Shown piece by piece: positions 1-64,000 of a stretch of 64,000 nt of DNA; position 1 is the first letter of the stretch; every line of letters starts with the position of its first letter. The position numbers and the translations under genes are program-made. Under the pieces are notes generated by a model. It made no database searches. It was given only the letters and a program-made list of their open reading frames with translations, and was not told the origin of the DNA. The stretch comes from Planctomycetota bacterium (lineage in GTDB: Bacteria; Planctomycetota; Phycisphaerae; WQYP01), in assembly GCA_021819825.1 (NCBI GenBank), contig JAKAEZ010000001.1, forward strand, positions 71,600 through 135,599, given 5' to 3'.

Positions 1-212
1 CGATGGCTGGTAAGTTGCGTAATCCATTGTTGAATCTGCTGCGGGGCAGGCTTTGCCTCCGCTGACACCGCCGAGGTCGGTGCCGTACTACCCGCTGCAT
101 CAACTGCACAAACAGCCCACGCAGCAAGAGAGATCACCGCCGATGCCAATGCAATGGCAGTGCATACACCGGCCGATCCTCGGCCCCATTTCCGAAACGG
201 CTGCGTCTGCAT
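1..212 (-). CDS. Partial CDS, 5' end in window and 3' end off-window. Hypothetical secreted or membrane protein with a signal-peptide-like N-terminus (MQTQPFRKWGRGSAGVCTAIALASAVISLAAWAVCAV...).
   Basis: ATG at 210-212 on the minus strand, preceded by the strong RBS AAAAGGAG. The frame stays open to the window edge, with a hydrophobic N-terminal segment. It is absent from the ORF track because it runs off the edge. Confidence 0.35.
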   Translation of the reverse strand, partial: MQTQPFRKWGRGSAGVCTAIALASAVISLAAWAVCAVDAAGSTAPTSAVSAEAKPAPQQIQQWITQLTSH

Positions 213-499
213 GCGAGCACTCCTTTTATTGATCTGATTAATTGATATTCGCTGATACCATTTTCGTCAACCGTGCAGTAGATGATGATAAACCGAGGCA
301 GATGCGCCCGCAATGGACAGGCCGTTTCGGCATGAAAACCGTCGGACGCCGCCCCGGTGTATGCCCGGGAAGAACCTTTGGACCATGCGACAAACCATGC
401 GAGTGAATTGTTACCCCGTGAAACACCGCCTATAATCCAGCGAGATCCACGGGGCGCAAACACGCTAAGTTAGCGGGCGCGGACGGGGCAGGATTTTTT

Positions 500-1282
500 A
501 TGAAAGGTTATCTGATGAAACTGCAAAACAAAGTAGCAATTGTTACCGGGGCGGCCACAGGCATTGGTCAGGGCATCGCCATTCGCCTGGCCAAAGAGGG
601 GGCGGCCGTTGTGGTGGATTATGTCGGCAAGCCCGGGGCGGCGGATGCAACGTTAAACGCTATTAAATCGGCGGGTGGAAAAGTGATTGCCGTAGCGGCT
701 GATGTGAGCAATCCGCAACAGGTTCAGGCCATGGTGGATGAAGCAGTTAAAACTTTTGGCAGTTTGGATATTCTGGTGAACAACGCGGGCATCGAATTCA
801 AACACCCTTTTGTAGAATTTCCGGTTGAACAATTCCAGAAAATTATATCCGTCAATTTGATCGGCCCCTTTGTGTGTTCGCAAATTGCGGCGCGGCAAAT
901 GATTAAGCAAGGCAAGGGTGGCCGGATTATCAATATTTCTTCGGTGCATGAAGACCTGCCCATGCCGACGAACGCTCCTTATTGCGCTACCAAGGGCGGC
1001 ATACGAATGCTCACACGCACCATTGCGGTGGAACTTGCGCCGCACAAAATCACGGTCAACAACATCGGCCCCGGTGCCATCTTCACACCCATTGATGCGG
1101 ATGTGGAAGCCAACAAAGCAATGGAAGACGCCCTGATGGCGGAAATTCCGCTGGGCCGCTGGGGCAAGCCCGAGGAAGTAGCTTCTTTGGCCGCATTCCT
1201 CGCATCGGATGAAGCGGCCTATTGCACTGGATCGACCTTCTTTATCGATGGCGGCATGTTGCGGCAGGCGGGTTCCCTTTAG
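500..1282 (+). CDS. Short-chain dehydrogenase/reductase, glucose 1-dehydrogenase-like
   Basis: N-terminal Rossmann motif TGAATGIGQG, NNAG, and catalytic S...YxxxK (SSVHEDLPMPTNAPYCATKGG). Length 260 aa. ATG at 500. Confidence 0.85.
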   Translation: MKGYLMKLQNKVAIVTGAATGIGQGIAIRLAKEGAAVVVDYVGKPGAADATLNAIKSAGGKVIAVAADVSNPQQVQAMVDEAVKTFGSLDILVNNAGIEFKHPFVEFPVEQFQKIISVNLIGPFVCSQIAARQMIKQGKGGRIINISSVHEDLPMPTNAPYCATKGGIRMLTRTIAVELAPHKITVNNIGPGAIFTPIDADVEANKAMEDALMAEIPLGRWGKPEEVASLAAFLASDEAAYCTGSTFFIDGGMLRQAGSL

Positions 1283-1288
1283 GGCCAA

Positions 1289-1848
1289 GTGTTGTACCCG
1301 GAGAATGCGTCGATGGTGCCTACCACGACCGGCGGCCCTTATGGCCTTCTGACGACAATGATGAGCTTCATGTTCTGGGGTGACCAGCGCGTGCTGACGG
1401 CAGCTTGCGCGATAACCGAAGCGGAATATTACGCCGAAAGAGGATTCTCCGCGGGGTCATTGCATAAATTGCTGGTGCACTCCATGGCCGCCCAATGGAT
1501 GTGGCTATCACGATGGAAAGGACACGACCTCCGCCGTCTGGAAGACACCACCGATTATCCCGCACGCGAGAGCCTGCTAAAGCGCTGGCCGCAGGGGTAC
1601 ATGCGGACTTTTCCGAGTTCGTTCTGGCGCAAACGGCAATTACTCTGGCAGCCCCGCTGACCTATCGTAACACGCGCGGCGATCAGTTCACATTGCCGCT
1701 GGGCGAACTGATTTTGCATTGCCTGGATCATGGAACCTATCATCGCGGACAGATAAACAGTTTGATTAAATTAGCGGGTGGAGCACCCGTATCACTTAAT
1801 TATTACCAATTTAGCCTTGAGCACCTGAAGCGTGGTGGGCAGGTATGA
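1289..1848 (+). pseudogene. DinB-family (DinB_2 / HxxYHRGQ) damage-inducible protein, interrupted by a frameshift between the 1289-1660 and 1495-1848 frames
   Basis: The N-terminal half (…GSLHKLLVHSMAAQWMWLSRWKG…) lies in one frame. The C-terminal half, carrying the family signature LHCLDHGTYHRGQINSL, lies in another. The two ORFs overlap from 1495 to 1660. Confidence 0.5.
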
Positions 1849-2426
1849 ACAAGCTGCTTATGGCATCCATTTTGTCCGCAGGAGTATTGGCGATTGTCGG
1901 AGTATATTCGTGGCAACAGTATAGCCGTCGCCTGACATGGTCGCAGGTCAATGCAATGATTGCGGGTAGATTTCCGCAAGTACCACAGCTATCCGTGCCG
2001 GCGCTGCATACTTGGCTTGCCGATTCACACAAGGTGCAACCGCTGCTGCTGGACGTTCGGGCGAAGGTGGAGTACGACGTTAGCCACCTGCATCATGCGC
2101 GATGGATTAACACGGATGAATCGGTCGCCAAGGCGACGGTTGGCATTAAGCACAACCAGCCCATTGTCGTGTATTGTTCGGTGGGCTATCGTTCATCGGC
2201 TTATTGCGTGCAACTGATGAACGATGGCTTTACCGATGTGCATAATTTGAAGGGCTCTATTTTTCAATGGGCCAACGCAGGTTTACCGGTCTATCGTGAC
2301 GGCACAATTGCCCATCATGTCATGTGCATCCTTACAATCGCCATTGGGGGCAACTGCTCGAGCGTTCACTTTGGGCCTTTCATCCACCAAAACCTTAATC
2401 ACGCCAAAGCGTTATCAGGGGCCTGA
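1845..2426 (+). CDS. Rhodanese-domain sulfurtransferase with an N-terminal TM or signal segment and a C-terminal extension
   Basis: Rhodanese fold with active-site Cys loop (PIVVYCSVGYRSS). The ATG overlaps the stop of the preceding ORF (ATGA). Confidence 0.7.
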   Translation: MNKLLMASILSAGVLAIVGVYSWQQYSRRLTWSQVNAMIAGRFPQVPQLSVPALHTWLADSHKVQPLLLDVRAKVEYDVSHLHHARWINTDESVAKATVGIKHNQPIVVYCSVGYRSSAYCVQLMNDGFTDVHNLKGSIFQWANAGLPVYRDGTIAHHVMCILTIAIGGNCSSVHFGPFIHQNLNHAKALSGA

Positions 2427-2489
2427 ACATTCTGTTTTACCGGGTTGACAGCTGAATTCGCGGACAAAGCCACTGGGGGCATACCATCA

Positions 2490-3065
2490 TCAATGCGCGG
2501 CACGCTGTTTTGCCAATAACCTCTTTACGTCAGCGGCAAGCTGACGCGGAGAATAGCCGACAATAATATGCCGCAGCACGCCATGCCGATCAATGATAAA
2601 TTCTGTCGGAAAGCCGGTAATACCAAGCTTTTGGGCTAAAGCGCTGTTTCCGTGGTTATGATTAAAAATCTGCGGCCAGCTTTCTTTCGGGTGCGCTTTT
2701 TGATAACGGGTAACAGATTCCGCGGTGGATTGCACCGGCACGCCTACCACTTCCAGACCGTGGCGGTGATACTTGCTGTAGAGTTTCGAGATATAAGGCG
2801 CTTGTTTGAGGCACCAAGGACACCAGGTACCCCAGAAATCCACTACGACCACTTTTCCTTTCCACTTAGCGGTATTCAAGCGGCCTCCTCCCAGCAATTG
2901 GCCTGTGAGAACCAGCGAATGTCCTCTTCCAACCGCAGAGTTTGCACCAGCAGCCTGCCCATCGCCGCGCTGGTAGGTGATCACGACAAACAACCCCATG
3001 AATAGAGCACAAGCCGCGATAAAGATGCTGCCTTTGCGCCAGGGCCGGTTAAATTGATCTGACAT
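2490..3065 (-). CDS. TlpA/ResA-like membrane-anchored thiol:disulfide oxidoreductase (thioredoxin fold)
   Basis: WCPWC active site (FWGTWCPWCLKQAP) and an N-terminal TM. The start was moved to the internal ATG at 3063-3065 (MSDQFNRPW…); the ORF-track start at 3200 is upstream. Confidence 0.8.
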   Translation of the reverse strand: MSDQFNRPWRKGSIFIAACALFMGLFVVITYQRGDGQAAGANSAVGRGHSLVLTGQLLGGGRLNTAKWKGKVVVVDFWGTWCPWCLKQAPYISKLYSKYHRHGLEVVGVPVQSTAESVTRYQKAHPKESWPQIFNHNHGNSALAQKLGITGFPTEFIIDRHGVLRHIIVGYSPRQLAADVKRLLAKQRAAH

Positions 3066-3294
3066 AGCTAATTTCTTTTTGTAAGAAACCAAAGGTAACA
3101 CTGAATCCGTCAACCGAACACCCATCATTATAGCCATCCCAGTATCCGAAATCGAAATAGTTGTAAAAATGTAGGCGATCAAGCCTTCTTGGTTGAACAT
3201 GAGGGATTGCTGGTTCCCAGAAAACCGGCAATATCTAAACAGGCAATATCTAAAATCACTTGCCAGTTAGGCCCCTCGGACCGGACAATAGCGA

Positions 3295-4665
3295 TTGGTT
3301 AATGTTGCGAGGTCTGCCTTGTTTGGGATATTTCGGTTTAGTTTCTGCATTACAGCGATGGTGTTGCTACTTTTTAGCGGCTCCGTGCGCCGAGCATGGG
3401 CGGTGCATGTGGTTGCCGGGCCGCTGGTGGGCAGCATCACGCCTGATTCGGCGCGGGTGTGGATTCAATTAAGCACCAGTGACCGGGTCAAGGTGCGCTG
3501 TTTTGACGTTACCACAGGGAATCAGGTTTCGGCCATGGGTACCACCGTGCTGGGGCCCCCGCCCTTTATTGTCAACGCCGCACTCAATGATTTGCTTCCG
3601 AATCATGATTATCGCATTACGCTTTTGGTCAATGGGCACCCGGTGCCGCTGCCGCCCCCGTTGGTCATTATCCATACCGTGCCGGCGTATGGAACCTTTA
3701 AGCCCGTGCATGTTGCGTTCGGTTCCTGTGCCGATACGGCAGTTTATCCCGCCAAAACTATCTGGCAGAGCATCGCACAACTTCAGCCGCAGGCATTTAT
3801 CTTTGCGGGGAATTCATCCTATCTGCCCCGGCATTTAAGCCAGTTCCCATATACGTATATTCATGCATATAATTTTATACTGACACGCTATGATCAATCG
3901 CGGATGTTTAGCGCTTTGCGCGGGTTATTTAGCGTGTGCCCGATCTATGCCACGTGGGATGACCGGGATTTCGGTACGCCGCGCGCGGATTCGTCCTTTG
4001 TATTTAAGCATGATTCCTTTCTGGCGTTTGAGCAGTTCTGGCCCAATCCCGGCTACGGCAGCGGTACTACGCTGGGTACGTTCTGTCATTTTCGTATTTC
4101 AGATGTCGCTTTTTATCTGCTGGATGACCGGAGTTTTCGCGTTAATCCCACGTCCAAGGCTCCGGGAAAAATGCTGGGCACGCGGCAGCTTGCATGGTTA
4201 AAACGGCATTTGCTTAACAGCAGCGCCACATTCAAAGTCCTGGTGGACGGGGATCAGATGCTGGCAGATTATCCGGGGCATGAAAGCTGGGGAAACTTTC
4301 CCCGGGAGCAACGCGGCTTTATTCATTGGATTTTCAGCCATAATGTTTCAGGCGTGGTGTTTTTAAGCGGTCATCGGCGCTTCGGTGAATTAACCCGGCG
4401 CAAGGCGAATCCCAACGGCCTGGATCAATATCCGCTGTACGATCTGACAAGTTCGTCTCTGGCGGCAAAGCCCATTCCGGCACAGCAGATGGTGGCATGG
4501 CCCAATGTGCAGAGACTGGGCGCACCGGTGTTTGAACACAACTTTGGATTCATTAACGTCGGCGGCCCGCCGGGCAATCGCCATATTACACTGCAACTGC
4601 GAAACGCCGAGGGAATCATTGTGCTTTCCAAAACCATCTTGGCCAGCGATCTGCAAGGGCAATGA
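3295..4665 (+). CDS. PhoD-like metallophosphatase (alkaline phosphatase D family)
   Basis: PhoD N-terminal domain (SITPDSARVWIQL) and a metallophosphatase core. The N-terminus carries an RR-containing hydrophobic signal region. The track start at 3295 is TTG; an alternative ATG is at 3358. Confidence 0.8.
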   Translation: MVNVARSALFGIFRFSFCITAMVLLLFSGSVRRAWAVHVVAGPLVGSITPDSARVWIQLSTSDRVKVRCFDVTTGNQVSAMGTTVLGPPPFIVNAALNDLLPNHDYRITLLVNGHPVPLPPPLVIIHTVPAYGTFKPVHVAFGSCADTAVYPAKTIWQSIAQLQPQAFIFAGNSSYLPRHLSQFPYTYIHAYNFILTRYDQSRMFSALRGLFSVCPIYATWDDRDFGTPRADSSFVFKHDSFLAFEQFWPNPGYGSGTTLGTFCHFRISDVAFYLLDDRSFRVNPTSKAPGKMLGTRQLAWLKRHLLNSSATFKVLVDGDQMLADYPGHESWGNFPREQRGFIHWIFSHNVSGVVFLSGHRRFGELTRRKANPNGLDQYPLYDLTSSSLAAKPIPAQQMVAWPNVQRLGAPVFEHNFGFINVGGPPGNRHITLQLRNAEGIIVLSKTILASDLQGQ

Positions 4666-5000
4666 CACACAGGAATTGCCAGGATGGCACAGCCGATTAT
4701 TTTGTCATGTACAATTTTTCAGTGACCGGTTGCGTAGATTCGGGAGACGTGCCGACAACGGCAACAATTCCTCGCGTAGCGTGCGGATGGGTAAAGCGTT
4801 GTCGCATGTCACGCAACACGATGCTTATAAAACATTATGTTTGTGAAGCATCATGTTGAGGCGTGCCGGTGTTTATCGGAATTTGCGAGACGTATAAATA
4901 AAACCGTGGTTTTCACTGGCACACGGGCGTAGCGAGCGCGGGTTTCCATCCCGATAGTGATCGGGACTGTATGATACCGGCGTTATCCGGGATTGATGGA

Positions 5001-6065
5001 TCATCCGTTGGTTGGTTGCGGTGTGGGAATGGCGCGGAGGCGGTAGAGCAGCCAAAGGCTTAGCCAGATTATGGCGGTGGCCGCGACAAATGTAGCGCCA
5101 ATCGCGGCAAAGTGATTGTTGAGAATTGTTATCCACGAGACAATTCCGCCAGCCGTGGAGCCGCCGTGAGTCGGCAGGAACAGTCCCCAAGCTTCAATCA
5201 CGGCAATACCCAGAGCCATGCACACGGTGGTAAGAGTCATGGCGGCATTGTAATACCGGGTGCCACGCGGTGTGGCCAGTGCCCATTTGCAGGCCGATAG
5301 AATTAAAAGGTTATCCGCGGTATCAATGAGCGTCATCCCCGATGTAAACAACAGCGGAAACAGCAGACAGTGCCACAACGGCATTCCGCGCGAGGCGGCA
5401 CCGGCGGAAATGACAAGAATGGCAATCTCGCTGGCGGTGTCAAATCCCAGGCCAAAAAGAAATCCGATGCCGTAAATTTTCCAGTTGGAATCCACGAGCC
5501 GCAACACGCGTCCCAAAAGCAATGTAAACAAACCTCCGGAAGCGGGCGGAAAAGTATCGGTTGATACATTTTGCCCCAGATTTTCCCGATTGTTACGAAT
5601 CGACTTCCATAATGCGATGCAATTGGCCGCCCCCACCACCAGAAGCAGCAGCGCGGATACGGCTCCACCGAAAATACCTCCGAATGTCATTAAGTGACTA
5701 AGTGAAGCTCGCACCTGTTGCACGCTTAAAATCAACAATAGCGACAGCCCCATTACCACCGTGGAATGTCCCAGAGAAAACATCAAACCGACGGAAATGC
5801 GCTGCCGACCATCGTATAAAAGCCGACGGGTAATATTGTCAATGGCGGCGATATGATCGGCGTCCATAGCGTGGCGCAGGCCGAAGACAAAGGCCAATGA
5901 GGCCAACGTCAGCAGCGCTTCATTGCCGCGGAAGGAAAAAATGGTCGCTATCCAGAGACCTGTTGCAATCAGGATCAACAGCGACAGAAGCGATGCTGCG
6001 CGATACGCAATAGGACGGGCCCCAGCGCTTAAGCGGCTACCACACTGAAAATAATTACGCAACAT
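5001..6065 (-). CDS. hoxN: Nickel/cobalt permease, NiCoT family (HoxN/NixA)
   Basis: NiCoT signatures HAMDADHIAAI (HxxxxDH) and GLGFDTASEIAIL, with multiple TMs. Length 354 aa. Confidence 0.85.
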   Translation of the reverse strand: MLRNYFQCGSRLSAGARPIAYRAASLLSLLILIATGLWIATIFSFRGNEALLTLASLAFVFGLRHAMDADHIAAIDNITRRLLYDGRQRISVGLMFSLGHSTVVMGLSLLLILSVQQVRASLSHLMTFGGIFGGAVSALLLLVVGAANCIALWKSIRNNRENLGQNVSTDTFPPASGGLFTLLLGRVLRLVDSNWKIYGIGFLFGLGFDTASEIAILVISAGAASRGMPLWHCLLFPLLFTSGMTLIDTADNLLILSACKWALATPRGTRYYNAAMTLTTVCMALGIAVIEAWGLFLPTHGGSTAGGIVSWITILNNHFAAIGATFVAATAIIWLSLWLLYRLRAIPTPQPTNG

Positions 6066-6086
6066 CGCTGTTCTCCGAAACGGATG

Positions 6087-8705
6087 TTACACGGATTCAA
6101 GCTGCTTTTCCATTTCCGCCATTTCCTTGGTTTCGTGTTTGGAGCGGTACACGGCCCAGGCGATCACAGCGATCGCGATCACACCGACGGCAGCGGCAAT
6201 CCATGGATAGGGGCTAAGCGGATGCACAGCGACCGATTTATGCATAGCAGCTTCGGCCCGCCAAAGCGAAGCGTCAAAGGGGAGCATTAAAGGCAGCGAC
6301 AGCAGCGCCACCATGTTCATCACTTTTAACAGTGGATTAATCGCTGGACCCGCGGTGTCTTTTAATGGATCCCCCACGGTATCACCGGTCACCGAGGCTT
6401 TGTGCCGTTCAGACCCTTTGCCGGTGTTGGCTTTCAGATTTCTCGGTTCATCTTCGATGGTTTTCTTGGCGTTGTCCCAGGCACCGCCGGAATTGGTCAT
6501 GAATACCGCCAGCAATTGCCCGGAGAGAATGGCCCCGGCCAGAAACCCCGCCAACGCCACAACTCCCAGCAAAAATCCCACGAGAATGGGAGATAAAATC
6601 GCCAGAAATCCTGGACCGATGAGTTCACGCTGGGCCGTGGCGGTACAGATATTGACCACCCGGGCATAATCCGGTTTGGTTTCGCCGCTCCATATTTTTT
6701 CATCCTGGAACTGCAAGCGACATTCCTTCACGATTAAAAACGCCGCCCGGCCCACCGCCCGGATGGTCATTGAGCTGAACAGAAATGGCACCGCGCCCCC
6801 CAAAAGCAGTCCCACCAGCAGTTTTGGACTGGCGACGGTCATAATTCCGGAAATAATCTGGTAGGCTTTGCCGCTGATGTGCGCATGATCAGATACGCCG
6901 CCGGTGGCCACCAATGTGATAAATGCGGCGTAAAGACTCACGGCGGCAATCACCGCGGAACCAATGGCGACGCCCTTGGTCAGTGCCTTGGTGGTATTAC
7001 CCGTGGCATCCAAATCAGCCAGTACCTGTCGAGCCGCGCTGTGTTGCCTGGCCCCCATTTCCTCGGGGTCGTAACCCATTTCTCCAATGCCGTTGGCGTT
7101 ATCCGCAACGGGTCCAAATACATCCATGCTCAGGGTGTTACCGGCAAGCGTCAGCATCCCAATACCCACCATCGCGACACCGTATGCGACAAAAATCGGA
7201 TTTGTTCCGTAGAAAATAAGACTGCTTGCAGTAATGCAACAGGCAATAATAACAATCGCGCTGACGCTGCTTTCCATGCCCACCGCCAAACCACTGATGA
7301 TGTTGGTGGCATGACCCGTGGCACAGGACTTCACCAGAGAATCCACTGGCGGCTCATGCGTTCCAGTGAAGTATTCCGTGGATAAATTCAACGTCAGAGC
7401 CAGTATCACACCGATAAACGTGGCTTCCGCGGGCCGCATATCCAAACCATGAATACCAAAATTAGCCCACCAGGGCGCTGCGGCTAAGACATGCCGCAAA
7501 CTTGGATTTTCCGCAAGCGCAGCGCCGCTGAACCGCAGATAGAAAAACCCCACGAGAAGAAAACCAATGGTGCTGATCAAGGCACCGAGGCGATAGCCGC
7601 CATTAATCGCGGCCATGGCATCTTTATCCGAACCCTTATCAGCGGCCCGCACACTGAAGGTGGCAATCATATCCGAGCAAACCCCCACCGCTCTAACCAG
7701 CAAAGGAAATAGCATACCGATGTGCCCGAAACTGGCCCACCCCAAAATCATGGCCGCTACCATCGTGACTTCATAACTTTCAAAAATATCCGCGGCCATA
7801 CCGGCACAATCGCCGACATTATCGCCGACATTGTCCGCAATTGTCGCCGCGTTGCGCGGATCATCTTCCGGGATGTCCTTTTCAACTTTACCCACCAGAT
7901 CGGCACCGACATCTGCGGCTTTGGTATAAATTCCTCCGCCCACACGCATGAACAACGCCAAAAGGGTTCCGCCGAACCCAAAGCCGAGCAAGGCCTCGGG
8001 AGCGCGGTCACCGAAGTACATGAAAATGGTCGTCGCCCCTAGAAGGCCCAGGCCGTCGTTAAGCATGCCCGTGACGGTACCGGTGCGGTACCCTAATTGC
8101 AGGGCTTTACCGAAGCCCTGCCGCGCCGCGGCGGCCACCACCACATTGCCCTCGGTAGCCATGAGCATACCGATAGTGCCCACGGCCATGGAAAACAAGG
8201 AGCCCATAAGGAATGCAATGCCCCGGCCAATGGGTAAACTCGCACCGGCCGCAGTGGTCCAACTGGCGGTTCCGACAAGAATAACGGTGATTATCACAAT
8301 TAAAGGCAGCAAGGTGCGGCGTTGCCGCCCAAGATAGGCGATGGATCCTTGCCGAATAGCATGGGCGACCTCCTGCATTTTTTCTGTTCCATGATCCGCC
8401 CGGCGTATGATCCGCATCAGTATGACGGCATAAGCCAGTCCAGCCAATGCGATAAATAGAACGGCAAAGAGGGCATAACGTTCAAAGGTGGTAAAACTGG
8501 GAGTATATAGAAAGCCGAAGGGATGAAATACGCCGGGCGTGCTGGTGATGTGATGAGCCGTCCCAACCGGAACGGCGACTGCGGGATAGTGGCTGCGCGT
8601 CAACCCGATATAGACCGCCAGAAACACGATCAGCACAACCGTCATGGCCGCACTTTTAGCGTGCGCGGCGATGAATTGTTTCCACTGCGTCCAAGACATT
8701 GGCAT
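6087..8705 (-). CDS. hppA: Membrane-bound proton (or Na+/K+)-translocating pyrophosphatase
   Basis: Motifs GDNVGDCAG, AADIFESYEV and DTVGDPLKDTAGPAINPLLKVM. Start placed at the ATG at 8703-8705 (RBS AAGGA); the ORF-track start at 8741 is TTG. The protein has extra hydrophobic segments at both the N- and C-termini. Confidence 0.9.
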   Translation of the reverse strand: MPMSWTQWKQFIAAHAKSAAMTVVLIVFLAVYIGLTRSHYPAVAVPVGTAHHITSTPGVFHPFGFLYTPSFTTFERYALFAVLFIALAGLAYAVILMRIIRRADHGTEKMQEVAHAIRQGSIAYLGRQRRTLLPLIVIITVILVGTASWTTAAGASLPIGRGIAFLMGSLFSMAVGTIGMLMATEGNVVVAAAARQGFGKALQLGYRTGTVTGMLNDGLGLLGATTIFMYFGDRAPEALLGFGFGGTLLALFMRVGGGIYTKAADVGADLVGKVEKDIPEDDPRNAATIADNVGDNVGDCAGMAADIFESYEVTMVAAMILGWASFGHIGMLFPLLVRAVGVCSDMIATFSVRAADKGSDKDAMAAINGGYRLGALISTIGFLLVGFFYLRFSGAALAENPSLRHVLAAAPWWANFGIHGLDMRPAEATFIGVILALTLNLSTEYFTGTHEPPVDSLVKSCATGHATNIISGLAVGMESSVSAIVIIACCITASSLIFYGTNPIFVAYGVAMVGIGMLTLAGNTLSMDVFGPVADNANGIGEMGYDPEEMGARQHSAARQVLADLDATGNTTKALTKGVAIGSAVIAAVSLYAAFITLVATGGVSDHAHISGKAYQIISGIMTVASPKLLVGLLLGGAVPFLFSSMTIRAVGRAAFLIVKECRLQFQDEKIWSGETKPDYARVVNICTATAQRELIGPGFLAILSPILVGFLLGVVALAGFLAGAILSGQLLAVFMTNSGGAWDNAKKTIEDEPRNLKANTGKGSERHKASVTGDTVGDPLKDTAGPAINPLLKVMNMVALLSLPLMLPFDASLWRAEAAMHKSVAVHPLSPYPWIAAAVGVIAIAVIAWAVYRSKHETKEMAEMEKQLESV

Positions 8706-9268
8706 AAAGATCGTCCTTTCCGCGCAAACTTTGCGCGACAACCAACCCGCGCTCCATCGCCGGTCATCTTCTCACGGCAGGGAACGCCATATATTCTTGC
8801 AGCTTGAATATCATTGTTGGGGGTGGTGAGTTAAAACGCAATAGGTGTTTCAGGTCTGCTTAGACCGATGCGCGATGCCAAGGGCGAGGCGCTGACAACC
8901 GCATTTCATCGCAGTTGATCGTATTGTCCGGCCGTCAGTGTAAATGCGCCAATGTGCCGCACCCTAGTGAATACTGGCTCATCATCGTGTTTGAGATTCC
9001 ACACCGGCTGGGCCAAAAAGAACGCGGTGGTTTGATACTCGCTGTACTTCTGATACGCGCCTAGGAATTTTACGGATAGCAGGACACGGAGAATTACCTA
9101 TTGGCAATACCGCATTTTTCTGACTATTGCGCACGGTTTGATTCCCGGCAGCAGGCCGCAGCGCGAACCGTAAGAGAATCCCCCATAGAGTTTTTGGTTA
9201 AATGACCTATATTCCATAGAGTGTTTGTCCTGATGATCAGCATTTCACCGGCACGATAAGATAGATAC

Positions 9269-11740
9269 ATGGAGAGGGAAGGCTGGGCCCGGCGGGTTGT
9301 GAACGAACCATCATTCATTCGCCGGGAGTTGGAATGCTCTGACGAGGTTTACGGCATGAACACGCTGTTAAATAACTCGACGATACAACGCCGCCGCTGG
9401 ATAGTCCGCGGTCAGGTGCAGGGCGTGGGATTCCGGCCGTACGTTTTCCGCCTGGCGCAGGAAGCCCACATCAGTGGTTTTGTGGCCAACGACAATCGGG
9501 GAGTGCTCATTGAAGGACAGGGGCCGAAAAGCAATCTTGATCATTTTCTGGAAACACTGAAAAGTAAACCTCCTCTCATGGCGCGAATTGACAGCATGAC
9601 CCAGGTAACCATTGCCCGAAGAGGGGAAGAACAGAATTTTTATATTATATCCAGTGAACGCCGCGGTTCGGGCCGGACAGATATCACCCCGGATACGGCA
9701 CTTTGCCCGCAATGTCGGCAGGAGATATTTGATCACACCAATCGCCGGTTTCATCATGGATTGGTCACTTGTACGAATTGCGGCCCGCGCTACAGCATCA
9801 TCCTTGATATCCCCTACGACCGCCCCGCCACGACCATGGCTGAATTTCCAATGTGCCCAAAGTGCCAAAAGGAATATGACGATCCCGCAAGTCGGCGTTT
9901 TCACGCACAACCGATTTCATGCCCGGATTGCGGGCCGCAAATTCAACTGGTCAATTCGCGTGGAGAAACCATGGATGGCGATCCAATCATTCAGGCGGCC
10001 GATATGCTGATGAACGGTGCGATCATAGCCATTAAGGGTATCGGCGGATTTCATCTAGCGGCTCGGGCGGATGATGAGGCCGCCGTAAGGCGGCTGCGGC
10101 AACTCAAGCAGCGCGACGCCAAGCCGTTTGCCATTATGTGCCGCTCGGTAAGTGATGCCCGACAATTTATCAAACTTAGCCCGGAAGTCCAAGGGGTCAT
10201 GGAATCGACGGTCGCTCCGATTATTCTGGCGATGCGTCAGGCCGATGCTCTGGTGGCTGAGGCGGTGGCAGGCAATAACTGTCGGCTGGGAGTCATGTTG
10301 CCGTATACACCTATCCACCATTTATTGTTCTCATACTTGGATAAGGACTTAGTAGCGCTGGTGATGACCAGCGGCAACATAACAGATGAGCCGTTGGCAA
10401 TAAGTAATTCCGAGGCCCTGAAGCGCCTGGGCGGATTGTGTGACGGATTTTTATGGCACAACCGCCCGATCGCCCGAAGTGTGGATGATTCCGTCCTTCT
10501 CGATATGGGGCCGGGCGGCCCTCCGGTCCCGATACGCCGGTCGCGCGGCATGGCACCATCGGCCATTGCGCTGACCGCCGGTGTGCCAGTCATGGGGCTA
10601 TGTCTGGGCGGAGAAATGAAAAATACGGTGGCAGTGGTAGCGGATTCTCAAGCGATATTAAGCCAGCATCTGGGGGATTTACATAATCAGTCGGCACGCC
10701 GGCAGTTTATTCAGACCATCGATGATTTATGCCGCCTTTACAAAGTCAGGCCGCAGTTCATCGCGCATGATCTGCACCCCATGTACCTTAGCGCGCAGTA
10801 TGCCACACAGCTAGCCAAGCGGTTTAGCGCGCCGCTCATTGCGGTTCAGCATCACCACGCGCATGCCGCGGCAGTGCTGGCCGAGCATGGCCTGGTTGGA
10901 CCGGTATTGGCATTTATTTGCGATGGAACCGGATTAGGTCCGGACGCAACCGCCTGGGGTTGCGAACTGCTGTGCGCAAGTAGTGAGACATTCCAGCGAA
11001 TCGCTTCGCTGAACCCGCTGTTATTACCCGGCGGTGACGTGGCTGCCCAGGACATTTCTCGCAGTGCTTTCGCGGTTCTTCATCAGACGTTTGGTGAGGA
11101 CTTTGATCAGCATCCGCTGGCGGCGCAACTTATTAAGAATTGTGATGACCGGCAAATGCTTAAGCTGATGATGACACGCAATCTTCATTGCGTCATATCC
11201 AGTAGTGCCGGGAGGCTCTTCGACGCTGTAGCCGCCCTGCTGGGCCTGTGTACTTACAACAGCTTTGAAGCGCAGGCCCCCATGGCACTGGAATCAGCGG
11301 CAGCCGGAGCACAAAGCCCACATCAATGCGCGAAACTGTGGGATTTTATCTACGATGACAACGGGCTGGAAAGACTTGATTTCCGGCCGCTGATTAAACA
11401 GTTGATTCAGCAACAGGACAATAATGTTCCGGTTGCCATGCTGGCGGCAGAGTTTCAACATCAATTTGCCGCCGGGTGGGCAGATATTATCACGCGAAAA
11501 GCGGTTGAAACAAATATCCACTTGGTCGCGCTGTCCGGCGGCGTTTTTGCTAATCAGTTGCTCACCGCTGATCTGTCGCATCAACTCCAGCGCCAGGGCT
11601 TGAGAGTACTGCGACACAAGAGTGTGCCGTGCAATGATGGCGGCCTGGCACTGGGACAGGCACTGGTTGCGGTAACACGTTGGAACAATGGATTGGACGG
11701 CAGAACAACATTGAAAACGGAGTGTGGAACATGTGCCTAG
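9269..11740 (+). CDS. hypF: [NiFe]-hydrogenase maturation carbamoyltransferase HypF
   Basis: Acylphosphatase domain (VRGQVQGVGFRPYV), two Zn-finger CxxC pairs (CPQCRQE…CTNCGPRY; CPKCQKE…CPDCGPQ), and YrdC plus Kae1-like domains. An alternative ATG lies at 9356. Confidence 0.95.
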   Translation: MEREGWARRVVNEPSFIRRELECSDEVYGMNTLLNNSTIQRRRWIVRGQVQGVGFRPYVFRLAQEAHISGFVANDNRGVLIEGQGPKSNLDHFLETLKSKPPLMARIDSMTQVTIARRGEEQNFYIISSERRGSGRTDITPDTALCPQCRQEIFDHTNRRFHHGLVTCTNCGPRYSIILDIPYDRPATTMAEFPMCPKCQKEYDDPASRRFHAQPISCPDCGPQIQLVNSRGETMDGDPIIQAADMLMNGAIIAIKGIGGFHLAARADDEAAVRRLRQLKQRDAKPFAIMCRSVSDARQFIKLSPEVQGVMESTVAPIILAMRQADALVAEAVAGNNCRLGVMLPYTPIHHLLFSYLDKDLVALVMTSGNITDEPLAISNSEALKRLGGLCDGFLWHNRPIARSVDDSVLLDMGPGGPPVPIRRSRGMAPSAIALTAGVPVMGLCLGGEMKNTVAVVADSQAILSQHLGDLHNQSARRQFIQTIDDLCRLYKVRPQFIAHDLHPMYLSAQYATQLAKRFSAPLIAVQHHHAHAAAVLAEHGLVGPVLAFICDGTGLGPDATAWGCELLCASSETFQRIASLNPLLLPGGDVAAQDISRSAFAVLHQTFGEDFDQHPLAAQLIKNCDDRQMLKLMMTRNLHCVISSSAGRLFDAVAALLGLCTYNSFEAQAPMALESAAAGAQSPHQCAKLWDFIYDDNGLERLDFRPLIKQLIQQQDNNVPVAMLAAEFQHQFAAGWADIITRKAVETNIHLVALSGGVFANQLLTADLSHQLQRQGLRVLRHKSVPCNDGGLALGQALVAVTRWNNGLDGRTTLKTECGTCA

Positions 11741-12021
11741 CAGTACCCGCAAAACTTATTGAGCAGGACGGCCACCACGGCGTGGTGGACCTGCATGGAA
11801 ATCGTCTGCCCGTGAACACAATGATGACACCCGACGCCCAGAGCGGCGACTGGATTTTAATTCACGCCGGATTTGCCATTGAACGCCTTGATCCGGAAGA
11901 AGCTCGCAAAACATGGACCTTGATTGCCGATGTGCAGCGCGCAGGCGGTGAACGCGCGGCGCAAGAACCGCCGCAAGGACGCTCGTTGGAACCATCGAAC
12001 ACGCCAGGAGGCCGGCTATGA
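11731..12021 (+). CDS. hypC: Hydrogenase maturation chaperone HypC/HupF
   Basis: Canonical MCLAVP N-terminus. The ATG at 11731 overlaps the hypF stop, and the stop is ATGA-coupled to hypD. The ORF-track start at 11680 was rejected. There is a ~25-aa C-terminal extension. Confidence 0.9.
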   Translation: MCLAVPAKLIEQDGHHGVVDLHGNRLPVNTMMTPDAQSGDWILIHAGFAIERLDPEEARKTWTLIADVQRAGGERAAQEPPQGRSLEPSNTPGGRL

Positions 12022-13154
12022 GTCTGACAGAACATGCCGTTGATGACCTGTTACATCGCCTTAACGTCGCGGCGAAAACGATTGGGCAGGACGTAGCCTT
12101 CATGGAAGTCTGCGGCACGCATACCACCAGTGCCTTTCGCTGCGGCTTGCCAAGCGTCATGCCCTCGAACGTGCGACTCATCAGCGGCCCGGGATGCCCC
12201 GTATGCGTAACATCGCAGGGTGATATTGAGCGGCTCATTGACCTGGGTTTACGGCAAGATGTTATTTTATGCACCTATGGTGATATGTTGCGTGTCCCAG
12301 GAAAACAGGGAACTCTGGAAGCCGCACGCGCCCGTGGCGGAAATATTGAGATTGTGTACAGCAGTATGGACGCGGTGAAGCTGGCACGCCGGAAACCGAG
12401 CCAGGAAGTGGTGTTTGCGGCCGTAGGGTTTGAAACCACTGCTCCCGCCACGGCAGCGGCGATCTGCGAGGCCCAGCGGCTTAATGTCAGTAATTTCAGC
12501 GTGCTGGCAAGTCACAAGCGGATTATACCCGCGATGCGAGCACTTTTAGCCGGTGGAGAAATTCCCGCGATAAAAGGGTTTCTCTGTCCCGGTCATGTGT
12601 CGGTGATTATCGGTTCGGAGGTCTATGCACCGATTGTCAAAGAATTCGGCGTATCGTGCGTGATTGGTGGTTTTGAACCGGCGCAGCTCATTGCGGCTCT
12701 GGTGTGCCTGACCGAGTTGGTTGTAAATAATAAAACCGCGCTGGTGAATCAGTACCCCGAAGCGGTGCATAAAAAAGGCAATCGCTGGGCGTTAGCCTTG
12801 CTGGAGCAGATTTTCGAGCCTGGGGATGCGCGATGGCGCGGCATGGGCACCATACCCGACAGCGGCTTGGTTCTGCGCCGTGAATATCAACGCTTTGATG
12901 CCGCATTACGGTTTAATCTCCCCGAACCACAGGAGCGCGAACCCAAGGGATGTATCTGCGGCAAAGTTATCAGCGGTGCGGCACTGCCCGTGCAATGTAA
13001 GCTCTTCGGAAAATCCTGCACTCCGATTTCCCCAATCGGGCCATGTATGGTCAGTTCCGAGGGGACTTGCTCGGCGTGGTTCAAATACGGGAATTTCAGG
13101 CAGGCGGCATTGCCCAGACGGCAAGCGAAAGAACTGCTCGAGGTGCAATCATGA
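12018..13154 (+). CDS. hypD: Hydrogenase maturation Fe-S protein HypD
   Basis: Motifs CGTHT, GPGCPVCVT, GFETTAP and CPGHVS. Length 378 aa. Confidence 0.95.
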   Translation: MSLTEHAVDDLLHRLNVAAKTIGQDVAFMEVCGTHTTSAFRCGLPSVMPSNVRLISGPGCPVCVTSQGDIERLIDLGLRQDVILCTYGDMLRVPGKQGTLEAARARGGNIEIVYSSMDAVKLARRKPSQEVVFAAVGFETTAPATAAAICEAQRLNVSNFSVLASHKRIIPAMRALLAGGEIPAIKGFLCPGHVSVIIGSEVYAPIVKEFGVSCVIGGFEPAQLIAALVCLTELVVNNKTALVNQYPEAVHKKGNRWALALLEQIFEPGDARWRGMGTIPDSGLVLRREYQRFDAALRFNLPEPQEREPKGCICGKVISGAALPVQCKLFGKSCTPISPIGPCMVSSEGTCSAWFKYGNFRQAALPRRQAKELLEVQS

Positions 13155-14206
13155 TTAAAACGCCATTACATAACGAATCCACACAGGCTCCCACGATGCC
13201 CGCACGGTTTACGCATGTGGCGTTGGCGCACGGCGGCGGCGGCCAATTGACGGATGTACTGCTTAACCAGATTGTCCTGCCACGACTAAGTAATCCGGCG
13301 CTATCGCAACTTCTGGACTCCGGCGTTGTCCCCGGGGGCAAGCTGGCCATGACCATAGACAGCTATGTTGTTCAACCGCTGTTTTTTCCGGGAGGTGATA
13401 TTGGCCGTTTGGCGGTAAGCGGGACCGTCAATGATTTAGCGGTATGCGGGGCCCACCCCAGAGCTTTGGCGCTGTCCATGATTCTGGCGGAAGGATTGGA
13501 ACGCAGCGTGCTGGAGCGCGTGCTGGACTCGGTCGCGGCAACCGCCGGCGAAGCGGGTGTACGCGTGATTACCGGTGATACCAAAGTGGTGGGACACGGA
13601 CAGGCCGACGGAATTTATCTGACCACCGCCGGAATCGGCGAATTATCCGACCAGCCGCTGCCCCACCCGGATCATGTGGAGCCTGGTGATGTGCTGATTA
13701 TCAACGGCCCGATCGCGGAACACGGATTGACAGTGATGCTGGCGCGTGAAATGCCGGAAGTGCGAAGCGTATTACGCAGCGATGCGGCCCCCCTTAACGG
13801 TTTGATAGAAACCTTGCGCCGGGCCGTTGCGGAAGTAGTGTTTATGCGTGATCCGACGCGTGGGGGTTTAGCGGGCCTGACCGCCGATCTCGCCGGGCGA
13901 ATCGGTTGGCGAATCAACCTGGAAGAATCACAGATTCCAGTAAACCCTGAAGCGAAACATGCGGCCGACATGCTGGGCCTGGACCCGCTGGAAATAGCCA
14001 ATGAGGGAAAAGTTTTGGTCGTCGTTCGGCCCGGCCAGGCGCAGGCGGCACTGGCGGCCATGCGACAGCATCCACTGGGAAAAGACGCGTGCATTATTGG
14101 ATCTGTCGCCCCGGAAAAAGATGGAATGTGCGCGCTGCACACATCCATCGGCGGATGGCGCATATTGCAGAAGCCTTATGGAGAACAATTACCGCGCATC
14201 TGCTAA
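13151..14206 (+). CDS. hypE: Hydrogenase maturation carbamoyl dehydratase HypE
   Basis: AIR-synthase-like PurM fold and C-terminal PRIC motif. Start placed at ATG 13151 (MIKTPLHNE…), overlapping the hypD stop. Confidence 0.95.
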   Translation: MIKTPLHNESTQAPTMPARFTHVALAHGGGGQLTDVLLNQIVLPRLSNPALSQLLDSGVVPGGKLAMTIDSYVVQPLFFPGGDIGRLAVSGTVNDLAVCGAHPRALALSMILAEGLERSVLERVLDSVAATAGEAGVRVITGDTKVVGHGQADGIYLTTAGIGELSDQPLPHPDHVEPGDVLIINGPIAEHGLTVMLAREMPEVRSVLRSDAAPLNGLIETLRRAVAEVVFMRDPTRGGLAGLTADLAGRIGWRINLEESQIPVNPEAKHAADMLGLDPLEIANEGKVLVVVRPGQAQAALAAMRQHPLGKDACIIGSVAPEKDGMCALHTSIGGWRILQKPYGEQLPRIC

Positions 14207-14245
14207 GCCCGCGCGGTATGTCACAGGTATTAAGGAGCTTTTACC

Positions 14246-14752
14246 ATGTCAACAGCCACGATTTTGTCCAAGCCTCCGACGGAGGATAAACGGTGGAAAA
14301 TCATTGAGACCACCATGCGACGCAATGATTTCCAACCCGACGCCCTGATTGAAAGCCTGCACAGCGTGCAGCAGACATTCGGGTTTCTGGATGTTCCATC
14401 CATGCGCTGGGTGGCCGGAGCGCTGAAAGTGCCGCTTTCCAAGGTTTACGGCGTGGCAACATTTTACCATTTTTTCACGCTTAAGCCGCAGGGTAAACAT
14501 GTGTGTGTCGTCTGCATGGGAACCGCCTGTTACATCAAAGGCGGGAAGCAACTCCTTGATGAGGTGCAGCGGCATTATGGCATTGCGGAAGGACAAACTA
14601 CCAAAGATGGGGAACTTTCACTGCTGGTGGCGCGGTGCATCGGTGCTTGCGGCCTGGCCCCGACGGCGGTGGTGGACGGACAGGTTTTGGGAAAGCGTTC
14701 GGCGACCGAACTTTTGGCGGCCGTGGATGACACTTTAGGAAGAAAGGCATAA
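14246..14752 (+). CDS. hoxE: Bidirectional hydrogenase diaphorase subunit HoxE (NuoE-like, [2Fe-2S])
   Basis: Thioredoxin-like 2Fe-2S cysteines (CMGTACYIKGG…ARCIGACGLAP) and RBS AAGGAG. Confidence 0.9.
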   Translation: MSTATILSKPPTEDKRWKIIETTMRRNDFQPDALIESLHSVQQTFGFLDVPSMRWVAGALKVPLSKVYGVATFYHFFTLKPQGKHVCVVCMGTACYIKGGKQLLDEVQRHYGIAEGQTTKDGELSLLVARCIGACGLAPTAVVDGQVLGKRSATELLAAVDDTLGRKA

Positions 14753-14754
14753 CC

Positions 14755-16407
14755 ATGAAACCCGAAGAATTAATGACAATGATGGAGAAGGCCCGCGCGG
14801 ACACGTTTGAGCACGAACTCCGTGTGTGTACCGAATCCGGATGTATGAGTCTGCAGAGCGATGTTCTGCAAAAAGCGCTAAGCGACGAGGTTAAACGCCG
14901 GGGAATATCGGATAAAGTATGTGTTAAAGGCGTCGGCTGCATGGGCCTATGCTGCAACGGCCCGTTGGTGAAAGCCGATAAGGCGATGTATCAGTTCGTG
15001 AAACCCGAACACGCCCCCGCCATTGTAGAGGCTCTGGCCACACAACCCATTAAAGAATTGCTATGTGATACGCAACAGCCGTTTTTCACCCGCCAAAAAT
15101 TGGTGGTACGCGAACATTTTGGAATTGTAGATCCGGAAAATCTCATGGACTGCATTGCCCATGGTGCCTATCAAGCATTGCTTAAAACCGTTACCACCAT
15201 GACTCCACCGCAGGTCATTCAGGAAATTTCTGATTCCGGGCTGCGCGGCCGGGGCGGTGCCGGCTTTCCAACGGGTTTGAAATGGGCCACGGTTTCAAAG
15301 GCCGGCGGGACCACCAAATATGTGATCTGCAATGGTGATGAAGGCGACCCAGGAGCGTTCATGGATCGCAGCGTGATGGAAGGCGATCCGCATCGAGTGC
15401 TGGAAGGCATGGCTATTGCCGCGTATGCCGTGGGAGCGGAAAACGGCGTGATATATGTCCGGGCGGAATATCCGCTGGCCGTGAAGCGCCTGACCAAAGC
15501 CATTAATCTGGCGCGGCGACATGAACTGATCGGCCACAATATCTTCGGCACAAAATTCAGCTTTAATGTTGAACTGCGCCTGGGTGCTGGGGCATTTGTC
15601 TGCGGCGAGGAAACGGCCCTGATTGCCAGCGTGGAAGGTAAGCGGGGCGTACCGCGTCCGCGCCCGCCTTATCCGGCCAACTATGGTCTATTTGGTTATC
15701 CCACGCTGATTAACAACGTCGAGACGTATGCCAACATCGCCCCGATTATCAATAAAGGGGCGGCCTGGTTTGCACAAATTGGAACTGAAAAAAGTAAAGG
15801 CACCAAGATATTCGCCTTAACCGGAAAGATCAAAAATACTGGTTTGATTGAAGTGCCCATGGGAATTGCACTTCGGGACATCATCTATGATATCGCCGGC
15901 GGTATTCCGGACGGCAAGGCCTTTAAAGCCGTGCAGACCGGCGGTCCTTCAGGCGGTTGTATTCCGGCGGATCTGCTGGATATTACCGTGGATTATGAAT
16001 CACTGGCCAAGGCCGGATCCATTATGGGATCGGGCGGCATGATTGTGATGGATGAAACCAGCAACATGGCCGATGTGGCGCGATTCTTTATGGAATTCTG
16101 CATGACTGAAAGTTGTGGCAAGTGCATACCGTGCCGGGTGGGCACGTATGAAATGCACGAACTCCTGGATCGAATATGTGAAAAACGCGGCACGCCGGAA
16201 GACTTGCAATTGCTGAAGGATTTGTGCGACATGGTCAAGCAAACCAGCTTGTGCGGGCTGGGCCAATCAGCGCCTAATCCGGTGCTTAGCACGCTGCGTT
16301 ATTTTGAGCAGGAATACCAAAACCTCATCGCAGAGGCACAAGCCGCGCGCGGACAGACGACCCATGCCGACACTAGTGAACACATTGAACTGGAGGTGCT
16401 CCCATGA
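14755..16407 (+). CDS. hoxF: Bidirectional hydrogenase diaphorase subunit HoxF (NuoF-like; NAD(H)/FMN, 4Fe-4S)
   Basis: Motifs GLRGRGGAGFPTGLKW, NGDEGDPGAF and ESCGKCIPCR. Starts 3 nt after hoxE. Confidence 0.95.
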   Translation: MKPEELMTMMEKARADTFEHELRVCTESGCMSLQSDVLQKALSDEVKRRGISDKVCVKGVGCMGLCCNGPLVKADKAMYQFVKPEHAPAIVEALATQPIKELLCDTQQPFFTRQKLVVREHFGIVDPENLMDCIAHGAYQALLKTVTTMTPPQVIQEISDSGLRGRGGAGFPTGLKWATVSKAGGTTKYVICNGDEGDPGAFMDRSVMEGDPHRVLEGMAIAAYAVGAENGVIYVRAEYPLAVKRLTKAINLARRHELIGHNIFGTKFSFNVELRLGAGAFVCGEETALIASVEGKRGVPRPRPPYPANYGLFGYPTLINNVETYANIAPIINKGAAWFAQIGTEKSKGTKIFALTGKIKNTGLIEVPMGIALRDIIYDIAGGIPDGKAFKAVQTGGPSGGCIPADLLDITVDYESLAKAGSIMGSGGMIVMDETSNMADVARFFMEFCMTESCGKCIPCRVGTYEMHELLDRICEKRGTPEDLQLLKDLCDMVKQTSLCGLGQSAPNPVLSTLRYFEQEYQNLIAEAQAARGQTTHADTSEHIELEVLP

Positions 16408-17132
16408 GTGCAGTTACTTCAACAACTCAATCCATTACGCTGACCATTGACGACAAAGCGATCAGTTGCCGTTCCGGCGAGACGATTCTGCAGGTAGCGC
16501 GGGAGAATAATATTGACATTCCCACACTGTGCTATCTGGAAGGATTGACGGTCTGGGGCGGTTGCCGACTATGCATGGTGGAAATCGCCGCGTCACCAAA
16601 ACTTCACGCGGCCTGCGCCACAGAATGTACCGAGGGTATGACCGTACGCACCACATCGCCGCGTTTGAAGCAGTACCGCAAGATGATTGTTGAAATGCTC
16701 TTTGCGGAACGGAATCATGTGTGCTCAGTGTGTGTGAGCAATGGGCACTGCGAATTACAAAATATGGCAACCAAGCTGGAAATCGATCATGTACGATTCC
16801 CTTATCGCTTCCCCCATCTGGCGGTGGATAATTCACACGATTATATGCGGCTGGATCACAATCGGTGCATTTTATGCCTGCGCTGTGTGCGCGTCTGCGG
16901 CGAGATCGAAGGGGCCCATACCAAAGATGTTAAAGGCCGGGGCGTGCTATCCGCGATTATCCATGATCTGGATGAACCTTGGGGCGATAGCCAGACCTGC
17001 ACGGGATGCGGTAAGTGTGTCAATGTATGTCCAACCGGCGCATTAACCCACCGTGGCACCGCCGTAGGCGAAATGACAAAGAAGACCGAGTTTTTACCTT
17101 ATCTAACCCTGATGCGGGAGGTTAAATTATGA
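16404..17132 (+). CDS. hoxU: Bidirectional hydrogenase diaphorase subunit HoxU (NuoG N-terminal-like Fe-S)
   Basis: 2Fe-2S ferredoxin motif (CRSGE…CYLEGLTVWGGCRLC) plus 4Fe-4S Cys clusters. ATGA overlap with hoxF. Confidence 0.9.
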   Translation: MSAVTSTTQSITLTIDDKAISCRSGETILQVARENNIDIPTLCYLEGLTVWGGCRLCMVEIAASPKLHAACATECTEGMTVRTTSPRLKQYRKMIVEMLFAERNHVCSVCVSNGHCELQNMATKLEIDHVRFPYRFPHLAVDNSHDYMRLDHNRCILCLRCVRVCGEIEGAHTKDVKGRGVLSAIIHDLDEPWGDSQTCTGCGKCVNVCPTGALTHRGTAVGEMTKKTEFLPYLTLMREVKL

Positions 17133-17707
17133 CCACGACAACAACTGCAACAACAACCAGGCCAACGGTCGCAACCGTCTGGCTGGACGGCTGCTCGGGG
17201 TGTCACATGAGCCTGATGGACCTTGATGAGCGGCTTATTACCTTGGCCGGACTGGTGGATATATTACATTCACCGGTCGTGGATCCTAAGGAATTTCCGC
17301 AAAGCGTGGATGTAACATTGGTGGAAGGGGCGGTCAGCAGTGAAGAAGATTTGCACAAAGCCAATGTCATCCGCGCACATAGCAAATTCGTCATAGCTTT
17401 GGGGGACTGCGCGGTCACCGGTAATGTTCCCGCGATGCGCAATTATTGGGACCGCTCGGACTTGTTTGACCGGGCTTATGTGGAAAATGCCCAGGAGCCG
17501 CCCACAGCCGAAGAACGCAAAGTCATCCTTCCGCTGACCGTTGTACCGCCCTTGCGTCCGCTCGCCACACCCCTGCACGAGGTAATCAAGGTGGACCTGT
17601 ATCTGCCGGGTTGCCCGCCGCCCGCGGATGCGATCTGGTTTGTGCTGACGGAATTTCTGGCGGGACGCGTGCCCAACGCCATGAGCGTTTCGCGCTTTGG
17701 AAAATGA
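17129..17707 (+). CDS. hoxY: [NiFe]-hydrogenase small subunit HoxY (cytoplasmic, no Tat signal)
   Basis: NuoB-like fold with Cys motifs GCSGCH, GDCAVTGN and LPGCPP. ATGA overlap with hoxU. Confidence 0.9.
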   Translation: MTTTTTATTTRPTVATVWLDGCSGCHMSLMDLDERLITLAGLVDILHSPVVDPKEFPQSVDVTLVEGAVSSEEDLHKANVIRAHSKFVIALGDCAVTGNVPAMRNYWDRSDLFDRAYVENAQEPPTAEERKVILPLTVVPPLRPLATPLHEVIKVDLYLPGCPPPADAIWFVLTEFLAGRVPNAMSVSRFGK

Positions 17708-17751
17708 ATTGTGCCCGGAGGCCATGGTGCTTAACAAAAAAGGATTTTATC

Positions 17752-19182
17752 ATGACACGAACCATTACCATTGACGGTGTTACCCGCATAGAAGGACATG
17801 CCAAAATAACTATTCACCTTGACGAATCCGGCAAGGTGTGCGATGCGCAATTTCATGTGACGCAGTTTCGCGGATTTGAAAAATTTGTGGAAGGCAGACC
17901 CCTTACTGAAATGCCCGGCATTATGGCGCGTATCTGCGGGATATGTCCCGTAAGCCATCTGATGGCGGCAGCCAAGGCCTGCGATGATATTCTGGCAGTT
18001 GACATTCCACCTACCGCGGACAAACTCCGTCGCATCATGAATCTTGCGCAGATGGTGCAGAGTCATGCTCTGTCTTTTTTTCATCTTTCCAGCCCCGATC
18101 TGCTGTTCGGGATGGACGGTGATCCGCTGCGGCGCAACATTTTTGGATTGATCCGCGAGCACCCGGATTTTGCACGTGATGGAATTCTGCTGCGCAAATT
18201 TGGGCAGGATGTTATCGCCCTGCTGGGCGGGAAGAAAATACATCCGGCGTGGGTAGTTCCGGGGGGCGTTAATGCCCCGCTGACGGAGGACAAACGCGAT
18301 GCGATTCTCAAAGAGATTCCGGCGGCCATGGCGCGGGTAAATCGCGCGTTGGATTATTTTCATCAGGTGGAAAATCGTTATCCGGCGGAAGTAGATGCAT
18401 TTGCGAATTTTCCGACGCATTTTGCCGGGCTTGTAAATCCTGAAGGTCTGCTGGAGCACTATGACGGAGCCATGAAATTCGTGGACCACCAAGGTTTCCC
18501 GATTGCGGAACTGGGGCGCAACGATCAGCGGCACTATGGAGCGCTCATTGGCGAGGCCGTTGAGAAATATTCGTATCTCAAGTTCCCTTATTTCAAGCCC
18601 CAAGGATACCCCGCAGGCATATATCGCGTCGGTCCGCTGGCCCGCCTGATCGTGGCGGAACGCTGCGGTACAGTGAACGCGGATAAGGAATTAGGTGTGT
18701 TTCGCACGCGCCTGGGGCGGGCGCCACAAAGCAGTTTCCATTACCACTGGGCCAGACTCATTGAAATTCTTTACGGCATTGAAATGATTCAGCGCCTGCT
18801 GCAATTTCCCGACATTCTCAACACTCATATCCGATCACGCGCTCGGCCCAATCGGCTTGAAGGCGTGGGTATATCAGAGGCACCGCGCGGCACGCTGATT
18901 CATCACTACAAAATTGATGAAAACGGTCTGATCCGCTGGGCCAATTTGATTATCGCAACCGGTCACAATAACCTGGCGATGAATCTGGGCGTGCGACAGG
19001 TTGCCGAAAGATTTGTGGACGCCGAGCATCTAAGCGAAGGCATGCTTAACAGAGTCGAAGCTGTTATCCGCTGTTTCGATCCTTGCCTGAGTTGCTCGAC
19101 GCATGCCCTGGGACAGATGCCATTGCGGATTGAGCTGTGTCGCGCTGACGGCGAGGTGTGCGATGTACTGCAACGAGATTAA
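17752..19182 (+). CDS. hoxH: [NiFe]-hydrogenase large subunit HoxH
   Basis: N-terminal [10 protein letters not shown] and C-terminal DPCLSCSTH motifs, plus a ~24-aa cleavable tail. Start placed at ATG 17752 ([19 protein letters not shown]); the track start at 17611 was rejected. Confidence 0.95.
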
Positions 19183-19711
19183 TGCGACGATCCCCCCGGT
19201 TGAAACACTGGTTATCGGCTATGGCAATACCTTGCGTGCTGATGACGGTGCCGGACCGGCGGTTATCGAGAAACTGACATCAATTCTGCCTCGGCGACTT
19301 GCGCAGAAGGTTCAACTGCTTTCCTGCGGACAACTGACACCGGAGCTCGCAGTGGATATCGCTCCATGCCAAAGGATTATTTTTATTGATGCCAGTATGG
19401 CGCTTCCAGCGGGGAGTATCTCCATAAACCCGGTTCAGGAAGAATGCGGTGCGGTGCTCATGGGGCACTATTCCACACCGGGAACCGTGCTGGCAATGGC
19501 ACGAAGCGCGTTCGGCGCACACCCCCATGCCTGGGTGGCGGCGATCGGATGTCAAAGCGTAGAAATAAGCGATAAATTAACGCCTAGGGTGGCCACTGCT
19601 GTTGACCGCCTCGCAAGGCACGTGTACCACGCAATAGCACGATGGAGCAAGGGACAAACATTCCTGCCGGAAATGCTGCCGAATTCGGAACCGGCACTCA
19701 AGGCAATTTGA
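19163..19711 (+). CDS. hoxW: Hydrogenase maturation endopeptidase HoxW (HybD/HyaD family)
   Basis: LVIGYGNTLRADDGAGPAV motif. The start is uncertain (19103 or 19163); both overlap the 3' end of hoxH. Confidence 0.8.
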   Translation: MYCNEINATIPPVETLVIGYGNTLRADDGAGPAVIEKLTSILPRRLAQKVQLLSCGQLTPELAVDIAPCQRIIFIDASMALPAGSISINPVQEECGAVLMGHYSTPGTVLAMARSAFGAHPHAWVAAIGCQSVEISDKLTPRVATAVDRLARHVYHAIARWSKGQTFLPEMLPNSEPALKAI

Positions 19712-19730
19712 AGATTATGAAAGGACTGAT

Positions 19731-22700
19731 TATGAATACCAAACAGCATCTAACCATTGATGGCAACGAGGCGGCGGCAAGCGTGGCCTATCGGACCAGT
19801 GACACCGCCGTGATTTATCCGATTACCCCGTCAAGTCCCATGGGCGAATTTTTTGACGACTGGTCATCACGCGGCCAGAAAAATATTTGGGGCGATGTGC
19901 CGCAGGTTGTGGAAATGCAAAGTGAAGGCGGTGCCATCGGCGCGGTCCACGGCGCTTTGCAAGCGGGAGCAATGTGTACCACTGGCACCTCTTCGCAAGG
20001 CTTGCTGCTGATGATTCCAAATCTTTACAAGATTGCCGGCGAACTTACGAGCTTTGTCATTCAAGTGGCAGCGCGTTCTCTGGCCACCCATGCGTTGTCC
20101 ATCTTTGGGGATCACTCGGACGTCATGGCTTGCCGACAAACCGGATTTGCCATGTTGGCCTCCATGAATACCCAAGAAGCCCACGATCAAGCGGCTATTG
20201 CGCTGGCCGCCAGTTTGCGCAGCAGAATTCCGTTTATTCATTTTTTTGACGGTTTTCGCACCTCGCATGAGCTTAATGGCGTCGACATGCTTACCGACGA
20301 TCAGTTGCGTACGCTGATTCCCCAGGCATGGGTCACGGCCCATCGTCAGCGTGCGCTAACGCCAGATGCTCCCGTGTTGCGCGGTACAGCTCAAAATCCC
20401 GATACTTTTTTTCAGGCACGGGAAGCCGCAAATTCCTTTTATGATGCGCTGCCGCAAATTGTCCTTGAAGAAATGCGGCGTTTTACCGAATTGACCGGCC
20501 GGATTTATCAGCCGTATGAATATCGCGGCCATCCGCAGGCCACGCGTGTGATCATCATTATGGGTTCCGGCGCTGAAACTACCAGCGAAACCGTGCGACA
20601 CCTGGTGGAAAAAGGGGAACGAATTGGCTGCATCATCGTGCGACTGTACCGTCCTTTTGCCGCCGATATGCTGGTCAGTGCCATCCCCACCACGGCCCGA
20701 AACATTGCGGTCATGGATCGCTCCAAAGAGCCGGGCTCCGCGGGAGAACCGCTGTATCTGGATGTTGTGACAGCTTTGGCCCAGGCAATGATGGTGCGTG
20801 CATTGCCCATGGGAGAAATGCCGCTGGTGATCGGTGGACGTTACGGCCTATCAAGCAAAGAATTCACGCCCGCGATGGTCAAGGCGGTATTTGATGAGTT
20901 GGGTAAATCTAATCCCAAACCGCGCTTTACCGTAGGAATTAATGACGATGTCACCCACCTGTCAATAATGGTGGACCACAGTTTTGATCTGCCCATGGGT
21001 GATATGGTGCAGGCATTGTTCTACGGCCTGGGGGCCGACGGGACCGTCGGTGCCAACAAGAATTCCATCAAAATTATCGGCGATCAGACGAATCTGCACG
21101 CCCAGGGCTATTTTGTTTACGATTCGAAGAAATCAGGGGCTATGACGATCTCGCATTTGCGATTCGGCCATGAGCCGATCCGTGCGCCCTATCTGATCCG
21201 CAAAGCCAATTTTGTTGCGTGCCATCAATTTGAATTTCTCGAACGCATGGACGTTCTGGAGATGGCTGCGCCGGGATCGGTTTTTCTACTCAACGCGCCA
21301 CTGGACCGTGAAAAGGTCTGGGATCATCTTCCGGTAGAAATTCAGCGGACGATCATTGAGAAACGTCTCAAGTTCTTCGCGATAGATGCCAATAAAGTGG
21401 CACGGAATACCGGTATGGGCCGGCGCATCAATACGATTATGCAGACCGCGTTTTTTGCCATATCGGGAGTTTTACCGCGCGATTCGGCGATTACCGCAAT
21501 TAAAAAGGCAATCAAAAAGACTTATGAAAAACGCGGCGATGAGATTGTCCAACGCAATTATGAGGCGGTCGACCAAACCTTGGCGAATCTGCATGAAATA
21601 CCCGTTCCCGCCACCGCAACTTCCACCATTCGACAGGAAAGCTTTGCCCAGTCGGCCATGCCTGATTTCACCCGTCGCGTACAGGCGGTGATGATGGCCG
21701 GAAAGGGCGACTTGTTACCGGTTAGTGCGTTTCCGGTGGATGGCACGTGGCCGACCGGCACGACCAAGTGGGAAAAACGCAATATTGCTGTAAGTATTCC
21801 GGAATGGGACCAGCAGTTCTGCATTCAATGCAACAAGTGTGCTTTTGTCTGTCCGCACGCCGCCATACGAGCCAAAATTTATGATCAATGCGACTTGGCT
21901 GGCGCTCCGACGTCATTCAAACACGTGGCCTACAAAGCTCCGGACTTTAAGGGCATGATGTATACGCTGCAGGTGGCTCCGGAAGACTGCACGGGATGTG
22001 GATTATGCGTGGAGGTTTGCCCGGCGAAAGACAAAGCCAATCCGAAGCATAAAGCCATTAACATGGCCCCGCAAATCAGCATTCGCGAGCGGGAACGCGA
22101 AAACTTCAATTTTTTCCTCAATATCCCGGAGTTGGATCGATCGCGCATCACACGCCTGGATGCCAAAGCCAGTCAATTTCTGCTTCCGCTATTCGAATTC
22201 AGCGGAGCCTGTGCGGGCTGTGGAGAAACACCCTATATTAAACTGCTGACCCAGTTGTTCGGAGATCGGCTGATTATCGCCAATGCGACGGGCTGTTCCT
22301 CGATCTACGGCGGCAATCTCCCCACAACACCGTACACAACCAACCGCGACGGGCGCGGGCCGGCGTGGAATAATTCCCTGTTTGAAGATAATGCAGAATT
22401 CGGCTTGGGGATGCGATTAGCTCTGGACCAGCACATTCGCCAGGCGCAGCGTCTGGTAAAACAACTCGCCGGCCGTATTGGCGATACGCTAAGTACCGCA
22501 CTTCTCGAAGCAGATCAATCGTCGGAAAAAGGAATTGCCGAGCAGCGCAATCGCGTGTTGGAATTACGAAAGCGTCTGGTGGATATCAAAGAACCCGAAT
22601 CCACGGTTCTGGGACAAGTCGCTGATTATCTGGTACGCAAAAGCGTGTGGATTCTCGGCGGCGATGGATGGGCGTATGACATTGATTTTGGCGGCTTGGA

Positions 22701-23343
22701 CCATGTATTAAGCCTGCTTTTTGATGTCAATGTTCTGGTGCTGGACACGGAAGTATATTCCAACACCGGCGGTCAAAGTTCCAAGAGCACGCCGATTGGC
22801 GCTGTGGCTAAATTTGCCGCCGCCGGAAAAAGCACCCAGAAAAAAGATCTCGGACTGATGGCGATGAGTTATCGCCATGCGTATGTCGCCAGCATCGCGT
22901 TTGGTGCTAATGACAATCACACCGTTCGAGTCTTCAATGAAGCGGCGGCCTATCCCGGCCCGTCTTTAATAATTGCTTACAGCCACTGCATCGCGCATGG
23001 GTATGATCTCACATACGGCATCAACCAGCAGAAATTGGCGGTGGATAGCGGCGTGTGGCCATTGTATCACTACGATCCGCGACTCATTACGGAAGGCAAG
23101 CCGCCTTTGCAAATTGATTCACCAAAACAGAAAGCCAATGTACGCGATTACATGCGTAATGAAACGCGGTTTTCCATGATCGAAAAAATTAATCCCGAAA
23201 GATTCCGCATGCTTTCGGAAGCCTCCGTGCGGAATACCGCCGAGCGACTGGCACTGTATACACAATTGGCGGGGTTTGCCTTTCCGGAAACTCAGGCTCC
23301 GAGTCAAAGCGAACCGACCACCACCACTGCAAAAGGAGAATAA
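19731..23343 (+). CDS. nifJ: Pyruvate:ferredoxin (flavodoxin) oxidoreductase, single-polypeptide PFOR/NifJ
   Basis: Length ~1200 aa with an N-terminal MNTKQHLTIDGNEAAASVAYRTSD, two ferredoxin-type CxxCxxCxxxCP motifs (CIQCNKCAFVCP; CTGCGLCVEVCP) and a TPP domain (GGDGWAYDIDFGG). ATG at 19731 with RBS AGGA. Confidence 0.95.
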
Positions 23344-23347
23344 TACT

Positions 23348-24370
23348 ATGGATATGTCTACCAACTATATGGGCTTTGATCTTCCTCACCCGCTGATACC
23401 GGGAGCTTCGCCGATGGCCAATGACATTGACACGGTCCGACGTCTGGAGGATGCCGGCGCTCCGATGATTATCATGCCTTCGATTTTTGAAGAGCAGTTA
23501 GTTCAGGAGGAAATCTTTGTAGATTGGGCGCTTACGCAAGGGGACGAAAACTCCGGCGAAGCGTCGGGGTATTTGACAACACCGTATAATTTCCGGCTCG
23601 GCCCCGATGCCTATCTTAAACAGTTGCAGAAAATAAAATCTGTTGTGCGCGTCCCGGTTATCGCCTCACTCAACGGCCGCACGCTGGGCGGATGGACCTC
23701 TTACGCCAAGCAGTTGCAGCAAGCAGGTGCCGACGGTATCGAGTTAAATCTTTACGATTTAGCCTTGACTGCGTTTCGTGACTCCACGGATGTTGAACGC
23801 GACATGCTGGCGATCATACGGGACGTGCGCAAGGTGGTAACGCTTCCATTGGCGGTGAAGCTCTCCGGCTTTTACACATCCCCGGTGCACTTTGTCGCGC
23901 AGGCCGCAAAAGCCGGAGCGGGAAGTGTTGTGATCTTTAACCGCTTTTACCAAGCGGATATTGATATTGACAATCTGACGATAAAACGCGAACTCAAGTT
24001 ATCCACATCGGATGAACTTTTGCCGCGCCTGCGCTGGGCGGCGGCCATCAGCGGGCAGGTGGATTGCCAGTTGGCTATCACCGGCGGCGTCCAAAATGCG
24101 CGCGATGCCGTCAAATGTCTTATGGTCGGCGCTGATGCCGTACAGGTCGTTTCCGCGCTTCTGGAGTATGGTCCGGATCACCTGAAGGTGCTGCGGGACG
24201 CTTTGGCGGAGTGGCTGCGGGCCAATGAATATTTGTCGGTTAAGCAAATGAAGGGGTCCATGAGTATGGCGCGATCCCCGGAGCCGGAATTGTTCGAACG
24301 CGGCAATTACATTCGCATTCTCCAGGGATGGAAAAAAATGGAAAGCGGTATGGAGTTATTCTGGAGCTAA
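23348..24370 (+). CDS. Dihydroorotate-dehydrogenase-like (class 1 PyrD/DPD-like TIM-barrel flavoprotein) family protein
   Basis: DHOD-like TIM-barrel signatures (…PVIASLNG…, LAVKLSGFY, ITGGVQNARDA). Sits 5 nt after nifJ with RBS AAGGAG. Confidence 0.7.
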   Translation: MDMSTNYMGFDLPHPLIPGASPMANDIDTVRRLEDAGAPMIIMPSIFEEQLVQEEIFVDWALTQGDENSGEASGYLTTPYNFRLGPDAYLKQLQKIKSVVRVPVIASLNGRTLGGWTSYAKQLQQAGADGIELNLYDLALTAFRDSTDVERDMLAIIRDVRKVVTLPLAVKLSGFYTSPVHFVAQAAKAGAGSVVIFNRFYQADIDIDNLTIKRELKLSTSDELLPRLRWAAAISGQVDCQLAITGGVQNARDAVKCLMVGADAVQVVSALLEYGPDHLKVLRDALAEWLRANEYLSVKQMKGSMSMARSPEPELFERGNYIRILQGWKKMESGMELFWS

Positions 24371-24373
24371 GTC

Positions 24374-24808
24374 ATGCATGAAGTTTCGATTGCGGAATCG
24401 TTGATCGCGTTAATCCGGCGGCACATGCCGACAAACGGGAAGCTGATCCGGGCCACCGTGCGTATCGGCCCCATGCACGGCGTGGTGTCGGAGGCCATGG
24501 GGATGGCGTGGAATATCGCCAGCTCGGAAGCGGGCTGGCCCGCAGCGCAACTGAACATTATAACTCCGCCCTGGCGCTTACGATGCGTGTCATGTGGACG
24601 GTGCTGGGCACCTGCAACGGTTGATGAACATTGCGTCTGTGGTTTCACGAAGGCTGATATTATGGGCGGCGATGAATTTCAGTTGGATTCCATCGAAGTG
24701 GACTGTCCGGTAAAACATTCTAAGCGAAGGTCCACGGCTGGTGTCCGTGCACGCGGCAGAACCCTCAAAAAAGGAGTTAACCATGAGCACCAAAGTTCCA
24801 ATTGTTGA
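24374..24808 (+). CDS. hypA: Hydrogenase nickel-insertion metallochaperone HypA, with a C-terminal extension
   Basis: MHEVSIAESL N-terminus and a Zn site (CVSCGRCW…CVCG). About 30 extra residues follow the usual end, and the 3' end overlaps hypB. Confidence 0.85.
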   Translation: MHEVSIAESLIALIRRHMPTNGKLIRATVRIGPMHGVVSEAMGMAWNIASSEAGWPAAQLNIITPPWRLRCVSCGRCWAPATVDEHCVCGFTKADIMGGDEFQLDSIEVDCPVKHSKRRSTAGVRARGRTLKKGVNHEHQSSNC

Positions 24809-25457
24809 AAATGTTCTTAAACTCAACGATGAAATGGCGATTCAGAATCAGCGATTATTTCAACAGACCGGCGTATTTGTGGTGGATTTAATCGGTGCGC
24901 CCGGCGCGGGAAAAACAGCCTTGTTGGAGCTTACGCTCCGTCAACTCAAGGGTGTTTTGGACATCGGTGTGATCGTCGGTGATCCGGCAACCTGCCGCGA
25001 TGGAGACCGTCTGGCCAAGCATTCGGAGCATATCGTACAGGTCAATACCGGAAGCGGATGCCACCTTGATGCCAATCAGATCCGCCATGCCATGAATAAG
25101 CTTAAACTTGCCGATCTCGATTTGCTTATTATCGAAAATGTTGGCAATCTGATCTGCCCGGTCTCATTTAATCTTGGTCAGAACTGCAAAGTCGGCATGT
25201 TTAGTGTCAGTGAAGGCGACGATAAAGCCGCCAAGCATCCGAATCTGGTCGTATCGGCGGATGCGCTAATTCTTAATAAAATTGATCTATTGCCCTATAT
25301 TCCCTTTGATCTCGAATGCTTCCGTCAGGATGTGGCACATCTTAATCGAACCGCCCCCCTGCTGGAAATTTCCGTTGCCCGCAATCAGGCCAAAGCCTGG
25401 CTGGACTGGCTGACAGAAAACGCAAAACGGCCGGAGCACCTTACGAAGTCCAATTGA
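24783..25457 (+). CDS. hypB: Hydrogenase nickel-incorporation GTPase HypB
   Basis: P-loop GAPGAGKT and a CH…GSGCH metal-binding region. ATG at 24783 with RBS AAGGAG; the track start at 24741 was rejected. Confidence 0.9.
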   Translation: MSTKVPIVENVLKLNDEMAIQNQRLFQQTGVFVVDLIGAPGAGKTALLELTLRQLKGVLDIGVIVGDPATCRDGDRLAKHSEHIVQVNTGSGCHLDANQIRHAMNKLKLADLDLLIIENVGNLICPVSFNLGQNCKVGMFSVSEGDDKAAKHPNLVVSADALILNKIDLLPYIPFDLECFRQDVAHLNRTAPLLEISVARNQAKAWLDWLTENAKRPEHLTKSN

Positions 25458-25512
25458 GCCGACCAGGCATAAATGAGAGGCGAAACATAAGGTCGGATTT
25501 CATAAGAGCTTT

Positions 25513-26886
25513 TTACAGTTTTTCCAGCTCAGCGATGATGTCGAGCACCGCTTTTTTGCCGTCCGCGAAATACATCAGGCAGTTTTTGGCGGCAAAAAGC
25601 GGATTGGGAATGCCGGCAAAACCGGAACTCAGGCTGCGTTTAATCACAATTACCGTGCCGGCTTTATCCACATTCAGAATCGGCATGCCTGCGATGGGAC
25701 TATTGGGATTATCACGCGCATCGGGATTCACCACATCATTGGCACCATTGACGATCACCACATCCATGTTTTCAAATTCCGGATTGATTCGATCCATTTC
25801 CATAAGATGATCATAGGGAATATTGGCCTCCGCCAGGAGCACATTCATGTGGCCCGGCATGCGCCCGGCGACCGGATGAATACCGAATTGCACATCCACC
25901 GAGCGTGATTCCAATAGCTCAAATAGCTGCCCCACGGCGTGTTGCGCTTGCGCCACCGCCAAGCCGTAACCCGGCACAATGGCCACACGGCGGGCACCGT
26001 CCAAGATGGCAGCCACTTCTTCGGCGTTGACGCTTTTTATATTTCCGCCGTAAATATCATCGGATTTTGCGGCCTTGCCGGCTTGTACCTGGCCGAACAG
26101 CACATTGATAAAAGATCTGTTCATCGCTTTGCACATGATCATCGCCAGGATGAAGCCTGATGATCCTTCTAAAGCACCACCGATGATTAAGAGTTTATTG
26201 TTCAGGACAAATCCCATGGCGGATGCGGATAAGCCCGCGTAACTGTTAAGTAATGCGATGACTGTGGGCATATCGCCGCCGCCGATCGGCAGAATCAGCA
26301 TCACCCCAAACAGCAGACACAGGGCGATAAAAATTGGAAATACCAGCGGGTTGGCGGGAATAACAACCACCATGGCTCCGGCGATGATCGATGCGCCTAA
26401 TACGGAAATACTGGCGACGTTCTGAAAGGGATAATTCATGGGCTGTGTGGGCAGTATTTCCTGCAGCTTTCCCGCCGCCACAAGACTGCCGGTAAATGTC
26501 AGGTAACCCAGGAGCGATTCAAACCCGATGGCAACAAGCGTGGAGGTGCCCAATGATGCCCCGTGGGCGTAATATTCCGCGGTTCCCACCAGCGCCGCCG
26601 CCAAGGCTCCAAAGGCATGAAATAGGGCAATCTGTTGCGGAACGGCGGTCATGGGAATCAAAAGGGCCATCGGAAGCGCCGCCGCAATGGCGATGGCGAA
26701 GGCGATGAAAATCCAGTCATAATGCCGCACTTCCGGAAGAAAAAGCGTGGCAATAATCGCGGCAGCCATGCCAATTTCTCCGGCCAGCACGCCCCAGCGC
26801 GCGGTTTTGGGGCTGCTTAGCCACTTCAACGACAGCGCAAAAAGCATAGCCGCAGCCAGATAAATCAAAATGACATAAGCAGGCAT
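25513..26886 (-). CDS. pntB: NAD(P) transhydrogenase beta subunit PntB
   Basis: Full-length similarity pattern to PntB (membrane domain plus NADP(H)-binding dIII). Start placed at the ATG at 26884-26886 (MPAYVILIYLAAAMLF…) by comparison with the E. coli N-terminus. The track start at 26955 is GTG and less likely. Confidence 0.9.
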   Translation of the reverse strand: MPAYVILIYLAAAMLFALSLKWLSSPKTARWGVLAGEIGMAAAIIATLFLPEVRHYDWIFIAFAIAIAAALPMALLIPMTAVPQQIALFHAFGALAAALVGTAEYYAHGASLGTSTLVAIGFESLLGYLTFTGSLVAAGKLQEILPTQPMNYPFQNVASISVLGASIIAGAMVVVIPANPLVFPIFIALCLLFGVMLILPIGGGDMPTVIALLNSYAGLSASAMGFVLNNKLLIIGGALEGSSGFILAMIMCKAMNRSFINVLFGQVQAGKAAKSDDIYGGNIKSVNAEEVAAILDGARRVAIVPGYGLAVAQAQHAVGQLFELLESRSVDVQFGIHPVAGRMPGHMNVLLAEANIPYDHLMEMDRINPEFENMDVVIVNGANDVVNPDARDNPNSPIAGMPILNVDKAGTVIVIKRSLSSGFAGIPNPLFAAKNCLMYFADGKKAVLDIIAELEKL

Positions 26887-27006
26887 AACTTGGCGATGGG
26901 GTAAGAATTTGGCCGTTGCGGCGATGATCGATACAGGTAAATAGGAACTTATCACAAGGTGCTCCCGTGGCTAGAGGTTTAAGTAAACGACAGGCAGGCT
27001 TTGAGA

Positions 27007-27300
27007 TCACTGCGACTTGCGCTTCTTAAACATCTTGAGCATACGATCGGTCATTAAAAAGCCCCCCACCACATTGATCATTGAGGCCGTCACCGCAATG
27101 GTCCCCAACACCACGACCATAGTGGTGTTGTGTCCCGCACCGGTCACCGCAATGGCTCCGACCACCGAGATCGCCGAAATCGCATTGGTCAGCGACATCA
27201 GGGGAGTGTGGAGTTGGGGCGAAACGCGGCGCACCACTTCATAGCCCAAAAACGCCGCCAGCGCAAAGACAAACAAATTGGATTCCAACGATGGATTCAT
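27007..27300 (-). CDS. pntAB: NAD(P) transhydrogenase alpha subunit, membrane part 2 (PntAB)
   Basis: A ~97-aa protein made of three TMs ([23 protein letters not shown]…), lying between pntAA and pntB. The split-alpha arrangement is known from Rhodospirillum. Confidence 0.8.
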
Positions 27301-27390
27301 ACAAGGTTCTCCAACAAAGCAATCATTGCCTATTTTACCGACCGGCTCCGGCGGCTTTGTGTGCCGCACGCTTAGTTCCGGTCCGAGCGT

Positions 27391-28581
27391 TTAGCCCGTG
27401 CTCGCCGCAGCATCCGGGGATTCCAGTTCCGGCAGGCCCAGTAGCTCACGCACACGCGGGTTAAGAATGACACCCTCCCGCATGACCAGCATCTCACGCG
27501 TAATTTGATCCTGCAAATCCAGGAGGCATTGCCCATTTTTGACCAGATGCTTTAATACATTAACCATATTGTTGGCATACATTTGACTGGCGTGAACCGG
27601 CAGTGTGGCGGTGAGATTTGTCGGCCCCAGAATCGTGACACCCTGATGCACCACCACTTCATCCGGGCGCGTCAGGGAACAATTGCCGCCGCGCGAAGCC
27701 GCCAGATCAACAACGATCGAGCCGGCTTCCATTCCGGCAACCATGTCGTCGGAAATCAGAATCGGCGCTTTTTTCCCCGGTACGGCCGCCGTGGATATGA
27801 CGATATCCGCCTCACTGACGCTATGGGCCATTAATTCTCTCTGCCGCCGCTGCTCTTCGGCCGTTTGCTGCCGAGCGTAGCCAGCGGGAGTTTGCGCTTC
27901 CGCGGCCTGCAGGGGCAACTCGATAAATCGGGCACCCAAACTTTGTACCTGCTCTTTGACCGCAGGCCGCACGTCAAACGCACTGACTTGCGCCCCCAGC
28001 CGCCGGGCCGTAGCAATCGCCTGTAGCCCCGCCACCCCGGCTCCGATAACAAACACTTTGGCCGGGGTGATTGTGCCGGCGGCGGTAATCATCATGGGGA
28101 ATATTTTTCCCAGTTTTTCCGCCGCGATCAACACCGCCTTGTACCCTGCGAGGCTGGCCATGGAGGAAAGTGCATCCATACTCTGGGCACGGGTAATGCG
28201 CGGCACCAGTTCCATCGCAAGAAGAGTCACAGCAGACTGTGATAACAACTGCATGGCGGATTTATCCGTCAACGGATCGGCAAATGCAATGATCACCACA
28301 CCACGCTTTAGCTCCGCCATATCCGCACCGGAAGCGGAAGTATTGGCACCTAAGGCATGCACCTGCACGAGAATATCCGTCTGCCGCAGCAAGGTTATGC
28401 GATCGGGCACTACCGTTGCCCCGGCCTTGGCATAAGCCGCATCAGGAAAGCCGGCCGCCACCCCTGCCCCAGATTCAATGTGGACTTCCATCCCCTGCTT
28501 CACGAGACTGGCCGCTGCCGCCGGAGTAAGCGCTACCATCTGTTCGCCGGGAAAAACTTCTTTTAAAGCCGAGACGATCAT
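27391..28581 (-). CDS. pntAA: NAD(P) transhydrogenase alpha subunit part 1 (PntAA; alanine-dehydrogenase/PNT fold, NAD(H)-binding dI)
   Basis: Motifs VFVIGAGVAGLQA and AlaDH/PNT N- and C-domains. Start placed at ATG 28579-28581 (MIVSALKEVFPGEQ). Confidence 0.9.
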   Translation of the reverse strand: MIVSALKEVFPGEQMVALTPAAAASLVKQGMEVHIESGAGVAAGFPDAAYAKAGATVVPDRITLLRQTDILVQVHALGANTSASGADMAELKRGVVIIAFADPLTDKSAMQLLSQSAVTLLAMELVPRITRAQSMDALSSMASLAGYKAVLIAAEKLGKIFPMMITAAGTITPAKVFVIGAGVAGLQAIATARRLGAQVSAFDVRPAVKEQVQSLGARFIELPLQAAEAQTPAGYARQQTAEEQRRQRELMAHSVSEADIVISTAAVPGKKAPILISDDMVAGMEAGSIVVDLAASRGGNCSLTRPDEVVVHQGVTILGPTNLTATLPVHASQMYANNMVNVLKHLVKNGQCLLDLQDQITREMLVMREGVILNPRVRELLGLPELESPDAAASTG

Positions 28582-28742
28582 AACAGGACTTCCATATCTA
28601 CAAAGATATAATGATCCCGGTTCGGAATTTTTGCAAGTCAGTACATAGGATCGCCTCAATAGAAGCCTGTCCAAGTAACGCCGGTCGACGGGATGGCCGT
28701 AATTCATTCAATGCGGCGGCACTGAGAGGCCGGCAGATCGGC

Positions 28743-29510
28743 CTAAACAATAAATTTAGATAAATCCTCCCGTCGGGATCGCAGGGTCAGCATCATCACC
28801 TGCGGCGGACAGAACAAACGAAGGCGCAATCCCGCTTTGCCAATGCCCCGATTGACGATCAGCCAGGTATCGGCAATGCGATTTAATCCGGTGCACATAT
28901 TCGCCGGCAGCACATCATGCCCGATGATCGGACTTCCATCCGGATAACATATTTGTCCGCCATGCGTATGCCCCGCCAGACACACATCCACTCCCGCCGC
29001 AACCGCGGAATGGATAAGATCCGGATAATGCAACAGCATAAGTTTAAAGTCAGTGCTCTGGACGTTGCGCATGGCGGCGGGAATATCTGTATCGCTGCGC
29101 CGATGCTGGGCCACGCCAATTAGCGCCAGTCGTTGGCCACCCCGTTCAATAATGACCGACTCATTGGCCAGCATCACCGCCCCCCCCGCCACCAGCGCCG
29201 GCCCCAACTCCAGTGAATCATGATTACCGAGGATAAAGTAAGTTCCCAATGTGGTATGAATGGCGGAAATCAGACGCTGAACGTTAGGCAGCGTCTTTTT
29301 CCATTTCCAACTGCGGTGCCCCAGATCACCTGTGATAACGGCCAGATCAGGTTTCAGCGTCGCTATTTGATCGCTCCAGTGCTGCAACTCGGCGGTCCAT
29401 CGTGTAATGTGCAGATCAGAGAGGTGCAAAATACGTATACCGTCAAACGCTTCGGGTAAGCGATCAAGCATCAGTTCAAGATATTCTACTTCAGGCATAG
29501 TCGCATCCAA
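28743..29510 (-). CDS. Calcineurin-like metallophosphoesterase
   Basis: Motifs ILHLSDLHI, GDLG and GNHD…GHTHGG. The start is ambiguous: TTG at 29510 or ATG at 29498. Confidence 0.75.
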   Translation of the reverse strand: MDATMPEVEYLELMLDRLPEAFDGIRILHLSDLHITRWTAELQHWSDQIATLKPDLAVITGDLGHRSWKWKKTLPNVQRLISAIHTTLGTYFILGNHDSLELGPALVAGGAVMLANESVIIERGGQRLALIGVAQHRRSDTDIPAAMRNVQSTDFKLMLLHYPDLIHSAVAAGVDVCLAGHTHGGQICYPDGSPIIGHDVLPANMCTGLNRIADTWLIVNRGIGKAGLRLRLFCPPQVMMLTLRSRREDLSKFIV

Positions 29511-29660
29511 CTGCGCCGAACGTTACTCTCCGGAAACAAATTCCCAGAGCACGGGGCTTACACCTGAAGATTCTATACTGCCGAAGTGTCGGCGGTACAG
29601 CAGCCACTCGGGAAGCTCGTCAAATGCTGGATTTACCGCCGCCCGGCAGCTTGGGCCGGC

Positions 29661-30341
29661 TCAGGCCGCGTGAAATGCCGAGGGGCATAACTTGGCCAAG
29701 TAACACTTTTCACAGGCGGGCTTTCGCGCTGCACACACCGCGCGGCCATGCGCAATAAGCAGATGCGAAACCAGGGTCCAATCGCTACGCGGAATCAAGG
29801 CCATCAAATCGTTTTCCACTTTTTCCGGATCATCGTGTTGTGACAAACCCAAGCGTCGGGCCAGTCGCCCCACATGCGTGTCGACCACGACGCCAACCTG
29901 TTGGCCAAACGCATTGCCCAATACCACATTGGCCGTTTTACGCCCGACCCCCCGCAACGCAGTAAGCGCTTCCATGGTACTGGGCACTTCCCCGCCATGA
30001 GCCGCCATAAGATGTTGGGCGGTTTGCTTTATGGACTTCGCTTTTGCCCGGAAAAATCCGGTGCTTTTAATAATGTCTTCAAGGCGTAAAATATCCGCCT
30101 TCGCCAACGATGCCGCATCGGGAAATTGCTTAAAAAGTATTGGCGTAACCATGTTGACGCGCACATCAGTGCATTGCGCGGAAAGAATGGTGGCAATCAG
30201 CAATTCCAATGGCGAATGATGGTCCAACGCGCAATGCGCATCAGGATACATTTTTTTCAGCAATGCCAGAATCTGATCACAGCGTTTTCGCCGAGCGGCA
30301 GCGCTTTCCCGAAACTTATTTTTTTTCCCAACTTTTTTCAT
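29661..30341 (-). CDS. nth: Endonuclease III (DNA glycosylase/AP lyase, HhH-GPD with 4Fe-4S)
   Basis: HhH-GPD motif (LPGVGRKTANVVL) and C-terminal Cys4 cluster (CAARKPACEKCYLAKLC). Confidence 0.9.
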   Translation of the reverse strand: MKKVGKKNKFRESAAARRKRCDQILALLKKMYPDAHCALDHHSPLELLIATILSAQCTDVRVNMVTPILFKQFPDAASLAKADILRLEDIIKSTGFFRAKAKSIKQTAQHLMAAHGGEVPSTMEALTALRGVGRKTANVVLGNAFGQQVGVVVDTHVGRLARRLGLSQHDDPEKVENDLMALIPRSDWTLVSHLLIAHGRAVCAARKPACEKCYLAKLCPSAFHAA

Positions 30342-30602
30342 AATCAGCCAGACCCTTCACCCGTTCTTAATCGGCTTGTTCATGCGCCTGCCTCAAGGGC
30401 CAAAAAACCAAGACGTTCGCCACAAGACCACAAACATACCGCAGCCAGTTGGCGTTTGGGCCTCAGTCGCATGGGCACCGGTGAGAGTATTATAGAATTT
30501 ATGCGCAGCATTTGCATAAGATGAGGCGTTGGCGGGTGTTGTACCGTATGTATTCTTGTATTAGCATGTCCAAGGCTCCGGAGATACTGCGGGAATAACA
30601 TT

Positions 30603-33600
30603 ATGGCAGTTCAGTTTGTGATCGGTCGGGCGGGAACGGGCAAGACGCAATTTTGCGTTGACGCACTTTCCGCAGCCTCGCAAGCTGATCCACTGGGGCC
30701 GCTGTTGCTCTGGGTGGTACCGGAACAGGGCACATTCATGTCTGAGCAACGACTTATTGCCGGGCAATCCATTACGGGAAGTTTTCGCATTCGGGTGGTG
30801 GGATTTCGGCGACTATGCCGGTTTCTTGCTGAGGAACTGCACCTGCCATTGGGGCCCGAACTCTCCCCGATAGGTCGGCAACTTCTGCTGGCAAGGGCGG
30901 TACAGGGATGTCGGGAAAACTTGCTTGCGTATCGTCAGGTGGCCCATCTTCCGGGGTTTCTGGCAAGTCTGGATCGCACGCTTAGAGAAATTATGCAAGG
31001 CGGTAAAAGCGCGCAGGACCTGCGGGCGGCGGCGGAGCAAATGCGGTCCGGCGTTACGCAGCATAGCGATCATGCGGGGGCCGGGGTATTGGCTGATAAA
31101 CTTCACGATTTAGCATTATTACTGGAAAGCTGGGACAACGTCCGGCCTGTTAACGCTGTTGACGGGGAGATGCTTCCGGGAATTATTGAAAACGCGCTGG
31201 TCGATGACCATTGTCTAAAAAATATCAATATCTATGTCGATTCGTTTAGCTTCATGAGCGTCATGGAAATTCGGCTTTTAGCTCTGCTGGCCAAATCCGT
31301 GCAAAACATGTTCATTACGCTGCTGGCTGATCCGGGTAGCCCGGTCGTTACTGATCCGTCGGCGGCACCGGCACCCCTGGGCATTTTCCGCCGAACCGAA
31401 CGATTATATCAAAGACTCATGCGGCAATTTCAATCAACCGGCGTAGCCGTGGAAAAGCCTATACTTCTTCACACGCCCCACCGCTTTACCCGCGCTGGCG
31501 GCCTGTCTCAGTTGGAATCCCAACTATTTGCCGGCCGTCAGCACCGTACCCCGCCCGTTCCCTCACACAACGCGGTAACGTTGCTTTCCTGCGCCTCGCC
31601 GGAAGAGGAGGTGCTGTGCGCGGGCCGAAAAATAAGGCTCTTGGCAGCCGGCGGATTGCGCTACCGCCAGATTGGGGTGATCGTCAGCGATTTAGCCCTG
31701 TATGAAAAGTTGATCAATACCATCTTCCCAAGCTTGAACATTCCCTTTTTTCTAGATGAACGCCAGGGTCTCAAATTTCATCCACTCACGGAACTTTTAC
31801 AGGCCCTCATGGCACTGGTCCGCAATAATTTTGCCCGAGCCGATTTATTGTCACTGGTAAAAACTTCTTTGACCGGTATCACCACTTCCGATGCGTACAA
31901 TCTCGAGAACTATTTGCTTGCGCATGGCATTGAGCACGATACGCTGAAAGCCGATTGGACCTGGGAGCAATTGCCAACGGATAACCCATTCGACCGCCCC
32001 ACCCTGCCGGAAGCGGAAATTCTAGCGTCGGTCAACGCCGCACGAAGTAAATTGTACCGTGCGCTTGGGCCGTGGATCGCTCTTCATTCCGCGCCTCAAC
32101 AGTTAAAACCTGTTGCGCACTACGCGCAATCGCTTATCAAATTACTTGAATCCATGCAGGTCGGGGCCGTGATGGAACAGTGGATTGGGCACGCAACTGC
32201 CCAGGGCGCGGTTGAACAGGCGCAAATTCACCAGCAAGTCTGGTCGCAGTGCGGCGAGATGCTGCGTGAAATGACCCAGGTGACCTTGGAACATACCCAA
32301 ACGTCATGGGAATTCTTCGAATTATTGCAAACCGTCCTTGAAAATCTAACCCTGGGGCTTATTCCACCGGCTGTGGATCAAGTCCTGATCAGTTCCGCCC
32401 AGCGATCGCGTCATCCGGAATTAAAAGCTGTGTTGATTATGGGTGCCCTGGAAACGCTGATGCCTAAAGCTACCGCGGAAGATGGCATGATTAACGACGC
32501 CGATCGACAACGCCTGAAGCCTTTATTCGGCGATGCGCTGAATGCCGACACCTCGCAAGATTTTATAGAAGCCGCGTTTTTTGATTATGTCGCCATGACA
32601 CGGCCCTCCGAACAATTATTCATAAGCTATCCCGCTGCCGACACCCAAGGGCGCAAGACCGCCCCAAGCGTGTATATGGCCCGTTTGCGCGACCTGTTTA
32701 CCGATGTTCAGGTGCAACACCTTCAATCCACAGATATAAATTGGCCGGATTTTTCCGCGCTGGATGAATTGATCCGCTGGGTTTTGCTGGCCATGGAGGG
32801 TTCCCGTTCCAACCCAGCCCAGACGGCCAATGTGCTTTCAGCCAGGGCGGCGCAACAGTGGCTTAACCAACAGACCGATCCGGCGATTACTCAACGCTGG
32901 CACCATGCACTGGATTCAAAGAATCGCTGCCTTATAACCCCGCTGCCGCAGAACCTGGGCCGATTCGCGTGCGGGGCGGCCGCATTAAGTGTCAGTGAAC
33001 TGGAAACGTATGCCGCTTGCCCGTTGCAGCATTTCTACAGATATACACTGCATTTGCAGCAACGACTTGAATGGCAGGTGGATGCGCGCAGCCTGGGCCT
33101 GATGTACCATCATGCGCTGGACCTGTTTTACCGTGCCGTCATCAGCGGAACGCTCGCCTGGCCGAACTGCCGGCAGGAAGATTTTGAGCACACGTTAACG
33201 CGAGCCATTGCTGAAAGTACGGAAACTCTCTCGGCCGCAGCCATCGCCGACGCGTTGGAACTTAAGGCCATTGCCAAACCCCTGCATCGCCAACTGGCAA
33301 TCATCCTTGAGGCGCAACGCCGCGCCGCACAGGGCAATCACTTTCGCCCCATCGCAACCGAATTGCGGTTTGGTAACTTTTCCAACGCCGATCCCGCTGA
33401 ACTGGTTCTCCCTGCGGTCAATTTAGATGGTGCCGATGCGGCGCTGGAATTGCGCGGCAAAATTGATCGTCTCGATCTTGACCCGACGGGCAATGCCCTG
33501 TTGGTGGATTACAAGTCCGGAGCGAAGAAATTTAATCTGGGGAAGTTTGTCCATGGCCTGGATTTGCAGTTAGTGGCATATCTGCTGGCCGTGCGCAATG

Positions 33601-34130
33601 CGATTATCCCAGGCGTGGGCACGCTGCATCCGATCGGCGCGTTTTATTATCCTTTGCGGCCCGCGGAAATCTCCGTTCACCCCGCTCCAGGCGAAGAGCC
33701 ACTGAATGTAACTGATCCGGCATATTATAAAACCTGCAAACCAAACGGCCCATTTGATAACTTGGCCATTACATCGCTGGATTCCCGGGTTGAAGCTGGA
33801 GGTTCCAGCGACTGGTTTAGAATAACTCTCAAGAATAACGGCGAACCTCATGCCGGTCGCAACGATGGATTGGATCATCCATTATTTTCCGCCATGCTGG
33901 AATCTGGTTTAATGACGATGCGATCAATTGCTCAAGGCATTCAAGATGGAAACATCGCCCCGTCACCTTATAAGATAGGAACCTTCATCCCCTGTTCCAC
34001 CTGTGAATTTAAAAGCATTTGTCCATTTCCACGCCAAGGCGGTTTGTTCCGCAATCTTGATACCACCAAGGAATACGCCAATGCCAAACTGGCCGCCGTC
34101 GCACAAACTCTGACCATGGAGTCCCAATGA
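30603..34130 (+). CDS. addB: AddB/RexB-type helicase-nuclease subunit (ATP-dependent DSB repair)
   Basis: N-terminal Walker A (GRAGTGKTQF) and a C-terminal PD-(D/E)xK nuclease with an Fe-S Cys cluster (…CSTCEFKSICPF). Length 1175 aa. ATGA-coupled to addA. Confidence 0.85.
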   Translation: MAVQFVIGRAGTGKTQFCVDALSAASQADPLGPLLLWVVPEQGTFMSEQRLIAGQSITGSFRIRVVGFRRLCRFLAEELHLPLGPELSPIGRQLLLARAVQGCRENLLAYRQVAHLPGFLASLDRTLREIMQGGKSAQDLRAAAEQMRSGVTQHSDHAGAGVLADKLHDLALLLESWDNVRPVNAVDGEMLPGIIENALVDDHCLKNINIYVDSFSFMSVMEIRLLALLAKSVQNMFITLLADPGSPVVTDPSAAPAPLGIFRRTERLYQRLMRQFQSTGVAVEKPILLHTPHRFTRAGGLSQLESQLFAGRQHRTPPVPSHNAVTLLSCASPEEEVLCAGRKIRLLAAGGLRYRQIGVIVSDLALYEKLINTIFPSLNIPFFLDERQGLKFHPLTELLQALMALVRNNFARADLLSLVKTSLTGITTSDAYNLENYLLAHGIEHDTLKADWTWEQLPTDNPFDRPTLPEAEILASVNAARSKLYRALGPWIALHSAPQQLKPVAHYAQSLIKLLESMQVGAVMEQWIGHATAQGAVEQAQIHQQVWSQCGEMLREMTQVTLEHTQTSWEFFELLQTVLENLTLGLIPPAVDQVLISSAQRSRHPELKAVLIMGALETLMPKATAEDGMINDADRQRLKPLFGDALNADTSQDFIEAAFFDYVAMTRPSEQLFISYPAADTQGRKTAPSVYMARLRDLFTDVQVQHLQSTDINWPDFSALDELIRWVLLAMEGSRSNPAQTANVLSARAAQQWLNQQTDPAITQRWHHALDSKNRCLITPLPQNLGRFACGAAALSVSELETYAACPLQHFYRYTLHLQQRLEWQVDARSLGLMYHHALDLFYRAVISGTLAWPNCRQEDFEHTLTRAIAESTETLSAAAIADALELKAIAKPLHRQLAIILEAQRRAAQGNHFRPIATELRFGNFSNADPAELVLPAVNLDGADAALELRGKIDRLDLDPTGNALLVDYKSGAKKFNLGKFVHGLDLQLVAYLLAVRNAIIPGVGTLHPIGAFYYPLRPAEISVHPAPGEEPLNVTDPAYYKTCKPNGPFDNLAITSLDSRVEAGGSSDWFRITLKNNGEPHAGRNDGLDHPLFSAMLESGLMTMRSIAQGIQDGNIAPSPYKIGTFIPCSTCEFKSICPFPRQGGLFRNLDTTKEYANAKLAAVAQTLTMESQ

Positions 34131-37100
34131 TCGATCCTCCTCATGCGACGAATCAGCCGGCGGCTCTTTCACTGACCGCCGCGCAGCAAAGCGCCATAGC
34201 CCATCGCCAGGGAGAAATGGTCGTGCTGGCGGGCGCAGGATCAGGAAAAACGGCTACTTTGGCGCGACGTTGTGCTCAACTCGTGACAGCTACCTCGGAC
34301 GCCTGCGATGTACGCGAACTTCTCGTGCTGACATTCACCCGCGAAGCAGCCGATGAAATGCGAAGCCGCATCGCCCTTGTCCTGCGCCAGGCGGCCGACA
34401 ATCAGACGGCCCCTGAACTGTTCCAGCATCTGCATCAGCAGGCAGCCTCGGTGGATACCGCACAAATCAATACATTTCACGGCTTTTGTAACTGGGCGGC
34501 AAAAACCTGGTTTATGTTCTGCCGGGTTGATCCGGGATTTACCTTGCTTAATGAGCATGAGTCCGCCATGCTTCAAACCGATGCCCTGCACGCGACAGCC
34601 CGCCAGTTCATGGCGGAGACCCACCCCCGGCATCCCGATTTTGTACAGATATTTGATCTTTACGCCGGCGCATCACCGGCAAAATTGGAATTACTTGTTA
34701 TGCCAATTTTGCAGGTTATGCAGACCGTCGTAGATCCTGACGCCTGGTGCACCCACGCCGCCAACAGCGGCGACGTTGAAATCCAGGCGGTTCTTACCAC
34801 TTTTATACAACAAAAGGCGCGTCGCCTGGAAGAACTTGCCATCATGCTGGCGGCCAGCGCGGATGACGCAGAATTGCTTCAAGCCGACGCCAAGAAATTA
34901 ATGTTCAGTGGACTTAGTGAGGCTGCCGTGGCTGCTAAACGCGCCGCCGAAGCGTTAACTACCGCCGGTCCCGCCGAATGGACCCGGGCACGTAATTATT
35001 TGATTAGCGTAAAGTTTGCTGCACAAATTCGCCTCCGCGACAGCCAAGACAAGCCACAAACCGAGCACTTCAGGGACGGGACCTACAAACCACTGAAAGA
35101 GGCTTTCATCCAATTATGCGACGAATTTGCAGGCTCGGACATCGCGCACCTGCAATCGCTTGAAACGACCGGCCGCCGCCGTATTGGGACATTTCTGGCA
35201 TTTGCGCAAGCGGCGCAGCGACAGTATCAGCAAGTAAAGCAATGGCGCCGCCAGTTGGATTATTCGGATCTGGAACGCACACTTATCGCCGCACTTTCTG
35301 AACCCGGCAACCCGCTGCAAACCCTGCTGCACCAGCGCTTTCGTCATATTCTGGTAGATGAATATCAGGATATTAACCCCGTGCAGCAACGCCTCATTGA
35401 ATTGCTCTACCGGGGCGACAAGGGCGCTAACCAATTAAAGCCCGGCTCTTTATTTGGTGTCGGTGATGTGCTGCAAAGCATTTATGGCTTCCGCGGCAGC
35501 GAGCCACAGATCCTCCATAATATGGCCACGCAACTAAGATTGGCCGGACAAGGCAACAAAATCGTCACCATGCGGGAAAATTACCGCACCCTGCCCCCTC
35601 TGGTGGACGCTTTAAATGCAATCATTAAACCTATGCTAAATAAGGTGCAGCTCGATTCGCCGACCTCGGTGATTAATATGGCGGAACTGGCCGATCTCTA
35701 TCATGGCCGCCCGCCGGCACCACCCGGCTGCTTTCCGGGAATACCTGTGGAACTGCACGTTTTAACCACGTCACGCGAAGATTCCCATGCCAACGCGGAC
35801 GTTGGTGAAGACGACAGCCAAGCCGATTCAACTGACAGCGATCCATTCAATGAAATGCAGGCCGATGAACTCGAAGCCACGAGAATCGGACAACTCATTA
35901 CTGAGCTGCTGCAAAGTTCACGCAAGATCGGCAATGAATTACGACCACTGGAATTAAAGGATATCGCCATCCTTTTACGCGCACCGAGCCGGCGGGCACC
36001 GCATTATGTGCGAACACTGGGCGCTATGGGCATTTTGGCAAACGCCGCCCTGACAACCGGTTTTTTTGAATCTAGTGAAGTGCTGGAAGTACTGGATATA
36101 TTGCGGGTGCTGGATAACCCCAAACAGGATATCGCCCTGGTAAGCGTGTTAATCGGGCCGATCGGCGGATGCACCATGGCAGAACTGGCTTATATCCGGC
36201 GAAATGTAACCAGCCATGTCCCGTTTCATCAGGCGGTAATCGACTTCGTGCGCGCAATACCTACCGACGCCGCGGCATCTGCACTGGCCGAAAAAATAAA
36301 GCACACCCTGACCCGGCTGGAACAGTGGCGATCTGTCATACGCACTGAAACACTGGTTAACGCATTGTCCAGAATCATGCAGGAAGCGGGTTTGCTTAAT
36401 CAGGCCGCCGCTATGATCGGTGGTCGCCAGCGACTGGCTAATTTACGCCTGCTGCAGCAGCGGGCCATGGAGTTTTCCGGTTTTGAACTACAAAGCCTGT
36501 CCCGATTCGTCAACTTTTTTGAGCGCTTGCGCGAAGAGCGCGATCTGGGTGAGGCGGCACCACCCGCGGGTAATACGGTGCGGATCATGTCCATCCACGG
36601 CAGCAAAGGGTTGGAATTTCCCGTAGTTTTCGTGGCCGGTTTGGGAACCGCATTTAATAAACGCGACCTTCAACAACAACTTCTGGTAGACCGCGACAAA
36701 GGCATCGGAATTAAGGTCTTGGATGCCAACGGAGTTCTGGTGCAGGATTCACCGGGCCGCCGACTGTTGGCCGAAGAGAAATTAGGAAAACTTCTTCAGG
36801 AAGAGGCACGCTTACTTTATGTGGCGATGACACGGGCACGCGATCAACTGATTCTCGTCGGAAGAATGGCGGAATCCACAGTGGAAAAGTGGTCGAAAAT
36901 GAGTTTGCCCGGAATAGCCGGCCAAAACGAACGTATCCCCGCATTAAAATCCCCCAGTTGCCCGCTGGCGTGGCTGGGGCCTATTTTCAGTCAATACTCA
37001 AACCTGCAAAGTTCCGGGGAAACCGGTCCTCTGCTGACGTTGCATATAATACCTGAAAGCTCACTATTTTCTGCGGATAATCAGCGGACCAACAGCATTG

Positions 37101-37951
37101 CCCCCACGGTGGCTGTCGGAGATTTTGCCGATGATGGCGTGGCCCATGCGGATACGGTAAACCCCAATTCCCAAGCCTTAAAGGCCGTGTTCAACCGTAT
37201 CACACAGCCCTACGCCCATGAGGACTTAACACGACTGGCCGCCGTGGCCAGCGTAAGTCGGCTTAAAGCTATGCGTAATAGCGATATTGACTCGCCCGCA
37301 ATTATCATCGACGCGCCGCCCAACGCCCATCTGGAATTAACCACAGATAATTCAGGTATACAAAGAGGGTTGCTCATGCACCGTGTCCTGCAGCGCCTGG
37401 ACTATCAGCGCACCAGCGAAGACACATTAGGCGACGCGTTAGCCGATCTGGTAAGGCAGGGGTTTTTAACTCCGGAGGAATTAGCACAAGTAGATCAGCC
37501 CGCGCTGCTCTGGCTTTTCAGCACCCCGTTGGGAACCCGCATGCGCCAAGCCGCGATACAATCGTCGCGCAGTCACCAGTTGCTGCGGGAATTAAATTTT
37601 CTCTGGTCGCTGCCCGCGCGGCAGGCGGTCGGCATCAATCCTGCAACCCCGCCAAGCTTAAGCGTTGACACAATCCTGAACCCCGGAACAACAAAACCGC
37701 ACACCAGTGACATAGATATCATGCTGATTCGCGGCACCATTGACGGCTTATTAATTGAACCAGACTCCCTGGAAATCATCGACTACAAAACCGATGCCGC
37801 GGCATTTATCCCCTCGCGTCTGCCCGCCTATCAGCAACAAGTACGATATTACGCCTCAGCCGCCGCCGAAATCCTCAAAAGACCCGTCCACCAAACCTCC
37901 CTGATATTTTTTTCCACCCGGCAGATCATCTCCCGGAGCCTGTTGCAATAG
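34127..37951 (+). CDS. addA: AddA/RexA-type UvrD-like helicase-nuclease subunit
   Basis: UvrD/REP helicase motifs (AGAGSGKTATLARR; VDEYQDINPVQ) and a C-terminal RecB-like nuclease domain (…IIDYKTD…). Length 1274 aa. Confidence 0.9.
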   Translation: MIDPPHATNQPAALSLTAAQQSAIAHRQGEMVVLAGAGSGKTATLARRCAQLVTATSDACDVRELLVLTFTREAADEMRSRIALVLRQAADNQTAPELFQHLHQQAASVDTAQINTFHGFCNWAAKTWFMFCRVDPGFTLLNEHESAMLQTDALHATARQFMAETHPRHPDFVQIFDLYAGASPAKLELLVMPILQVMQTVVDPDAWCTHAANSGDVEIQAVLTTFIQQKARRLEELAIMLAASADDAELLQADAKKLMFSGLSEAAVAAKRAAEALTTAGPAEWTRARNYLISVKFAAQIRLRDSQDKPQTEHFRDGTYKPLKEAFIQLCDEFAGSDIAHLQSLETTGRRRIGTFLAFAQAAQRQYQQVKQWRRQLDYSDLERTLIAALSEPGNPLQTLLHQRFRHILVDEYQDINPVQQRLIELLYRGDKGANQLKPGSLFGVGDVLQSIYGFRGSEPQILHNMATQLRLAGQGNKIVTMRENYRTLPPLVDALNAIIKPMLNKVQLDSPTSVINMAELADLYHGRPPAPPGCFPGIPVELHVLTTSREDSHANADVGEDDSQADSTDSDPFNEMQADELEATRIGQLITELLQSSRKIGNELRPLELKDIAILLRAPSRRAPHYVRTLGAMGILANAALTTGFFESSEVLEVLDILRVLDNPKQDIALVSVLIGPIGGCTMAELAYIRRNVTSHVPFHQAVIDFVRAIPTDAAASALAEKIKHTLTRLEQWRSVIRTETLVNALSRIMQEAGLLNQAAAMIGGRQRLANLRLLQQRAMEFSGFELQSLSRFVNFFERLREERDLGEAAPPAGNTVRIMSIHGSKGLEFPVVFVAGLGTAFNKRDLQQQLLVDRDKGIGIKVLDANGVLVQDSPGRRLLAEEKLGKLLQEEARLLYVAMTRARDQLILVGRMAESTVEKWSKMSLPGIAGQNERIPALKSPSCPLAWLGPIFSQYSNLQSSGETGPLLTLHIIPESSLFSADNQRTNSIAPTVAVGDFADDGVAHADTVNPNSQALKAVFNRITQPYAHEDLTRLAAVASVSRLKAMRNSDIDSPAIIIDAPPNAHLELTTDNSGIQRGLLMHRVLQRLDYQRTSEDTLGDALADLVRQGFLTPEELAQVDQPALLWLFSTPLGTRMRQAAIQSSRSHQLLRELNFLWSLPARQAVGINPATPPSLSVDTILNPGTTKPHTSDIDIMLIRGTIDGLLIEPDSLEIIDYKTDAAAFIPSRLPAYQQQVRYYASAAAEILKRPVHQTSLIFFSTRQIISRSLLQ

Positions 37952-38219
37952 CCTGTCCTCCTTGAACATGAACGATTTAAGGCGCTTCCAAACACGGGAA
38001 CAGAAATCGGTGAAATCGGTGGATCGTCCGTCCCCTTTGAACTGGAATTTGAAAATCATCGACTCACCCAGAAAGGCCAATGCGGCCCGCACGAATTTGT
38101 TACCGCGCCCCACCGGCCTGACACGCCGACAGGAGTATCTGATATCATATTATGAGATGGTCGATGCGCAATTGTGGATCGCCGCGCATGGCGTGGCTCG
38201 CCATTAATGGAGAATTAAA

Positions 38220-38783
38220 GTGGCAAAATATCGGAAGCTAAAAGGAAAAGAGAAAGAATTCCTTGCAGAGTCGATAGCTAAATGGGTGCCAATTGCCCGC
38301 TGCTACACCCATCCCTTCCGGATTATGGCGCGGCGTGAAATCCGTATGTTGTTCTGGCGATGGACCGCTGACGGAATCGATGTTAAAACAGGGGCGGTTA
38401 TACCAGACAGCCTCAAGTACTCGGAGAAATTTCAACTCTTCTCGAAAAAGGCGGGCAAGGCCCTTCAAAGCCGGAAGGGGCGTAAACTTCTCAGGCATGA
38501 GCACGCCGTCCCCCGTGAGACTCTTGCAGACCACATAATTAAACAACAGATGCGTGTGGACGAGATCGTCAAATTCTTAAACAAGTTTTGTCGGGCGGTG
38601 GTCGTGACGCATCGCGAGCACAAGAAGCTCGGCCACCAAACAAAAGAAGCTTGGGATTTCAGAACGGGAAACGCCTTCGTGAGATACCGCGATGCCTTCG
38701 GAAAGGACTGGCGGAGTAGTTTTCTCTGCAGCAGAAATAGTCGCGTCCATTTGCGCCCGAGGCCCCCAATAAAGCCGCCGTGA
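38220..38783 (+). CDS. Hypothetical basic protein (~187 aa), convergent with the R-M genes
   Basis: GTG start with RBS GGAG. Lys/Arg-rich with no recognisable motif, though LRHEHAVPRETL was noted. It lies inside the defence island. Confidence 0.45.
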   Translation: MAKYRKLKGKEKEFLAESIAKWVPIARCYTHPFRIMARREIRMLFWRWTADGIDVKTGAVIPDSLKYSEKFQLFSKKAGKALQSRKGRKLLRHEHAVPRETLADHIIKQQMRVDEIVKFLNKFCRAVVVTHREHKKLGHQTKEAWDFRTGNAFVRYRDAFGKDWRSSFLCSRNSRVHLRPRPPIKPP

Positions 38784-38846
38784 AAGCCATTGTCCGGGGC
38801 CGGGATTCCTCGCTTGTGTGCTCTAAAACCACGGCCAATTTACGCC

Positions 38847-40391
38847 TCATGCACTCCAAAGAGCCAGTTTGCCGGCAGTGGTTGCTTTTTGTTTCCGCGC
38901 AGCGTTTGTCTTGCGACGGCTTGATTCGCCAAAGAGGCTGTCATAGGTCGTTTGCGTGCCGAGTTCATTTGCCAAAAGCCGAAGATTCAGCCGGCCCAGC
39001 AGATCAACGGTAATGGGGCGTTTAGAATCCCAAAAGACATAGGAGTTGAAAAACTCCCGTGCGATATCGGAATTCAGAAGATCGACCAAGTAATCCGCGG
39101 CATGTTGTGTCGGACATGGGAGAAAGTAACAGGTGTCATCCAGAACAAACGGTTTCCCGTCGGCGGAGCCTATACTGACGAAATTAAGTTTCTTATAGAA
39201 GCCGGAAATCGCAACCTTCCATGGACTGAACGAATAATCGCCCACGCCAAAAATAGAAAACTTTGGCTTGCCAAGATAAATGGAACTTTTTCGTTGCTTG
39301 AATAAATCGGCGTGTGCTTGCAGATAATTCCATGTCAGAGGGGCGTAGTCTTTGATGATGGAAGTGTCATCCCCGACGCGCCTTTGCGGCACCAACATCC
39401 AACGCCCGGAAAATTTCGCGCTGCCACCGGAGATTTCAGAGCTTTTAAGCATCGGAAACAGGTAGGTATCCTCCAAGCTTACCAGTTCGGCAAGCCCATT
39501 GCGATATTGGTCTCCGTCTCGACGCAGTTCCATAATCCGGGAACAGTCGTGTTTAATCCCCGAGCGCCAGGAGATAGATTCGTCGCCCGTCAGGTGGCAC
39601 CAGCGACGATGCATATCAAGGTTAGCGATCAGCGTGCCATCCCTATAGGCAACGGTGCTGGTTGCCTCATGCGCTGTGAGACCCGGGTACACGGTCGCCG
39701 TGTTATTCGTTGATTGAGAACCAAATTGGATCACCAGCAGGGACGCCTGCACAGCCGCGTTGAAGTGGTAATCAGCGTCTATCCTATACATGGCGGCATT
39801 TTTGACACCCAAATCCAATCCCCAACAGTGGGCAAGAATCTTGCGGGCAACTGTGGTTTTACAAAGCATGGCCAGAGAGCCGCCACTGCGGTCAAGTTGC
39901 TCGACAATTCGAAGCAACATAGATTCTGAAATATCAAAGTTAGCTTTGCCTGTTATGGCATCACAGCCGGTGCGATTCTGGAAATTACTCTTCACCGGAA
40001 GATTCCTACCACCGAAGGTTCCCAGATGTGTGTTGGTCACCCAAGGCGGATTACCCAGCACGAGCAGGGGTTGTGGAAGGGTGCTGAAAATATTGGCCAA
40101 ATCGGCCTGAAAAAAATCTCCCTCAATCAGGCGAACCTTTTGGTTATCTTTTCTCTGCCCAAGGGCTTCCGCGGCTTGCGCAATGTGGCGCACATTGATA
40201 TCCATACCAAATGCGCTGGTAACATCAGGAAATTGATCCAGCCCCGCGAACAGTAAATTCCCGCGGCCGCAGGTTGGCTCAAATAATGACGCGGGCCGGA
40301 CTCCTTGTTCGGCGAGCAACTTACACACCGCGCGGCCTAATTCAATTGGGGTTTGAAAGTCGCCGTACTCAATTATTTCTCTGGTTTTCAC
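38847..40391 (-). CDS. Type II N6-adenine DNA methyltransferase (gamma-class; TaqI/Eco57I-like) with a C-terminal target-recognition region
   Basis: Motif I FEPTCGRGNLL and motif IV LGNPPW. GTG start lying 19 nt after the upstream putative REase. Confidence 0.85.
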   Translation of the reverse strand: MKTREIIEYGDFQTPIELGRAVCKLLAEQGVRPASLFEPTCGRGNLLFAGLDQFPDVTSAFGMDINVRHIAQAAEALGQRKDNQKVRLIEGDFFQADLANIFSTLPQPLLVLGNPPWVTNTHLGTFGGRNLPVKSNFQNRTGCDAITGKANFDISESMLLRIVEQLDRSGGSLAMLCKTTVARKILAHCWGLDLGVKNAAMYRIDADYHFNAAVQASLLVIQFGSQSTNNTATVYPGLTAHEATSTVAYRDGTLIANLDMHRRWCHLTGDESISWRSGIKHDCSRIMELRRDGDQYRNGLAELVSLEDTYLFPMLKSSEISGGSAKFSGRWMLVPQRRVGDDTSIIKDYAPLTWNYLQAHADLFKQRKSSIYLGKPKFSIFGVGDYSFSPWKVAISGFYKKLNFVSIGSADGKPFVLDDTCYFLPCPTQHAADYLVDLLNSDIAREFFNSYVFWDSKRPITVDLLGRLNLRLLANELGTQTTYDSLFGESSRRKTNAARKQKATTAGKLALWSA

Positions 40392-40410
40392 GACTACACA
40401 CTCACTAGCA

Positions 40411-41073
40411 CTAGCGAAGTTTTCTTATGCCCTCTACCTGTCCGGCTTTTTCTATTACACGGCTGTATTGTAATCGCCATTGGAGGGCATTGGATATCGT
40501 CAAATATCCCTGGGGCGGTTTGTTTTTCAACAGCTCCTCGGCGATCTTTTTCGCTTCGATTTCATCCAAGGGCAAATTTTTGTCCCCCATAATTGCCATC
40601 AGATCATCTTCATTTCCTTCGTTTTCCAATATCTGCCGAATTAAACGGGTTATCTGATAGTCCCCCGTCCGATTTGCTTCCACATAAACGGCATGCAGAA
40701 TATTCAATGTAGCGGTTCGCGCTTCCGGGATATCCTCTTTATTATAAACAAACACCAGCAACCCGTATCCGAGGCCGTAAATTTTCTGCCGGGCGGATTT
40801 GAACGGGCATGAAGACTGTGGTTGCGTTATGGCCGTCACCTTCATGTCAACGCCCAAATCCGGAAAATCAAGGCCGGAGGCGGAATTGCTCCGAGCAAAC
40901 GTGTATTTGGTTTCGAGATAAGCCCGAAATTTATGCTCCAGGTACGTCCCCACGGCTTTACCATCTGTGACGCCATAAAGCGTCGGCTCGGTATGCGTGG
41001 ACTCGATATCCGCAAAAATTGCGGCTTGCTCACATAGGATATTGGTGGTAAGGCTTGGCACCGACAACGGCAA
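40411..41073 (-). CDS. Putative Type II restriction endonuclease (PD-(D/E)xK candidate)
   Basis: Lies immediately upstream of the MTase and is co-oriented with it. Candidate catalytic core GLDFPDLGVDMKVT (PD…D/ExK-like). The start is uncertain (TTG at 41073 or 41067). Confidence 0.5.
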   Translation of the reverse strand: MPLSVPSLTTNILCEQAAIFADIESTHTEPTLYGVTDGKAVGTYLEHKFRAYLETKYTFARSNSASGLDFPDLGVDMKVTAITQPQSSCPFKSARQKIYGLGYGLLVFVYNKEDIPEARTATLNILHAVYVEANRTGDYQITRLIRQILENEGNEDDLMAIMGDKNLPLDEIEAKKIAEELLKNKPPQGYLTISNALQWRLQYSRVIEKAGQVEGIRKLR

Positions 41074-41358
41074 TACTCCTTGTTCGACCAGATATTGCAG
41101 CGACAGTATACCTCAGTGGCAACTCACACGGAAGAAGCCAATTCGATGCCAATTCGATGGGCGTGGCGATAAATCCGTGCAGGTCTCTGGAGTGTGAGCT
41201 TCCAAGAGAAACCATCCTCTGAACGCCGGCATTGCTGCCGCCGATTTCGCCGCTCGCCCGGGAATCTTGCCATGCCCCATTCGACAAATCCCGTCCGCGC
41301 TGGCACGCTGCCGCCGGTTGCCGTATCTTAATTCGCCGTAGGAATACTTGGAGTGGTT

Positions 41359-42654
41359 ATGACAACACATATTGGATTGCTGGGATGCGGAACGGTCGGG
41401 GCGACAGTGGCGGAGATGCTGCTGACCGAAAAAGCGCTGCTGGCAAAGCGATCCGGACAGTCGCTGGCTTTGAAGCGGATTTTAATTCGCGACACCACTA
41501 AAATCCGGAATAACAAAATTCCGGCGAATTTATTTACCACCCATCCGGATGATATTCTTAATGATCCGGACATTCAGATTATCGTGGAAGTCATGGGTGG
41601 GGTTGAACCGGCGAAAACGCTTTCCCTGCGGGCTGTAAAATCCGGCAAATTGTTGGTAACCGCCAATAAGCACCTGCTGGCGCTGCACGGCGTGGAAATA
41701 TTTCGTGCGGCGGCAAAAGCCAACTCCTGTGTCTGCTTTGAAGCTTCCTGCGGCGGAGCTATTCCCATTGTTCTGGCCCTGACCCGCGGGTTGATCGCCA
41801 ATGAAATCGATCAGGTTGTGGGAATTGTCAATGGCACATGCAATTACATTTTAAGTGAAATGAGTTCCACCGGTAAAAGTTACAGCACCGCTTTAGCCGA
41901 AGCGCAGGCCGCGGGCTTTGCCGAGCCTGATCCCACATTGGATGTCACCGGCGGAGATAGTGCCCATAAACTGGCTATTCTGGCATCTCTGGCGTTTGGG
42001 ACCAATGTACCGTTCGACCGGATTTATGTCAGCGGAATAAATACCATTGACGATATGGATTTGCGGTTTGGCCGGGAATTGGGGTATGTGTGCAAGCTCC
42101 TGGCAATCGCCGAAAAACATAGCCACGGCATTTCCCTGCGGGTGCACCCCGCGTTTGTTCCGCAGAAACATCTGCTGGCCAATGTGAATGGATCCTTTAA
42201 TGCCATTGCCGTCGTTGGCCATGCCAGCGGCCAGACCATTCATTACGGCCGCGGTGCCGGTGGAAAGCCAACGGCCAGCGCCATTATTGCGGACATCGTG
42301 GAAGCGGCCATGGGAACCGCCCCGCTGCTTTTTAAGCAACTGCCGCTTCTGACACAGCGCAGCACCGCCGGGGTTATTCCAATTCAAGATGTATCATCCC
42401 GGCATTATTTACGCATGATGGTACACGATAAACCGGGAATGTTGCATCAGATTACCGGCATACTCGGAAAGCTTGGCATTTCCCTGGCGGCGATGGTGCA
42501 ACATGAAGCACACGAGGATCAATTTGTGCCTCTTGTCATCATGACGCACGAGGCACCGGACGGCAAGGTGACCCAGGCCGCCGCCAAAATTGACCGCCTA
42601 AAGGGGATACGCGGCCAGACCCGGCACATTCGCGTCATTGATCCGGCACCCTAA
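41359..42654 (+). CDS. hom: Homoserine dehydrogenase (with C-terminal ACT domain)
   Basis: NAD-binding motif GLLGCGTVG, a catalytic domain and an ACT domain. ATG at 41359 with RBS GGAG; the track start at 41353 is GTG. Confidence 0.9.
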   Translation: MTTHIGLLGCGTVGATVAEMLLTEKALLAKRSGQSLALKRILIRDTTKIRNNKIPANLFTTHPDDILNDPDIQIIVEVMGGVEPAKTLSLRAVKSGKLLVTANKHLLALHGVEIFRAAAKANSCVCFEASCGGAIPIVLALTRGLIANEIDQVVGIVNGTCNYILSEMSSTGKSYSTALAEAQAAGFAEPDPTLDVTGGDSAHKLAILASLAFGTNVPFDRIYVSGINTIDDMDLRFGRELGYVCKLLAIAEKHSHGISLRVHPAFVPQKHLLANVNGSFNAIAVVGHASGQTIHYGRGAGGKPTASAIIADIVEAAMGTAPLLFKQLPLLTQRSTAGVIPIQDVSSRHYLRMMVHDKPGMLHQITGILGKLGISLAAMVQHEAHEDQFVPLVIMTHEAPDGKVTQAAAKIDRLKGIRGQTRHIRVIDPAP

Positions 42655-42739
42655 GCAACCGGAGAACAAGTGCCGATTGCAACAGCGCACCAACCGCTTA
42701 GAATACTCTTTAGACTGATGAAGGATCGAAAGCAATACT

Positions 42740-43930
42740 ATGAAATATGCCATTATCATTCCCGACGGAGCGGCCGACGCCCCGATTGCTGAACTGGGCA
42801 ATAAAACGCCTCTGGAAGCCGCATGTAAACCCAATATGGACGGGGCCGCCCACAACGGTCGCATCGGAACGGTTCGCACCACCCCGCCGGATTTCAGCCC
42901 CGGAAGCGATGTATGTACGCTCTGCCTTCTGGGTTATGACCCCGCGCAATATCATCCGGGCCGCGCTCCGTTGGAAGCCGCAGCAATGGGCCTGAAGCTC
43001 AATGCCTCAAACTGGGTTATTCGGTGCAACTTCGTCACCATTATTGACGGAAAAATGGTGGATCATTCCGCCGGGCACATCAAAGATAACGAGGGCCGCA
43101 CGCTTTTACAGGCCGTCACGGCGGCCGTGGGAAACGCCGGCAAAGTTACGTTTCACCCGGGTGTAAGTTATCGCAATTTAATGACGCTGGCCGGCGTTGA
43201 TTTAACCAAAGTAAAAACCACTCCCCCCCATGATATCCCCGATCAGCCGGTTAAAAATTATTTACCGCGCGGAGCCGGCGCGGAGCCGTTGCTGGATATT
43301 ATGAACAAGGCCCGCGCCGTGCTTAAAGACCATGAAGTGAATCTGGTACGGCGACAATTCGGCGAAAATCAGGCGACAGATATCTGGCTGTGGGGCCAGG
43401 GAAAACCCAAGCATATTCCAAGCTTTAAGGAACGTTACGGCATTTCGGGAGCTATGATTACCGCCGTGGATTTACTGCGTGGAATTGCCAATCTGCTGGG
43501 CTGGAAGAATATTGATGTGCCCGGAATCAGCAGCTATCACGATACCGATTACGCCGCTCAGGGAAAATACACCTGCGACGCATTGGACCATTTTGATCTG
43601 GTCTGCTGCCACGTGGAAGCACCAGATGAAGCCAGCCATCAGGCGGACTTCACCACGAAAATCAAAAGCATTGAAGCCATTGACGAACATGTGGTGGGAC
43701 CGGTGCTCAAGAAATTAAAAACGTTTGATCAATGGCGTCTGCTGATCATGCCCGACCATGCCACCCAATGCGCCACGCGCAAGCACCACGAAGCCCCCGT
43801 ACCATTTCTGATCACTGGTTCGCATGGAAAAAGCAGCATCGCCCGCGCCTACACGGAACAGGCCGCCATGGAAAGCGACCTGCATATAGAAGCCGGCTAC
43901 GAGTTGATGTCGTATTTTTTAACCAAATGA
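42740..43930 (+). CDS. apgM: Archaeal-type cofactor-independent phosphoglycerate mutase family protein (ApgM family; in some databases annotated 'proposed homoserine kinase')
   Basis: MKYAIIIPDGAADAPI N-terminus and iPGM_N/metalloenzyme-superfamily signatures. Length 396 aa. Confidence 0.85.
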   Translation: MKYAIIIPDGAADAPIAELGNKTPLEAACKPNMDGAAHNGRIGTVRTTPPDFSPGSDVCTLCLLGYDPAQYHPGRAPLEAAAMGLKLNASNWVIRCNFVTIIDGKMVDHSAGHIKDNEGRTLLQAVTAAVGNAGKVTFHPGVSYRNLMTLAGVDLTKVKTTPPHDIPDQPVKNYLPRGAGAEPLLDIMNKARAVLKDHEVNLVRRQFGENQATDIWLWGQGKPKHIPSFKERYGISGAMITAVDLLRGIANLLGWKNIDVPGISSYHDTDYAAQGKYTCDALDHFDLVCCHVEAPDEASHQADFTTKIKSIEAIDEHVVGPVLKKLKTFDQWRLLIMPDHATQCATRKHHEAPVPFLITGSHGKSSIARAYTEQAAMESDLHIEAGYELMSYFLTK

Positions 43931-44416
43931 GGCGATTACCAATGATCAATGAACAACGCCACCTTTTCGTGATTCCGCGTGTTCCAACCAATAGCTGAAT
44001 CCCCAGATATACATGACCAGCCTAACGCCAGAATACTGCAAGAGTAGGTAGCCGGTTACCTCAAAGGACCACCCTTTTTTTCGGTCCAGCACAAGGAATC
44101 ACATTCCTCGGACAAATTCCATAACCACACAAGTGAAAAAAGAGGCACCCCCAACAGCAGGAACACAAAATCTTTTTTCACGATTCCCCAGCGGGCACCG
44201 GGCTGACCGCAAGGGAAGGGGAAAATGTTGCAAATGCGTGGTATGACAGATACAAGGTGGCACCGTTTCCGTTCGAAAAGTGAATAATTCTATGCTGCAA
44301 ACACCTTCGGCGACTCATAATAACTCCGCGTTAACATTGGGCACCGGATACCGCAGTGGACGCGAAACAGGTACGGAGTTATTTCACCAAAGTTTGATGG
44401 CGTGGCACATACCACA

Positions 44417-44920
44417 CTACACTTCAATTCCAAGACTTTGCAGGTGCTTTCGTTGACGAGCGGTAAGCGGTTTTCCCATGTTGGAACGAACCCGGTGGTA
44501 CCACAGGAGCGGTATTTCATAGTTGGCTACGCGCACCAAGGCGAACGCGATCATCGCCAAGGCGTCCAACTCTCGACGGCCGGGGGCGTAGCCCTCCGCA
44601 ATCTTCGCGAGCGTCGCCAGATCGCACTCTATTTTCGTCCGGGCCAATGCCAGTCGCCTCGCCTTCCCCTTAAGCCCGCCACGGGGCTTTTCCCGAAGGA
44701 GTTCCAGAAAAATGGAGGTTTCCAATCTGCCGCGCCTTTTTCCCTTCCTGTCGGCTTCCCGCTTCAGGTGGCCCATGTACAGCCCGATGGTATGCATGGC
44801 AAGCGCGCCGCTGACAATCGCCGAATGTTTCCGGCTCCGAACAGCATGGTTTTCAGCCATTTTTTCCAGCAGAGCCAAGACAGGCGTTTGCTCCCCGCAA
44901 TAGGTATTTTCTGCCGTCAT
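44417..44920 (-). CDS. Hypothetical basic protein (~167 aa) in a low-density patch
   Basis: ATG at 44918-44920 with RBS GGGAG. Arg/Lys-rich with no recognisable motif. The opposite-strand ORF at 44402-45064 looks like a shadow ORF. Confidence 0.4.
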   Translation of the reverse strand: MTAENTYCGEQTPVLALLEKMAENHAVRSRKHSAIVSGALAMHTIGLYMGHLKREADRKGKRRGRLETSIFLELLREKPRGGLKGKARRLALARTKIECDLATLAKIAEGYAPGRRELDALAMIAFALVRVANYEIPLLWYHRVRSNMGKPLTARQRKHLQSLGIEV

Positions 44921-45223
44921 ATCAAAACGCTCCCGATGCGATGTCAAGCCTATAAATTAGGGCTGCAATCCACAGATTTTTCGGCTTTATATGGTATAAC
45001 CAGAAACAGCGCCAGTTTGCAAACGTGGCCAACGCGCCCGCAGCGAAACAAAACACGGCGGTGAGCCTCGTTTTCCTCCTTCGTTTACGCCGCGACACGC
45101 TGCATTCTGAAGCGAAACATCATCGCGGCAATACCCGCCGAGCACTACCGGCCCAGTATGGCCGCGAACGTCGCCGCAGCCGCTGCGTACGCCACCCATA
45201 GTCACGGACTCCTTGTAGGCCCC

Positions 45224-45628
45224 CTACGCGACGCGGCACGAGGCCACAAAAACCAGCCAATACAGGTCACTTCCGGCCCCCATTCCCGCCAGCACGAGCG
45301 CTGCAAATGAGCCTACCGACTTGTCGGGTATCGCCTCGGCGTGGTGCCGTAGCCGCCTCACCGTCATGAACGCCGCTGCAACGCTGGCGGTAAATCCCAT
45401 TACGACACAACATAGTGCCATAGCGAATGATTCTGGAAAAAACGCGATCCACCGCCCCGGCAGATACCGCCATGCCAGGAGGTAGAGCGGCTGCCCACCG
45501 GCCAGCAATGCCAGAGCGCCCAGCATCAGGGGCAGCTTCCCCGTGCATTGGCAAGGCGCTTGTACTGCGAGGGCCTCATCGGCCATAACCTTCTCCATGT
45601 ATGCCCGAGCCGGAACGAAACGAAGCAT
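45224..45628 (-). CDS. Hypothetical small membrane protein
   Basis: ATG start and 3-4 predicted TMs. Weak support. Confidence 0.3.
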   Translation of the reverse strand: MLRFVPARAYMEKVMADEALAVQAPCQCTGKLPLMLGALALLAGGQPLYLLAWRYLPGRWIAFFPESFAMALCCVVMGFTASVAAAFMTVRRLRHHAEAIPDKSVGSFAALVLAGMGAGSDLYWLVFVASCRVA

Positions 45629-45952
45629 TCGAAAGCACGGTCACCAACGCCCTTAAAGCAGCTGGCTGTCCACACAGCATCCCTGTACAGCCGCTGCTCC
45701 GAGCGAAACCAATCCCCTCACTGCTCTACCGTCCATGGCAGGCCGGTCAACGTGGCCGCAGCGGCGACAGCCAAGAATTCACGTTTCAGGATGCTAAAAT
45801 TTCGCATTAGGCGTACCCTGTTCTATCAGCAATCCTGCTTTAATCGGACGCGGAATTTTCTCGCCCCGGCGATAACCACCCTTACGCTCCGTCCTTATTT
45901 GCTCTATTGCCAACTTTCTCTGAACTATTTCTCTATCGGGCCGCAGCCCGAT

Positions 45953-46438
45953 TCACGCCATAATTTCCACGGGCGTGCCCACCGGGCATAGGGCGTAAAG
46001 CTCTGTCATGTCGGGATTCGTCAGGGCCACGCAGCCGGCGGTGCCGGTTCGGCCTTCCGCGCAACCGTGAATAAATATTTCGCCACCCAAGGGGGTTTTC
46101 CATACCCGATTTTGCACCTGTTCATCAGCCATATCACTGTGCCGCAAATCATAGATAAGCTGGTTATAAATATCCGCGGACAGCAATCCCTGCTCCAGAC
46201 CACGATCCGCATCTTCTTTGTTTGGATAATCCAATCCCAGCGACAGATGAAACTTGCTATGCGGATTTTTGAAGACAATTTGAAAACGTCCCTCCGGAGT
46301 TTTGCGGTCCCCCTCAATTTGTTTATCGCCGCTATTGGAACCGGTAATACAGAAATAACTTTTAATAAGCGCGGTGCCATCAAACACATACAGCTTTTGC
46401 TGGGACTTAATCACTCGAATATGCGGTTGCTTTGTCAT
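45953..46438 (-). CDS. L,D-transpeptidase (YkuD catalytic domain)
   Basis: Catalytic HG…C motif (IFIHGCAEGRTGTAGCVALTN). Its start overlaps the upstream gene's stop (TGATG). Confidence 0.8.
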   Translation of the reverse strand: MTKQPHIRVIKSQQKLYVFDGTALIKSYFCITGSNSGDKQIEGDRKTPEGRFQIVFKNPHSKFHLSLGLDYPNKEDADRGLEQGLLSADIYNQLIYDLRHSDMADEQVQNRVWKTPLGGEIFIHGCAEGRTGTAGCVALTNPDMTELYALCPVGTPVEIMA

Positions 46439-47577
46439 CACGGCACACGCCCCGGACGGTGATAATTCTGATCCAACCAATAGACAGGGTAGCCGACCAG
46501 TTCGCGCACGACCGCCCAGGGGTTGGTTTCCCGCCAGATGCCGCGACGGGCTGCAACCGTCCAGACGTGTAAGCCCAGTTGTCGAAAAGCCAGACTGGTC
46601 CGCGGTAAATGGTAATCCGAACTTACCGCGATCACGTTATGCCAATGCTCCGCTTTCACCAATGCCATGGTATTGTAAGCGCTGTAGCGCGTGTTATTGC
46701 CGTGATAGTCCACGATTAACGATTTTGCCGGCACACCCTGGGCCAGGGCCAGTTTCAGCATGGCCAACGGCTCATTTTTATATGGGTTGGTTTTACCCCG
46801 TGGAGCGCGTCCCGTTAGAAGTAAACATTTAGCCCGGTGGTCTTTGAATAGCGCCACGCCCTCCAACACCCGTTGCCGAAGCGTGTAGCCGCACGTGTCA
46901 CCACGCCCGGTACCGGCCCCCAGTACCACGGCCACATCAGCATCCATTCCCGGCGGCGGAGGATCCGCAAGAAACATACCGTGAAATATCCATAAAAAAA
47001 TTAGCGCCATGACGGCCATGGGGATCAAATCGTAACTCTTATAAGCGACGGTGCGCCATGGCGGGGAAAGCGTGCGGGTTGCAGCAGCACCAGCGCTAAC
47101 GGCATAATCCGGCCGGGCGATAAACCAGAGGATCATGACCACCTCAACCGGCAAAGACATGGGCATGTACCAAGGCATAAGTCCGTGCAGGATGATTTTC
47201 AAATGATAAAAAGTCACGGTGTTCAGCAGTAAAACCACCGCAATGAACGCCGAGGGCAAAAGCAACATGCGATTAAGCCGCCAAGTGCTGTCGGGTGACA
47301 TGTCCGTCGGCGGGCGAAAGCGGAGTATCTGCAAAATTATTAGACTGGCAAGCCATATCCAAGGGAGGATGAATGCAATAAATGCCCCGGCAAATCGCAG
47401 GTCCAGCCAGCGCCACGATTGCAGCGTAGCGACACTGACCAGAGCACCAAAAAAGATTCCGAAATCCAGCAGGCGAAAAAAAATACCGGCCTTTCGGCAC
47501 GCAGTATTCAAAGCGACGGGGGATGATTGAACTATCGTGTCATGCATGCCATGAGTATATATCACATCGGCTTTCAC
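46438..47577 (-). CDS. Membrane protein with a C-terminal DUF218/YdcF (ElyC/SanA-like) domain
   Basis: N-terminal multi-TM region. The DUF218 region is (VLGAGTGRG…LLLTGRAPRGK…SDYHLPRT). The start is uncertain (GTG at 47577 or ATG at 47547). Confidence 0.7.
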   Translation of the reverse strand: MKADVIYTHGMHDTIVQSSPVALNTACRKAGIFFRLLDFGIFFGALVSVATLQSWRWLDLRFAGAFIAFILPWIWLASLIILQILRFRPPTDMSPDSTWRLNRMLLLPSAFIAVVLLLNTVTFYHLKIILHGLMPWYMPMSLPVEVVMILWFIARPDYAVSAGAAATRTLSPPWRTVAYKSYDLIPMAVMALIFLWIFHGMFLADPPPPGMDADVAVVLGAGTGRGDTCGYTLRQRVLEGVALFKDHRAKCLLLTGRAPRGKTNPYKNEPLAMLKLALAQGVPAKSLIVDYHGNNTRYSAYNTMALVKAEHWHNVIAVSSDYHLPRTSLAFRQLGLHVWTVAARRGIWRETNPWAVVRELVGYPVYWLDQNYHRPGRVP

Positions 47578-48596
47578 GCCAGCGCGAATCGCTCAATGGC
47601 TACGGCTACGCCGTCTTCCCGGTTGGAGGGAACAACATGTCGCGCCGCTTTGCGTATGTGCTCGGGGCCGTTGGCCATGGCGGCACTAACGCCTGCCCAT
47701 TGCAGCATGGGCAGGTCATTGGCATTATCCCCCACCGCCAGTACGTTATCCCGTGTTATCCCATAGGATTTGCAAACAAAGTCCAACGCCATGGCCTTGT
47801 TGGTATCCGGCGCTACAATCTGCAGCAAGCGTGAATCACTGCGAAACAGGCCGATACGATCCTCAAAACGCCGTGGCAAAAGCTGACATAATTCTTCGAT
47901 GATAGAGGCTTTGGCATGGAACATGATGCGCGTTACCGGCACGTGCAGGAAGGTTTCCATGGCGGCAATGACATCCGGATTAAAACTTCGTCCGGTGGGA
48001 ATTGCATCGGCCGGAACAATCCCAAAGTGGTCCGAATAGAGCTTGTCAATAATTTCCACACTGGGAATGACTTCCGGGCAGCGCAATCGGGCGTAGTCAA
48101 TGACCCGGCGCACCAGGGCATGGGGCAAACTGATATGCCGCAGGACGCATTTCTGATTTTCATCCCAGATCAACGCTCCGTTATGGCTGATGATCGGCGT
48201 TTGCAACTTTAAGGCCCGATGATAAAACCGAACACTTCGCGGTGGACGGGCGGTGGCCAGAACCACATGAATACCCCGTTTGGCGGCCAGATGGATCGCA
48301 TGGTGAACGCGCGGGGTAATGGATTCTTTGGGGCTAAGCAGCGTGCCATCCATGTCTAAGGCGATCATTTTAATCGCTTTGGCCGGAGCTGCAGCGCTTG
48401 CCGCAAATGCCGGCAGCGCCGTGGTGGCGGCCGGAGCTTTCGCAAACGTCACAACATGGCTGGGAGATCTCCCACCGCTGGACGTGCGGCGCGGAGCAAC
48501 CATTTTTCGCAGCGATTCAACTAATTCATCTACTGACATAATCAACCCGCTCAAACAAGATACACACACTGACGCCGAAACCAACAGCATTTTCAA
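47574..48596 (-). CDS. Cof-type HAD-IIB phosphatase carrying an unusual Ala/Pro-rich N-terminal extension
   Basis: HAD motifs IALDMDGTLL, …ATARP… and VGDNANDLPML. The start is ambiguous: TTG at 48596, or ATG at 48590 or 48368. Confidence 0.8.
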   Translation of the reverse strand: MKMLLVSASVCVSCLSGLIMSVDELVESLRKMVAPRRTSSGGRSPSHVVTFAKAPAATTALPAFAASAAAPAKAIKMIALDMDGTLLSPKESITPRVHHAIHLAAKRGIHVVLATARPPRSVRFYHRALKLQTPIISHNGALIWDENQKCVLRHISLPHALVRRVIDYARLRCPEVIPSVEIIDKLYSDHFGIVPADAIPTGRSFNPDVIAAMETFLHVPVTRIMFHAKASIIEELCQLLPRRFEDRIGLFRSDSRLLQIVAPDTNKAMALDFVCKSYGITRDNVLAVGDNANDLPMLQWAGVSAAMANGPEHIRKAARHVVPSNREDGVAVAIERFALA

Positions 48597-48791
48597 GCGT
48601 CCATGCGGCTCCCTCCGGGAACACGCACTATAAAACAGGCACTTGTATCATCGGTCAGGAATCGATGTTACATGAGTGAACGTCCATAAAATTCCCGTTT
48701 CCGATAATGAAGCACCAAACGCTCTATTTTTAAGCGCGTTTCAAACAGTTCCCACGTTTGGAATTTCCCACGATCCGGCTTTTTTCGGACG

Positions 48792-49712
48792 TTAGTTAAA
48801 GCGTCGCATGATCGGTGCGATGCGCGCCGCCAAAGCCGATTTTTCCTGGTCCGACAACTGATCCATAATCTTGGCAACGTACTTGGATATCGCCTTGGCC
48901 CGTTGCGCCTGAACTACAGCGGCGTATTGGCGAGCCAGAGTCATGACCTTTATAGCGGCATCCTTTCTCGGGCCGGCTTTGGATACATGCCCTTTGGTCT
49001 TCAAAAACGCCTGGAGTGCCTTTTTTATCCGCCCCAGCAGGTTCGGATCAACTAAACCTTCCTGTTGCGATTGATTCAACATCGCCATGGACGTCTGAAA
49101 CGCCTGTTGATCCAACGCTACAACATTCATCTGACTTTTACTTAGATGGGCGTCGAGCAACCAACGCCGCATTAACCAGGGACCGCGCAACTGCGCAAAC
49201 ATCAGCGCCTGTTCCGCCGGGTTGGAAACCGCCTTAACCTGTTGCACCCACGCCGGCACGCCTGGCCTCGTGGCACGCTGCAACTTAACGGCTAGTGCCC
49301 GCGTTGGGTCGCTGGGATAGCTGATAACATCTACAGCACCCTGAACGTCTGCAAATTTATACGTGACGGTGGCAAATTTGGATGATGGGTTGGCCGGATT
49401 GGCAGGGCTGATTGGACGGTAGGGGTTGACACCAGCAGGTCGGAATACCTGATAAAAGGCCACGGCATCCGATGCTGGCCGGCCAAAAAGCGTTCCTAAA
49501 TGCACGACCAGATAGATACCCGCAAACAGTATCAGCAGCACCGCAACCGCTGCTTTTATTATATCAGGTCGTTTCAGGTCAATAAGTTTCACAAAACCAC
49601 CATTGTTATGCAGCAATATAAACATTCGCCGCATGTCCAATAATAACGACGCATGCGACGAAACATTGCATCTGCGTAACGGCGAGATCCGCCCCATTGA
49701 CTCGTTCCGCAA
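48792..49712 (-). CDS. Hypothetical membrane-anchored protein
   Basis: A single TM (AAVAVLLILFAGIYLVVHLG) followed by a periplasmic domain. The start is uncertain (TTG 49712, or ATG 49697 or 49634). Confidence 0.45.
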   Translation of the reverse strand: MRNESMGRISPLRRCNVSSHASLLLDMRRMFILLHNNGGFVKLIDLKRPDIIKAAVAVLLILFAGIYLVVHLGTLFGRPASDAVAFYQVFRPAGVNPYRPISPANPANPSSKFATVTYKFADVQGAVDVISYPSDPTRALAVKLQRATRPGVPAWVQQVKAVSNPAEQALMFAQLRGPWLMRRWLLDAHLSKSQMNVVALDQQAFQTSMAMLNQSQQEGLVDPNLLGRIKKALQAFLKTKGHVSKAGPRKDAAIKVMTLARQYAAVVQAQRAKAISKYVAKIMDQLSDQEKSALAARIAPIMRRFN

Positions 49713-49806
49713 TGGTTAGAACGCACCAGTTCGCTTGCGGTTGCGGAAATATCGCCCCTTGGACCCACAATATTTCACTATGGCAGTAATTATTCCGGAC
49801 GCTGTA

Positions 49807-51126
49807 TTACCAACCCGACGGCTTTACCGTGGAATATTGCGGATCACGCGGGATATGAAAGGCGCTTACCGGATCTGGATGGGCCGGGTTAAAGGGCTTT
49901 AACCCGGGTCGGATAAATGCGGCCAGCGGTAAATGGTCCTTTTGAATGCCCAGTACCACGCATTTGGCGATTTCATAAGCACCGTAATCATCATTATGCG
50001 TGCGATCCACAAAAGCCACTTTCGATCCATCAGGCCCCAGGTAATTAAAAAATTCCGTGCTCATGGCATTGAGATCGATCAGGGGTACATGCTGCTGTTT
50101 GGCAATCAGCCGCATTTCAGTCGGAAAGCCGTCAAGACTGTTATATATTTTGCCATGCCGGTAAAGCCGCCGGGCCATGGGGGTAACCAGGACCGGAATA
50201 GCGCGATGGGCGCGGGCCTGCGCGATCATCGTGAGCAGGGACGTGCGGTATTCATGTTGAGGCCCGGCATTTTTGCCGCGCTCATGCTGATCGTTATGGC
50301 CAAACTCAATAAACAGGTAATCCCCGGGGCGAATCACGCTCATGACTTTCTTCAAGCGATTTTCCCAGATAAAGCTGTTGGCGGATTCACCATCCTCAGC
50401 GTAATTCGCCACCACGACGCGGCGCGGTACAAAAAAGCGTGTGAACATCTGTCCCCAACTGCACCAGGGTTCAAAACGCTGATCCGTATCCGTGGAATCA
50501 CCGGCAATAAAGATCGTGATCGGATGCGCTTTGGTAATGGTCATGGCGCACAAACAGGGACGCGCATTGCTGAATTCAATGGTGAGTTTGTTGTCCCATT
50601 CCAGGGAGCCAATCTCCCGCGGCTTGAGTCGAACCTTGCCACCGGTGGAAATCTCCGGTGTGCGCGTATTAACCGTAAAGGTGCGTGTTACAAATTTTCC
50701 TGGTGCGGTGACGACTTTTTTGAACATCAACCGCCGCTGTTCCGCTTTTACCGTCATAACCGATTTTCCCTTCAGATCCCCAAGCGTCACAGAAACATTA
50801 TAATTTCCCGACGGCAATTTTATTGAAAAAAAGAAGGGTTTGCGACTGGTAACAAACGCTCCGCGTACGCCATGGGTATTACTGCGATGCACGCCTTTTA
50901 CCTTAAAGCCCAGATCGAAACCGTAGCCCCGGGCGGGAGTATAGGCCATATTCGGAAGCACTTGGATATAGCCGGGCACATGCCGACCGGGGCCAAATTG
51001 AAATTTCAAAGGAAGTTGCACCTTGGCGGCTCGCAAAGCGCCCGCAGGCAATGCCATGATTGCCATGCCGATTAGACCCGTTACGGCCATGTTAAAAGCC
51101 AAAGCTGATCTGCCGAATTTAATCAT
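49807..51126 (-). CDS. Secreted SGNH/GDSL hydrolase (rhamnogalacturonan-acetylesterase-like) with an N-terminal beta-sandwich domain
   Basis: Signal peptide, GDS block (IFIAGDSTD) and a DxxH-type C-terminal block (HNDDYGAYE). Confidence 0.75.
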   Translation of the reverse strand: MIKFGRSALAFNMAVTGLIGMAIMALPAGALRAAKVQLPLKFQFGPGRHVPGYIQVLPNMAYTPARGYGFDLGFKVKGVHRSNTHGVRGAFVTSRKPFFFSIKLPSGNYNVSVTLGDLKGKSVMTVKAEQRRLMFKKVVTAPGKFVTRTFTVNTRTPEISTGGKVRLKPREIGSLEWDNKLTIEFSNARPCLCAMTITKAHPITIFIAGDSTDTDQRFEPWCSWGQMFTRFFVPRRVVVANYAEDGESANSFIWENRLKKVMSVIRPGDYLFIEFGHNDQHERGKNAGPQHEYRTSLLTMIAQARAHRAIPVLVTPMARRLYRHGKIYNSLDGFPTEMRLIAKQQHVPLIDLNAMSTEFFNYLGPDGSKVAFVDRTHNDDYGAYEIAKCVVLGIQKDHLPLAAFIRPGLKPFNPAHPDPVSAFHIPRDPQYSTVKPSGW

Positions 51127-51288
51127 TCCAGTTACTCCGCAATACCTAACCGCTAATGAGCCACGATTCGGTTAAGAATATATCAGTTGCATAAAGAAAT
51201 GTCGAGCCAATATCACAATAATTATTCATGCAATTTGCATTAATTACCATGGTGAGACCAGAGATAAATTATTCGTCTTATAAAAGTG

Positions 51289-54200
51289 TTATTGCCCAGG
51301 TTGATGACTTTGAATCCATGCAGGCCCCGGCAGCGCGTAAGGGCGGAATTTTTCCATCACGCCTTGCTCCTCACTGCATGACAGGCCGCGGTAGAAGCCC
51401 AGATTATTGGCGGCCGGCGAGTCAATTAAACTGCTGGAATCCGCTGCACTCATCTGAAAAAGCACCCGGTTGTCAAATTCTCTCTGGGCAGATCGTTCAA
51501 ATGTGCGTTCCAATGACGCCAAGGTATCCACCCAAGTCAAGATGTGAATACCAACTCCTGGGCCATCACGCAGAATTTCACTAAATTCCTTCGCCGGGTT
51601 GGGGGCCTTGGCCTCATCACCTGAAGACATCGAGAAGCTAAAGTCGTCCTCGTTTTTCCGCAACATTCGGTAACGCTGGAGAGCGAAAATAAAAAGAAAT
51701 GTCTCCGGCGCATTGGGCGACTCTTCGGCCAGGCGACGATGAACCTCCTGGTTAACTGAGTGAATCGTATCTCCGATGCCTCGCCATTCGACGATTTGCA
51801 CGTCCGGGCCTAATGCGGGCGTGAGACGTTCAAATGTACCGGCCAAGCGGGAATCCGCCGCCAACCCATCCATGATATAAAATTTTGCCCCCCCACGCGG
51901 ATACTGTGCCGCTAAGGAAATCAGCGACCAGACCATCAGTGATAGCGCTTGTTCCTCCTGCTGGCCGACCAGCAGAACATTGGATCCGCTTTGCCGCCGC
52001 AGGGTCAGATCGGTAGGCTCTTTAATGGCCACCGGCTCGCCAATCCACGCGCGGGCTGAGGTCGGAATAGTCGTGGGCCTGTCGCCGGCCAGGAGAGCAC
52101 TTAGTTGTTTATTCATCTGGGCATCCGCCGGAGCATTGCCCTCAAATATGACCGGTGGCTCAAAGTGGAATGAAGCATCCTTGGCACGACTGCTGATTTG
52201 ATCCAGATAAATTTCCCGCTTTTCATCCGGCAGCCACGCCACCTGGAACGGGCTGTTAGCCTCTACCAAACCACCGGCATCATTGTAAATTGCGGCACCC
52301 GGGCGGGAAAGCAATCGCGCCGCCGAGTTATTATCTCCCAAGATTATCTGCGAATCCGCCTCGCTTACTTGCAGCGCAATGCGCACGGCCATTTGGCCGA
52401 TGGTGCTGCGGGCCAATCCGGAAGTACCGCCGATAGTTTGCGACCCCAGCAGCAGGTGAATGCCAAAGGCTCGGCCTTGGCGTACCAGACGATCCATTAA
52501 CAATCCGGCTTGTTGGGCCAATTTGTCATCTTCGGAAAAAAATTCCTGAAATTCGTCAATCACCAGCAGAGTTCGCGGCATGGTTTGCGCACCCGCGCTG
52601 CGACGATATGACGGCAAGTCCTGGACTCCCGCCTTGCGGAATAATTCACCACGGCGTGCCAATTCTACATCCAGACGTTCCAAAACACTTAAGCCAAACT
52701 CCCTATCACTTTCTACCGCGATCGCCCGGGCATGGGGCAGGTGATGGGTGGCATAGGTTTTAAATTCCACGCCTTTTTTAAAGTCGATCAGATACAGCTC
52801 AATTTGATCCGGTGAATACCACATCGCCAGATTGGTCACAATCGCGTGCAGCAGCGTGGATTTGCCCGAACCGGTTTTCCCAGCCAGCAGCGCGTGTTGA
52901 GCCATCGCCCGGCCCAGACGCAACATCTGCAGCCGCGTAGCCCCCATACGACCGATTGGAACAGCCAGCGAGTCCGAACTGTCGAGCGACCAAAATTCTG
53001 CATCGCCCGGCGCGATGGTATCAAAGGAGACTTCAACATTCTGATTGGCTTTGGCGGCCTGGCCAATTTTATCCAAGAGCGGTGTAAACACTTCCTCGGT
53101 GGGCGGCTGATCCAGTGCAAGCGGGAACTGGCCGAACACATCATCCTTCCAACTAAATGATTCCGCCTTCTGCACAATATTGACGCAGTGCGCGGCGATA
53201 TCCTCCAGTTGCGTTGCCGAGCCGGCAGGCATTTGCATATCACCCGCCGCCAGCAGATATACGCCGCAACGCGCGCCCGTCGCGGCAATACTGGCCAGCC
53301 GCCGCAGGCAATCTCGCTCAAAACCGGACGGAAAATCAGCAATAACGACAAAGCGGTATGGCTCGGCCAATTCACCGGCCTGCGCGTTGTAATCATCAAT
53401 GGTGGCAAATTCATTGCGCAGATATTTTTGAATGACTGTTTCCATGTGTTCCGTAAGGTCTGAAAGCCGCTGCTCAATTTGTTCCGGGCGCGTCCAGATT
53501 CGCCCCCCCACCAGCGCCTCATCATGATCGGCAAGCCGCATAAACCCCGCAAAATTCTGCCCCAGTCCTACGGGATCAATGATGGTAAATCTGGCCCGGC
53601 CGGGCGGCAATTGCGTGAGAATACTGATCATCACCGATTGCAGCATCTGCAGGGCCGCCGGCCGCCCGGTACGGTCATAGCGCACCAGCATGGAGGCACC
53701 AAAGGGAAATTCCAGCGCTGCCGGCACCGCAAAGGCCGCCGGGAATTCCAACTTTACCGCATCACCTTTAGCGCCGGCGGCGACCACCCGCTTGAGATCT
53801 ACCGAAAACTCGCCCAAGCGGATAACTTTTGGAAAAATATTTGATGGCGTCCAGTTTTCCCATGACGGCGTGCCGTGGCGATCAACGTTTTCTTTTATCG
53901 ACATATTCCCATTGGTGTGCTGGTCGGAAGATGGCTCGGGGATATGCGCCAAACCATTTTTCAACCGGTTTTTCAGCGTCAGCATGGCCTGATCATATTG
54001 CGCCCGGTTATCCGCCAGACGTTCTTCGTATTGTCGCTGTGCAGCAAGAATATCCGCGTCGTGCTGCTTCCGTATGGCCTGGTTCTGGGATTCGCTTTCT
54101 TCTTGCGCAGCGCAAACCGCGGCGGCGCGTTGCGCATCACTTTCAGCTTTGCTGGTGTCATATTGCTGCTGGGACTCCTGCCGCCGTGCGGTGCGCTTGG

Positions 54201-55245
54201 CTTCAATGTTTTGTGCCGCTGCGGCGGCCTTCTGCTTTAATTCCTGCAACTCGCGCAATGCTTTGGCACGGGTATCGGCGAAGTGCGCCTCGTGCCGTTG
54301 GGCCACCATTTCAGCATGTTGTTTTGCGGCCTGCCGCGCTGACGCAATGGCGACATTCAGGGGTTGATTGATTGCCAGTAAGCCGGCCTTCGCCCATGAA
54401 CGGAGCACCAATCCAAGAATAATAGCGCCCGCGAAGGTCCCGCCCACCGCCATGGCAATGACATTAACTTGCACCGGGGTAGAACCCGACAGGCCATAAG
54501 CCACCGCCCCCGCCGCCCCGCATAGCAATATGAGGAATATCCACGGTGCAACGCCGTAAACCAGCCGCGGCAGCAGTAATCGACGAAGAGCCGCCAATTC
54601 TCTCTGGGCGGATTCCAAGTGTGCGGCCATGGCAGCTCTCTGGTCCTGGCCTTCCAGCGCGGCAATGCCTGGGGTTTCCGGTGCTCCCGGCGGCCGACGG
54701 AAACACCGCGCCATCAAAGCCGCCGCGGATTGCGCCACTTCCGCCAGAGCCTGTTCGTGCTCATGGAACACTTTGCTTAGTTCTTCATCTTCGGCACGAA
54801 TCTGATTGCGGGCCGTTTCCACTTCTCCTTCGGCCAGCCATTTGGCTTCTTCTATTTGATTGCGGACTTTCCGCTGCGCATCCGCGTTTTCCCATTTGAT
54901 GGCCGCTTGGGCCTGATTATATTCTTCCGTGCACTGTGCCAGACGGCCCTGATAATCGGCGGCGATTTTTTCCGCAGTGCGTTCACGTTGCGCCGTAAGC
55001 TTTTCAACTTCAAGAGAATATCGGCTCTCTATCTGCGCCAGCGTGTTGTCGCGATCTTTTTTCGCCTGTTCATTGGCGACCCGAAATTGCCGCTCAATCT
55101 GGGACTCATCGGTTGTGCATTGTGCGGCCAAACTTAGCAGGTCGCGCAGCACAGATTTTTGAGCATCGCGCCGGGGACACGCGGCACCATGCTTCTCGGT
55201 CAACGGCGAAACGCGCGGATCAGTCTTTGGGTGTAACTGGGTCAT
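51289..55245 (-). CDS. FtsK/SpoIIIE-family triple P-loop ATPase, T7SS EssC/EccC-like (atypical architecture)
   Basis: Length 1318 aa. The layout is a ~230-aa coiled-coil N-terminus, 2 TMs, a second coiled coil, then three FtsK-like domains. Only the middle domain has a canonical Walker A (LLAGKTGSGKST) and Walker B (LLVIDEFQEF). Confidence 0.85.
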   Translation of the reverse strand: MTQLHPKTDPRVSPLTEKHGAACPRRDAQKSVLRDLLSLAAQCTTDESQIERQFRVANEQAKKDRDNTLAQIESRYSLEVEKLTAQRERTAEKIAADYQGRLAQCTEEYNQAQAAIKWENADAQRKVRNQIEEAKWLAEGEVETARNQIRAEDEELSKVFHEHEQALAEVAQSAAALMARCFRRPPGAPETPGIAALEGQDQRAAMAAHLESAQRELAALRRLLLPRLVYGVAPWIFLILLCGAAGAVAYGLSGSTPVQVNVIAMAVGGTFAGAIILGLVLRSWAKAGLLAINQPLNVAIASARQAAKQHAEMVAQRHEAHFADTRAKALRELQELKQKAAAAAQNIEAKRTARRQESQQQYDTSKAESDAQRAAAVCAAQEESESQNQAIRKQHDADILAAQRQYEERLADNRAQYDQAMLTLKNRLKNGLAHIPEPSSDQHTNGNMSIKENVDRHGTPSWENWTPSNIFPKVIRLGEFSVDLKRVVAAGAKGDAVKLEFPAAFAVPAALEFPFGASMLVRYDRTGRPAALQMLQSVMISILTQLPPGRARFTIIDPVGLGQNFAGFMRLADHDEALVGGRIWTRPEQIEQRLSDLTEHMETVIQKYLRNEFATIDDYNAQAGELAEPYRFVVIADFPSGFERDCLRRLASIAATGARCGVYLLAAGDMQMPAGSATQLEDIAAHCVNIVQKAESFSWKDDVFGQFPLALDQPPTEEVFTPLLDKIGQAAKANQNVEVSFDTIAPGDAEFWSLDSSDSLAVPIGRMGATRLQMLRLGRAMAQHALLAGKTGSGKSTLLHAIVTNLAMWYSPDQIELYLIDFKKGVEFKTYATHHLPHARAIAVESDREFGLSVLERLDVELARRGELFRKAGVQDLPSYRRSAGAQTMPRTLLVIDEFQEFFSEDDKLAQQAGLLMDRLVRQGRAFGIHLLLGSQTIGGTSGLARSTIGQMAVRIALQVSEADSQIILGDNNSAARLLSRPGAAIYNDAGGLVEANSPFQVAWLPDEKREIYLDQISSRAKDASFHFEPPVIFEGNAPADAQMNKQLSALLAGDRPTTIPTSARAWIGEPVAIKEPTDLTLRRQSGSNVLLVGQQEEQALSLMVWSLISLAAQYPRGGAKFYIMDGLAADSRLAGTFERLTPALGPDVQIVEWRGIGDTIHSVNQEVHRRLAEESPNAPETFLFIFALQRYRMLRKNEDDFSFSMSSGDEAKAPNPAKEFSEILRDGPGVGIHILTWVDTLASLERTFERSAQREFDNRVLFQMSAADSSSLIDSPAANNLGFYRGLSCSEEQGVMEKFRPYALPGPAWIQSHQPGQ

Positions 55246-55269
55246 AGTTATGAATGCCTCGCCGACGGT

Positions 55270-55488
55270 TTACTGACAATCGCGCCGCACCTGCGTAAGC
55301 ACCATGGCGATATGTTCCATGGCGTTGGCGGCCGCGTGCAGGTCGGTAGCCAAGGGTTCAAGAAATTTTTTCTCAAAGCGGGCGCTGGCGGCATCATTCC
55401 AGCCAAACTTCACTTCCTCCCAGCTTAGCTGGAGGTGATTCAATGCCTTGGCCAATTGCCCGCGACCTTCATAAACACCCATAAACAA
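55270..55488 (-). CDS. Small helical WXG100-like protein (WxD variant)
   Basis: About 70 aa with central GWNDAASARFEKKF, matching the W-x-G…F…F pattern of the ESAT-6/EsxA hairpin. Immediately upstream of the FtsK-like gene. The start is TTG at 55488 or ATG at 55482. Confidence 0.5.
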   Translation of the reverse strand: MFMGVYEGRGQLAKALNHLQLSWEEVKFGWNDAASARFEKKFLEPLATDLHAAANAMEHIAMVLTQVRRDCQ

Positions 55489-55542
55489 GCCCGCCCTTTT
55501 TCTTGCACCATTTGTGAACCTCGCAGCGACAGGCTGGTACGT

Positions 55543-56574
55543 TTACTTTCGCTGCGTGCCGACATCTCGCCCCTGGGGGTCCTTAATCTCTGCACTGCCC
55601 TGCAAATCCAATATAACAGAAAAACCCACCGGGAGTTTCAGAATTTTTAGCCACTCCGGACTTTTTTGTGCAATATCAGCCACCGTAATCGACCGCCATG
55701 GGCCATGGGCCTTACCCAGTGGCATAAGGCACCAGCCTGTGTCTTCAGGTGATAACGGCTCTGTGCGACGTAGCGTCAGCAAGCACGGTTGGTTATCAGT
55801 TGACTCGGCGAAAGTTATCTTCGCTTCCGGGCGTAATGTCGGGTCCTCACCGGCGAGAGGTTCAATGGCACTAAGCTGCGAATCAGTTAACGTCGGAGCA
55901 GCAAAAGGCCACTGCTTTTGCGGTGCCGCAATGCGGCGTTCTTCGGAACTGGGAAGCAAGAGGTCGCTTTCAAGGCGTTGTGGGGTTGGCTCTTTGGACC
56001 CCGGCGCGCCACGCGACATAACCGCACCCTCCGCCGCCGGGGAGACAAGCGTAAACGGCCCGGCGTTTTCCGAACTTACACCGCCGGGGCTTGCAATGGA
56101 AGCGTATGCCTGCAATTCCGCGACAAGCCGTTCCAGATGCGTTACGCCCGCCGGCACCAGAGATTCCACGCTTGTCGCAAGGCGCTGTACCGAACCTTTA
56201 TATAATTCCACTTCTTTTTGTAAGGCCCGTGTCCAGCGCCGCACATTGGCCAATTTTTGCTCGGCCTCGGTCAATCGGACCATGGCACGTTGTAATTCTT
56301 TTTGCTCCTCAATGGCGGATAACGGTTTTCCGGAATGATCCCGGAAAAGTTTCTTCATACGGACCGCCTCCTTGGCCCGTTCAACGGCGGTTTGGCGTTT
56401 GCGTGTTTGATCTTTCCAGAAGTTTTCCTGCTCAATTTCCAGCCAGAGCATGGTGCGACGCAATTCGGAGTCCGCATCTTCCATGGCGGCGTTGGCTGCC
56501 GCCTGAAACTTCCAGAGCACCGCCTGGAAGCCGACCAGCAAATCCACAGATTCAACCCGAGCGCTCTCGGCCAT
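55543..56574 (-). CDS. Hypothetical protein: helical/coiled-coil N-domain plus Pro/Ser-rich low-complexity C-terminus (candidate secreted substrate)
   Basis: ATG start at 56574, 343 aa. The N-terminal ~160 aa are predicted helical (LWKF…, WLEIEQENFWKD). The C-terminal half is P/S/A-rich. Confidence 0.55.
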   Translation of the reverse strand: MAESARVESVDLLVGFQAVLWKFQAAANAAMEDADSELRRTMLWLEIEQENFWKDQTRKRQTAVERAKEAVRMKKLFRDHSGKPLSAIEEQKELQRAMVRLTEAEQKLANVRRWTRALQKEVELYKGSVQRLATSVESLVPAGVTHLERLVAELQAYASIASPGGVSSENAGPFTLVSPAAEGAVMSRGAPGSKEPTPQRLESDLLLPSSEERRIAAPQKQWPFAAPTLTDSQLSAIEPLAGEDPTLRPEAKITFAESTDNQPCLLTLRRTEPLSPEDTGWCLMPLGKAHGPWRSITVADIAQKSPEWLKILKLPVGFSVILDLQGSAEIKDPQGRDVGTQRK

Positions 56575-56583
56575 GATGCAGTC

Positions 56584-56883
56584 CTATCGCTCGTTAAGGT
56601 ATTTTTCTATATGCTGCGCTTTCTTCATCAAAACCTTGGCGTGCTCGGTCGATGATTCCATGAACTTCCCCAGATACTGCGCCGCCTGATCAAAAGTTTC
56701 GGCAAACTTTTGCTGCTCCTGATCGCGCCAGCTTGATTCCAGAGACCGCAGCCGGGAATTTAATCCCGACATAAGCCCTTCCAGATCATTATTAAACTGC
56801 ATCAGCCCCTGGGCAAACCGCCGCAACTCCGCCGGATCAACACTCGCTTTGGCCATACGATTCATCTCCGTGTATGCCGCCAA
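56584..56883 (-). CDS. WXG100-family (ESAT-6/EsxA-like) small protein, WxD variant
   Basis: Helical hairpin of 90-99 aa with central SSWRDQEQQKFAETF (WXG-like). The likely start is the ATG at 56856 (RBS GGAG with a 9-nt spacer); the track start at 56883 is TTG. Confidence 0.65.
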   Translation of the reverse strand: MAAYTEMNRMAKASVDPAELRRFAQGLMQFNNDLEGLMSGLNSRLRSLESSWRDQEQQKFAETFDQAAQYLGKFMESSTEHAKVLMKKAQHIEKYLNER

Positions 56884-57259
56884 TCAACTTAAACATAGCC
56901 TACCATTGAAACCAACAGACACCAAGACGTTTCTCCGCTGGTTGCGGGGATGGGCGTGGCAATAATTCCGGGCGGGCATCCGCGATGCGAGTTTCCAAGG
57001 CCAAGCATTCTCTTAGCGCCTGCTTTTATGCCGTCGATTTCGCCGCCTCCCTGGAAATACTGCCACGCCCAAGCGTATGCACCTACCCTCCTCCCGCCAC
57101 GCCTCAACCCGCAAACGCGCAAACCCACAAGCCGCAAATTAACCGATCAATACGCCATTTACCGCCAATCCCAAACCTCCCGCCCCCGTCGGTGACAAAT
57201 TCCAAATACCAAATGCTCTCCCCGGTTATTCGTTATTCGTTGAGAATATTGATTTGCGA

Positions 57260-57403
57260 TCAGTGTCCTTTGATCAGCGGAAAGGACTCCTGATTGCTCG
57301 TCCAACCCCCTGTCCCCTGTAACCCCCGCCGGAGGGCGGTTGTGCCGGAATTTATCCCGTGCGCGCCGGGATGGTGAAATTTGTTATCGTTCAGTGCAAC
57401 CAT
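57260..57403 (-). pseudogene. Truncated 5' stub of the MVALNE-leader / RHS-tail cassette family (47 aa)
   Basis: Encodes MVALNDNKFHHPGAHGINSGTTAL… and then terminates. It shares the conserved ~78-nt 5' element with the 59747 and 62639 copies. Confidence 0.5.
57326..57403 (-). repeat. Conserved ~78-nt element (leader codons plus 5' flank) of the MVALNE cassette family, copy 1
   Basis: About 90% nucleotide identity to 59673-59747, with the differences including a 3-nt in-frame indel. Confidence 0.7.
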
Positions 57404-57603
57404 AACCCAGTCCATAACACGAAACCGACGATTTCGACACTTTACCGCCGCCAACTCCTCTCTCGGCGAAGCCGTCGCATTCATTAAAACCGTCGTTATT
57501 TCCATTAACTAATCACGTCCGCGCATATGCGATCCCTCCGTTCAGAAAACCGCTTAATGGATCCGCAGCGGAGCGGCCTGTTGGGTAGCCTTTCGCATCC
57601 ACA

Positions 57604-58716
57604 TCATTTCCTTTCAGATGGATGCGTTTTTACCGGTAGCCATTCGACCGCAACGACATGCTTTCGGCCTCGACCTGAAGCAAAGCCAAAGATCATCCCA
57701 CGCGACGTAATAGCGTAGGCTTGCGAGAAGCTATACCGGAGCGGCAGTAGTTTCTGCAGGTCAGTTGCGCTTTCTGGGGTCCCATTCCATACCATCGCGT
57801 GTGCCATGCCGTGAATACGGCTGGTTCCGTACCCCACCTCCTGCCTGCCGTTTGTGCTGTTTGCACAGGACACGGCGCACCCGCTGGGGTTTAAGTCGAC
57901 GAACCTTTTCCCTGACGTGAACCACAGGATGGCGTGGCCGCCTTTGACACCCTTGAGCCGTCCATAGCCCACTATTCTACCGCCACCAGTGCCCACCGCT
58001 TTTGACCAAGCGTATTCTCGAGGATTGAGATCAACCGCGCTCGCTGCGCTTCCCCGCCAAAGCAGTGCCTGATATTTTCCATTTAAGCGTTTTCCGAACC
58101 CAACCTGGTGAACACCGTCCGTTGCCACCGCCTCTGATGAAACGAATCCTTTGGGATTCAGATTAATAAAGCTTTGCGGGCTACCTCTCCAAATCGCGGC
58201 ATAATCCAAATCTCCCGGGGCCTCCACGTAGCCTACTTCTTGGCTAGCTCGCACCGAAATGGCCTGAGAGAATTTAAATCCACGTGGGTTGAGCAGGATC
58301 ACACCTTGGGCCACTCCCGACCATAGAAGGGCCCCACCACGATCGCCGGGCATTTGGCCTGCGCCTACCTGCCATCTCCCGTTTGTGCCTTCCGCGTCCG
58401 ACCAGAGAAACCCTTTCGGGTTTAAATCAACGATGCCCTCCCCTCCAACCCCGCCCAATAGCGCGTGGCCGAAGTGCCGGTGTCCCAACCTCAATCCCAT
58501 ACCAACCCATCGGCCGCCACGGGCCCCCTGAGCAACCGCCTGCCAATAGCCGGGAGTCTTCAAAATGACCGCACGGTATTTCGTGGCCGGCGGAACGCCG
58601 TGGCTCGTTCTCCCCAACGGCCCGATGTGTCCGCGCGCTGGGTTAGCCGCCAGAGGGATTTGGCAATGCACCGACAGGAGGATGGCCATTGCGACTATAC
58701 ACAAGCGCTGGATCAT
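57604..58716 (-). CDS. Secreted HAF-family extracellular repeat protein (~8 x ~40-aa repeats)
   Basis: Signal peptide MIQRLCIVAMAILLSVHC. Repeats carry the HA(F/I)LW…DLNP…S.A…GYG pattern, for example HAILWFTSGKRFVDLNP, HAMVWNGTPESATDL and ALLWRGSAASAVDLNP. Confidence 0.7.
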   Translation of the reverse strand: MIQRLCIVAMAILLSVHCQIPLAANPARGHIGPLGRTSHGVPPATKYRAVILKTPGYWQAVAQGARGGRWVGMGLRLGHRHFGHALLGGVGGEGIVDLNPKGFLWSDAEGTNGRWQVGAGQMPGDRGGALLWSGVAQGVILLNPRGFKFSQAISVRASQEVGYVEAPGDLDYAAIWRGSPQSFINLNPKGFVSSEAVATDGVHQVGFGKRLNGKYQALLWRGSAASAVDLNPREYAWSKAVGTGGGRIVGYGRLKGVKGGHAILWFTSGKRFVDLNPSGCAVSCANSTNGRQEVGYGTSRIHGMAHAMVWNGTPESATDLQKLLPLRYSFSQAYAITSRGMIFGFASGRGRKHVVAVEWLPVKTHPSERK

Positions 58717-58841
58717 ACCAACAAATCCTCACCATGATTTCGTCGCGTCAGGGCACCACAGGACTGCCGCGACATATCAAATATTGCAGTACCGCAGGTT
58801 GGGATATTCTTGGGGAGCGCAATGTTGCGGCGTTGGCGGTC

Positions 58842-59747
58842 TCAAGTAGGCGGAGGCCACATGTTGAACGATGGCGACGGAGTGGGGGAGGGCGGAGGCA
58901 TCAGTGATCTCGCCCAATTGACCAACGAGTCCGCTTCCGCCATGAGATCGCGGTAGCTCGGTTCGCAACCATCTTCCAACAGTTGTTGCATTTCCTGGCT
59001 TGCGTCGCCTACCGCGTAAGCCATCCCAGCCCCCTCAAAGGGAACGCTGGTGCCACCGCTCTCAAGTGCGTCATTAATATCCCACAACAGGGAACCCAGC
59101 GTCAGGGCAAGCTTGGCGGCGTCCGCGGCACATTTTTTATCACATTGCATCTCCAGGGAATGCTCTTGTGATTTTATCTGCTGCCACCTTGCCCAAGCCC
59201 ATAAATTGCCGCCCGAAAGATTGGGCGGCAGCAAGCCCCAAGCGTCCCTGCCCACCGGGTCTATTTCCGCCTGGCCGCCCACATACTCATACAAATTCAC
59301 GCCACCGGCGTAGTCGATGGGATCGCGTTGCAGCACCCGAGTCGCCACTCCTGTGGCCCGTCGGGATTTCGGCTCCTGCCTCAACACCGTGCCAGGAATC
59401 GAGTTGTGCCTGCGGTTGCGAGCGTAATAGAGTTCCGTTTCCGGATCGTTTAGGCCCGTCCCGATATCCGTTGAAACACGAATGTTATCGGGATACCCGC
59501 AGCAAATGATTTCATCGGCACCGACGCTTCGCTCAATGACCAATGAGTAATGATCAATGAACAAATCATTGGAAGTTCGGCGTTTCTGGCCAGTGGTCCG
59601 TGATCGTTGATCAATGAAGTTCACCCCAGATTCCCCGTTCCGCTGTAACCCGCAACCCGTAACCTGTAACCTCCGCCAGAGGGCGGTTGTGCCGGAATTT
59701 ATCCCGTGCGTGCCGTTATGGTGAAATTTTTCGTTCAGTGCAACCAT
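58842..59747 (-). CDS. MVALNE-leader protein with a degenerate RHS repeat-associated core and a variable C-terminal (toxin-like) domain
   Basis: MVALNEKFHHNGTHGINSGTTAL leader. Degenerate core (…DPETELYYARNRRHNSIPG…LQRDPIDYAGGVNLYEYVGG). A unique C-terminal region of ~150 aa with a PPSPTPSP tail. A stop codon lies 2 codons upstream of the ATG. Confidence 0.6.
   Translation of the reverse strand: MVALNEKFHHNGTHGINSGTTALWRRLQVTGCGLQRNGESGVNFIDQRSRTTGQKRRTSNDLFIDHYSLVIERSVGADEIICCGYPDNIRVSTDIGTGLNDPETELYYARNRRHNSIPGTVLRQEPKSRRATGVATRVLQRDPIDYAGGVNLYEYVGGQAEIDPVGRDAWGLLPPNLSGGNLWAWARWQQIKSQEHSLEMQCDKKCAADAAKLALTLGSLLWDINDALESGGTSVPFEGAGMAYAVGDASQEMQQLLEDGCEPSYRDLMAEADSLVNWARSLMPPPSPTPSPSFNMWPPPT
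59673..59747 (-). repeat. Conserved element of the MVALNE cassette family, copy 2
   Basis: See copy 1. The 5' UTR motif ccgcaaaag…agccaat is additionally shared with copy 3. Confidence 0.7.
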
Positions 59748-59870
59748 GAATTACCCGCAAAAGAAAGCAAGCCAATACCGGAATTATATCCCCTTGCACC
59801 CGGACTGCAGATAAATCCATGCAATCCATGCAACCCCACCGGTATAGTACATTTTGATAGGTGGCCGTCC

Positions 59871-60404
59871 CTAGCATTCCCGTTTCGCCCCACGCGGTAT
59901 TTCGGCACGGGGCCGAAGGCCAATCCTTGCGGGTACCCTATCGGTTTTCCGGCGTTTTGGAACCACGGGTTGTGTTGCTGTCGAGGGTATCCCCCTCTGG
60001 CCAATTCCGTTGTTCACAGCCACCTTCACGAACGCCCAAAGGGCAGTGAGGAAAAAGGCGGCAACTACAATAACGAGAGCGGTCCCGATACAGCTTATAA
60101 CGGTCCCCGCAATGGCGAGTCCGCGCGGCTCTCTTTTCAGTCCAAGCGAGCTGAAAATCAGCGCGATTGGCGATGCGATCCCGAAGAAGAATACCAAGCT
60201 GACGACGGAGAGGATGAATCCAACCAATCCCATGGTGTTGCCTCCGGCGGAAGCATTGGGTCTCGGCGGTCGCCCCGCTGCGATTACACGTTCCGTTTGT
60301 GCAACCAGCGCGCTGTGGCAACCGTCACATACTCGATCATTTCCGTCCCACCTCACGGTTCCAGATTCGGCGAGTTCGCGCCCGCATTTTATGCATTTAC
60401 CCAT
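59871..60404 (-). CDS. Zinc-ribbon plus multi-TM small membrane protein (DUF4190-like)
   Basis: N-terminal CxxC…CxxC (MGKCIKCGREL…CDGCH), followed by hydrophobic segments. Good RBS AAAGGAAC. Confidence 0.5.
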   Translation of the reverse strand: MGKCIKCGRELAESGTVRWDGNDRVCDGCHSALVAQTERVIAAGRPPRPNASAGGNTMGLVGFILSVVSLVFFFGIASPIALIFSSLGLKREPRGLAIAGTVISCIGTALVIVVAAFFLTALWAFVKVAVNNGIGQRGIPSTATQPVVPKRRKTDRVPARIGLRPRAEIPRGAKREC

Positions 60405-60549
60405 CCTAGGTTCCTTTCGCTTGAGCCAATCTATCTAATCCATGGTTTCCGTGGAAGGGCGCTTTTTCTCCCGAGCGCACAAGCCAGCAACACCGGCCCC
60501 CAATCCAGCGAACAGCTTGGCCGTCTGTCCGGTGCACGAACCAACTTAA

Positions 60550-61293
60550 TCAGCGAACCGAGCCCATGAAGGAGAGCAGGTTTCGAATGGCAATATTCGC
60601 CCAGGTGACCACATGTGGCCATGCCAATATGCACATGGTAGTCAGCCACCCCCAAACCTTCACCGTAGCGGATTGCCATCGCCAAGTTCCCCACGGCCCA
60701 GGCCCGAGCGTCCTGCGCCCCGCAGCACCACTCGCCCTCGGCTCCGCCATCGCACCATTGGCCCCCGCGGGTGCACTGGTGCAACAGAGAGCAAGGCACT
60801 CCGCCTCATCCTGGCCGCTCTTGAATGCCCTTGCAGGCACAATTATCACAAGGTCATGGCCGCGCACGGCAGATAGTAGAAATAGCCCGTGTTCGTTGGC
60901 CTCGAAACATGCTACACCTTCCCATGGTATTGCGAGCGAACCCCCATTGGAACTCGATGAAATCCCCCGCGTACTTATGTTGACCTCGTAGTTGCCGAGC
61001 CAAGCGGCAATTCCGTACAATCCCTCTGACCTTACCGCAGCAAGGGATGCGTACGAGTGCGTCACAAACCTCCTGAACTTCATACGCGAAATCACTAAAA
61101 TTAAAACATAATAGCTGCCAAGAAGGAAAATCGCCGGCCCCCTGGCCAGCAGTGCCAAGGGTCCGGCAAAAAGCCAAGGGAGCAGCAAAATCACCCGGGC
61201 AGCTCGCGAGAACGCCGACCGACTTTTTTTGAGCAACCAAGCATTGGCATAGTATGCGTCCTCCGGACGAGCCGAATATTGAAGATTGAACAT
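60550..61293 (-). CDS. YcxB-like (two TMs plus bacterial PH domain) putative immunity protein
   Basis: N-terminus MFNLQYSARPEDAYYANAWLL…, two TMs and a PH-like region. Lies immediately downstream of RHS-tail copy 3. The start is the ATG at 61293 (RBS GGAG), or the GTG at 61359, which overlaps the toxin stop (TAGTG). Confidence 0.5.
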   Translation of the reverse strand: MFNLQYSARPEDAYYANAWLLKKSRSAFSRAARVILLLPWLFAGPLALLARGPAIFLLGSYYVLILVISRMKFRRFVTHSYASLAAVRSEGLYGIAAWLGNYEVNISTRGISSSSNGGSLAIPWEGVACFEANEHGLFLLSAVRGHDLVIIVPARAFKSGQDEAECLALCCTSAPAGANGAMAEPRASGAAGRRTLGPGPWGTWRWQSATVKVWGWLTTMCILAWPHVVTWANIAIRNLLSFMGSVR

Positions 61294-61358
61294 GGCGCAA
61301 ACTCCAGAACACCGCGCTGATATCGCGCGGGGGGCACGGGGCTCCACCGACGCAAACA

Positions 61359-62639
61359 CTACAATAGCGCGGGGGCAGTTCCACCAAGCATTGAAATCGC
61401 TTGCCGGATCAGCGCCAAGGCAAGCGTCGCGTCCTGCAGAGCGCCCGCAAGCGCAAGTTCAGGAAGTTCGGCCCAAGCTACGGCCGCAACGGCCCCCGCA
61501 AGTGCCCACTTGTTTAGCGTGGCTTGCCCCGAAAACATCGCGTCGAAATCAAAACGGTAACAAACGCATTTCTGGTCCGACCAACTGTAGTAACTCCCTA
61601 CTATCGTGCCACCTTCATAGATCGATACCAATGGCCCGCCGATCCACACGCCGGCCATTAAATTAACTGAAAAAACACCAAAATCTGTGTTGGTGGTGGC
61701 GATGATTCCGCCGGGGATCAATGCCGCTGTGTGGAATATCCTTGGGGGAACGATCCATTCGTTCCGGCATTCGCTTTCCGAACGAGAGGTACGCACCTTG
61801 GAAACGCCAGCCGAACCTTCGACACCAATCCCGGCTAATTCGTGGCCAAAGAGCGATATCTCGCCTCCAAAGCCGAAGAGCACGTCAATGTAGTGCCTTC
61901 CAATTCGCCAGTGGACTGAGGGCTGCCCCCAAGGGTTGAAGCCACCGTGCAGCCCTGCTGCGTCTCCGGTGATCGCCGCCCGTCCCCCCACATACTCATA
62001 CAAATTCACGCCGCCGGCGTAGCCGATTGGATCGCGTTGCAGCCAGCGGCCAAGGGTCGGGTTGTACGTTCTCGCGCGGACATAGTAGAGTTCTGTTTCG
62101 GGATCAAACCTGTACCCGCAATAAATAATTTCATTGGCGCCGTAGGAAGATTGCACATCGTCGTCCGTGAACCAGATGCTATCTGCGCCAGGACCGGTGA
62201 AGATCAGCGTATTGCCGTAGGCATCAGTATCTTAAGCCTCGACAATCGCGCCAGATGAATTGGTCAATGCCACAGCGCGATACAAAAAATCTTGCAGCAG
62301 GTAGTACGCGCCAGCAGGCAGGGATTGCGGGCCGAGCGGAACCAGCGTGGTGAGCTGAATTAGCTCATCAACGTATGTTCCCCAGATGTACTGCCGGATC
62401 GGTGCGTCGCTGGAGTTCCTTTCTTCCATGCACTGCCAGCCAGCCCATATATAGTCTGTCGTGCCATTGGGGATGTTTCCAGTCAAGCCGCCATTGAAAT
62501 AATTTTCTGCCACAGAGGCCACCGAGGACTCAGAGGCCCCACGATTCGCGGCACCGTCAGATGGCGCGAACTCCCCTTTCCGGCCCACGCTTCGTGTCGT
62601 CGTGTCGTTGTTGTGAAAATGTTCGTTTAGTGCAACCAT
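61359..62639 (-). pseudogene. MVALNE-leader RHS-tail polymorphic toxin cassette with canonical RHS core, interrupted by one in-frame TAA
   Basis: ORFs 62232-62714 and 61359-62156 are in the same frame. They are separated only by TAA at 62232-62234, inside the RHS motif …GAIVEA*DTDAYGNTLIFTG…. The canonical core is YCGYRFDPETELYYVRARTYNPTLGRWLQRDPIGYAGGVNLYEYVGG, followed by a ~210-aa unique C-terminus. Confidence 0.65.
62612..62639 (-). repeat. Conserved element of the MVALNE cassette family, copy 3 (partial; leader codons only)
   Basis: ATGGTTGCACT(A/G)AACGA… is shared with copies 1 and 2. Confidence 0.55.
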
Positions 62640-62845
62640 AAGCTGTCCGCAAAAGCCAATTGTTTCAACCCTCAAATCCTGTCCCCTCCGATGCAAATCG
62701 CAAAGCGAGATCATGAAAGCTGCGTCCGCAACGCGACACGCGTTTACCGCCTCACTGCCCGCCGTCTTTATGACCGGCCTTGGAGTCGACGGATGCCACC
62801 GCCTCGCTTCCCCGCCCTTTCGCGTTCACGGCCAAAGCAACCATA

Positions 62846-63166
62846 TCAAATCCCGTGCATTAACTTAGTGGCGCTGGCCAGCACAGCGCCTAACGACCAG
62901 CCCAAACAAACCGCGGACAACTGCAGAACAGCCCAGCCCGCCAGACGGCGGCCCATAGCCGTCGGTTGAGGGGCTGCACAGGCCAGCACGTCGAACGCTG
63001 CGCAGAGCGCCGAACCCAACGACAAGACTGCGGCAGGCTCCGGAATCAAGGGCAGCGGAAAGTGACCGGGGGGTACGCCCGCAATCAACAGCACCAGCGA
63101 GCCGGCTAATCCAATGATCGCCAGAAGCAGCGCGCCTCCGCCCTTGAACCCTCGACTCCGTTCCAT
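62846..63166 (-). CDS. Small membrane protein (106 aa, 3 TMs)
   Basis: ATG at 63164-63166 with RBS GGGAG. Hydrophobic. Confidence 0.4.
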   Translation of the reverse strand: MERSRGFKGGGALLLAIIGLAGSLVLLIAGVPPGHFPLPLIPEPAAVLSLGSALCAAFDVLACAAPQPTAMGRRLAGWAVLQLSAVCLGWSLGAVLASATKLMHGI

Positions 63167-63195
63167 GTTCGGTACTCCCGTGTGAACCGTTCTTT

Positions 63196-63543
63196 TCAGC
63201 CACCGTAGGCGAGACTGCCCAGCACCATGCAACACCACAGCCCGGATGCTCCCAATGCGACCGCAGCGAGGCTGGAGGCTAATACATATGCTCCGACCGT
63301 AGCTCGCGCGCCACCCGCGCGAGATATCCGCCAAAAATCGGCGGTACAGCTCGCCACTGCCGATGCGGACAAGGCTGCCACCGCTGGAGGAAGCAACCAA
63401 TGGCTGCAGGATATGACGATAGGAAACATCCCGCCGAATGAAAACCACGACACACAATAGGGAAAAAATGCGCAGAATGCCAAGAACGCCGCCCAGAGTG
63501 CCTTCGCCCGTCTAGTGAAGTTGGTAGAAAATTCCGAGTTCAT
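63196..63543 (-). CDS. Small membrane protein (115 aa)
   Basis: ATG at 63541-63543 with RBS AGGAG. 3-4 TMs. Confidence 0.45.
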   Translation of the reverse strand: MNSEFSTNFTRRAKALWAAFLAFCAFFPYCVSWFSFGGMFPIVISCSHWLLPPAVAALSASAVASCTADFWRISRAGGARATVGAYVLASSLAAVALGASGLWCCMVLGSLAYGG

Positions 63544-63632
63544 CGCTTTTAGCTCCTAAATTGCGCGCTGCGGTCAGCTTCGATATCGATCCGGAATCAG
63601 CCTAATACGCGGCCCCCCCGTCCTCCCGGTGC

Positions 63633-64000
63633 TTAGGTGCCCTGGCATTGACACGGCGTCTTGGCGTTAACATCATATCCCTGCACCCAGACTGGAACGG
63701 TATCCGCGCCCAGCCCCAGGTTCCAGAATGAGGGACCGGAAAATGGCGACTCGCGGTACCAGGCAAGGTTCCCGTCGAGGTAGAGTTCTGCGTCGGGAAA
63801 TTCAGTAACGACACCAAACACGCTGATAGACACGCCAGTCTTGGAAGCCGTGAAGTATACCACCAGCGAGTACATAATCGGAGGTGCCACATGCAGGTGG
63901 AAGACCGTAAATGGGTATCCGGCCCAGCCCCAGACCGAAACTCGTGTCGTACACTTTCCGGGACTGGTTATGTCTGTGTGGCTCACAACCGACGCCTTCG
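63633..64000 (-). CDS. Partial CDS (3' end in window): C-terminus of a larger protein with a LamG/ConA-like jellyroll signature (…AELYLDGNLAWYRE…)
   Basis: The frame is open to the window edge upstream of the track start. The track 'M' at 63986 is a GTG. Confidence 0.45.
   Translation of the reverse strand, partial: KASVVSHTDITSPGKCTTRVSVWGWAGYPFTVFHLHVAPPIMYSLVVYFTASKTGVSISVFGVVTEFPDAELYLDGNLAWYRESPFSGPSFWNLGLGADTVPVWVQGYDVNAKTPCQCQGT

Follow-up and report, generated by a model that had tools for sequence, protein, structure and literature searches.

Why does a gene for pyruvate:ferredoxin oxidoreductase (PFOR, nifJ) lie among the hydrogenase and maturation genes of a hyp-hox cluster, and by what route would pyruvate electrons reach the hydrogenase? 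The cluster comes from a metagenome-assembled genome (MAG) of the Phycisphaerae (Planctomycetota), and was analysed within a 64,000-nucleotide stretch of one contig, here called the window.

The initial annotation had listed 14 genes on the plus strand between 9269 and 25457, in the order hypF-C-D-E, hoxE-F-U-Y-H-W, nifJ, DHOD-like (a relative of dihydroorotate dehydrogenase), hypA and hypB. All were recovered, contiguous and in this order (Table 1), with all 14 products above the curated cut-offs of Pfam or NCBIfam; HoxF, HoxY and HoxH were so with Pfam alone, their scores against NCBIfam models staying below threshold. The best gene starts match those called independently on an NCBI MAG contig of 99% identity, where HypF likewise has 794 residues. 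The hypF start is more likely at 9356 than at 9269, hoxW starts at 19163 within the 3′ end of hoxH, and nifJ starts at 19732 or 19717. Chance cannot account for 14 related co-directional genes, and the order is also kept in other genomes.

Table 1. Features of the cluster and its upstream flank, in window coordinates
Feature	Position	Strand	Evidence
hypF, carbamoyltransferase, CN-ligand synthesis, 794 aa	9356..11740	+	Pfam Acylphosphatase, zf-HYPF, Sua5/YrdC, HypF_C, HypF_C_2 above cut-off; alternative start 9269
hypC, maturation chaperone, 96 aa, N-terminus MCLAVP	11731..12021	+	PF01455, 83 bits
hypD	12018..13154	+	PF01924, 462 bits
hypE, 351 aa	13151..14206	+	AIRS and AIRS_C domains
hoxE, [2Fe-2S] diaphorase subunit	14246..14752	+	NF005747 HoxE equivalog, 231 bits (cut-off 224)
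hoxF, FMN/NADH-binding subunit, 550 aa	14755..16407	+	Pfam Complex1_51K, NADH_4Fe-4S, 2Fe-2S_thioredx
hoxU, Fe-S diaphorase subunit, 242 aa	16404..17132	+	NF005745 HoxU equivalog, 373 bits (cut-off 333)
hoxY, hydrogenase small subunit	17129..17707	+	PF01058, 101 bits
hoxH, [NiFe] large subunit, 476 aa	17752..19182	+	Pfam; L1 and L2 motifs
hoxW, C-terminal maturation endopeptidase, 182 aa, GYGNTLRADDGAG motif	19163..19711	+	TIGR00072, 75 bits (cut-off 47)
nifJ, single-chain pyruvate:ferredoxin (flavodoxin) oxidoreductase, 1203 aa	19732..23343	+	TIGR02176, 1730 bits (cut-off 911)
DHOD-like FMN TIM-barrel protein, 340 aa	23348..24370	+	NF005741, 386 bits (cut-off 303)
hypA, nickel metallochaperone, 144 aa	24374..24808	+	PF01155, 71 bits
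hypB, nickel-inserting GTPase, 224 aa	24783..25457	+	TIGR00073, 225 bits (cut-off 121)
Divergent intergenic region, H+-pyrophosphatase gene (minus strand)/hypF	8742..9355	.	ORF map and sequence
NicO/HoxN-family nickel permease	5001..6065	-	PF03824, 223 bits

The junctions agree with the earlier description of 0-45 nt gaps and several ATGA overlaps. Four ATGA overlaps join hypC/D, hypD/E, hoxF/U and hoxU/Y, and longer overlaps occur at hypF/hypC (10 nt), hoxH/W (20 nt) and hypA/B (26 nt). The remaining genes are separated by 39 nt (hypE-hoxE), 2 nt (hoxE-F), 44 nt (hoxY-H, the largest gap), 20 or 5 nt (hoxW-nifJ), 4 nt (nifJ-DHOD-like) and 3 nt (DHOD-like-hypA). GC3 is uniform over the cluster genes, and the hoxW-nifJ junction holds neither a recognisable intrinsic terminator nor the space for one. 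Scans of the cluster for sigma-70 promoters and terminators stayed at background level, with signals that may not be those used by planctomycetes. The tight spacing suggests that the 14 genes are co-transcribed, and hydrogenase, maturases and electron source would thus be made together. It was likewise on spacing that the initial annotation based its proposed single, translationally coupled unit. The presumed promoter region is the interval upstream of hypF, in which neither DNA-level conservation against a relative at 79% identity nor an Rfam match was found. The nickel permease gene, which had been placed about 3 kb upstream, was found at 3.2 kb. It lies on the minus strand, 21 nt 3′ of the H+-pyrophosphatase gene, and probably does not belong to the hyp-hox transcript. 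Genes for the transhydrogenase PntAB adjoin the cluster.

Class and motifs of the hydrogenase

By sequence comparison HoxH belongs to group 3 and is of the 3d type, the class for which a phylogenetic check had been proposed. It shares 56-57% identity with HoxH of Acaryochloris and 43.6% with HoxH of the Cupriavidus necator soluble hydrogenase (SH). The L1 motif is present, and the L2 motif, DPCLSCSTH, is followed by a C-terminal extension. HoxY contains four cysteines in total. The N-terminal [2Fe-2S] domain of HoxF has its cysteines in place, and the flavin site carries the motifs AFM (201-203) and GGPSG (396-400), two of the three discussed in an unreviewed preprint (10.64898/2026.06.25.734504) and the two that were compared here. 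That preprint ties them to confurcation of NADH and ferredoxin in Synechocystis Hox, reporting that HoxEFUYH produces H2 only when NADH and reduced ferredoxin are supplied together, that the plant-type ferredoxin Fdx1 works with the enzyme, and that the stoichiometry of PFOR and glycolysis suits this double requirement. According to PMC11647496, the ferredoxin reactivity of Hox requires HoxE.

Among solved structures, HoxH (512 bits) and HoxU (220 bits) come nearest to Acetomicrobium mobile NiFe-HydABCSL (PDB 7t2r/7t30), which also scores 640 bits against HoxF, no more than 0.3 bits below the best match. This enzyme and the FeFe HydABC/Bfu family, all of which use NADH and ferredoxin together, have AFM and GGPSG in common with HoxF. 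HoxF, however, lacks the C-terminal ferredoxin-like domain of HydB (about 60-80 residues), and HoxU lacks the long C-terminal part of A. mobile HydA (692 aa), having the length of Hydrogenophilus thermoluteolus HoxU; the proposed conformational gating of HydABC is considered inapplicable to Hox in the discussion of the preprint. The SH of C. necator and H. thermoluteolus, HoxFUYH(I), resembles the present enzyme in its 3d class and in combining a HoxFU diaphorase with HoxYH (HoxH, 419 bits to 5xf9_D). In contrast to the present cluster, which has both HoxE and PFOR, the SH lacks HoxE, is O2-tolerant, oxidises H2 aerobically and has no link to PFOR.

Also among the nearest known systems are the cyanobacterial HoxEFUYH enzymes (Synechocystis PCC 6803, Lyngbya, Arthrospira, Synechococcus WH 5701, an Acaryochloris plasmid), with the same five subunits, maturation by HoxW and HypA-F, PFOR as fermentative electron source, and a 'DHOD' gene within the nifJ operon. 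The present host, in contrast, is a non-photosynthetic planctomycete, and no plant-type ferredoxin was seen in the window. Whereas the hox, hyp and nifJ loci of Synechocystis are dispersed, the genes here are contiguous, and hoxW and hypA enclose the nifJ/DHOD-like pair.

PFOR, its flavoprotein partner and their linkage to hox

NifJ matches Moorella thermoacetica PFOR (6cin) with 1343 bits. The DHOD-like gene behind it had been regarded as an unexplained insert, but it proved to be a near-universal downstream partner, directly 3′ of nifJ at 64 of 65 genome loci from many phyla, among them Acidobacteriota, Verrucomicrobiota, Cyanobacteria, Planctomycetota and Propionibacteriaceae. The layout here, same strand and closely spaced, is typical of this module (NF005741/PRK07565, 'dihydroorotate dehydrogenase-like protein'). 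Fold and active-site comparison showed that the FMN-binding residues are kept and that the catalytic cysteine of DHOD is missing; the protein is not a true DHOD. The only two cysteines are non-conserved, and the protein has no Fe-S cluster. About 90% of nifJ/DHOD-like pairs have no hox genes nearby, which indicates a role centred on PFOR and not on Hox. Elsewhere the pair usually occurs by itself, and no third gene recurs beside it. A GltD-like gene, absent here, adjoins the pair in Propionibacterium, where a role like that of Nfn has been postulated (PMC7650540). From the constancy of the pair it appears that nifJ and the DHOD-like gene joined the hyp-hox cluster as one pre-existing unit.

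The same gene order was found in relatives with HoxH identities of 99, 79, 74, 73 (locus L086) and 70%. In at least five other arrangements, from several phyla, PFOR and the DHOD-like gene adjoin hox differently: upstream of hoxE (Pan216, a Trueperaceae MAG, L092), divergent (L108), convergent (L095, L150, L155, L165, an Opitutaceae MAG), or nested between hypC and hypD (L141). The DHOD-like gene accompanied PFOR at every hox-linked locus. The pair occurred at 9 of 80 metagenomic hox loci (4 of the 26 flanked by 8 kb or more), whereas chance would be expected to place a single-copy gene within 10 kb at well under 1% of loci. About 85% of hox loci in the metagenomic set have no PFOR nearby, and in one close relative it lies 6 kb away; the linkage is favoured, not obligatory. 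A gene for ADP-forming acetyl-CoA synthetase lies between hypB and PFOR in one relative, and sugar-degrading genes are also linked to the cluster among the relatives. The conserved order, together with the recurrence of separate arrangements, argues for functional coupling of PFOR and Hox.

Such clustering is not new. All hox-carrying cyanobacteria have nifJ, which adjoins hox or hyp genes in Lyngbya, Arthrospira and Synechococcus WH 5701, at times beside hoxE or within the hyp cluster (PMC2974642; PMC2674450), and the functional link is backed by the cyanobacterial literature (PMC2974642, PMC2674450, PMC8949462). In Synechocystis hox, the nifJ operon with its 'DHOD' gene and pntB are co-induced in microoxia (PMC11368403). 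The cluster is a real and conserved fermentative-hydrogen module of a type already known from cyanobacteria.

Electron flow and its alternatives

Our preferred reading, to which we give a probability of roughly 0.6, is that the module confurcates electrons from NADH and ferredoxin to H2. Under anoxia PFOR would oxidise pyruvate to acetyl-CoA and CO2, reducing a soluble ferredoxin or flavodoxin encoded outside the window. NADH from glycolysis would enter HoxEFU at the HoxF flavin and the low-potential electrons by the [2Fe-2S] branch of HoxE and HoxF, with HoxYH giving off H2 (NADH + 2 reduced ferredoxin yielding 2 H2). The DHOD-like protein would serve PFOR and not be specific to Hox. The class of HoxH and the HoxF motifs make this the best reading, with the confurcation step carried over from one unreviewed preprint on an enzyme of the 56% identity class. 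The initial annotation had proposed a 'hard-wired' route from pyruvate through ferredoxin or flavodoxin to Hox and H2 or NAD(H). Its functional link between PFOR and Hox stands, supported by repeatedly re-invented synteny, but with both electron donors needed in Synechocystis (preprint 10.64898/2026.06.25.734504) confurcation is likelier than a route from ferredoxin alone. 'Hard-wired' overstated the case, as neither the cluster nor the whole window contains a ferredoxin or flavodoxin gene.

Sequence does not tell in which direction the electrons flow, the gene cluster being uninformative on this point, and both Hox and PFOR are reversible. Hox might instead work by bifurcation, reducing NAD+ and ferredoxin with H2 as the preprint shows for the Synechocystis enzyme, and the reduced ferredoxin might let PFOR act in reverse as a pyruvate synthase, joining acetyl-CoA and CO2 for carbon assimilation in H2-rich anoxic habitats, where the neighbouring PntAB could move NADH to NADPH for biosynthesis. 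We consider this unlikely: the acetyl-CoA synthetase and sugar-degrading genes of the relatives suit fermentation, no CO2-fixation genes were found in the window, and the documented role of the cyanobacterial pair is fermentative H2 release (PMC2974642; same preprint). Less likely again is co-regulation only, in which Hox, Hyp and PFOR, being oxygen-sensitive, Fe-S-rich and anoxia-induced, share a convenient promoter and PFOR is not the specific electron source of Hox. The many hox loci without PFOR and the missing carrier gene would fit, as would Synechocystis, where separate hox and nifJ operons belong to one SigE/cyAbrB2 regulon (PMC11368403). However, the linkage arose in at least five gene orders, in Planctomycetota, Deinococcota, Verrucomicrobiota and Cyanobacteria, other anoxia-induced Fe-S enzymes were not recurrently recruited to hox at the loci examined, and the preprint cites lowered fermentative H2 in Synechocystis after knockout of PFOR.

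The DHOD-like flavoprotein could itself be the electron link, passing electrons from PFOR through its FMN to the [2Fe-2S] branch of HoxE and HoxF and making soluble ferredoxin dispensable. Its constant place beside PFOR at hox-linked loci, its retained FMN site with the DHOD cysteine lost, and the window's lack of a carrier gene could all be read in this way. The potential of a DHOD-fold FMN is normally far above that of ferredoxin, however, and most such pairs occur away from hox. With no Fe-S cluster in the protein, and Synechocystis Hox working with Fdx1 (preprint 10.64898/2026.06.25.734504), we regard this as very improbable. If confurcation of NADH and ferredoxin does operate in this bacterium, it would allow acetate and ATP to be formed with full redox balance.

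Gene content and junctions of the cluster

The ORF map of the window contained 14 consecutive ORFs on the plus strand, and their Pfam and NCBIfam assignments are given in the table together with the flanking features. All six Hyp maturation proteins (HypA, B, C, D, E and F) scored above a Pfam or NCBIfam cut-off, and the maturation set is complete. Start codons were picked by ribosome-binding sites and domain boundaries, and the chosen starts gave the protein lengths that had been called independently on an NCBI MAG contig of 99% identity. Seven junctions are overlaps: four of the ATGA type (hypC/D, hypD/E, hoxF/U and hoxU/Y) and three longer ones of 10 nt (hypF/C), 20 nt (hoxH/W) and 26 nt (hypA/B). 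The remaining junctions are gaps of 2 to 44 nt, the maximum being 44 nt. The ORF map, family matches and junction list thus show that the initial annotation was accurate in the gene content and order, short gaps and ATGA overlaps that it described. GC3 was even over the cluster genes, and repeats sought within the cluster were short, chance-level matches only. Strong Shine-Dalgarno contexts that closely resemble one another, CAAAAAAGGA..ATG or CAAAAGGAG..ATG, precede hoxH, the dihydroorotate dehydrogenase (DHOD)-like gene and hypB (17735-17755, 23330-23350 and 24766-24786).

Features of the cluster and its surroundings in the window
Feature	Position	Strand	Evidence or remark
NicO/HoxN-type nickel permease	5001-6065	-	21 nt downstream of the H+-pyrophosphatase gene; pair spans 5001-8741
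Complete cluster, 14 ORFs	9269-25457	+	ORF map
HypF, HypC, HypD, HypE	first four ORFs of cluster	+	Pfam/NCBIfam
HoxE		+	NF005747, 231 bits (cut-off 224)
HoxF		+	Complex1_51K, NADH_4Fe-4S, N-terminal 2Fe-2S_thioredx domain
HoxU		+	NF005745, 373 bits (cut-off 333)
HoxY		+	Oxidored_q6
HoxH		+	NiFeSe_Hases
HoxW, hydrogenase maturation protease		+	TIGR00072, 75 bits (cut-off 47)
Single-chain PFOR (nifJ)		+	TIGR02176, 1730 bits (cut-off 911)
'Dihydroorotate dehydrogenase-like protein'	23348-24370	+	NF005741, 386 bits (cut-off 303)
HypA		+	Pfam/NCBIfam
HypB		+	TIGR00073, 225 bits (cut-off 121)
pntB, pntA-alpha2, pntA-alpha1 transhydrogenase genes	25513-28707	-	converge on hypB; 55-nt gap
1318-aa protein	51289-55245	-	FtsK/SpoIIIE ATPase domain, weak NACHT match; unrelated to cluster

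The array had been proposed to form one translationally coupled unit. Judged from the sequence, the spacing fits co-transcription and the overlaps fit translational coupling. No structure was predicted in the 20-nt hoxW-nifJ spacer. Across the cluster, 12 sigma-70 promoter-like sites were counted against 15.4 +/- 4.2 in shuffled sequences, and 22 intrinsic-terminator-like sites against 19.5 +/- 4.9; neither count departed from the shuffled background, in scans that may not fit planctomycete signals. A hairpin 3′ of hypB (25436-25530) had a z score of -0.59 and is therefore not a convincing terminator.

Upstream, about 600 nt separate hypF from a divergent H+-pyrophosphatase gene (hppA), which is kept in the relatives whose HoxH is 79% and 99% identical (L084 and L166). 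The sequence upstream of hypF, aligned with its counterpart in the 79% relative, contained no conserved block from which a regulator site could be proposed. The nickel permease reported upstream of the cluster is present, on the minus strand, and its gene probably shares a transcript with hppA and not with the hydrogenase genes. An Rfam search of the whole window at gathering thresholds found no RNA family; in particular, neither the cluster nor nicO is preceded by a riboswitch match. Downstream, the adjacency of pnt and hypB is not kept in either L166 or L084. Synteny between the window and L166 ends exactly at the cluster end, and L166 has two unannotated minus-strand ORFs after hypB (17749-20050) where the window has pntB. 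An ORF at 25454-25810 on the plus strand was treated as spurious because it has no family matches and is antisense to pntB. The remainder of the window encodes housekeeping functions (AddAB, homoserine dehydrogenase, phosphoglycerate mutase and others).

Classification of the hydrogenase

HoxH contains both Ni-Fe ligand motifs, RxCGxCxxxH at the N-terminus and DPCxxCxxH, as DPCLSCSTH, at the C-terminus, the latter followed by a 25-residue tail for HoxW cleavage. Its sequence identity is 56-57% with the HoxH that Acaryochloris marina encodes on a plasmid and 43.6% with HoxH of the C. necator SH. Among solved structures the best PDB match was the A. mobile bifurcating NiFe-HydL (512 bits), followed by HoxH of the H. 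thermoluteolus SH (419 bits), MvhA of group 3c (380 bits), and Frh (3a) and sulfhydrogenase (3b) at about 110 bits. HoxY, of 192 aa, has exactly four cysteines (22, 25, 94 and 162), and we take it to be a short small subunit binding only the proximal [4Fe-4S] cluster. HoxYH is encoded together with the NuoE/F/G-like diaphorase subunits HoxE, HoxF and HoxU. The similarity of HoxH, the four-Cys HoxY, and HoxE and HoxU scores above equivalog cut-offs together place the enzyme with group 3d, of the HoxEFUYH type, as judged by identity and scores. Membership of HoxH in group 3, set beforehand as one of the points on which the initial annotation could fail, therefore holds, the nearest characterised enzymes being 3d and not 3a, 3b, 3c or groups 1, 2 or 4.

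As A. mobile HydL was the best structural match, assignment to the Bfu-type (HydABC(SL)) bifurcating family was also weighed. Bfu HydB carries a C-terminal ferredoxin-like 2x[4Fe-4S] domain, whereas the alignment of the window HoxF to HydB chains (584-630 aa) stops at about residue 527 of 550, and HoxF has no Cys beyond residue 500. A. mobile HydA is 692 aa long with extra C-terminal domains, whereas the window HoxU has 242 aa and aligns to HydA residues 3-213 only. Because both the HydB ferredoxin domain and a long HydA are missing, the Bfu-type assignment was rejected.

PFOR, its DHOD-like neighbour and their linkage to hox

The PFOR is full-length, matching positions 2-1166 of the 1167 in TIGR02176, including the 2x[4Fe-4S] and TPP domains, and aligned with structure 6cin over residues 8-1180 (1343 bits). 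A profile scan of genomes for the family of the DHOD-like protein encoded next to it returned at least 590 loci, of which 80 were kept (L004-L083) and 65 had enough upstream DNA. In 64 of these 65, the gene directly upstream of the DHOD-like gene is a co-directional nifJ, usually no more than about 100 nt away. The hosts include Acidobacteriota, Verrucomicrobiota (among them Akkermansia), Cyanobacteria, Planctomycetota, Gemmatimonadota, Chloroflexota, Propionibacteriaceae and others. The nifJ transcription unit of Synechocystis includes sll0744, a gene annotated 'DHOD (fumarate)' (PMC11368403); a search of the literature available found no functional study of this DHOD-like partner. In Propionibacterium, DHOD-like and GltD-like genes flank PFOR, and an Nfn-like role has been postulated (PMC7650540). 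No recurrent third gene was found beside the pair in the 80 genome loci, which rules out the GltD-like protein as a general partner. Most hosts (Acidobacteriota, Verrucomicrobiota, Cyanobacteria, Planctomycetota) are aerobes or facultative, and one may speculate that this hints at a role for PFOR where cells are exposed to O2.

An AlphaFold2 model of the DHOD-like protein (pLDDT 79) had a TIM-barrel fold, and its best Foldseek matches were the FMN domain of dihydropyrimidine dehydrogenase (DPD) and class-1 DHODs (E values 1e-15 to 1e-13, about 20% identity). Profile alignment to L. lactis DHODB showed that the FMN-binding Lys (KLSP) and the GGV phosphate loop are kept. The catalytic loop, ELNISCPN in DHODB, reads ELNiYeLA in the family (N(I/L)Y-x-LA) and ELNLYDLA in the window; the catalytic Cys/Ser and the second Asn of N-x-S-C-P-N are missing, and the family has no conserved Cys. 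With its catalytic loop replaced in this way, the protein was rejected as a class-1 dihydroorotate dehydrogenase and filed as DHOD-like (NF005741). As the FMN residues are kept, it is predicted, from sequence and model, to be a flavoprotein tied to PFOR and not a pyrimidine enzyme.

The top homologues of HoxH came from MAGs of Phycisphaerae and other Planctomycetota. The order hypF(C)DE-hoxEFUYHW-nifJ-DHOD-like-(hypC)hypAB was also found on contigs with HoxH 99, 79, 74, 73 (L086) and 70% identical to that of the window, and the exact DHOD-like protein occurs with the same neighbours on a Logan contig. In a second 74% relative (L003), hyp-hox-hypCAB is contiguous, followed at a distance of 2-6 kb by PFOR and a gene for an ADP-forming acetyl-CoA synthetase. 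The synthetase gene (15280-18021) stands between hypB and PFOR, a placement that fits the route pyruvate to acetyl-CoA to acetate plus ATP. L003 also carries a HupE/UreJ nickel transporter gene inside the cluster, between hypE and hoxE (5831-6427).

Other hox loci have the PFOR and DHOD-like pair in different positions. It lies directly upstream of hoxE in Planctomycetes bacterium Pan216, a Trueperaceae MAG and L092, divergent from hoxE in L108, and convergent after hoxW in an Opitutaceae MAG and four further loci (L095, L150, L155 and L165). L141 has the nifJ and DHOD-like pair between hypC and hypD, on the downstream side of hoxEFUYHW-hypF (12299-20444); here the two-gene module was inserted independently into a hyp cluster. 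In the HoxH-centred scan the pair was found in 9 of 80 metagenomic loci, and in 4 of the 26 that had 8 kb or more of flanking DNA outside hox. We infer that this frequency is far above chance for a single-copy gene, yet a minority. PFOR-hox linkage has thus been selected repeatedly and is not obligatory. Five metagenomic contigs (L128, L099, L094, L101 and L107) have two or three tandem or divergent sets of hoxEFU(YH) paralogues adjoining one another.

Electron flow and significance

According to a preprint of June 2026 (10.64898/2026.06.25.734504), the purified HoxEFUYH enzyme of Synechocystis produced H2 only when NADH and reduced ferredoxin were supplied together. The preprint places the branch point at the HoxF flavin and the low-potential branch in the HoxE/HoxF [2Fe-2S] clusters, and notes that, per glucose, 2 NADH from glycolysis and 4 reduced ferredoxins from PFOR are an exact stoichiometric match. 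The preprint gives three signature motifs for HoxF, namely AFM, GGPSG and a 'single phenylalanine'. The first two were compared: the flavin site of the window HoxF has AFM in DPGAFMDR (198-205) and GGPSG (396-400). HoxE (143 bits) and residues 19-94 of HoxF both contain PF01257, the domain of the low-potential branch, and [2Fe-2S] cysteines are present in HoxF (25, 30, 62 and 66; cluster F2) and HoxE (87/90, 95, 131 and 135; cluster E1). On the strength of the preprint's biochemistry, the two motifs and the N-terminal [2Fe-2S] cysteines of HoxF, the cluster is best read, by analogy, as a fermentative module. PFOR would supply reduced ferredoxin and glycolysis NADH, from which Hox would form H2 by confurcation; the Hyp proteins and HoxW would mature the hydrogenase, and the electron carrier would be encoded outside the window. 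The interpretation in the initial annotation, a pyruvate to ferredoxin or flavodoxin to Hox route, is supported in part: it stands as regards the group 3d affinity of HoxH and the recurrent PFOR-hox linkage. Its carrier did not appear in the window, where no ORF with a ferredoxin motif (4Fe-4S, plant-type 2Fe-2S) or a flavodoxin motif was found in any of the six frames, apart from domains within HoxU and PFOR.

The direction of this flow, toward H2, is an inference, and H2-driven pyruvate synthesis by the reverse route remains a rival; the preprint also reports that Synechocystis HoxEFUYH bifurcates in the reverse direction. Clustering that reflects co-regulation only is another rival. In Synechocystis the sll0744 unit, hox and pntB are induced together at entry into microoxia (PMC11368403). 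The repeated recruitment of PFOR to hox in varied gene orders provides independent comparative-genomic support for a need of Hox for PFOR-derived reduced ferredoxin, and bears on the new confurcation model. A third rival is that the DHOD-like protein itself acts directly as the electron carrier. A more far-reaching proposal, to which we give little credence, is that this FMN protein is an obligate, hitherto unrecognised partner of NifJ-type PFOR (an electron exit or entry, protective or regulatory subunit) that in hox-linked clusters would link PFOR to the low-potential [2Fe-2S] branch of HoxEFU, giving a ferredoxin-independent, confurcating pyruvate-to-H2 complex.

The association of PFOR with Hox as such is already established from cyanobacteria. 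There, nifJ is present in every hox-carrying species (Barz et al. 2010, PMC2974642), a PFOR ORF lies directly upstream of hoxE in Lyngbya (PMC2674450), and in Acaryochloris hox, hyp and PFOR share a plasmid, as a proposed fermentative module (PMC8949462). A search of the literature available on hydrogenase and PFOR in Phycisphaerae found nothing relevant. New here are the phylum of the host, an array of 14 genes that is complete and co-directional, and the demonstration that nifJ and the DHOD-like gene travel together into hox loci, in many different arrangements. The near-universal association of the DHOD-like flavoprotein with PFOR, in many phyla and in models such as Synechocystis (sll0744), Akkermansia and Propionibacterium, is the most promising lead. 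The PFOR-Hox module for fermentative H2 production, known from cyanobacteria, is extended to Planctomycetota and has relatives in Deinococcota and Verrucomicrobiota, and these Phycisphaerae are likely to be H2 producers in anoxic niches.

What the first reader, a model, noticed from the sequence alone, without database searches (positions are those of the whole stretch)
51289..56883. Minimal T7SS-like module: FtsK/SpoIIIE ATPase plus WXG100-like proteins in a high-GC, apparently non-Firmicute, non-mycobacterial genome
Four co-directional genes sit on the minus strand. They are a ~90-aa WXG100-like protein, a 343-aa helical plus Pro/Ser-rich protein, a ~70-aa WXG-like protein and a 1318-aa triple-P-loop FtsK/SpoIIIE ATPase. 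Together these are the two universal components of type VII secretion. None of the usual EssA, EssB, EsaA or EccB/D/E partners are present. A minimal WXG100/FtsK pair outside the classic T7SSa/b lineages is poorly characterised.
Basis: partly seen in the sequence, partly recalled or inferred. Interest (0 to 1): 0.75.

Follow-up and report, generated by a model that had tools for sequence, protein, structure and literature searches.

The report
Four-gene type VII-like secretion module
A tightly packed four-gene operon in a planctomycete genome encodes a membrane-anchored EccC/EssC-like ATPase and three helical-hairpin proteins (two of them WXG100-like); this stand-alone "minimal type VII-like" module is widespread in Planctomycetes and Verrucomicrobia, comparative genomics had already noticed it, and it has never been tested experimentally.

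Summary
The four minus-strand genes are real and form one operon. It recurs in the same order in 53 of 58 related loci from Planctomycetota, Verrucomicrobiota and Lentisphaerae, and no fifth gene is conserved. Gene 1 (90 aa) passes Pfam WXG100; its closest solved relative is H. pylori HP0062, and its turn motif is W-R-D, not W-x-G. Gene 3 (70 aa) is a shorter, divergent WXG100-like protein. Gene 2 (343 aa) is a ~160-residue two-helix hairpin, a disordered Pro/Ser linker and an Imm33-like domain. Gene 4 (1318 aa) has a coiled coil, a TM hairpin, a second coiled coil and three EccC-like P-loop-fold domains. Only the central domain keeps Walker A/B, so "triple P-loop" is wrong. GC is ~54%, not high. 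The kind is already described in silico: Zhang et al. 2012 (footnote naming planctomycetes and verrucomicrobia), H. pylori HP0062/HP0066, and Bell et al. 2024 (citing Anantharaman 2012). The PVC clade differs by a TM hairpin fused into the ATPase and a middle protein without a toxin domain. The best reading is a minimal T7SS-like exporter of a three-protein helical complex across the inner membrane. Export is inferred, not shown. The active ATPase domain forms its own branch and is not nested in EccC/EssC.

The parts
56584..56856 (-). Gene 1: 90-aa WXG100-family protein of the HP0062 type. The hairpin-turn motif is W43-R-D-Q-E, and the C-terminus is strongly conserved (K79 A80 ... E84 x Y86 L87). 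The ORF as listed starts at TTG 56883; homologues support ATG 56856.
   Evidence: Pfam WXG100 41.9 bits against a cut-off of 27.3. TIGR03930 33.9 bits, below its 44.85 cut-off. Alignment A2 has 18 invariant columns. The profile hits H. pylori HP0062 (3fx7) at E=4e-14, EsxB at 5e-9 and EsxA at 1e-5. Present in 56 of 80 loci.
55543..56574 (-). Gene 2: 343-aa long-hairpin protein. The N-terminal two-helix hairpin is aa 5-76 and 88-161 (nt ~56092-56562), with W44, W53 and Y157 conserved. A disordered Pro/Ser linker covers aa 166-199. The C-terminal Imm33-like alpha/beta domain is aa ~205-335 (nt ~55570-55962).
   Evidence: AF2 model m9c6db8bb32ac, mean pLDDT 87.5. Alignments A3/A4. Imm33-like scores 24.9 bits here (cut-off 27) but reaches E=1e-13 in homologues, and 56 of 84 long forms have it. 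The family has 2838 clusters at 50% identity, with the domain always at residue 1 and lengths of 151-411 aa in the best 150. No known family matches the hairpin.
55270..55482 (-). Gene 3: 70-aa divergent WXG100-like hairpin protein. W21 and W28-x-D30 are conserved, and there is a near-invariant Cys69 in a C-terminal D-C-[EQS] motif. The ORF as listed starts at TTG 55488.
   Evidence: Alignment A1. The profile hits S. aureus EsxA at E=0.0016, with W-x-D aligned to W-x-G. hhalign against the gene-1 family gives E=5e-4 at 32% probability. The profile also hits annotated WXG100 proteins of Caballeronia (E=2.6e-9) and Deinococcus (5e-7) in small targeted searches. TIGR03930 gives only E=0.005. Present in 57-59 of 80 loci.
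51289..55245 (-). Gene 4: 1318-aa EccC/EssC-like FtsK/SpoIIIE-family ATPase (whole gene).
   Evidence: Pfam FtsK_SpoIIIE 105 bits. By sequence the best PDB hits are EccC 4nh0 (130 bits), EccC5 and YukB, with FtsK at 44 bits. The genome scan found at least 427 relatives, and the best 80 are essentially all PVC. At least 8000 clusters score E<1e-20.
54571..55245 (-). ATPase aa 1-225: N-terminal cytoplasmic coiled-coil region.
   Evidence: Sequence composition and conservation in A5/A7. A weak DUF6661 hit only. Bell et al. 2024 describe an N-terminal coiled coil of over 200 aa in the same ATPase type.
54397..54564 (-). ATPase aa ~228-283: two hydrophobic helices (about 228-252 and 260-283) with a ~7-residue loop, forming a TM hairpin.
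   Evidence: Kyte-Doolittle 19-residue windows of 2.07 and 2.28. Two such segments are present in 51 of 60 PVC homologues. They are absent from the Caballeronia, Helicobacter, Rhodococcus and Deinococcus plasmid homologues.
53926..54378 (-). ATPase aa ~290-440: second, juxtamembrane coiled-coil region.
   Evidence: Sequence. A weak ZorA coiled-coil hit over aa 303-428. There is no AF2 model for this part.
53029..53826 (-). ATPase domain A (aa ~474-739): P-loop NTPase fold with degenerate motifs (RFTIIDPVGLGQNF in place of Walker A; VIADFP in place of Walker B). The motifs are conserved but lack the lysine.
   Evidence: AF2 model ma2315519a2e1, fragment residues 35-300. Invariant columns in A6/A7. 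Only marginal HMM similarity to other FtsK domains.
52159..52968 (-). ATPase domain B (aa ~760-1029): the only catalytically competent domain, with Walker A GKTGSGKST (Lys795) and Walker B LLVIDEF (D897 E898).
   Evidence: Regex search. Against an EccC sequence (P0014) the HMM scores 88 bits to D1, 51 to D2 and 6 to D3. NCBIfam EccCa hit over aa 750-987. Invariant motifs.
51307..52152 (-). ATPase domain C (aa ~1032-1313): P-loop NTPase fold with degenerate motifs (VGQQEE; GLQRYR). It occupies the position of the substrate-signal-binding D3 of EccC.
   Evidence: AF2 fragment residues 593-874. The Foldseek alignment with EccC 4nh0 spans 914 columns. Weak HMM similarity to FtsK-type domains. A substrate-binding role is inferred by analogy with EccC D3 (PDB 4n1a, described as 'in complex with a signal sequence peptide').

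Best explanation
This is a stand-alone, four-protein, type VII-like protein export module of the HP0062/HP0066 kind, in a Phycisphaerae (Planctomycetota) chromosome.

Shown:
- One operon encodes (i) an HP0062-type WXG100 protein, (ii) a ~160-residue two-helix hairpin protein with a disordered linker and an Imm33-like domain, (iii) a 70-aa divergent WXG100-like protein and (iv) an ATPase.
- The ATPase has a coiled coil, a TM hairpin, a second coiled coil and three EccC-like domains. Only the central domain keeps Walker A/B.

Inferred mechanism:
- The ATPase hexamerises, as FtsK/EccC-family ATPases do, and is anchored in the cytoplasmic membrane by its own TM hairpins (12 helices per hexamer).
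- The long hairpin protein bundles with the two small WXG100-like hairpins into an elongated helical complex. This would be the same logic as LXG toxin plus Lap1/Lap2, or EsaD/EatA plus small WXG100-like partners, in known T7SSs, where the partners form a composite targeting signal.
- The highly conserved C-terminus of the 90-aa protein docks on the degenerate C-terminal ATPase domain, as the EsxB signal docks on EccC D3.
- ATP hydrolysis by the central domain drives the complex across the inner membrane.
- How, or whether, the cargo then crosses the planctomycetal outer membrane is unknown.

In proteobacterial, Helicobacter and actinobacterial relatives, the middle protein carries a C-terminal nuclease-type toxin followed by an immunity-type gene. 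The ancestral role was therefore probably polymorphic-toxin delivery. The PVC clade has lost the toxin domain: the middle protein is either short or fused to an Imm33-like domain.
For: - Gene order and tight spacing. 53 of 58 loci share the order and no fifth gene is conserved.
- WXG100 membership of gene 1, with HP0062, EsxB and EsxA as the closest solved relatives.
- Gene 3 is remotely WXG100-like.
- The gene 2 hairpin model has pLDDT above 90 over aa 10-160. Its N-terminal 'A-x-V-x-S-(I/V)-D-x-L-x-x-F' resembles the WXG100 N-terminus 'A-x-V-D-P-x-E-L-R-R-F'. The WXG90 profile weakly matches the N-termini of the Helicobacter and Rhodococcus middle proteins.
- ATPase: a three-domain EccC-like fold (Foldseek E=7e-31 over 914 columns). 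By sequence it is closest to EccC/EssC in PDB and NCBIfam. The TM hairpin is conserved in 51 of 60 PVC homologues. There is a single Walker A/B.
- Relatives on plasmids have WXG - coiled-coil/PD-(D/E)xK protein - small protein - 76 aa - ATPase (Caballeronia) and WXG - 'HNH endonuclease' - SMI1/KNR4 - 77 aa - ATPase (Helicobacter).
- Literature: Zhang 2012 calls them 'mobile versions of T7SS' with only the middle ATPase domain active. Bell 2024 gives the same composition and infers secretion. The abstract of bioRxiv 10.1101/2023.07.29.551094 states that T7SS substrates share an N-terminal helical domain that pairs with helical partners to form a composite signal.
Against: - No experiment exists for any member of this kind in the library searched.
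- The ATPase fails all EccC/EssC equivalog cut-offs.
- Its active domain is a separate branch, not nested in EccC/EssC D1. A grouping with FtsK is not excluded (66/100).
- The only membrane element is one TM hairpin with almost no periplasmic loop. No outer-membrane or periplasmic component is linked, although the hosts are diderm.
- Related ATPases next to CoCoNuT/TerY-P defence loci lack TM segments. Bell et al. take this to suggest a non-canonical mechanism.
- The hairpin protein has no detectable sequence similarity to LXG or any T7SS substrate family. Its fold matches are generic coiled coils.
- A fused immunity-type (Imm33-like) domain is more expected of a cytoplasmic protein than of a secreted one.
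- The complex between the three small proteins was not modelled.
- Four loci have the ATPase without partners.
Confidence: 0.55

Rival explanations
1. An intracellular conflict or defence module rather than an exporter. The EssC-like ATPase would remodel, activate or sequester the helical proteins inside the cell (a nuclease-bearing one in relatives), for example as an accessory arm of TerY-P / CoCoNuT-type anti-phage systems. The PVC version would be a membrane-tethered derivative.
For: - The same module sits inside TerY-P / CARF / kinase-phosphatase neighbourhoods on the Caballeronia plasmid and next to Ter genes in Rhodococcus.
- Bell et al. [quoted passage not shown]
- The plasmid homologues checked here have no TM hairpin.
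- The PVC middle protein carries an immunity-type Imm33-like domain.
Against: - In the PVC loci the module is stand-alone, with no conserved defence neighbour.
- PADLOC gives only generic FtsK/HerA domain hits.
- The PVC ATPase has a conserved TM hairpin.
- TM-less relatives in Deinococcus and R. pseudokoreensis have an adjacent tail-anchored coiled-coil protein, so membrane association may be general.
- WXG100 proteins are, wherever studied, T7SS-exported (named family knowledge; Pallen 2002 as cited).
Confidence: 0.2
2. A genuine exporter whose real cargo is encoded elsewhere. The three small proteins would be machine or adaptor components (EsxA-like core factors, chaperones) that escort unlinked effectors, such as the polymorphic Rhs-type toxins next door, rather than being the payload.
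For: - In T7SSb, EsxA is a universally required co-secreted component rather than an effector (abstract of PMC13355648).
- The PVC middle protein has no toxin domain.
- In this window an array of Rhs C-terminal cassettes lies immediately upstream.
Against: - The Rhs cassettes are not conserved next to the module in the other loci.
- No other ORF in the 64-kb window carries the hairpin, WXG90 or small-70 domains.
- Among the best 150 representatives of the hairpin family none is longer than 411 aa. The only extra Pfam domain with more than one hit, among the 84 members of at least 255 aa, is Imm33-like.
Confidence: 0.15
3. A DNA translocase or conjugative-transfer motor (FtsK/SpoIIIE proper, TraB/TcpA-like), with the small helical proteins as accessory factors.
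For: - The Pfam family is FtsK_SpoIIIE.
- In the NJ tree the active domain pairs loosely with FtsK (66/100).
- Relatives occur on plasmids.
Against: - There are no FtsK gamma (PF09397) or alpha (PF17854) domains.
- The architecture is three tandem domains with two degenerate, which is EccC-like and unlike FtsK/TraB.
- FtsK and TcpA match only one domain, at E~1e-10, against 7e-31 for EccC.
- The obligate linkage to WXG100 proteins.
- No relaxase or other transfer genes are conserved nearby.
Confidence: 0.05

Closest known systems
HP0062/HP0066-type 'solo WXG + distinct YueA-like ATPase' modules (Zhang et al. 2012, Biol Direct, Table 1 footnote 6; H. pylori HP0062 structures 3FX7/2GTS; PMC4978471)
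   Same: - The WXG100 protein has W-R-D in place of W-x-G and is the best solved-structure match to gene 1 (E=4e-14).
[quoted passage not shown]
- The footnote explicitly lists planctomycetes and verrucomicrobia.
- The pair is called a minimal T7SS set.
   Different: - The published notes mention only the WXG protein and the ATPase. The long-hairpin protein and the second small WXG-like protein as fixed members, and the TM hairpin in the PVC ATPases, are not described there.
[quoted passage not shown] 2024, eLife, PMC11090510; citing Anantharaman et al. 2012)
   Same: - The operon composition matches: an EssC-like ATPase with three domains (only the central one active) and a long N-terminal coiled coil; two WXG100-type proteins, one atypical; and a coiled-coil protein between them.
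- The Caballeronia plasmid locus examined here is of this type, and its WXG protein matches the PVC profile at E=1e-25.
   Different: - There the ATPase lacks TM helices, and the coiled-coil protein is fused to a D-ExK nuclease followed by a DNA-mimic-like protein. The module is embedded between VWA genes of a defence island.
- Here the ATPase has a conserved TM hairpin, the middle protein has no nuclease (an Imm33-like domain or nothing), and the module is stand-alone in the chromosome.
T7SSb LXG toxin pre-secretion complexes (LXG + Lap1/Lap2; EsaD + EsxB/C/D) and mycobacterial EatA + TapA1/TapA2
   Same: - The logic matches: a longer N-terminal helical-hairpin protein encoded beside two small WXG100-like hairpins and an EssC/EccC-type ATPase.
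- In the Helicobacter and Caballeronia relatives the long protein ends in a nuclease-type domain followed by an immunity-type gene. This is the polymorphic-toxin layout (abstracts listed).
   Different: - There is no sequence match to LXG, DUF3130, DUF3958 or other Lap families.
- EssA, EssB, EsaA and EsaB are absent.
- The PVC long protein has no toxin.
- The host is diderm.
- Complex formation was not tested here.
EccC (T7SSa) / EssC (T7SSb) coupling ATPases
   Same: - Three tandem FtsK-like domains after a TM hairpin.
- The best fold and sequence matches in the PDB.
- The active domain resembles EccC D1 most (88 bits).
   Different: - It scores far below the family cut-offs.
- Only the central domain is active, whereas Bell et al. 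state that EssC D1 and D2 keep the motifs.
- A 225-aa coiled coil precedes the TM hairpin and a 150-aa coiled coil follows it. There are no FHA domains.
- The active domain is a separate phylogenetic branch.

Membership tests
Pfam WXG100 (PF06013) | Score at or above the curated gathering threshold (27.3 bits) | tested here: met
   Gene 1 scores 41.9 bits, E=1.2e-10, over aa 14-93 of the 99-aa ORF. Gene 3 gives no Pfam hit.
Pfam WXG100 (PF06013) | W-x-G motif in the turn of a ~100-aa helix-turn-helix hairpin | tested here: not met
   Gene 1 has W43-R-D, and the family consensus is W-[RQE]-D-Q-E. Gene 3 has W28-x-D30. HP0062 likewise has WRD and is still a solved WXG100-like hairpin.
NCBIfam TIGR03930 WXG100_ESAT6 | Score at or above the 44.85-bit cut-off | tested here: not met
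   Gene 1 scores 33.9 bits and gene 3 scores 16.9 bits.
EccC (TIGR03924 EccCa, TIGR03925 EccCb) / EssC (TIGR03928) | Score at or above the equivalog cut-offs (509 / 347 / 778 bits) | tested here: not met
   The scores are 129.3, 88.4 and 100.7 bits, and only the central domain matches.
EccC / EssC | Three tandem FtsK/SpoIIIE-type ATPase domains C-terminal to transmembrane helices | tested here: met
   The AF2 model has three alpha/beta domains. Foldseek hits EccC 4nh0 at E=7e-31 over 914 columns. There are two TM segments at aa ~228-283.
EccC / EssC | Intact Walker A/B motifs in more than one ATPase domain (in D1 and D2 of EssC, as stated in PMC11090510) | tested here: not met
   There is a single Walker A (Lys795) and Walker B (D897 E898), in the central domain only. 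Domains A and C lack the lysine.
EccC / EssC | Active domain nests phylogenetically within the EccC/EssC D1 clade | tested here: not met
   In the NJ tree with 100 bootstraps the D1 group is monophyletic without this family in 97 replicates. The family forms its own clade in 100, and the family+FtsK split appears in 66. Sampling was small and the method simple.
EssC (T7SSb) | N-terminal FHA domains | tested here: not met
   There is no FHA hit (PF00498/PF16697). The N-terminus is coiled coil.
T7SSa / T7SSb complete systems | Linked EccB/EccD/EccE/MycP, or EssA/EssB/EsaA/EsaB | tested here: not met
   No such Pfam or NCBIfam hits were found in the flanking genes scanned (46438-51126 and 57604-63986). 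No fifth conserved gene family appears across 80 loci.
Stand-alone WXG100 + three-domain EssC-like ATPase operon (Zhang 2012 footnote; Bell 2024) | ATPase with three FtsK/HerA domains, only the middle one active | tested here: met
   compared with the text quoted.
Stand-alone WXG100 + three-domain EssC-like ATPase operon (Zhang 2012 footnote; Bell 2024) | Two WXG100-type small proteins, one canonical and one atypical, plus a coiled-coil protein in the same operon | tested here: met
   Genes 1, 3 and 2. The WXG90 profile hits the Caballeronia, Helicobacter, Rhodococcus and Deinococcus orthologues at E=1e-25 to 2e-11. The active domains of PVC plus the three plasmid homologues included in the tree (Caballeronia, Helicobacter, Rhodococcus) are monophyletic in 100/100 replicates.
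Stand-alone WXG100 + three-domain EssC-like ATPase operon (Zhang 2012 footnote; Bell 2024) | Coiled-coil protein fused to a nuclease/toxin domain, with a following inhibitor or immunity gene (as in the CoCoNuT-linked version) | tested here: not met
   The PVC middle proteins are ~190-290 aa without a further domain, or ~320-411 aa with an Imm33-like domain. No nuclease domain appears among the 84 members of at least 255 aa scanned, and no gene lies between genes 2 and 3.
FtsK DNA translocase | Single motor domain with alpha (PF17854) and gamma (PF09397) domains | tested here: not met
   Neither domain is found. FtsK structures match one domain only.
LXG polymorphic toxins (PF04740) | LXG N-terminal domain match and a C-terminal toxin domain | tested here: not met
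   No LXG hit at E<=0.1 for gene 2, or at E<=0.01 in 52 homologues. There is no toxin domain. The resemblance is architectural only.
Known anti-phage defence systems (PADLOC-DB 2.0) | System-specific protein models matched by the operon's proteins | tested here: not met
   There are only generic FtsK/HerA-domain hits (SspH C-terminus, mad8, HerA) for the ATPase. The three small proteins give none.
T7SS function (protein export) | ATPase-dependent appearance of WXG100 proteins outside the cytoplasm | not testable with these tools
   This needs fractionation or secretome experiments.

The most novel reading that the evidence does not exclude
The PVC clade is a self-sufficient four-protein type VII-like exporter working in a diderm envelope. 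The ATPase's own fused TM hairpins (12 helices per hexamer) would be the only membrane component. The cargo would be a toxin-less helical trimer: the long hairpin protein (with or without the Imm33-like domain) plus two WXG100-like proteins. On this reading an ancestral polymorphic-toxin delivery cassette was domesticated across Planctomycetes and Verrucomicrobia for a non-toxin role, such as an envelope, surface or signalling function. The Imm33-like fusion would be a relic of an immunity gene that fused after the toxin was lost.
Probability: 0.3. Interest if true: 0.7.

Novelty: new member of a known kind. Interest (0 to 1): 0.45.

Why it matters
Type VII secretion is treated in current reviews as a feature of Actinomycetota and Bacillota. 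Even the 2024 expansion to subtypes T7SSc-j stays within Gram-positives (PMC11217815). A monophyletic, very large family of four-gene T7-like modules in diderm PVC bacteria would be the smallest T7-type machine known, with the ATPase as the only membrane protein: the hairpin family has at least 2838 clusters at 50% identity, and at least 8000 ATPase clusters score below E=1e-20. It would be a clean system for two open questions. What is the minimal translocon of a T7SS? And how do composite helical signals engage degenerate ATPase domains? It also bears on how T7-type modules moved between secretion and defence contexts (TerY-P/CoCoNuT). Against this, the kind has been recognised in silico since 2011-2012, so this locus adds detail and scope rather than a new category.

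Tried and rejected
- PADLOC scan of all operon proteins gave only generic FtsK/HerA hits, so this is not a catalogued defence system.
- A profile of the hairpin family against PDB sequences and Pfam gave no significant family. The MHC class I hits at E~0.02 are chance matches to 'W-x-E-x-x-x-x-YW'.
- The idea that the hairpin protein is a polymorphic-toxin carrier in PVC was rejected. Among the best 150 representatives none exceeds 411 aa. In the 84 members of at least 255 aa scanned, the only extra domain found in more than one member is Imm33-like.
- The idea that the neighbouring Rhs C-terminal cassettes are the cargo was rejected. They are not conserved next to the module and lack the helical N-domains.
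I rebuilt them from database hits (A4, A7).
- HMMs of ATPase domains A and C against EccC/EssC sequences were too weak to assign domain-by-domain orthology.
- The promoter/terminator consensus scan found no more than shuffles give.
- Anantharaman et al. 2012 could not be read; it is not held. It is cited only through Bell et al. 2024.
- One broad literature query was uninformative.

Full report
OBSERVATION

Alignment with homologues shows modal lengths of 90 and 70 aa for the two small proteins. Their likely starts are therefore ATG 56856 and ATG 55482, not the upstream TTGs. Spacers between the genes are 9, 60 and 24 nt.

The window is 51-58% GC, so it is not high-GC.

The ATPase is 97% identical to one on a 'Phycisphaerales bacterium' MAG contig. 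The best 80 related loci are almost all Planctomycetota (Phycisphaerae/Tepidisphaerales, Pirellulales, Isosphaeraceae), Verrucomicrobiota and Lentisphaerae.

IS IT MORE THAN CHANCE?

Yes. tblastn and profile searches show the same four genes in the same order and strand in 53 of 58 loci that have at least 1.4 kb upstream of the ATPase. One locus is cut by a contig end, and four have the ATPase alone.

All-vs-all clustering of every ORF of at least 60 aa in the 80 loci gives four conserved families and nothing else. The next real family is present in only 6 loci.

The flanking genes of this window are not conserved with the module. They are a GDSL esterase, a HAD hydrolase, a DUF218 protein and Rhs-type cassettes.

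THE PROTEINS

Gene 1 (90 aa)
- It passes the Pfam WXG100 threshold (41.9 vs 27.3 bits) but not the stricter TIGR03930 cut-off.
- Its family has W-[RQE]-D-Q-E at the turn instead of W-x-G, and a very conserved C-terminus.
- The family profile finds H. pylori HP0062 as the best solved structure (E=4e-14), then B. anthracis EsxB and S. aureus EsxA. HP0062 is a solved helical hairpin dimer with 'WRD' that clusters with an FtsK/SpoIIIE gene (PMC3397514).

Gene 3 (70 aa)
- It has no Pfam hit.
- Its family profile finds S. aureus EsxA first in the PDB (E=0.0016), with W-x-D aligned on W-x-G.
- It aligns to the gene-1 family by hhalign (E=5e-4, probability only 32%).
- It hits annotated WXG100 proteins of Caballeronia and Deinococcus in targeted searches (E=2.6e-9 and 5e-7).
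- I take it as a shortened WXG100-like hairpin.

Gene 2 (343 aa)
- AF2 (63-sequence alignment, pLDDT 87.5) gives two ~72-residue helices forming one long hairpin (aa 5-76 and 88-161), a disordered Pro/Ser linker (166-199) and a compact alpha/beta domain.
- The C-terminal domain is Imm33-like. It is just under threshold here but clear in homologues.
- The hairpin domain matches no Pfam or PDB family. Fold searches return only generic hairpins.
- An exhaustive profile search finds 2838 clusters at 50% identity. In the best 150 the domain always starts at the N-terminus and lengths are 151-411 aa.
- There are two forms: short (~190-290 aa, hairpin plus tail) and long (~320-411 aa). Of the 84 members of at least 255 aa, 56 have the Imm33-like domain. 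No other domain recurs in them: there is a single borderline Plasmid_RAQPRD hit in one member and no toxin domain.

Gene 4 (1318 aa)
- Pfam FtsK_SpoIIIE scores 105 bits.
- There is one Walker A (GKTGSGKST, Lys795) and one Walker B (D897-E898).
- Two hydrophobic helices at ~228-283 have a ~7-residue loop. They are flanked by a 225-aa N-terminal and a ~150-aa juxtamembrane coiled coil.
- AF2 of aa 440-1318 (pLDDT 81) shows three alpha/beta domains.
- Foldseek puts T. curvata EccC first (E=7e-31, 914 aligned columns), then EccC D2-D3 and EssC. FtsK and TcpA match one domain only, at ~1e-10.
- By sequence the nearest solved relatives are EccC, EccC5 and YukB (130-82 bits), against 44 bits for FtsK.
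- All EccC/EssC equivalog scores are far below their cut-offs.
- Domains A and C keep conserved but lysine-less motifs: IIDPVGLGQNF/VIADFP and VGQQEE/GLQRYR.
- A bootstrapped NJ tree of active domains gives three results. First, PVC plus three plasmid homologues are monophyletic (100/100), with PVC itself monophyletic (100/100). Second, the EccC/EssC-D1 group is monophyletic without this family (97/100). Third, the family's position relative to FtsK proper is unresolved (66/100).
- The method is crude and sampling was small. The T7SS-like assignment therefore rests on architecture, fold and WXG100 linkage.

RELATIVES OUTSIDE PVC

tblastn against plasmids found four records covering at least 80% of the three-domain query (H1-H4: Rhodococcus sp. 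AH-ZY2, Caballeronia, R. pseudokoreensis, Deinococcus), plus a Helicobacter sp. plasmid at 66% coverage.
- Caballeronia: VWA - WXG100 - 436-aa coiled-coil protein ending in a D…EVK (PD-(D/E)xK-like) region - 113 aa - 76 aa - ATPase (927 aa) - CARF - VWA - PP2C - kinase.
- Helicobacter sp. plasmid: 89-aa WXG-like - 340-aa 'HNH endonuclease' with a helical N-terminus - SMI1/KNR4 (SUKH immunity family) - 77 aa - ATPase (823 aa).
- Rhodococcus and Deinococcus have the same parts in other orders.

The PVC gene-1 profile hits the small WXG proteins in four of these five loci (E=1e-25 to 2e-11); in R. pseudokoreensis the match is only marginal (E=0.002).

None of these ATPases has a TM hairpin. In Deinococcus and R. 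pseudokoreensis, however, an adjacent coiled-coil protein ends in a hydrophobic tail anchor. In 51 of 60 PVC homologues the coiled coil and TM hairpin are part of the ATPase itself.

PRIOR KNOWLEDGE
- Zhang et al. [quoted passage not shown] - Bell et al. 2024 (PMC11090510) describe the operon in detail next to CoCoNuT systems. It has a central-domain-only active EssC homologue with an N-terminal coiled coil of over 200 aa and no TM. It also has two WXG100 proteins (one atypical), a coiled-coil-nuclease fusion and a DNA-mimic-like protein. Citing Anantharaman et al. [quoted passage not shown]
- I found no experimental study of any member.
- The 2024 survey of new T7SS subtypes is restricted to Gram-positives.

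MECHANISM (inference)

The best-supported reading is a minimal T7-like exporter.
- A hexameric ATPase is anchored by its own TM hairpins, with one hydrolysing ring (domain B) and two degenerate rings (A and C) used for regulation and substrate docking.
- The substrate is a composite helical bundle of the long hairpin protein with the two small WXG100-like hairpins. This parallels LXG/Lap, EsaD/EsxBCD and EatA/TapA complexes (abstracts).
- The invariant C-terminal segment of gene 1 is the obvious candidate for the signal that binds domain C. The comparison is with EccC D2-D3 solved 'in complex with a signal sequence peptide' (4n1a).
- Relatives carry nuclease-type toxins with immunity-type genes at the middle position, so the ancestral role was probably toxin delivery. 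The PVC clade is toxin-less.
- Imm33 is listed by Zhang et al. as an immunity family for HNH-fold toxins. The Imm33-like fusion could therefore be a fused immunity gene left after toxin loss. This is speculation and untested.
- What happens beyond the inner membrane in these diderm hosts is unknown.

RIVALS
- An intracellular defence or conflict role (0.2). It is supported by the TerY-P/CoCoNuT contexts and the TM-less relatives. It is weakened by the stand-alone PVC context, the conserved TM hairpin and the lack of PADLOC matches.
- An exporter whose true cargo is unlinked (0.15).
- A DNA translocase (0.05). It is disfavoured by the architecture, the missing alpha/gamma domains and the obligate WXG100 linkage.

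VERDICT

Three details were wrong: triple P-loop, high GC, and the missed Imm33-like domain. The kind was already recognised in silico, for these very phyla.

New here:
- The fixed four-gene composition across PVC.
- The size of the hairpin family and its two forms.
- The TM hairpin fused into the PVC ATPases, in contrast to the TM-less defence-island relatives.
- The absence of a toxin.
- The separate phylogenetic branch of the ATPase.

Interest is moderate (0.45). The module is experimentally untouched and potentially the simplest T7-type machine, but it is not a new category.

Noticed in passing
window 57309-62655 (minus-strand ORFs 58842-59747 and 61359-62156): Immediately upstream of the operon lies what looks like an array of orphan Rhs C-terminal toxin cassettes. 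There are three repeat families: 57309-57382/59656-59729 (89%), 59709-59763/62601-62655 (80%) and 59267-59334/61976-62043 (91%). The last encodes the Rhs core-end motif 'DPIDYAGGVNLYEYVGG' (weak TIGR03696 hit, E=0.0017). Candidate immunity genes lie between the cassettes (a 370-aa ORF with no Pfam hit, a YcxB-like ORF and a DUF4190 ORF). No full-length Rhs gene is seen in the window. The array is not conserved next to the module in other loci.
   Followed up: partly
window 55570-55962 (gene 2, aa ~205-335) and homologues P0270 etc.: A major subclass of the hairpin-protein family carries a C-terminal Imm33-like domain with a D-x-G-W motif: 56 of the 84 members of at least 255 aa. Imm33-type domains are otherwise annotated as immunity proteins of HNH-fold polymorphic toxins. 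Why an immunity-type domain is fused to a presumed secretion substrate is unexplained.
   Followed up: partly
window 55270-55482 (gene 3) and alignment A1: The 70-aa family ends in a near-invariant D-C-[EQS] with Cys69 as the penultimate residue, and has two conserved Trp (W21, W28). The Caballeronia 76-aa counterpart also ends '...YGCAQ'. A conserved C-terminal cysteine is unusual for WXG100-type proteins. Its role (disulfide, lipidation, metal) is unknown.
   Followed up: no
L084:3674-4102 (Deinococcus plasmid) and L085:6996-7607 (Rhodococcus pseudokoreensis plasmid): Next to the TM-less ATPase homologues are separate coiled-coil proteins that end in a hydrophobic tail anchor. In PVC the coiled coil plus TM hairpin is fused to the ATPase N-terminus. 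This suggests a split versus fused membrane anchor in different lineages.
   Followed up: partly
L012, L063, L068, L071: Four related loci have the three-domain ATPase with at least 3.6 kb of upstream DNA but no detectable WXG, hairpin or small-70 genes within the locus, even with profile HMMs. These are orphan ATPases, or their partners are encoded elsewhere.
   Followed up: partly
L083:3495-7463 (Rhodococcus sp. AH-ZY2 plasmid): This full-length homologue (1322 aa, 34% identity over the ATPase part) has an N-terminal region resembling TerD-type proteins and sits beside TerD and DUF475 genes. It is another link between this ATPase type and Ter stress/defence loci. The TerD resemblance was judged by eye from the sequence and neighbours, and was not scanned.
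   Followed up: no
window 49807-51126 (minus): The gene directly downstream of the ATPase encodes a 439-aa secreted-looking GDSL esterase with an N-terminal galactose-binding-like domain (Pfam Lipase_GDSL_2, AGA-YXIM_GBD). It is shared only with the 97%-identical relative L025, so it is a neighbour and not part of the module.
   Followed up: yes
L001 vs window: In the relative whose ATPase is 86% identical (L001), both flanks of the four-gene cassette differ from this window. The 97% relative (L025) shares the downstream genes. This fits the cassette moving or sitting in a variable region, but no integrase, tRNA or terminal repeats were looked for.
   Followed up: no

What the first reader, a model, noticed from the sequence alone, without database searches (positions are those of the whole stretch)
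51289..55245. Atypical EssC-like ATPase: coiled-coil N-terminus instead of FHA domains, and only the middle P-loop domain is catalytically intact
The N-terminal ~230 aa and residues ~300-440 are strongly coiled-coil (AQRERTAEKIAADYQGRLAQ…) and flank two TMs. Of the three FtsK-like domains only D2 has Walker A GKTGSGKS and Walker B LLVIDEF. D1 (RFTIIDPVGLGQNF…VVIADFP) and D3 (LLVGQQEEQALSL…) are degenerate. In canonical EssC/EccC, D1 is the conserved active domain and the N-terminus carries FHA domains.
Basis: seen in the sequence. Interest (0 to 1): 0.6.

Follow-up and report, generated by a model that had tools for sequence, protein, structure and literature searches.

The report
Planctomycete type VII-like secretion ATPase
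This gene encodes the membrane motor of a small four-gene, type VII-like protein export cassette that is conserved across hundreds of Planctomycetota species, a phylum where such systems have not been characterised, and only one of its three ATPase-like domains can burn ATP.

Summary
The ORF is real: window 51289-55245, minus strand, 1318 aa. It has a helical N-terminus, two hydrophobic segments, a second helical stretch and three FtsK-fold domains.

Only the middle domain keeps Walker A, Walker B and the FtsK arginine-finger position. These are invariant in 108 of 108 relatives. The first and last domains lack a P-loop throughout the family.

Canonical EccC/EssC also has a dead ATPase-like DUF domain before the active D1, and degenerate D2 and D3 after it. 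The active domain here matches EccC/EssC D1 best. The layout is therefore most simply DUF-like, then D1, then one degenerate domain, which is one domain fewer than EccC.

The distinctive features are:
- a 230-aa helical N-terminus and a ~150-aa stalk, with no FHA domains;
- a tight operon of WXG100 (90 aa), a 343-aa helical protein, a 70-aa WXG100 paralogue and the ATPase;
- conservation of that operon in 57 of 62 related genome loci with enough upstream sequence;
- at least 574 species genomes carrying the first domain; the 80 best-matching loci are nearly all Planctomycetota.

No curated family model or paper found here describes it. My verdict is a new variant of a known kind, with moderate to high interest.

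The parts
51289..55245 (-). Gene for the 1318-aa membrane ATPase (stop codon included)
   Evidence: ORF and translation. 13 full-length homologues at 39-97% identity. More than 100 further relatives of about 1300 aa.
54562..55245 (-). N-terminal region, aa 1-228. Rich in Ala/Glu/Arg/Leu/Gln, presumed helical and cytoplasmic. Poorly conserved.
   Evidence: Composition A17 E12 R10 L10 Q9 %. Column conservation 0.27. No Pfam family in 35 members. Heptad test weak, z 1.8. Not modelled.
54376..54561 (-). Two predicted transmembrane helices (aa 231-249 and 262-284) joined by a loop of about 12 residues
   Evidence: Kyte-Doolittle 19-residue windows score 2.07 and 2.28. Hydrophobic segments fall in the same region in the relatives inspected.
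53866..54375 (-). Post-membrane helical 'stalk', aa 291-460. The core, about aa 291-440, is Ala/Gln/Arg/Glu-rich.
   Evidence: Composition. Marginal profile hits to ATP synthase subunit b and apolipoprotein A-I, both long helices, at E 0.004-0.03. Heptad test z 0.9.
53002..53865 (-). First FtsK-fold domain, aa 461-748. A pseudo-ATPase in the position of DUF. P-loop position xxxG527-R528-xxA, Walker B position A636-[D/N]637, R659 at the FtsK finger position, and an invariant 'IIDP' strand.
   Evidence: AF2 model alone, pLDDT 75.6. Foldseek hits to EccC and FtsK at E 1e-9 to 6e-10. Motif counts in 108 members. Helix alpha1 starts one residue after beta1. Diagnostic of the family: 1411 cluster representatives at E<=1e-30.
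52210..53001 (-). Second FtsK-fold domain, aa 749-1012. The only catalytically competent ATPase, closest to EccC/EssC D1.
   Evidence: Pfam FtsK_SpoIIIE at E 4.6e-30. Aligns to EccCa profile positions 413-654 and to 4nh0 residues 276-491. Scores D1 > D2 > D3 in the T7SS ATPases where several domains score, and D1 is best in 12 of 12.
52858..52881 (-). Walker A G789-KTGSGK-S796
   Evidence: Sequence. G789, T791, G792, S793, G794, K795 and S796 are each 108 of 108; K790 is 99 of 108. A canonical six-residue loop lies between beta1 and alpha1 in the model.
52552..52569 (-). Walker B L893-LVID-E898, with D897-E898 the acidic pair
   Evidence: D897 and E898 are each 108 of 108. R925 in 'GRAFGIH', the FtsK arginine-finger position, and Q936 are also 108 of 108.
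51292..52209 (-). Linker plus third FtsK-fold domain, aa 1013-1318. A pseudo-ATPase and the presumed substrate-docking or regulatory domain. P-loop position G1094-Q1095-x-[DE]-[ED]; P1229 at the finger position.
   Evidence: hhalign against the second domain at 92% probability. Motif counts. The P-loop is shortened to 3 residues in the model. Weak hhalign matches to EccC/EssC D1 and D2, scores 54-72.
55270..55482 (-). Gene 's': a 70-aa WXG100-like helical protein with W-x-D in place of W-x-G. It ends 24 bp upstream of the ATPase start.
   Evidence: Weak WXG100 hits: Pfam E 0.19 and TIGR03930 E 0.005. jackhmmer started from it recruits all 63 WXG100 genes of the related loci. Called as 70 aa in relatives.
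55543..56574 (-). Gene 'M': a 343-aa protein. It has a conserved helical N-terminal domain of about 165 aa (W44 and W53 invariant) and an optional C-terminal Imm33-like domain.
   Evidence: Present in 66 of 85 loci. Imm33-like at E 1.9e-5, below the Pfam cutoff. 25 of 68 members carry the same extra C-terminal domain. No informative Pfam or PDB hit for the N-terminal domain.
56584..56856 (-). Gene 'W': a 90-aa WXG100 protein (motif W-R-D). First gene of the cassette.
   Evidence: Pfam WXG100 at E 1.2e-10, 41.9 bits, above the 27.3 cutoff. TIGR03930 at E 2.3e-8, below its cutoff. Called as 90 aa in relatives.

Best explanation
The gene encodes the membrane-anchored motor ATPase of a compact, type VII-like (WXG100) export cassette. 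The cassette has four genes, W-M-s-ATPase, and is conserved in Planctomycetota. WXG100 genes also lie upstream of the two family members examined in Chloroflexota.

**Architecture.** Two transmembrane helices anchor the protein. With two helices both termini lie on the same side, so the helical N-terminus (about 230 aa), the helical stalk (about 150 aa) and all three FtsK-fold domains are cytoplasmic.

**Proposed roles of the three domains.**
- The middle domain is homologous to EccC/EssC D1 and is the only one able to bind and hydrolyse ATP. By analogy with the FtsK family it probably acts in a hexameric ring, with R925 as the trans-acting arginine finger.
- The first domain is a nucleotide-free pseudo-ATPase in the position of the EccC DUF domain. 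It most likely couples the motor ring to the stalk and membrane pore and contributes contacts between protomers.
- The last domain is a second pseudo-ATPase. By analogy with EccC D3 and EssC D3 it most likely docks the cargo, meaning the two small WXG100-type proteins with or without M, and gates the motor.

**Shown versus inferred.** Shown here are the ORF, the motif states and their conservation, the predicted folds, and the gene linkage with its conservation. Hexamer formation, substrate docking, actual export and the identity of the cargo are inferred.
For: - **T7SS-type homology.** The only curated hits are EccCa, EssC and EccCb, and all cover the active domain. The best PDB sequence hits are EccC, EccC5 and YukB. 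The three-domain AF2 model (pLDDT 85.2, pTM 0.70) has T. curvata EccC as its top fold match, at E 1e-31 over 960 columns. EccC and EssC D2-D3 come next, then FtsK.
- **Hallmark partner.** A WXG100 gene above the Pfam threshold lies in the same operon, together with a second, divergent WXG100 paralogue.
- **Conserved cassette.** W, M and s lie upstream on the same strand in 57 of 62 genome loci with at least 1.8 kb of upstream sequence. The flanking genes are unrelated from locus to locus. WXG100 genes are also upstream in two Chloroflexota loci.
- **One live domain, two dead ones.** Motif counts in 108 members show this. The dead domains are still well conserved, at 0.60 and 0.56 against 0.27 for the N-terminus, which argues for a retained function other than catalysis.
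- **Active domain equals D1.** Its profile scores 71-99 bits on D1, 15-60 on D2 and 18 or less on D3 in 12 T7SS ATPases. hhalign gives 183/136/78 against EccC D1/D2/D3 and 211/152 against EssC D1/D2.
- **First domain resembles DUF.** It is the first ATPase-fold domain after the membrane. Helix alpha1 starts one residue after beta1, so there is no P-loop. This is the feature reported for EccC DUF domains and S. aureus EssC D3, where an Arg in the degenerate motif pairs with a Walker B acidic residue (PMC11154593). Here R528 and D/N637 are conserved.
Against: - No other T7SS core component (EccB/D/E, MycP, EssA/B, EsaA, or ubiquitin-like EsaB/YukD) is present in the cassette or elsewhere in the window.
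- Scores against the EccCa and EssC models are far below their curated cutoffs: 129 against 509 and 101 against 778.
- Planctomycetota have an outer membrane, and nothing here explains how cargo would cross it.
- Sequence methods do not link the first domain to DUF or to any specific EccC domain. The best hhalign score is 35 or less, at about 10% probability.
- Its model resembles canonical ATPase domains (E about 1e-9) more than solved DUF structures (E 4e-6 to 4e-4).
- No YxxxD/E export signal is evident in the C-termini of W, s or the M N-terminal domain, judged by eye from the consensus.
- No experiment supports export.
Confidence: 0.72

Rival explanations
1. The three domains are orthologues of EccC/EssC D1, D2 and D3. 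The DUF domain was lost, or replaced by the helical stalk, and catalytic activity moved from D1 to D2.
For: - The three-domain model aligns colinearly with the D1-D3 crystal structure 4nh0 over 960 columns.
- The first-domain model matches canonical FtsK and EccC ATPase domains (E 6e-10 to 5e-8) better than solved DUF domains: 9qks_G at 4e-6 and 8rin at 3.8e-4.
- It keeps the FtsK-like 'IDP' strand and an Arg at the finger position.
Against: - The active domain is closest to D1, not D2, in 12 of 12 T7SS ATPases and in profile-profile comparison. This could partly reflect D1 being the least diverged domain.
- Only about 530 aa follow the active P-loop, against about 850 in the EccC-type sequence P0017. 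The missing domain is therefore at the C-terminal end.
- A colinear alignment of three similar folds does not show orthology.
- A dead first domain followed by an active one is exactly the canonical DUF-D1 order.
Confidence: 0.15
2. The machine is homologous to T7SS but does not secrete across the envelope. The ATPase and its WXG100-type partners would serve an intracellular or inner-membrane housekeeping role, such as envelope or developmental remodelling. This would fit its near phylum-wide conservation and its chromosomal, housekeeping neighbourhood.
For: - The cassette is found in at least 574 species genomes, with very uniform architecture.
- It sits among housekeeping genes, and the flanks differ between genomes.
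- M is not polymorphic. All long forms share one C-terminal domain.
- No toxin or immunity array is conserved next to it. None of 85 related loci has an Rhs motif.
- No outer-membrane component is linked to it.
Against: - Every characterised WXG100 plus EccC/EssC pair is an export system (PMC11217815; PMC4010439).
- The two-helix membrane anchor and the stacked ATPase-fold domains are those of a translocase.
Confidence: 0.1
3. It is a DNA translocase of the FtsK/SpoIIIE/TraB/TcpA type, acting in chromosome segregation or conjugation, or an FtsK-domain component of an anti-phage defence system of the SspH or MADS type.
For: - Pfam FtsK_SpoIIIE is the only family-specific Pfam domain detected; the other hits are generic P-loop families on the same stretch.
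- PADLOC reports hits to the FtsK-like modules of SspH (E 1.6e-31) and mads8 (E 4e-20).
- FtsK motor and TcpA appear among the fold matches.
Against: - There is no FtsK gamma (winged-helix) domain and no 4-TM FtsK N-terminal domain in the window protein or in 35 relatives.
- The PADLOC hits cover only the P-loop domain, aa 760-1000.
- No defence, conjugation or relaxase genes lie nearby.
- The tandem triple FtsK-fold layout and the conserved WXG100 linkage are T7SS features.
- A separate ftsK is reported as conserved in all planctomycetes (PMC12673574).
Confidence: 0.03

Closest known systems
EccC, the T7SSa motor ATPase of Actinomycetota (T. curvata EccC, PDB 4NH0/4N1A; M. tuberculosis EccC5, PDB 7NP7/8RIN)
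   Same: - Two N-terminal transmembrane helices with cytoplasmic tandem FtsK-fold domains.
- One fully canonical ATPase domain (D1), preceded by a nucleotide-free degenerate ATPase-fold domain and followed by degenerate domain(s).
- No FHA domains.
- Operon linkage with WXG100 proteins.
- It is the best sequence and fold match.
   Different: - Three ATPase-fold domains here, against four in EccC (DUF plus D1-D3).
- A helical region of about 230 aa precedes the membrane anchor, and a helical stretch of about 150 aa follows it.
- The last domain has no P-loop lysine at all.
- No EccB, EccD, EccE or MycP partners.
- Scores far below the EccCa and EccCb model cutoffs.
- Found in Planctomycetota and Chloroflexota.
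EssC/YukB, the T7SSb motor ATPase of Bacillota (G. thermodenitrificans EssC 4LYA, S. aureus EssC 5FV0, B. subtilis YukB 9QKS)
   Same: - The same membrane-anchored tandem FtsK-fold plan.
- D1 is the active domain.
- A C-terminal domain with a collapsed P-loop is known in S. aureus EssC D3.
- WXG100 partner proteins.
   Different: - EssC has two N-terminal FHA domains; none is present here or in 35 relatives.
- EssC has DUF plus three domains.
- EssA, EssB, EsaA and EsaB partners are absent.
- The TIGR03928 score is 101 against a cutoff of 778.
TsxC ATPases of the T7SSc-j variants (Garrett, Higginson & Palmer 2024, PMC11217815)
   Same: - Variant T7SS loci defined by an EccC/EssC-type ATPase plus WXG100 proteins.
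- Some lack FHA domains, for example TsgC.
- Some loci are small.
- Extra small WXG100-like partner proteins are common.
   Different: - Those subtypes are described only in Bacillota and Actinomycetota.
- Most contain a ubiquitin-like TsxB, which is not found here.
- The W-M-s-ATPase cassette and the helical N-terminus are not among them.
FtsK/SpoIIIE DNA translocases
   Same: [quoted passage not shown]
- FtsK motors are strong fold matches.
   Different: - FtsK has a single motor domain, a gamma DNA-recognition domain and a 4-TM N-terminal domain. None of these applies here.

Membership tests
T7SS motor ATPase (EccC/EssC superfamily) | Tandem FtsK/SpoIIIE-fold domains in one membrane protein | tested here: met
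   Three alpha/beta domains in the AF2 model (pLDDT 85.2). Top fold match is EccC 4nh0 at E 1e-31. The first domain alone matches EccC and FtsK at about E 1e-9. The third domain matches the second by hhalign at 92%.
T7SS motor ATPase (EccC/EssC superfamily) | Two transmembrane helices N-terminal to the ATPase domains | tested here: met
   Hydrophobic segments at aa 231-249 and 262-284. Hydrophobic segments fall in the same region in the relatives inspected. This is a hydropathy calculation only; no dedicated topology predictor was available.
T7SS motor ATPase (EccC/EssC superfamily) | One canonical active domain (D1) with Walker A, Walker B and an arginine finger | tested here: met
   K795, D897, E898 and R925 are each 108 of 108. 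This domain scores best on D1 of 12 of 12 T7SS ATPases and by hhalign.
T7SS motor ATPase (EccC/EssC superfamily) | Degenerate ATPase-like DUF domain between the membrane and D1 | tested here: inconclusive
   A dead FtsK-fold domain occupies that position. It has an extended alpha1 in place of a P-loop and a conserved Arg, as described for DUF. There is no significant sequence link to DUF, and the fold match to DUF structures is weaker than to D1-D3.
T7SS motor ATPase (EccC/EssC superfamily) | Four ATPase-like domains in all (DUF, D1, D2, D3) | tested here: not met
   Only three are present. About 530 aa follow the active P-loop, against about 850 in the EccC-type sequence P0017. The N-terminus and stalk are compositionally helical rather than alpha/beta, but they were not modelled.
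T7SS motor ATPase (EccC/EssC superfamily) | Genetic linkage with WXG100 protein(s) | tested here: met
   W is a WXG100 protein at 41.9 bits, above the 27.3 cutoff. W, M and s are all present in 57 of 62 loci.
T7SS motor ATPase (EccC/EssC superfamily) | Score above the curated NCBIfam cutoffs (EccCa TIGR03924, EccCb TIGR03925, EssC TIGR03928) | tested here: not met
   129.3 against 509, 88.4 against 347, and 100.7 against 778. All hits are confined to aa 750-991.
T7SSb EssC specifically | N-terminal FHA domains | tested here: not met
   No FHA hit in the window protein or in 35 relatives.
T7SSa or T7SSb systems as a whole | Additional core membrane components (EccB/D/E and MycP, or EssA/EssB/EsaA/EsaB) encoded with the ATPase | tested here: not met
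   The cassette has only W, M and s. None matches those families. The rest of the window is housekeeping. Genes elsewhere in the genome could not be checked.
T7SS (functional definition) | ATPase-dependent export of WXG100 substrates | not testable with these tools
   This needs genetics and secretome analysis.
WXG100 family (for the partner genes W and s) | Helical hairpin of about 100 aa with a central W-x-G turn, matching PF06013 | tested here: inconclusive
   W passes the Pfam threshold but is below the TIGR03930 cutoff. s reaches only E 0.19 and E 0.005, but jackhmmer joins it to W. Both carry W-x-D rather than W-x-G, family-wide. Their structures were not modelled.
FtsK/SpoIIIE DNA translocase | Single motor domain plus a C-terminal gamma (winged-helix) domain and a multi-pass N-terminal domain | tested here: not met
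   No Ftsk_gamma (PF09397) or FtsK_4TM hit in the window protein or in 35 relatives. True FtsK hits do carry them.

The most novel reading that the evidence does not exclude
The W-M-s-ATPase cassette is a distinct, previously unclassified type VII-like subtype. It is a minimal four-gene machine with a three-domain motor (pseudo-ATPase, ATPase, pseudo-ATPase) and a long helical stalk. It is near-ubiquitous in diderm Planctomycetota and also present in Chloroflexota. It would then be either a stripped-down or ancestral form of T7SS, or a housekeeping exporter into the planctomycetal periplasm. Either way it extends T7SS biology well beyond Actinomycetota and Bacillota.
Probability: 0.5. Interest if true: 0.75.

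Novelty: new variant of a known kind. Interest (0 to 1): 0.6.

Why it matters
Current T7SS papers describe the system as a feature of Actinomycetota and Bacillota (abstracts). A 2011 survey by Sutcliffe, cited in PMC4010439 but not held in the library, noted WXG100 and FtsK-type gene pairs in other phyla. As far as this library shows, it was not followed up.

I found that one uniform ATPase family, with a conserved four-gene cassette, occurs in at least 574 species-level genomes. These include cultured planctomycetes such as Singulisphaera sp. Ch08.

If it is a working exporter, three things follow:
- It is the simplest known T7SS-type machine. That makes it useful for asking what the minimal translocon is, and what the pseudo-ATPase domains (DUF and D3) contribute when only one catalytic site exists.
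- It raises the question of what a T7SS-like motor does in a diderm with an unusual envelope.
- The dead domains are strongly conserved: 0.60 and 0.56, against 0.77 for the live domain and 0.27 for the N-terminus. They are a good natural test case for non-catalytic roles of ATPase folds.

Tried and rejected
- **Linking the first domain to an EccC/EssC domain by sequence.** HMM and hhalign comparisons against EccC and EssC alignments gave nothing significant. The DUF assignment therefore rests on position and on predicted secondary structure.
- **Coiled-coil test.** A crude heptad a/d hydrophobicity score against 200 shuffles gave z 1.8 for the N-terminus and 0.9 for the stalk. That is too weak to claim a coiled coil. 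The hits to apolipoprotein A-I and ATP synthase subunit b are marginal and probably compositional.
- **DUF6661 in the N-terminus.** The hit (E 0.009) appeared in 1 of 35 members and is treated as chance.
- **Promoter and terminator scan of 50900-57700.** Counts equalled the shuffled expectation.
- **Link to the Rhs toxin cassettes upstream.** Rejected as a family feature, because none of 85 related loci carries an Rhs core motif.
- **M as a polymorphic LXG-like toxin.** Rejected. All 25 long C-termini are one homologous domain and 43 of 68 members lack it. Profile searches of its N-terminal domain against PDB and Pfam gave only noise.
- **Defence-system reading.** The PADLOC hits cover the P-loop domain only.
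- **Literature searches** for T7SS or WXG100 in Planctomycetota or Chloroflexota found no description of this family.

Full report
**1. The observation**

The coordinates 51289-55245 bound a single 1318-aa ORF, but it lies on the minus strand. Pfam sees one solid FtsK_SpoIIIE domain at aa 758-937, E 4.6e-30. NCBIfam gives only sub-threshold hits to EccCa, EssC and EccCb, and all fall on aa 750-991.

**2. The protein is the standard form of a large family**

- A first search found 13 full-length relatives at 39-97% identity. One is named 'MAG: Phycisphaerae bacterium, FtsK/SpoIIIE domain-containing protein'. Beyond those came only EccC/EssC/FtsK proteins matching 13-19% of the query.
- A profile of the first domain alone, searched against 1.84 billion cluster representatives, gave 3103 hits at E<=1e-3 and 1411 at E<=1e-30. 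Most of the best 150 are about 1300 aa, with this domain at about residues 420-750.
The best 80 are almost all Planctomycetota: Tepidisphaerales, Phycisphaerales, Sedimentisphaerales, Pirellulales, Gemmatales, Isosphaeraceae and Planctomycetaceae. They include the complete genome of Singulisphaera sp. Ch08.
- Chloroflexota members also exist (P0057, P0080, P0139).
- The closest genome hit is a Planctomycetota MAG at 86% identity (L006). A 97% relative, P0001, comes from GCA_027313145.1.

**3. Motif states across the family**

I aligned 108 members that are 32-78% identical to the window protein.

| Position | First domain | Second domain | Third domain |
|---|---|---|---|
| P-loop | x-x-x-G527(78)-R528(98)-x-x-A531(92); no GK[ST] | G789-K-T-G-S-G-K795-S796, K795 108/108 | G1094(104)-Q1095(102)-x-[DE]-[ED] |
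| Walker B | A636(94)-[D55/N47]637 | D897-E898, each 108/108 | [YHF]-[GDA] |
| FtsK arginine-finger position | R659 (100) | R925 in 'GRAFGIH', 108/108 | P1229 (99) |
| Other | invariant D557-P558 in 'IIDP' | Q936 108/108 | |
| Mean column conservation | 0.60 | 0.77 | 0.56 |

Numbers in brackets are counts out of 108. I mapped the finger position from my own knowledge of FtsK 'ARAAGIH'.

Compare LYLIDFKKGVEF in the second domain and the FtsK 'IDPK' strand.

The N-terminus, transmembrane region and stalk have mean column conservation of only 0.26-0.28. The two dead domains are therefore maintained by selection.

**4. Folds**

- The first domain modelled alone (pLDDT 75.6, pTM 0.77) matches EccC 4nh0 (E 6e-10), FtsK motors, and EccC and EssC D2-D3. 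Solved DUF domains match more weakly: 9qks_G at 4e-6 and 8rin at 3.8e-4.
- The three-domain model built from a 60-sequence alignment (pLDDT 85.2, pTM 0.70) has EccC 4nh0 as top hit, at E 1e-31 over 960 columns.
- The DSSP string is informative about the P-loops. In the second domain six coil residues (789-794) separate beta1 from alpha1, which is a canonical P-loop. In the first domain alpha1 starts one residue after beta1 (Y523, then R525). In the third domain the loop is three residues.
- An extended alpha1 replacing the P-loop is what crystallography reported for EccC DUF domains and S. aureus EssC D3. Those domains do not bind nucleotide (PMC11154593).

**5. Which domain corresponds to which**

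The same paper summarises the canonical plan. It has four cytosolic ATPase-like domains: a degenerate DUF, an active D1 with full Walker motifs and an arginine finger, and D2 and D3 with degenerate motifs and regulatory roles.

- The active-domain profile scores 71-99 bits on D1, 15-60 on D2 and 18 or less on D3 of 12 T7SS ATPases.
- hhalign gives 183, 136 and 78 against EccC D1, D2 and D3, and 211 and 152 against EssC D1 and D2.
- Only about 530 residues follow the active P-loop, against about 850 in the EccC-type sequence P0017.

The most economical mapping is stalk, DUF-like domain, D1, then one degenerate domain. That is one C-terminal domain fewer than EccC, not activity transferred to D2.

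This mapping is not proven. The first domain has no significant sequence similarity to any particular EccC/EssC domain, and its model resembles canonical domains more than DUF structures.

**6. Membrane anchor and helical regions**

Two hydrophobic segments lie at aa 231-249 and 262-284, joined by a loop of about 12 residues. Hydrophobic segments fall in the same region in the relatives inspected. With two helices, both termini are on the cytoplasmic side, as they must be for the ATPase domains.

The 228-aa N-terminus and aa 291-440 are Ala/Glu/Arg/Gln/Leu-rich with few Pro or Gly. They give marginal profile hits to long-helix proteins. My heptad test is weak, at z 1.8 and 0.9. 'Helical' is likely; 'strongly coiled-coil' is not shown. 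No FHA or any other Pfam domain is found there in 35 members.

**7. Genomic context**

Three small genes lie immediately upstream on the same strand:
- W, 56584-56856, 90 aa. Pfam WXG100 at 41.9 bits, above the 27.3 cutoff.
- M, 55543-56574, 343 aa.
- s, 55270-55482, 70 aa. Weak WXG100 hits.

The gaps between the four genes are 9, 60 and 24 bp. The 90-aa and 70-aa starts agree with gene calls in relatives.

The same W-M-s-ATPase order recurs beside relatives that are 65% and 47% identical, and beside one relative whose ATPase gene is split into several ORFs. The flanking genes are unrelated in each case. Among the 80 species-genome loci, 62 have at least 1.8 kb of upstream sequence, and 57 of these carry all three partners.

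jackhmmer started from s recruits every W, so s is a divergent WXG100 paralogue. Both have W-x-D instead of W-x-G, family-wide.

M has a conserved helical N-terminal domain of about 165 aa with no informative Pfam or PDB match. In 25 of 68 cases it also has one and the same extra C-terminal domain, which is Imm33-like and below the Pfam threshold. M is therefore a conserved component rather than a polymorphic toxin.

Two Chloroflexota loci also have WXG100 genes upstream. No EccB/D/E, MycP, EssA/B, EsaA or ubiquitin-like gene is in the cassette. The rest of the window is housekeeping: AddAB, pyruvate:ferredoxin oxidoreductase, NiFe hydrogenase, H+-pyrophosphatase and PntB.

**8. Mechanism**

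The best-supported reading is a minimal T7SS-like exporter.
- A hexameric membrane-anchored motor has a single catalytic tier, the middle domain, with R925 acting in trans.
- A DUF-like pseudo-ATPase tier couples the motor to the stalk and pore.
- A distal pseudo-ATPase tier docks the W:s pair, and possibly M.

Folds, motifs and linkage are shown here. Oligomerisation, docking and export are inferred from EccC/EssC and FtsK.

The main caveats are the absence of other T7SS core proteins, the absence of any route across the outer membrane, and the lack of any experiment. A non-secretory housekeeping role (0.10) and a DNA-translocase or defence role (0.03) are the other rivals. The last is disfavoured for three reasons: there is no gamma domain, the PADLOC hits cover only the P-loop domain, and a separate ftsK is conserved in planctomycetes.

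**9. Novelty**

No NCBIfam or Pfam model captures the family, the first domain, the third domain or M. Source annotations are 'FtsK/SpoIIIE domain-containing' or 'hypothetical'.

The T7SSa-j classification covers only Bacillota and Actinomycetota (PMC11217815). A 2025 review of Planctomycetota mentions no secretion system or T7SS. Searches combining T7SS or WXG100 with Planctomycetes, Planctomycetota or Chloroflexi returned nothing on this family. The only precedent is the 2011 survey by Sutcliffe, cited in PMC4010439. The library does not hold it. From memory, it also lists Planctomycetes among phyla with WXG100 and FtsK-type gene pairs.

I therefore rate this a new variant of a known kind. 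The phylum-wide four-gene cassette and the three-domain, long-stalk motor are the notable points.

Noticed in passing
window 58842-59747 (-) and 61359-62156 (-); repeats at 59267-59334 / 61976-62043 and 57309-57382 / 59656-59729: There are two orphan-like Rhs C-terminal cassettes upstream of the T7SS-like operon on the same strand. Each has an Rhs core end ('DPIGYAGGVNLYEYVGG') followed by a different C-terminal tail. Rhs_assc_core scores 64 bits for 61359-62156 but only 18.9 bits, below its cutoff, for 58842-59747. They share a 68-nt repeat at the core end (91% identity), and a 74-nt repeat (89%) recurs between cassettes. None of 85 related loci has an Rhs motif, so this looks like a strain-specific island. 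The contig of the 97% relative ends about 1 kb upstream of W, in the direction of this region.
   Followed up: partly
window 57604-58716 (-): A 370-aa ORF lies between the cassette and the Rhs modules. It has a hydrophobic N-terminus and five or six repeats of about 45 aa containing '(D/L/N)LNP(K/R)GF..S.A'. It has no Pfam or NCBIfam hit.
   Followed up: no
window 55270-55482 and 56584-56856; related loci L001-L085: Both small WXG100-type proteins carry W-x-D (W-R-D-Q-E in W, W-x-D-x-x-A-R-x-F-E in s) instead of the canonical W-x-G turn. This holds across about 50-60 homologues each.
   Followed up: partly
window 55543-56574 (-), C-terminal about 180 aa: The middle cassette protein M comes in a short form (43 of 68) and a long form (25 of 68). 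The extra C-terminal domain is the same in all long forms and resembles the Imm33 immunity-protein family. It is sub-threshold in the window protein, and the homologue in L003 has an Imm33-like Pfam hit on record.
   Followed up: partly
L005 (9339-13320), L086, L087: In some genomes the ATPase gene is broken up. It is three consecutive ORFs in a 4.2-Mb contig. A 376-aa fragment is found in an Anaerolineae MAG. A Chloroflexi protein (P0139) joins the first domain directly to the third. These may be pseudogenes, assembly frameshifts or real splits of the EccCa/EccCb kind.
   Followed up: no
L047, L048, L076, L080: Four related loci have more than 4.6 kb upstream of the ATPase. Three have no W, M or s gene within the locus, and L080 has only s. 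The partners may be encoded elsewhere in these genomes.
   Followed up: no
window 38000-41300 compared with L088: In the 97% relative, the UvrD/AddA-type helicase gene and the homoserine dehydrogenase gene are about 230 bp apart. In the window they are separated by about 3.4 kb holding three ORFs (38220-38783 +, 38847-40391 -, 40411-41073 -). The 514-aa ORF has no Pfam hit.
   Followed up: no
L073: A 3-kb contig carrying this planctomycete-type ATPase (48% identity) is binned in an 'uncultured Alcaligenaceae' MAG. This is probably a binning error rather than a proteobacterial member.
   Followed up: no
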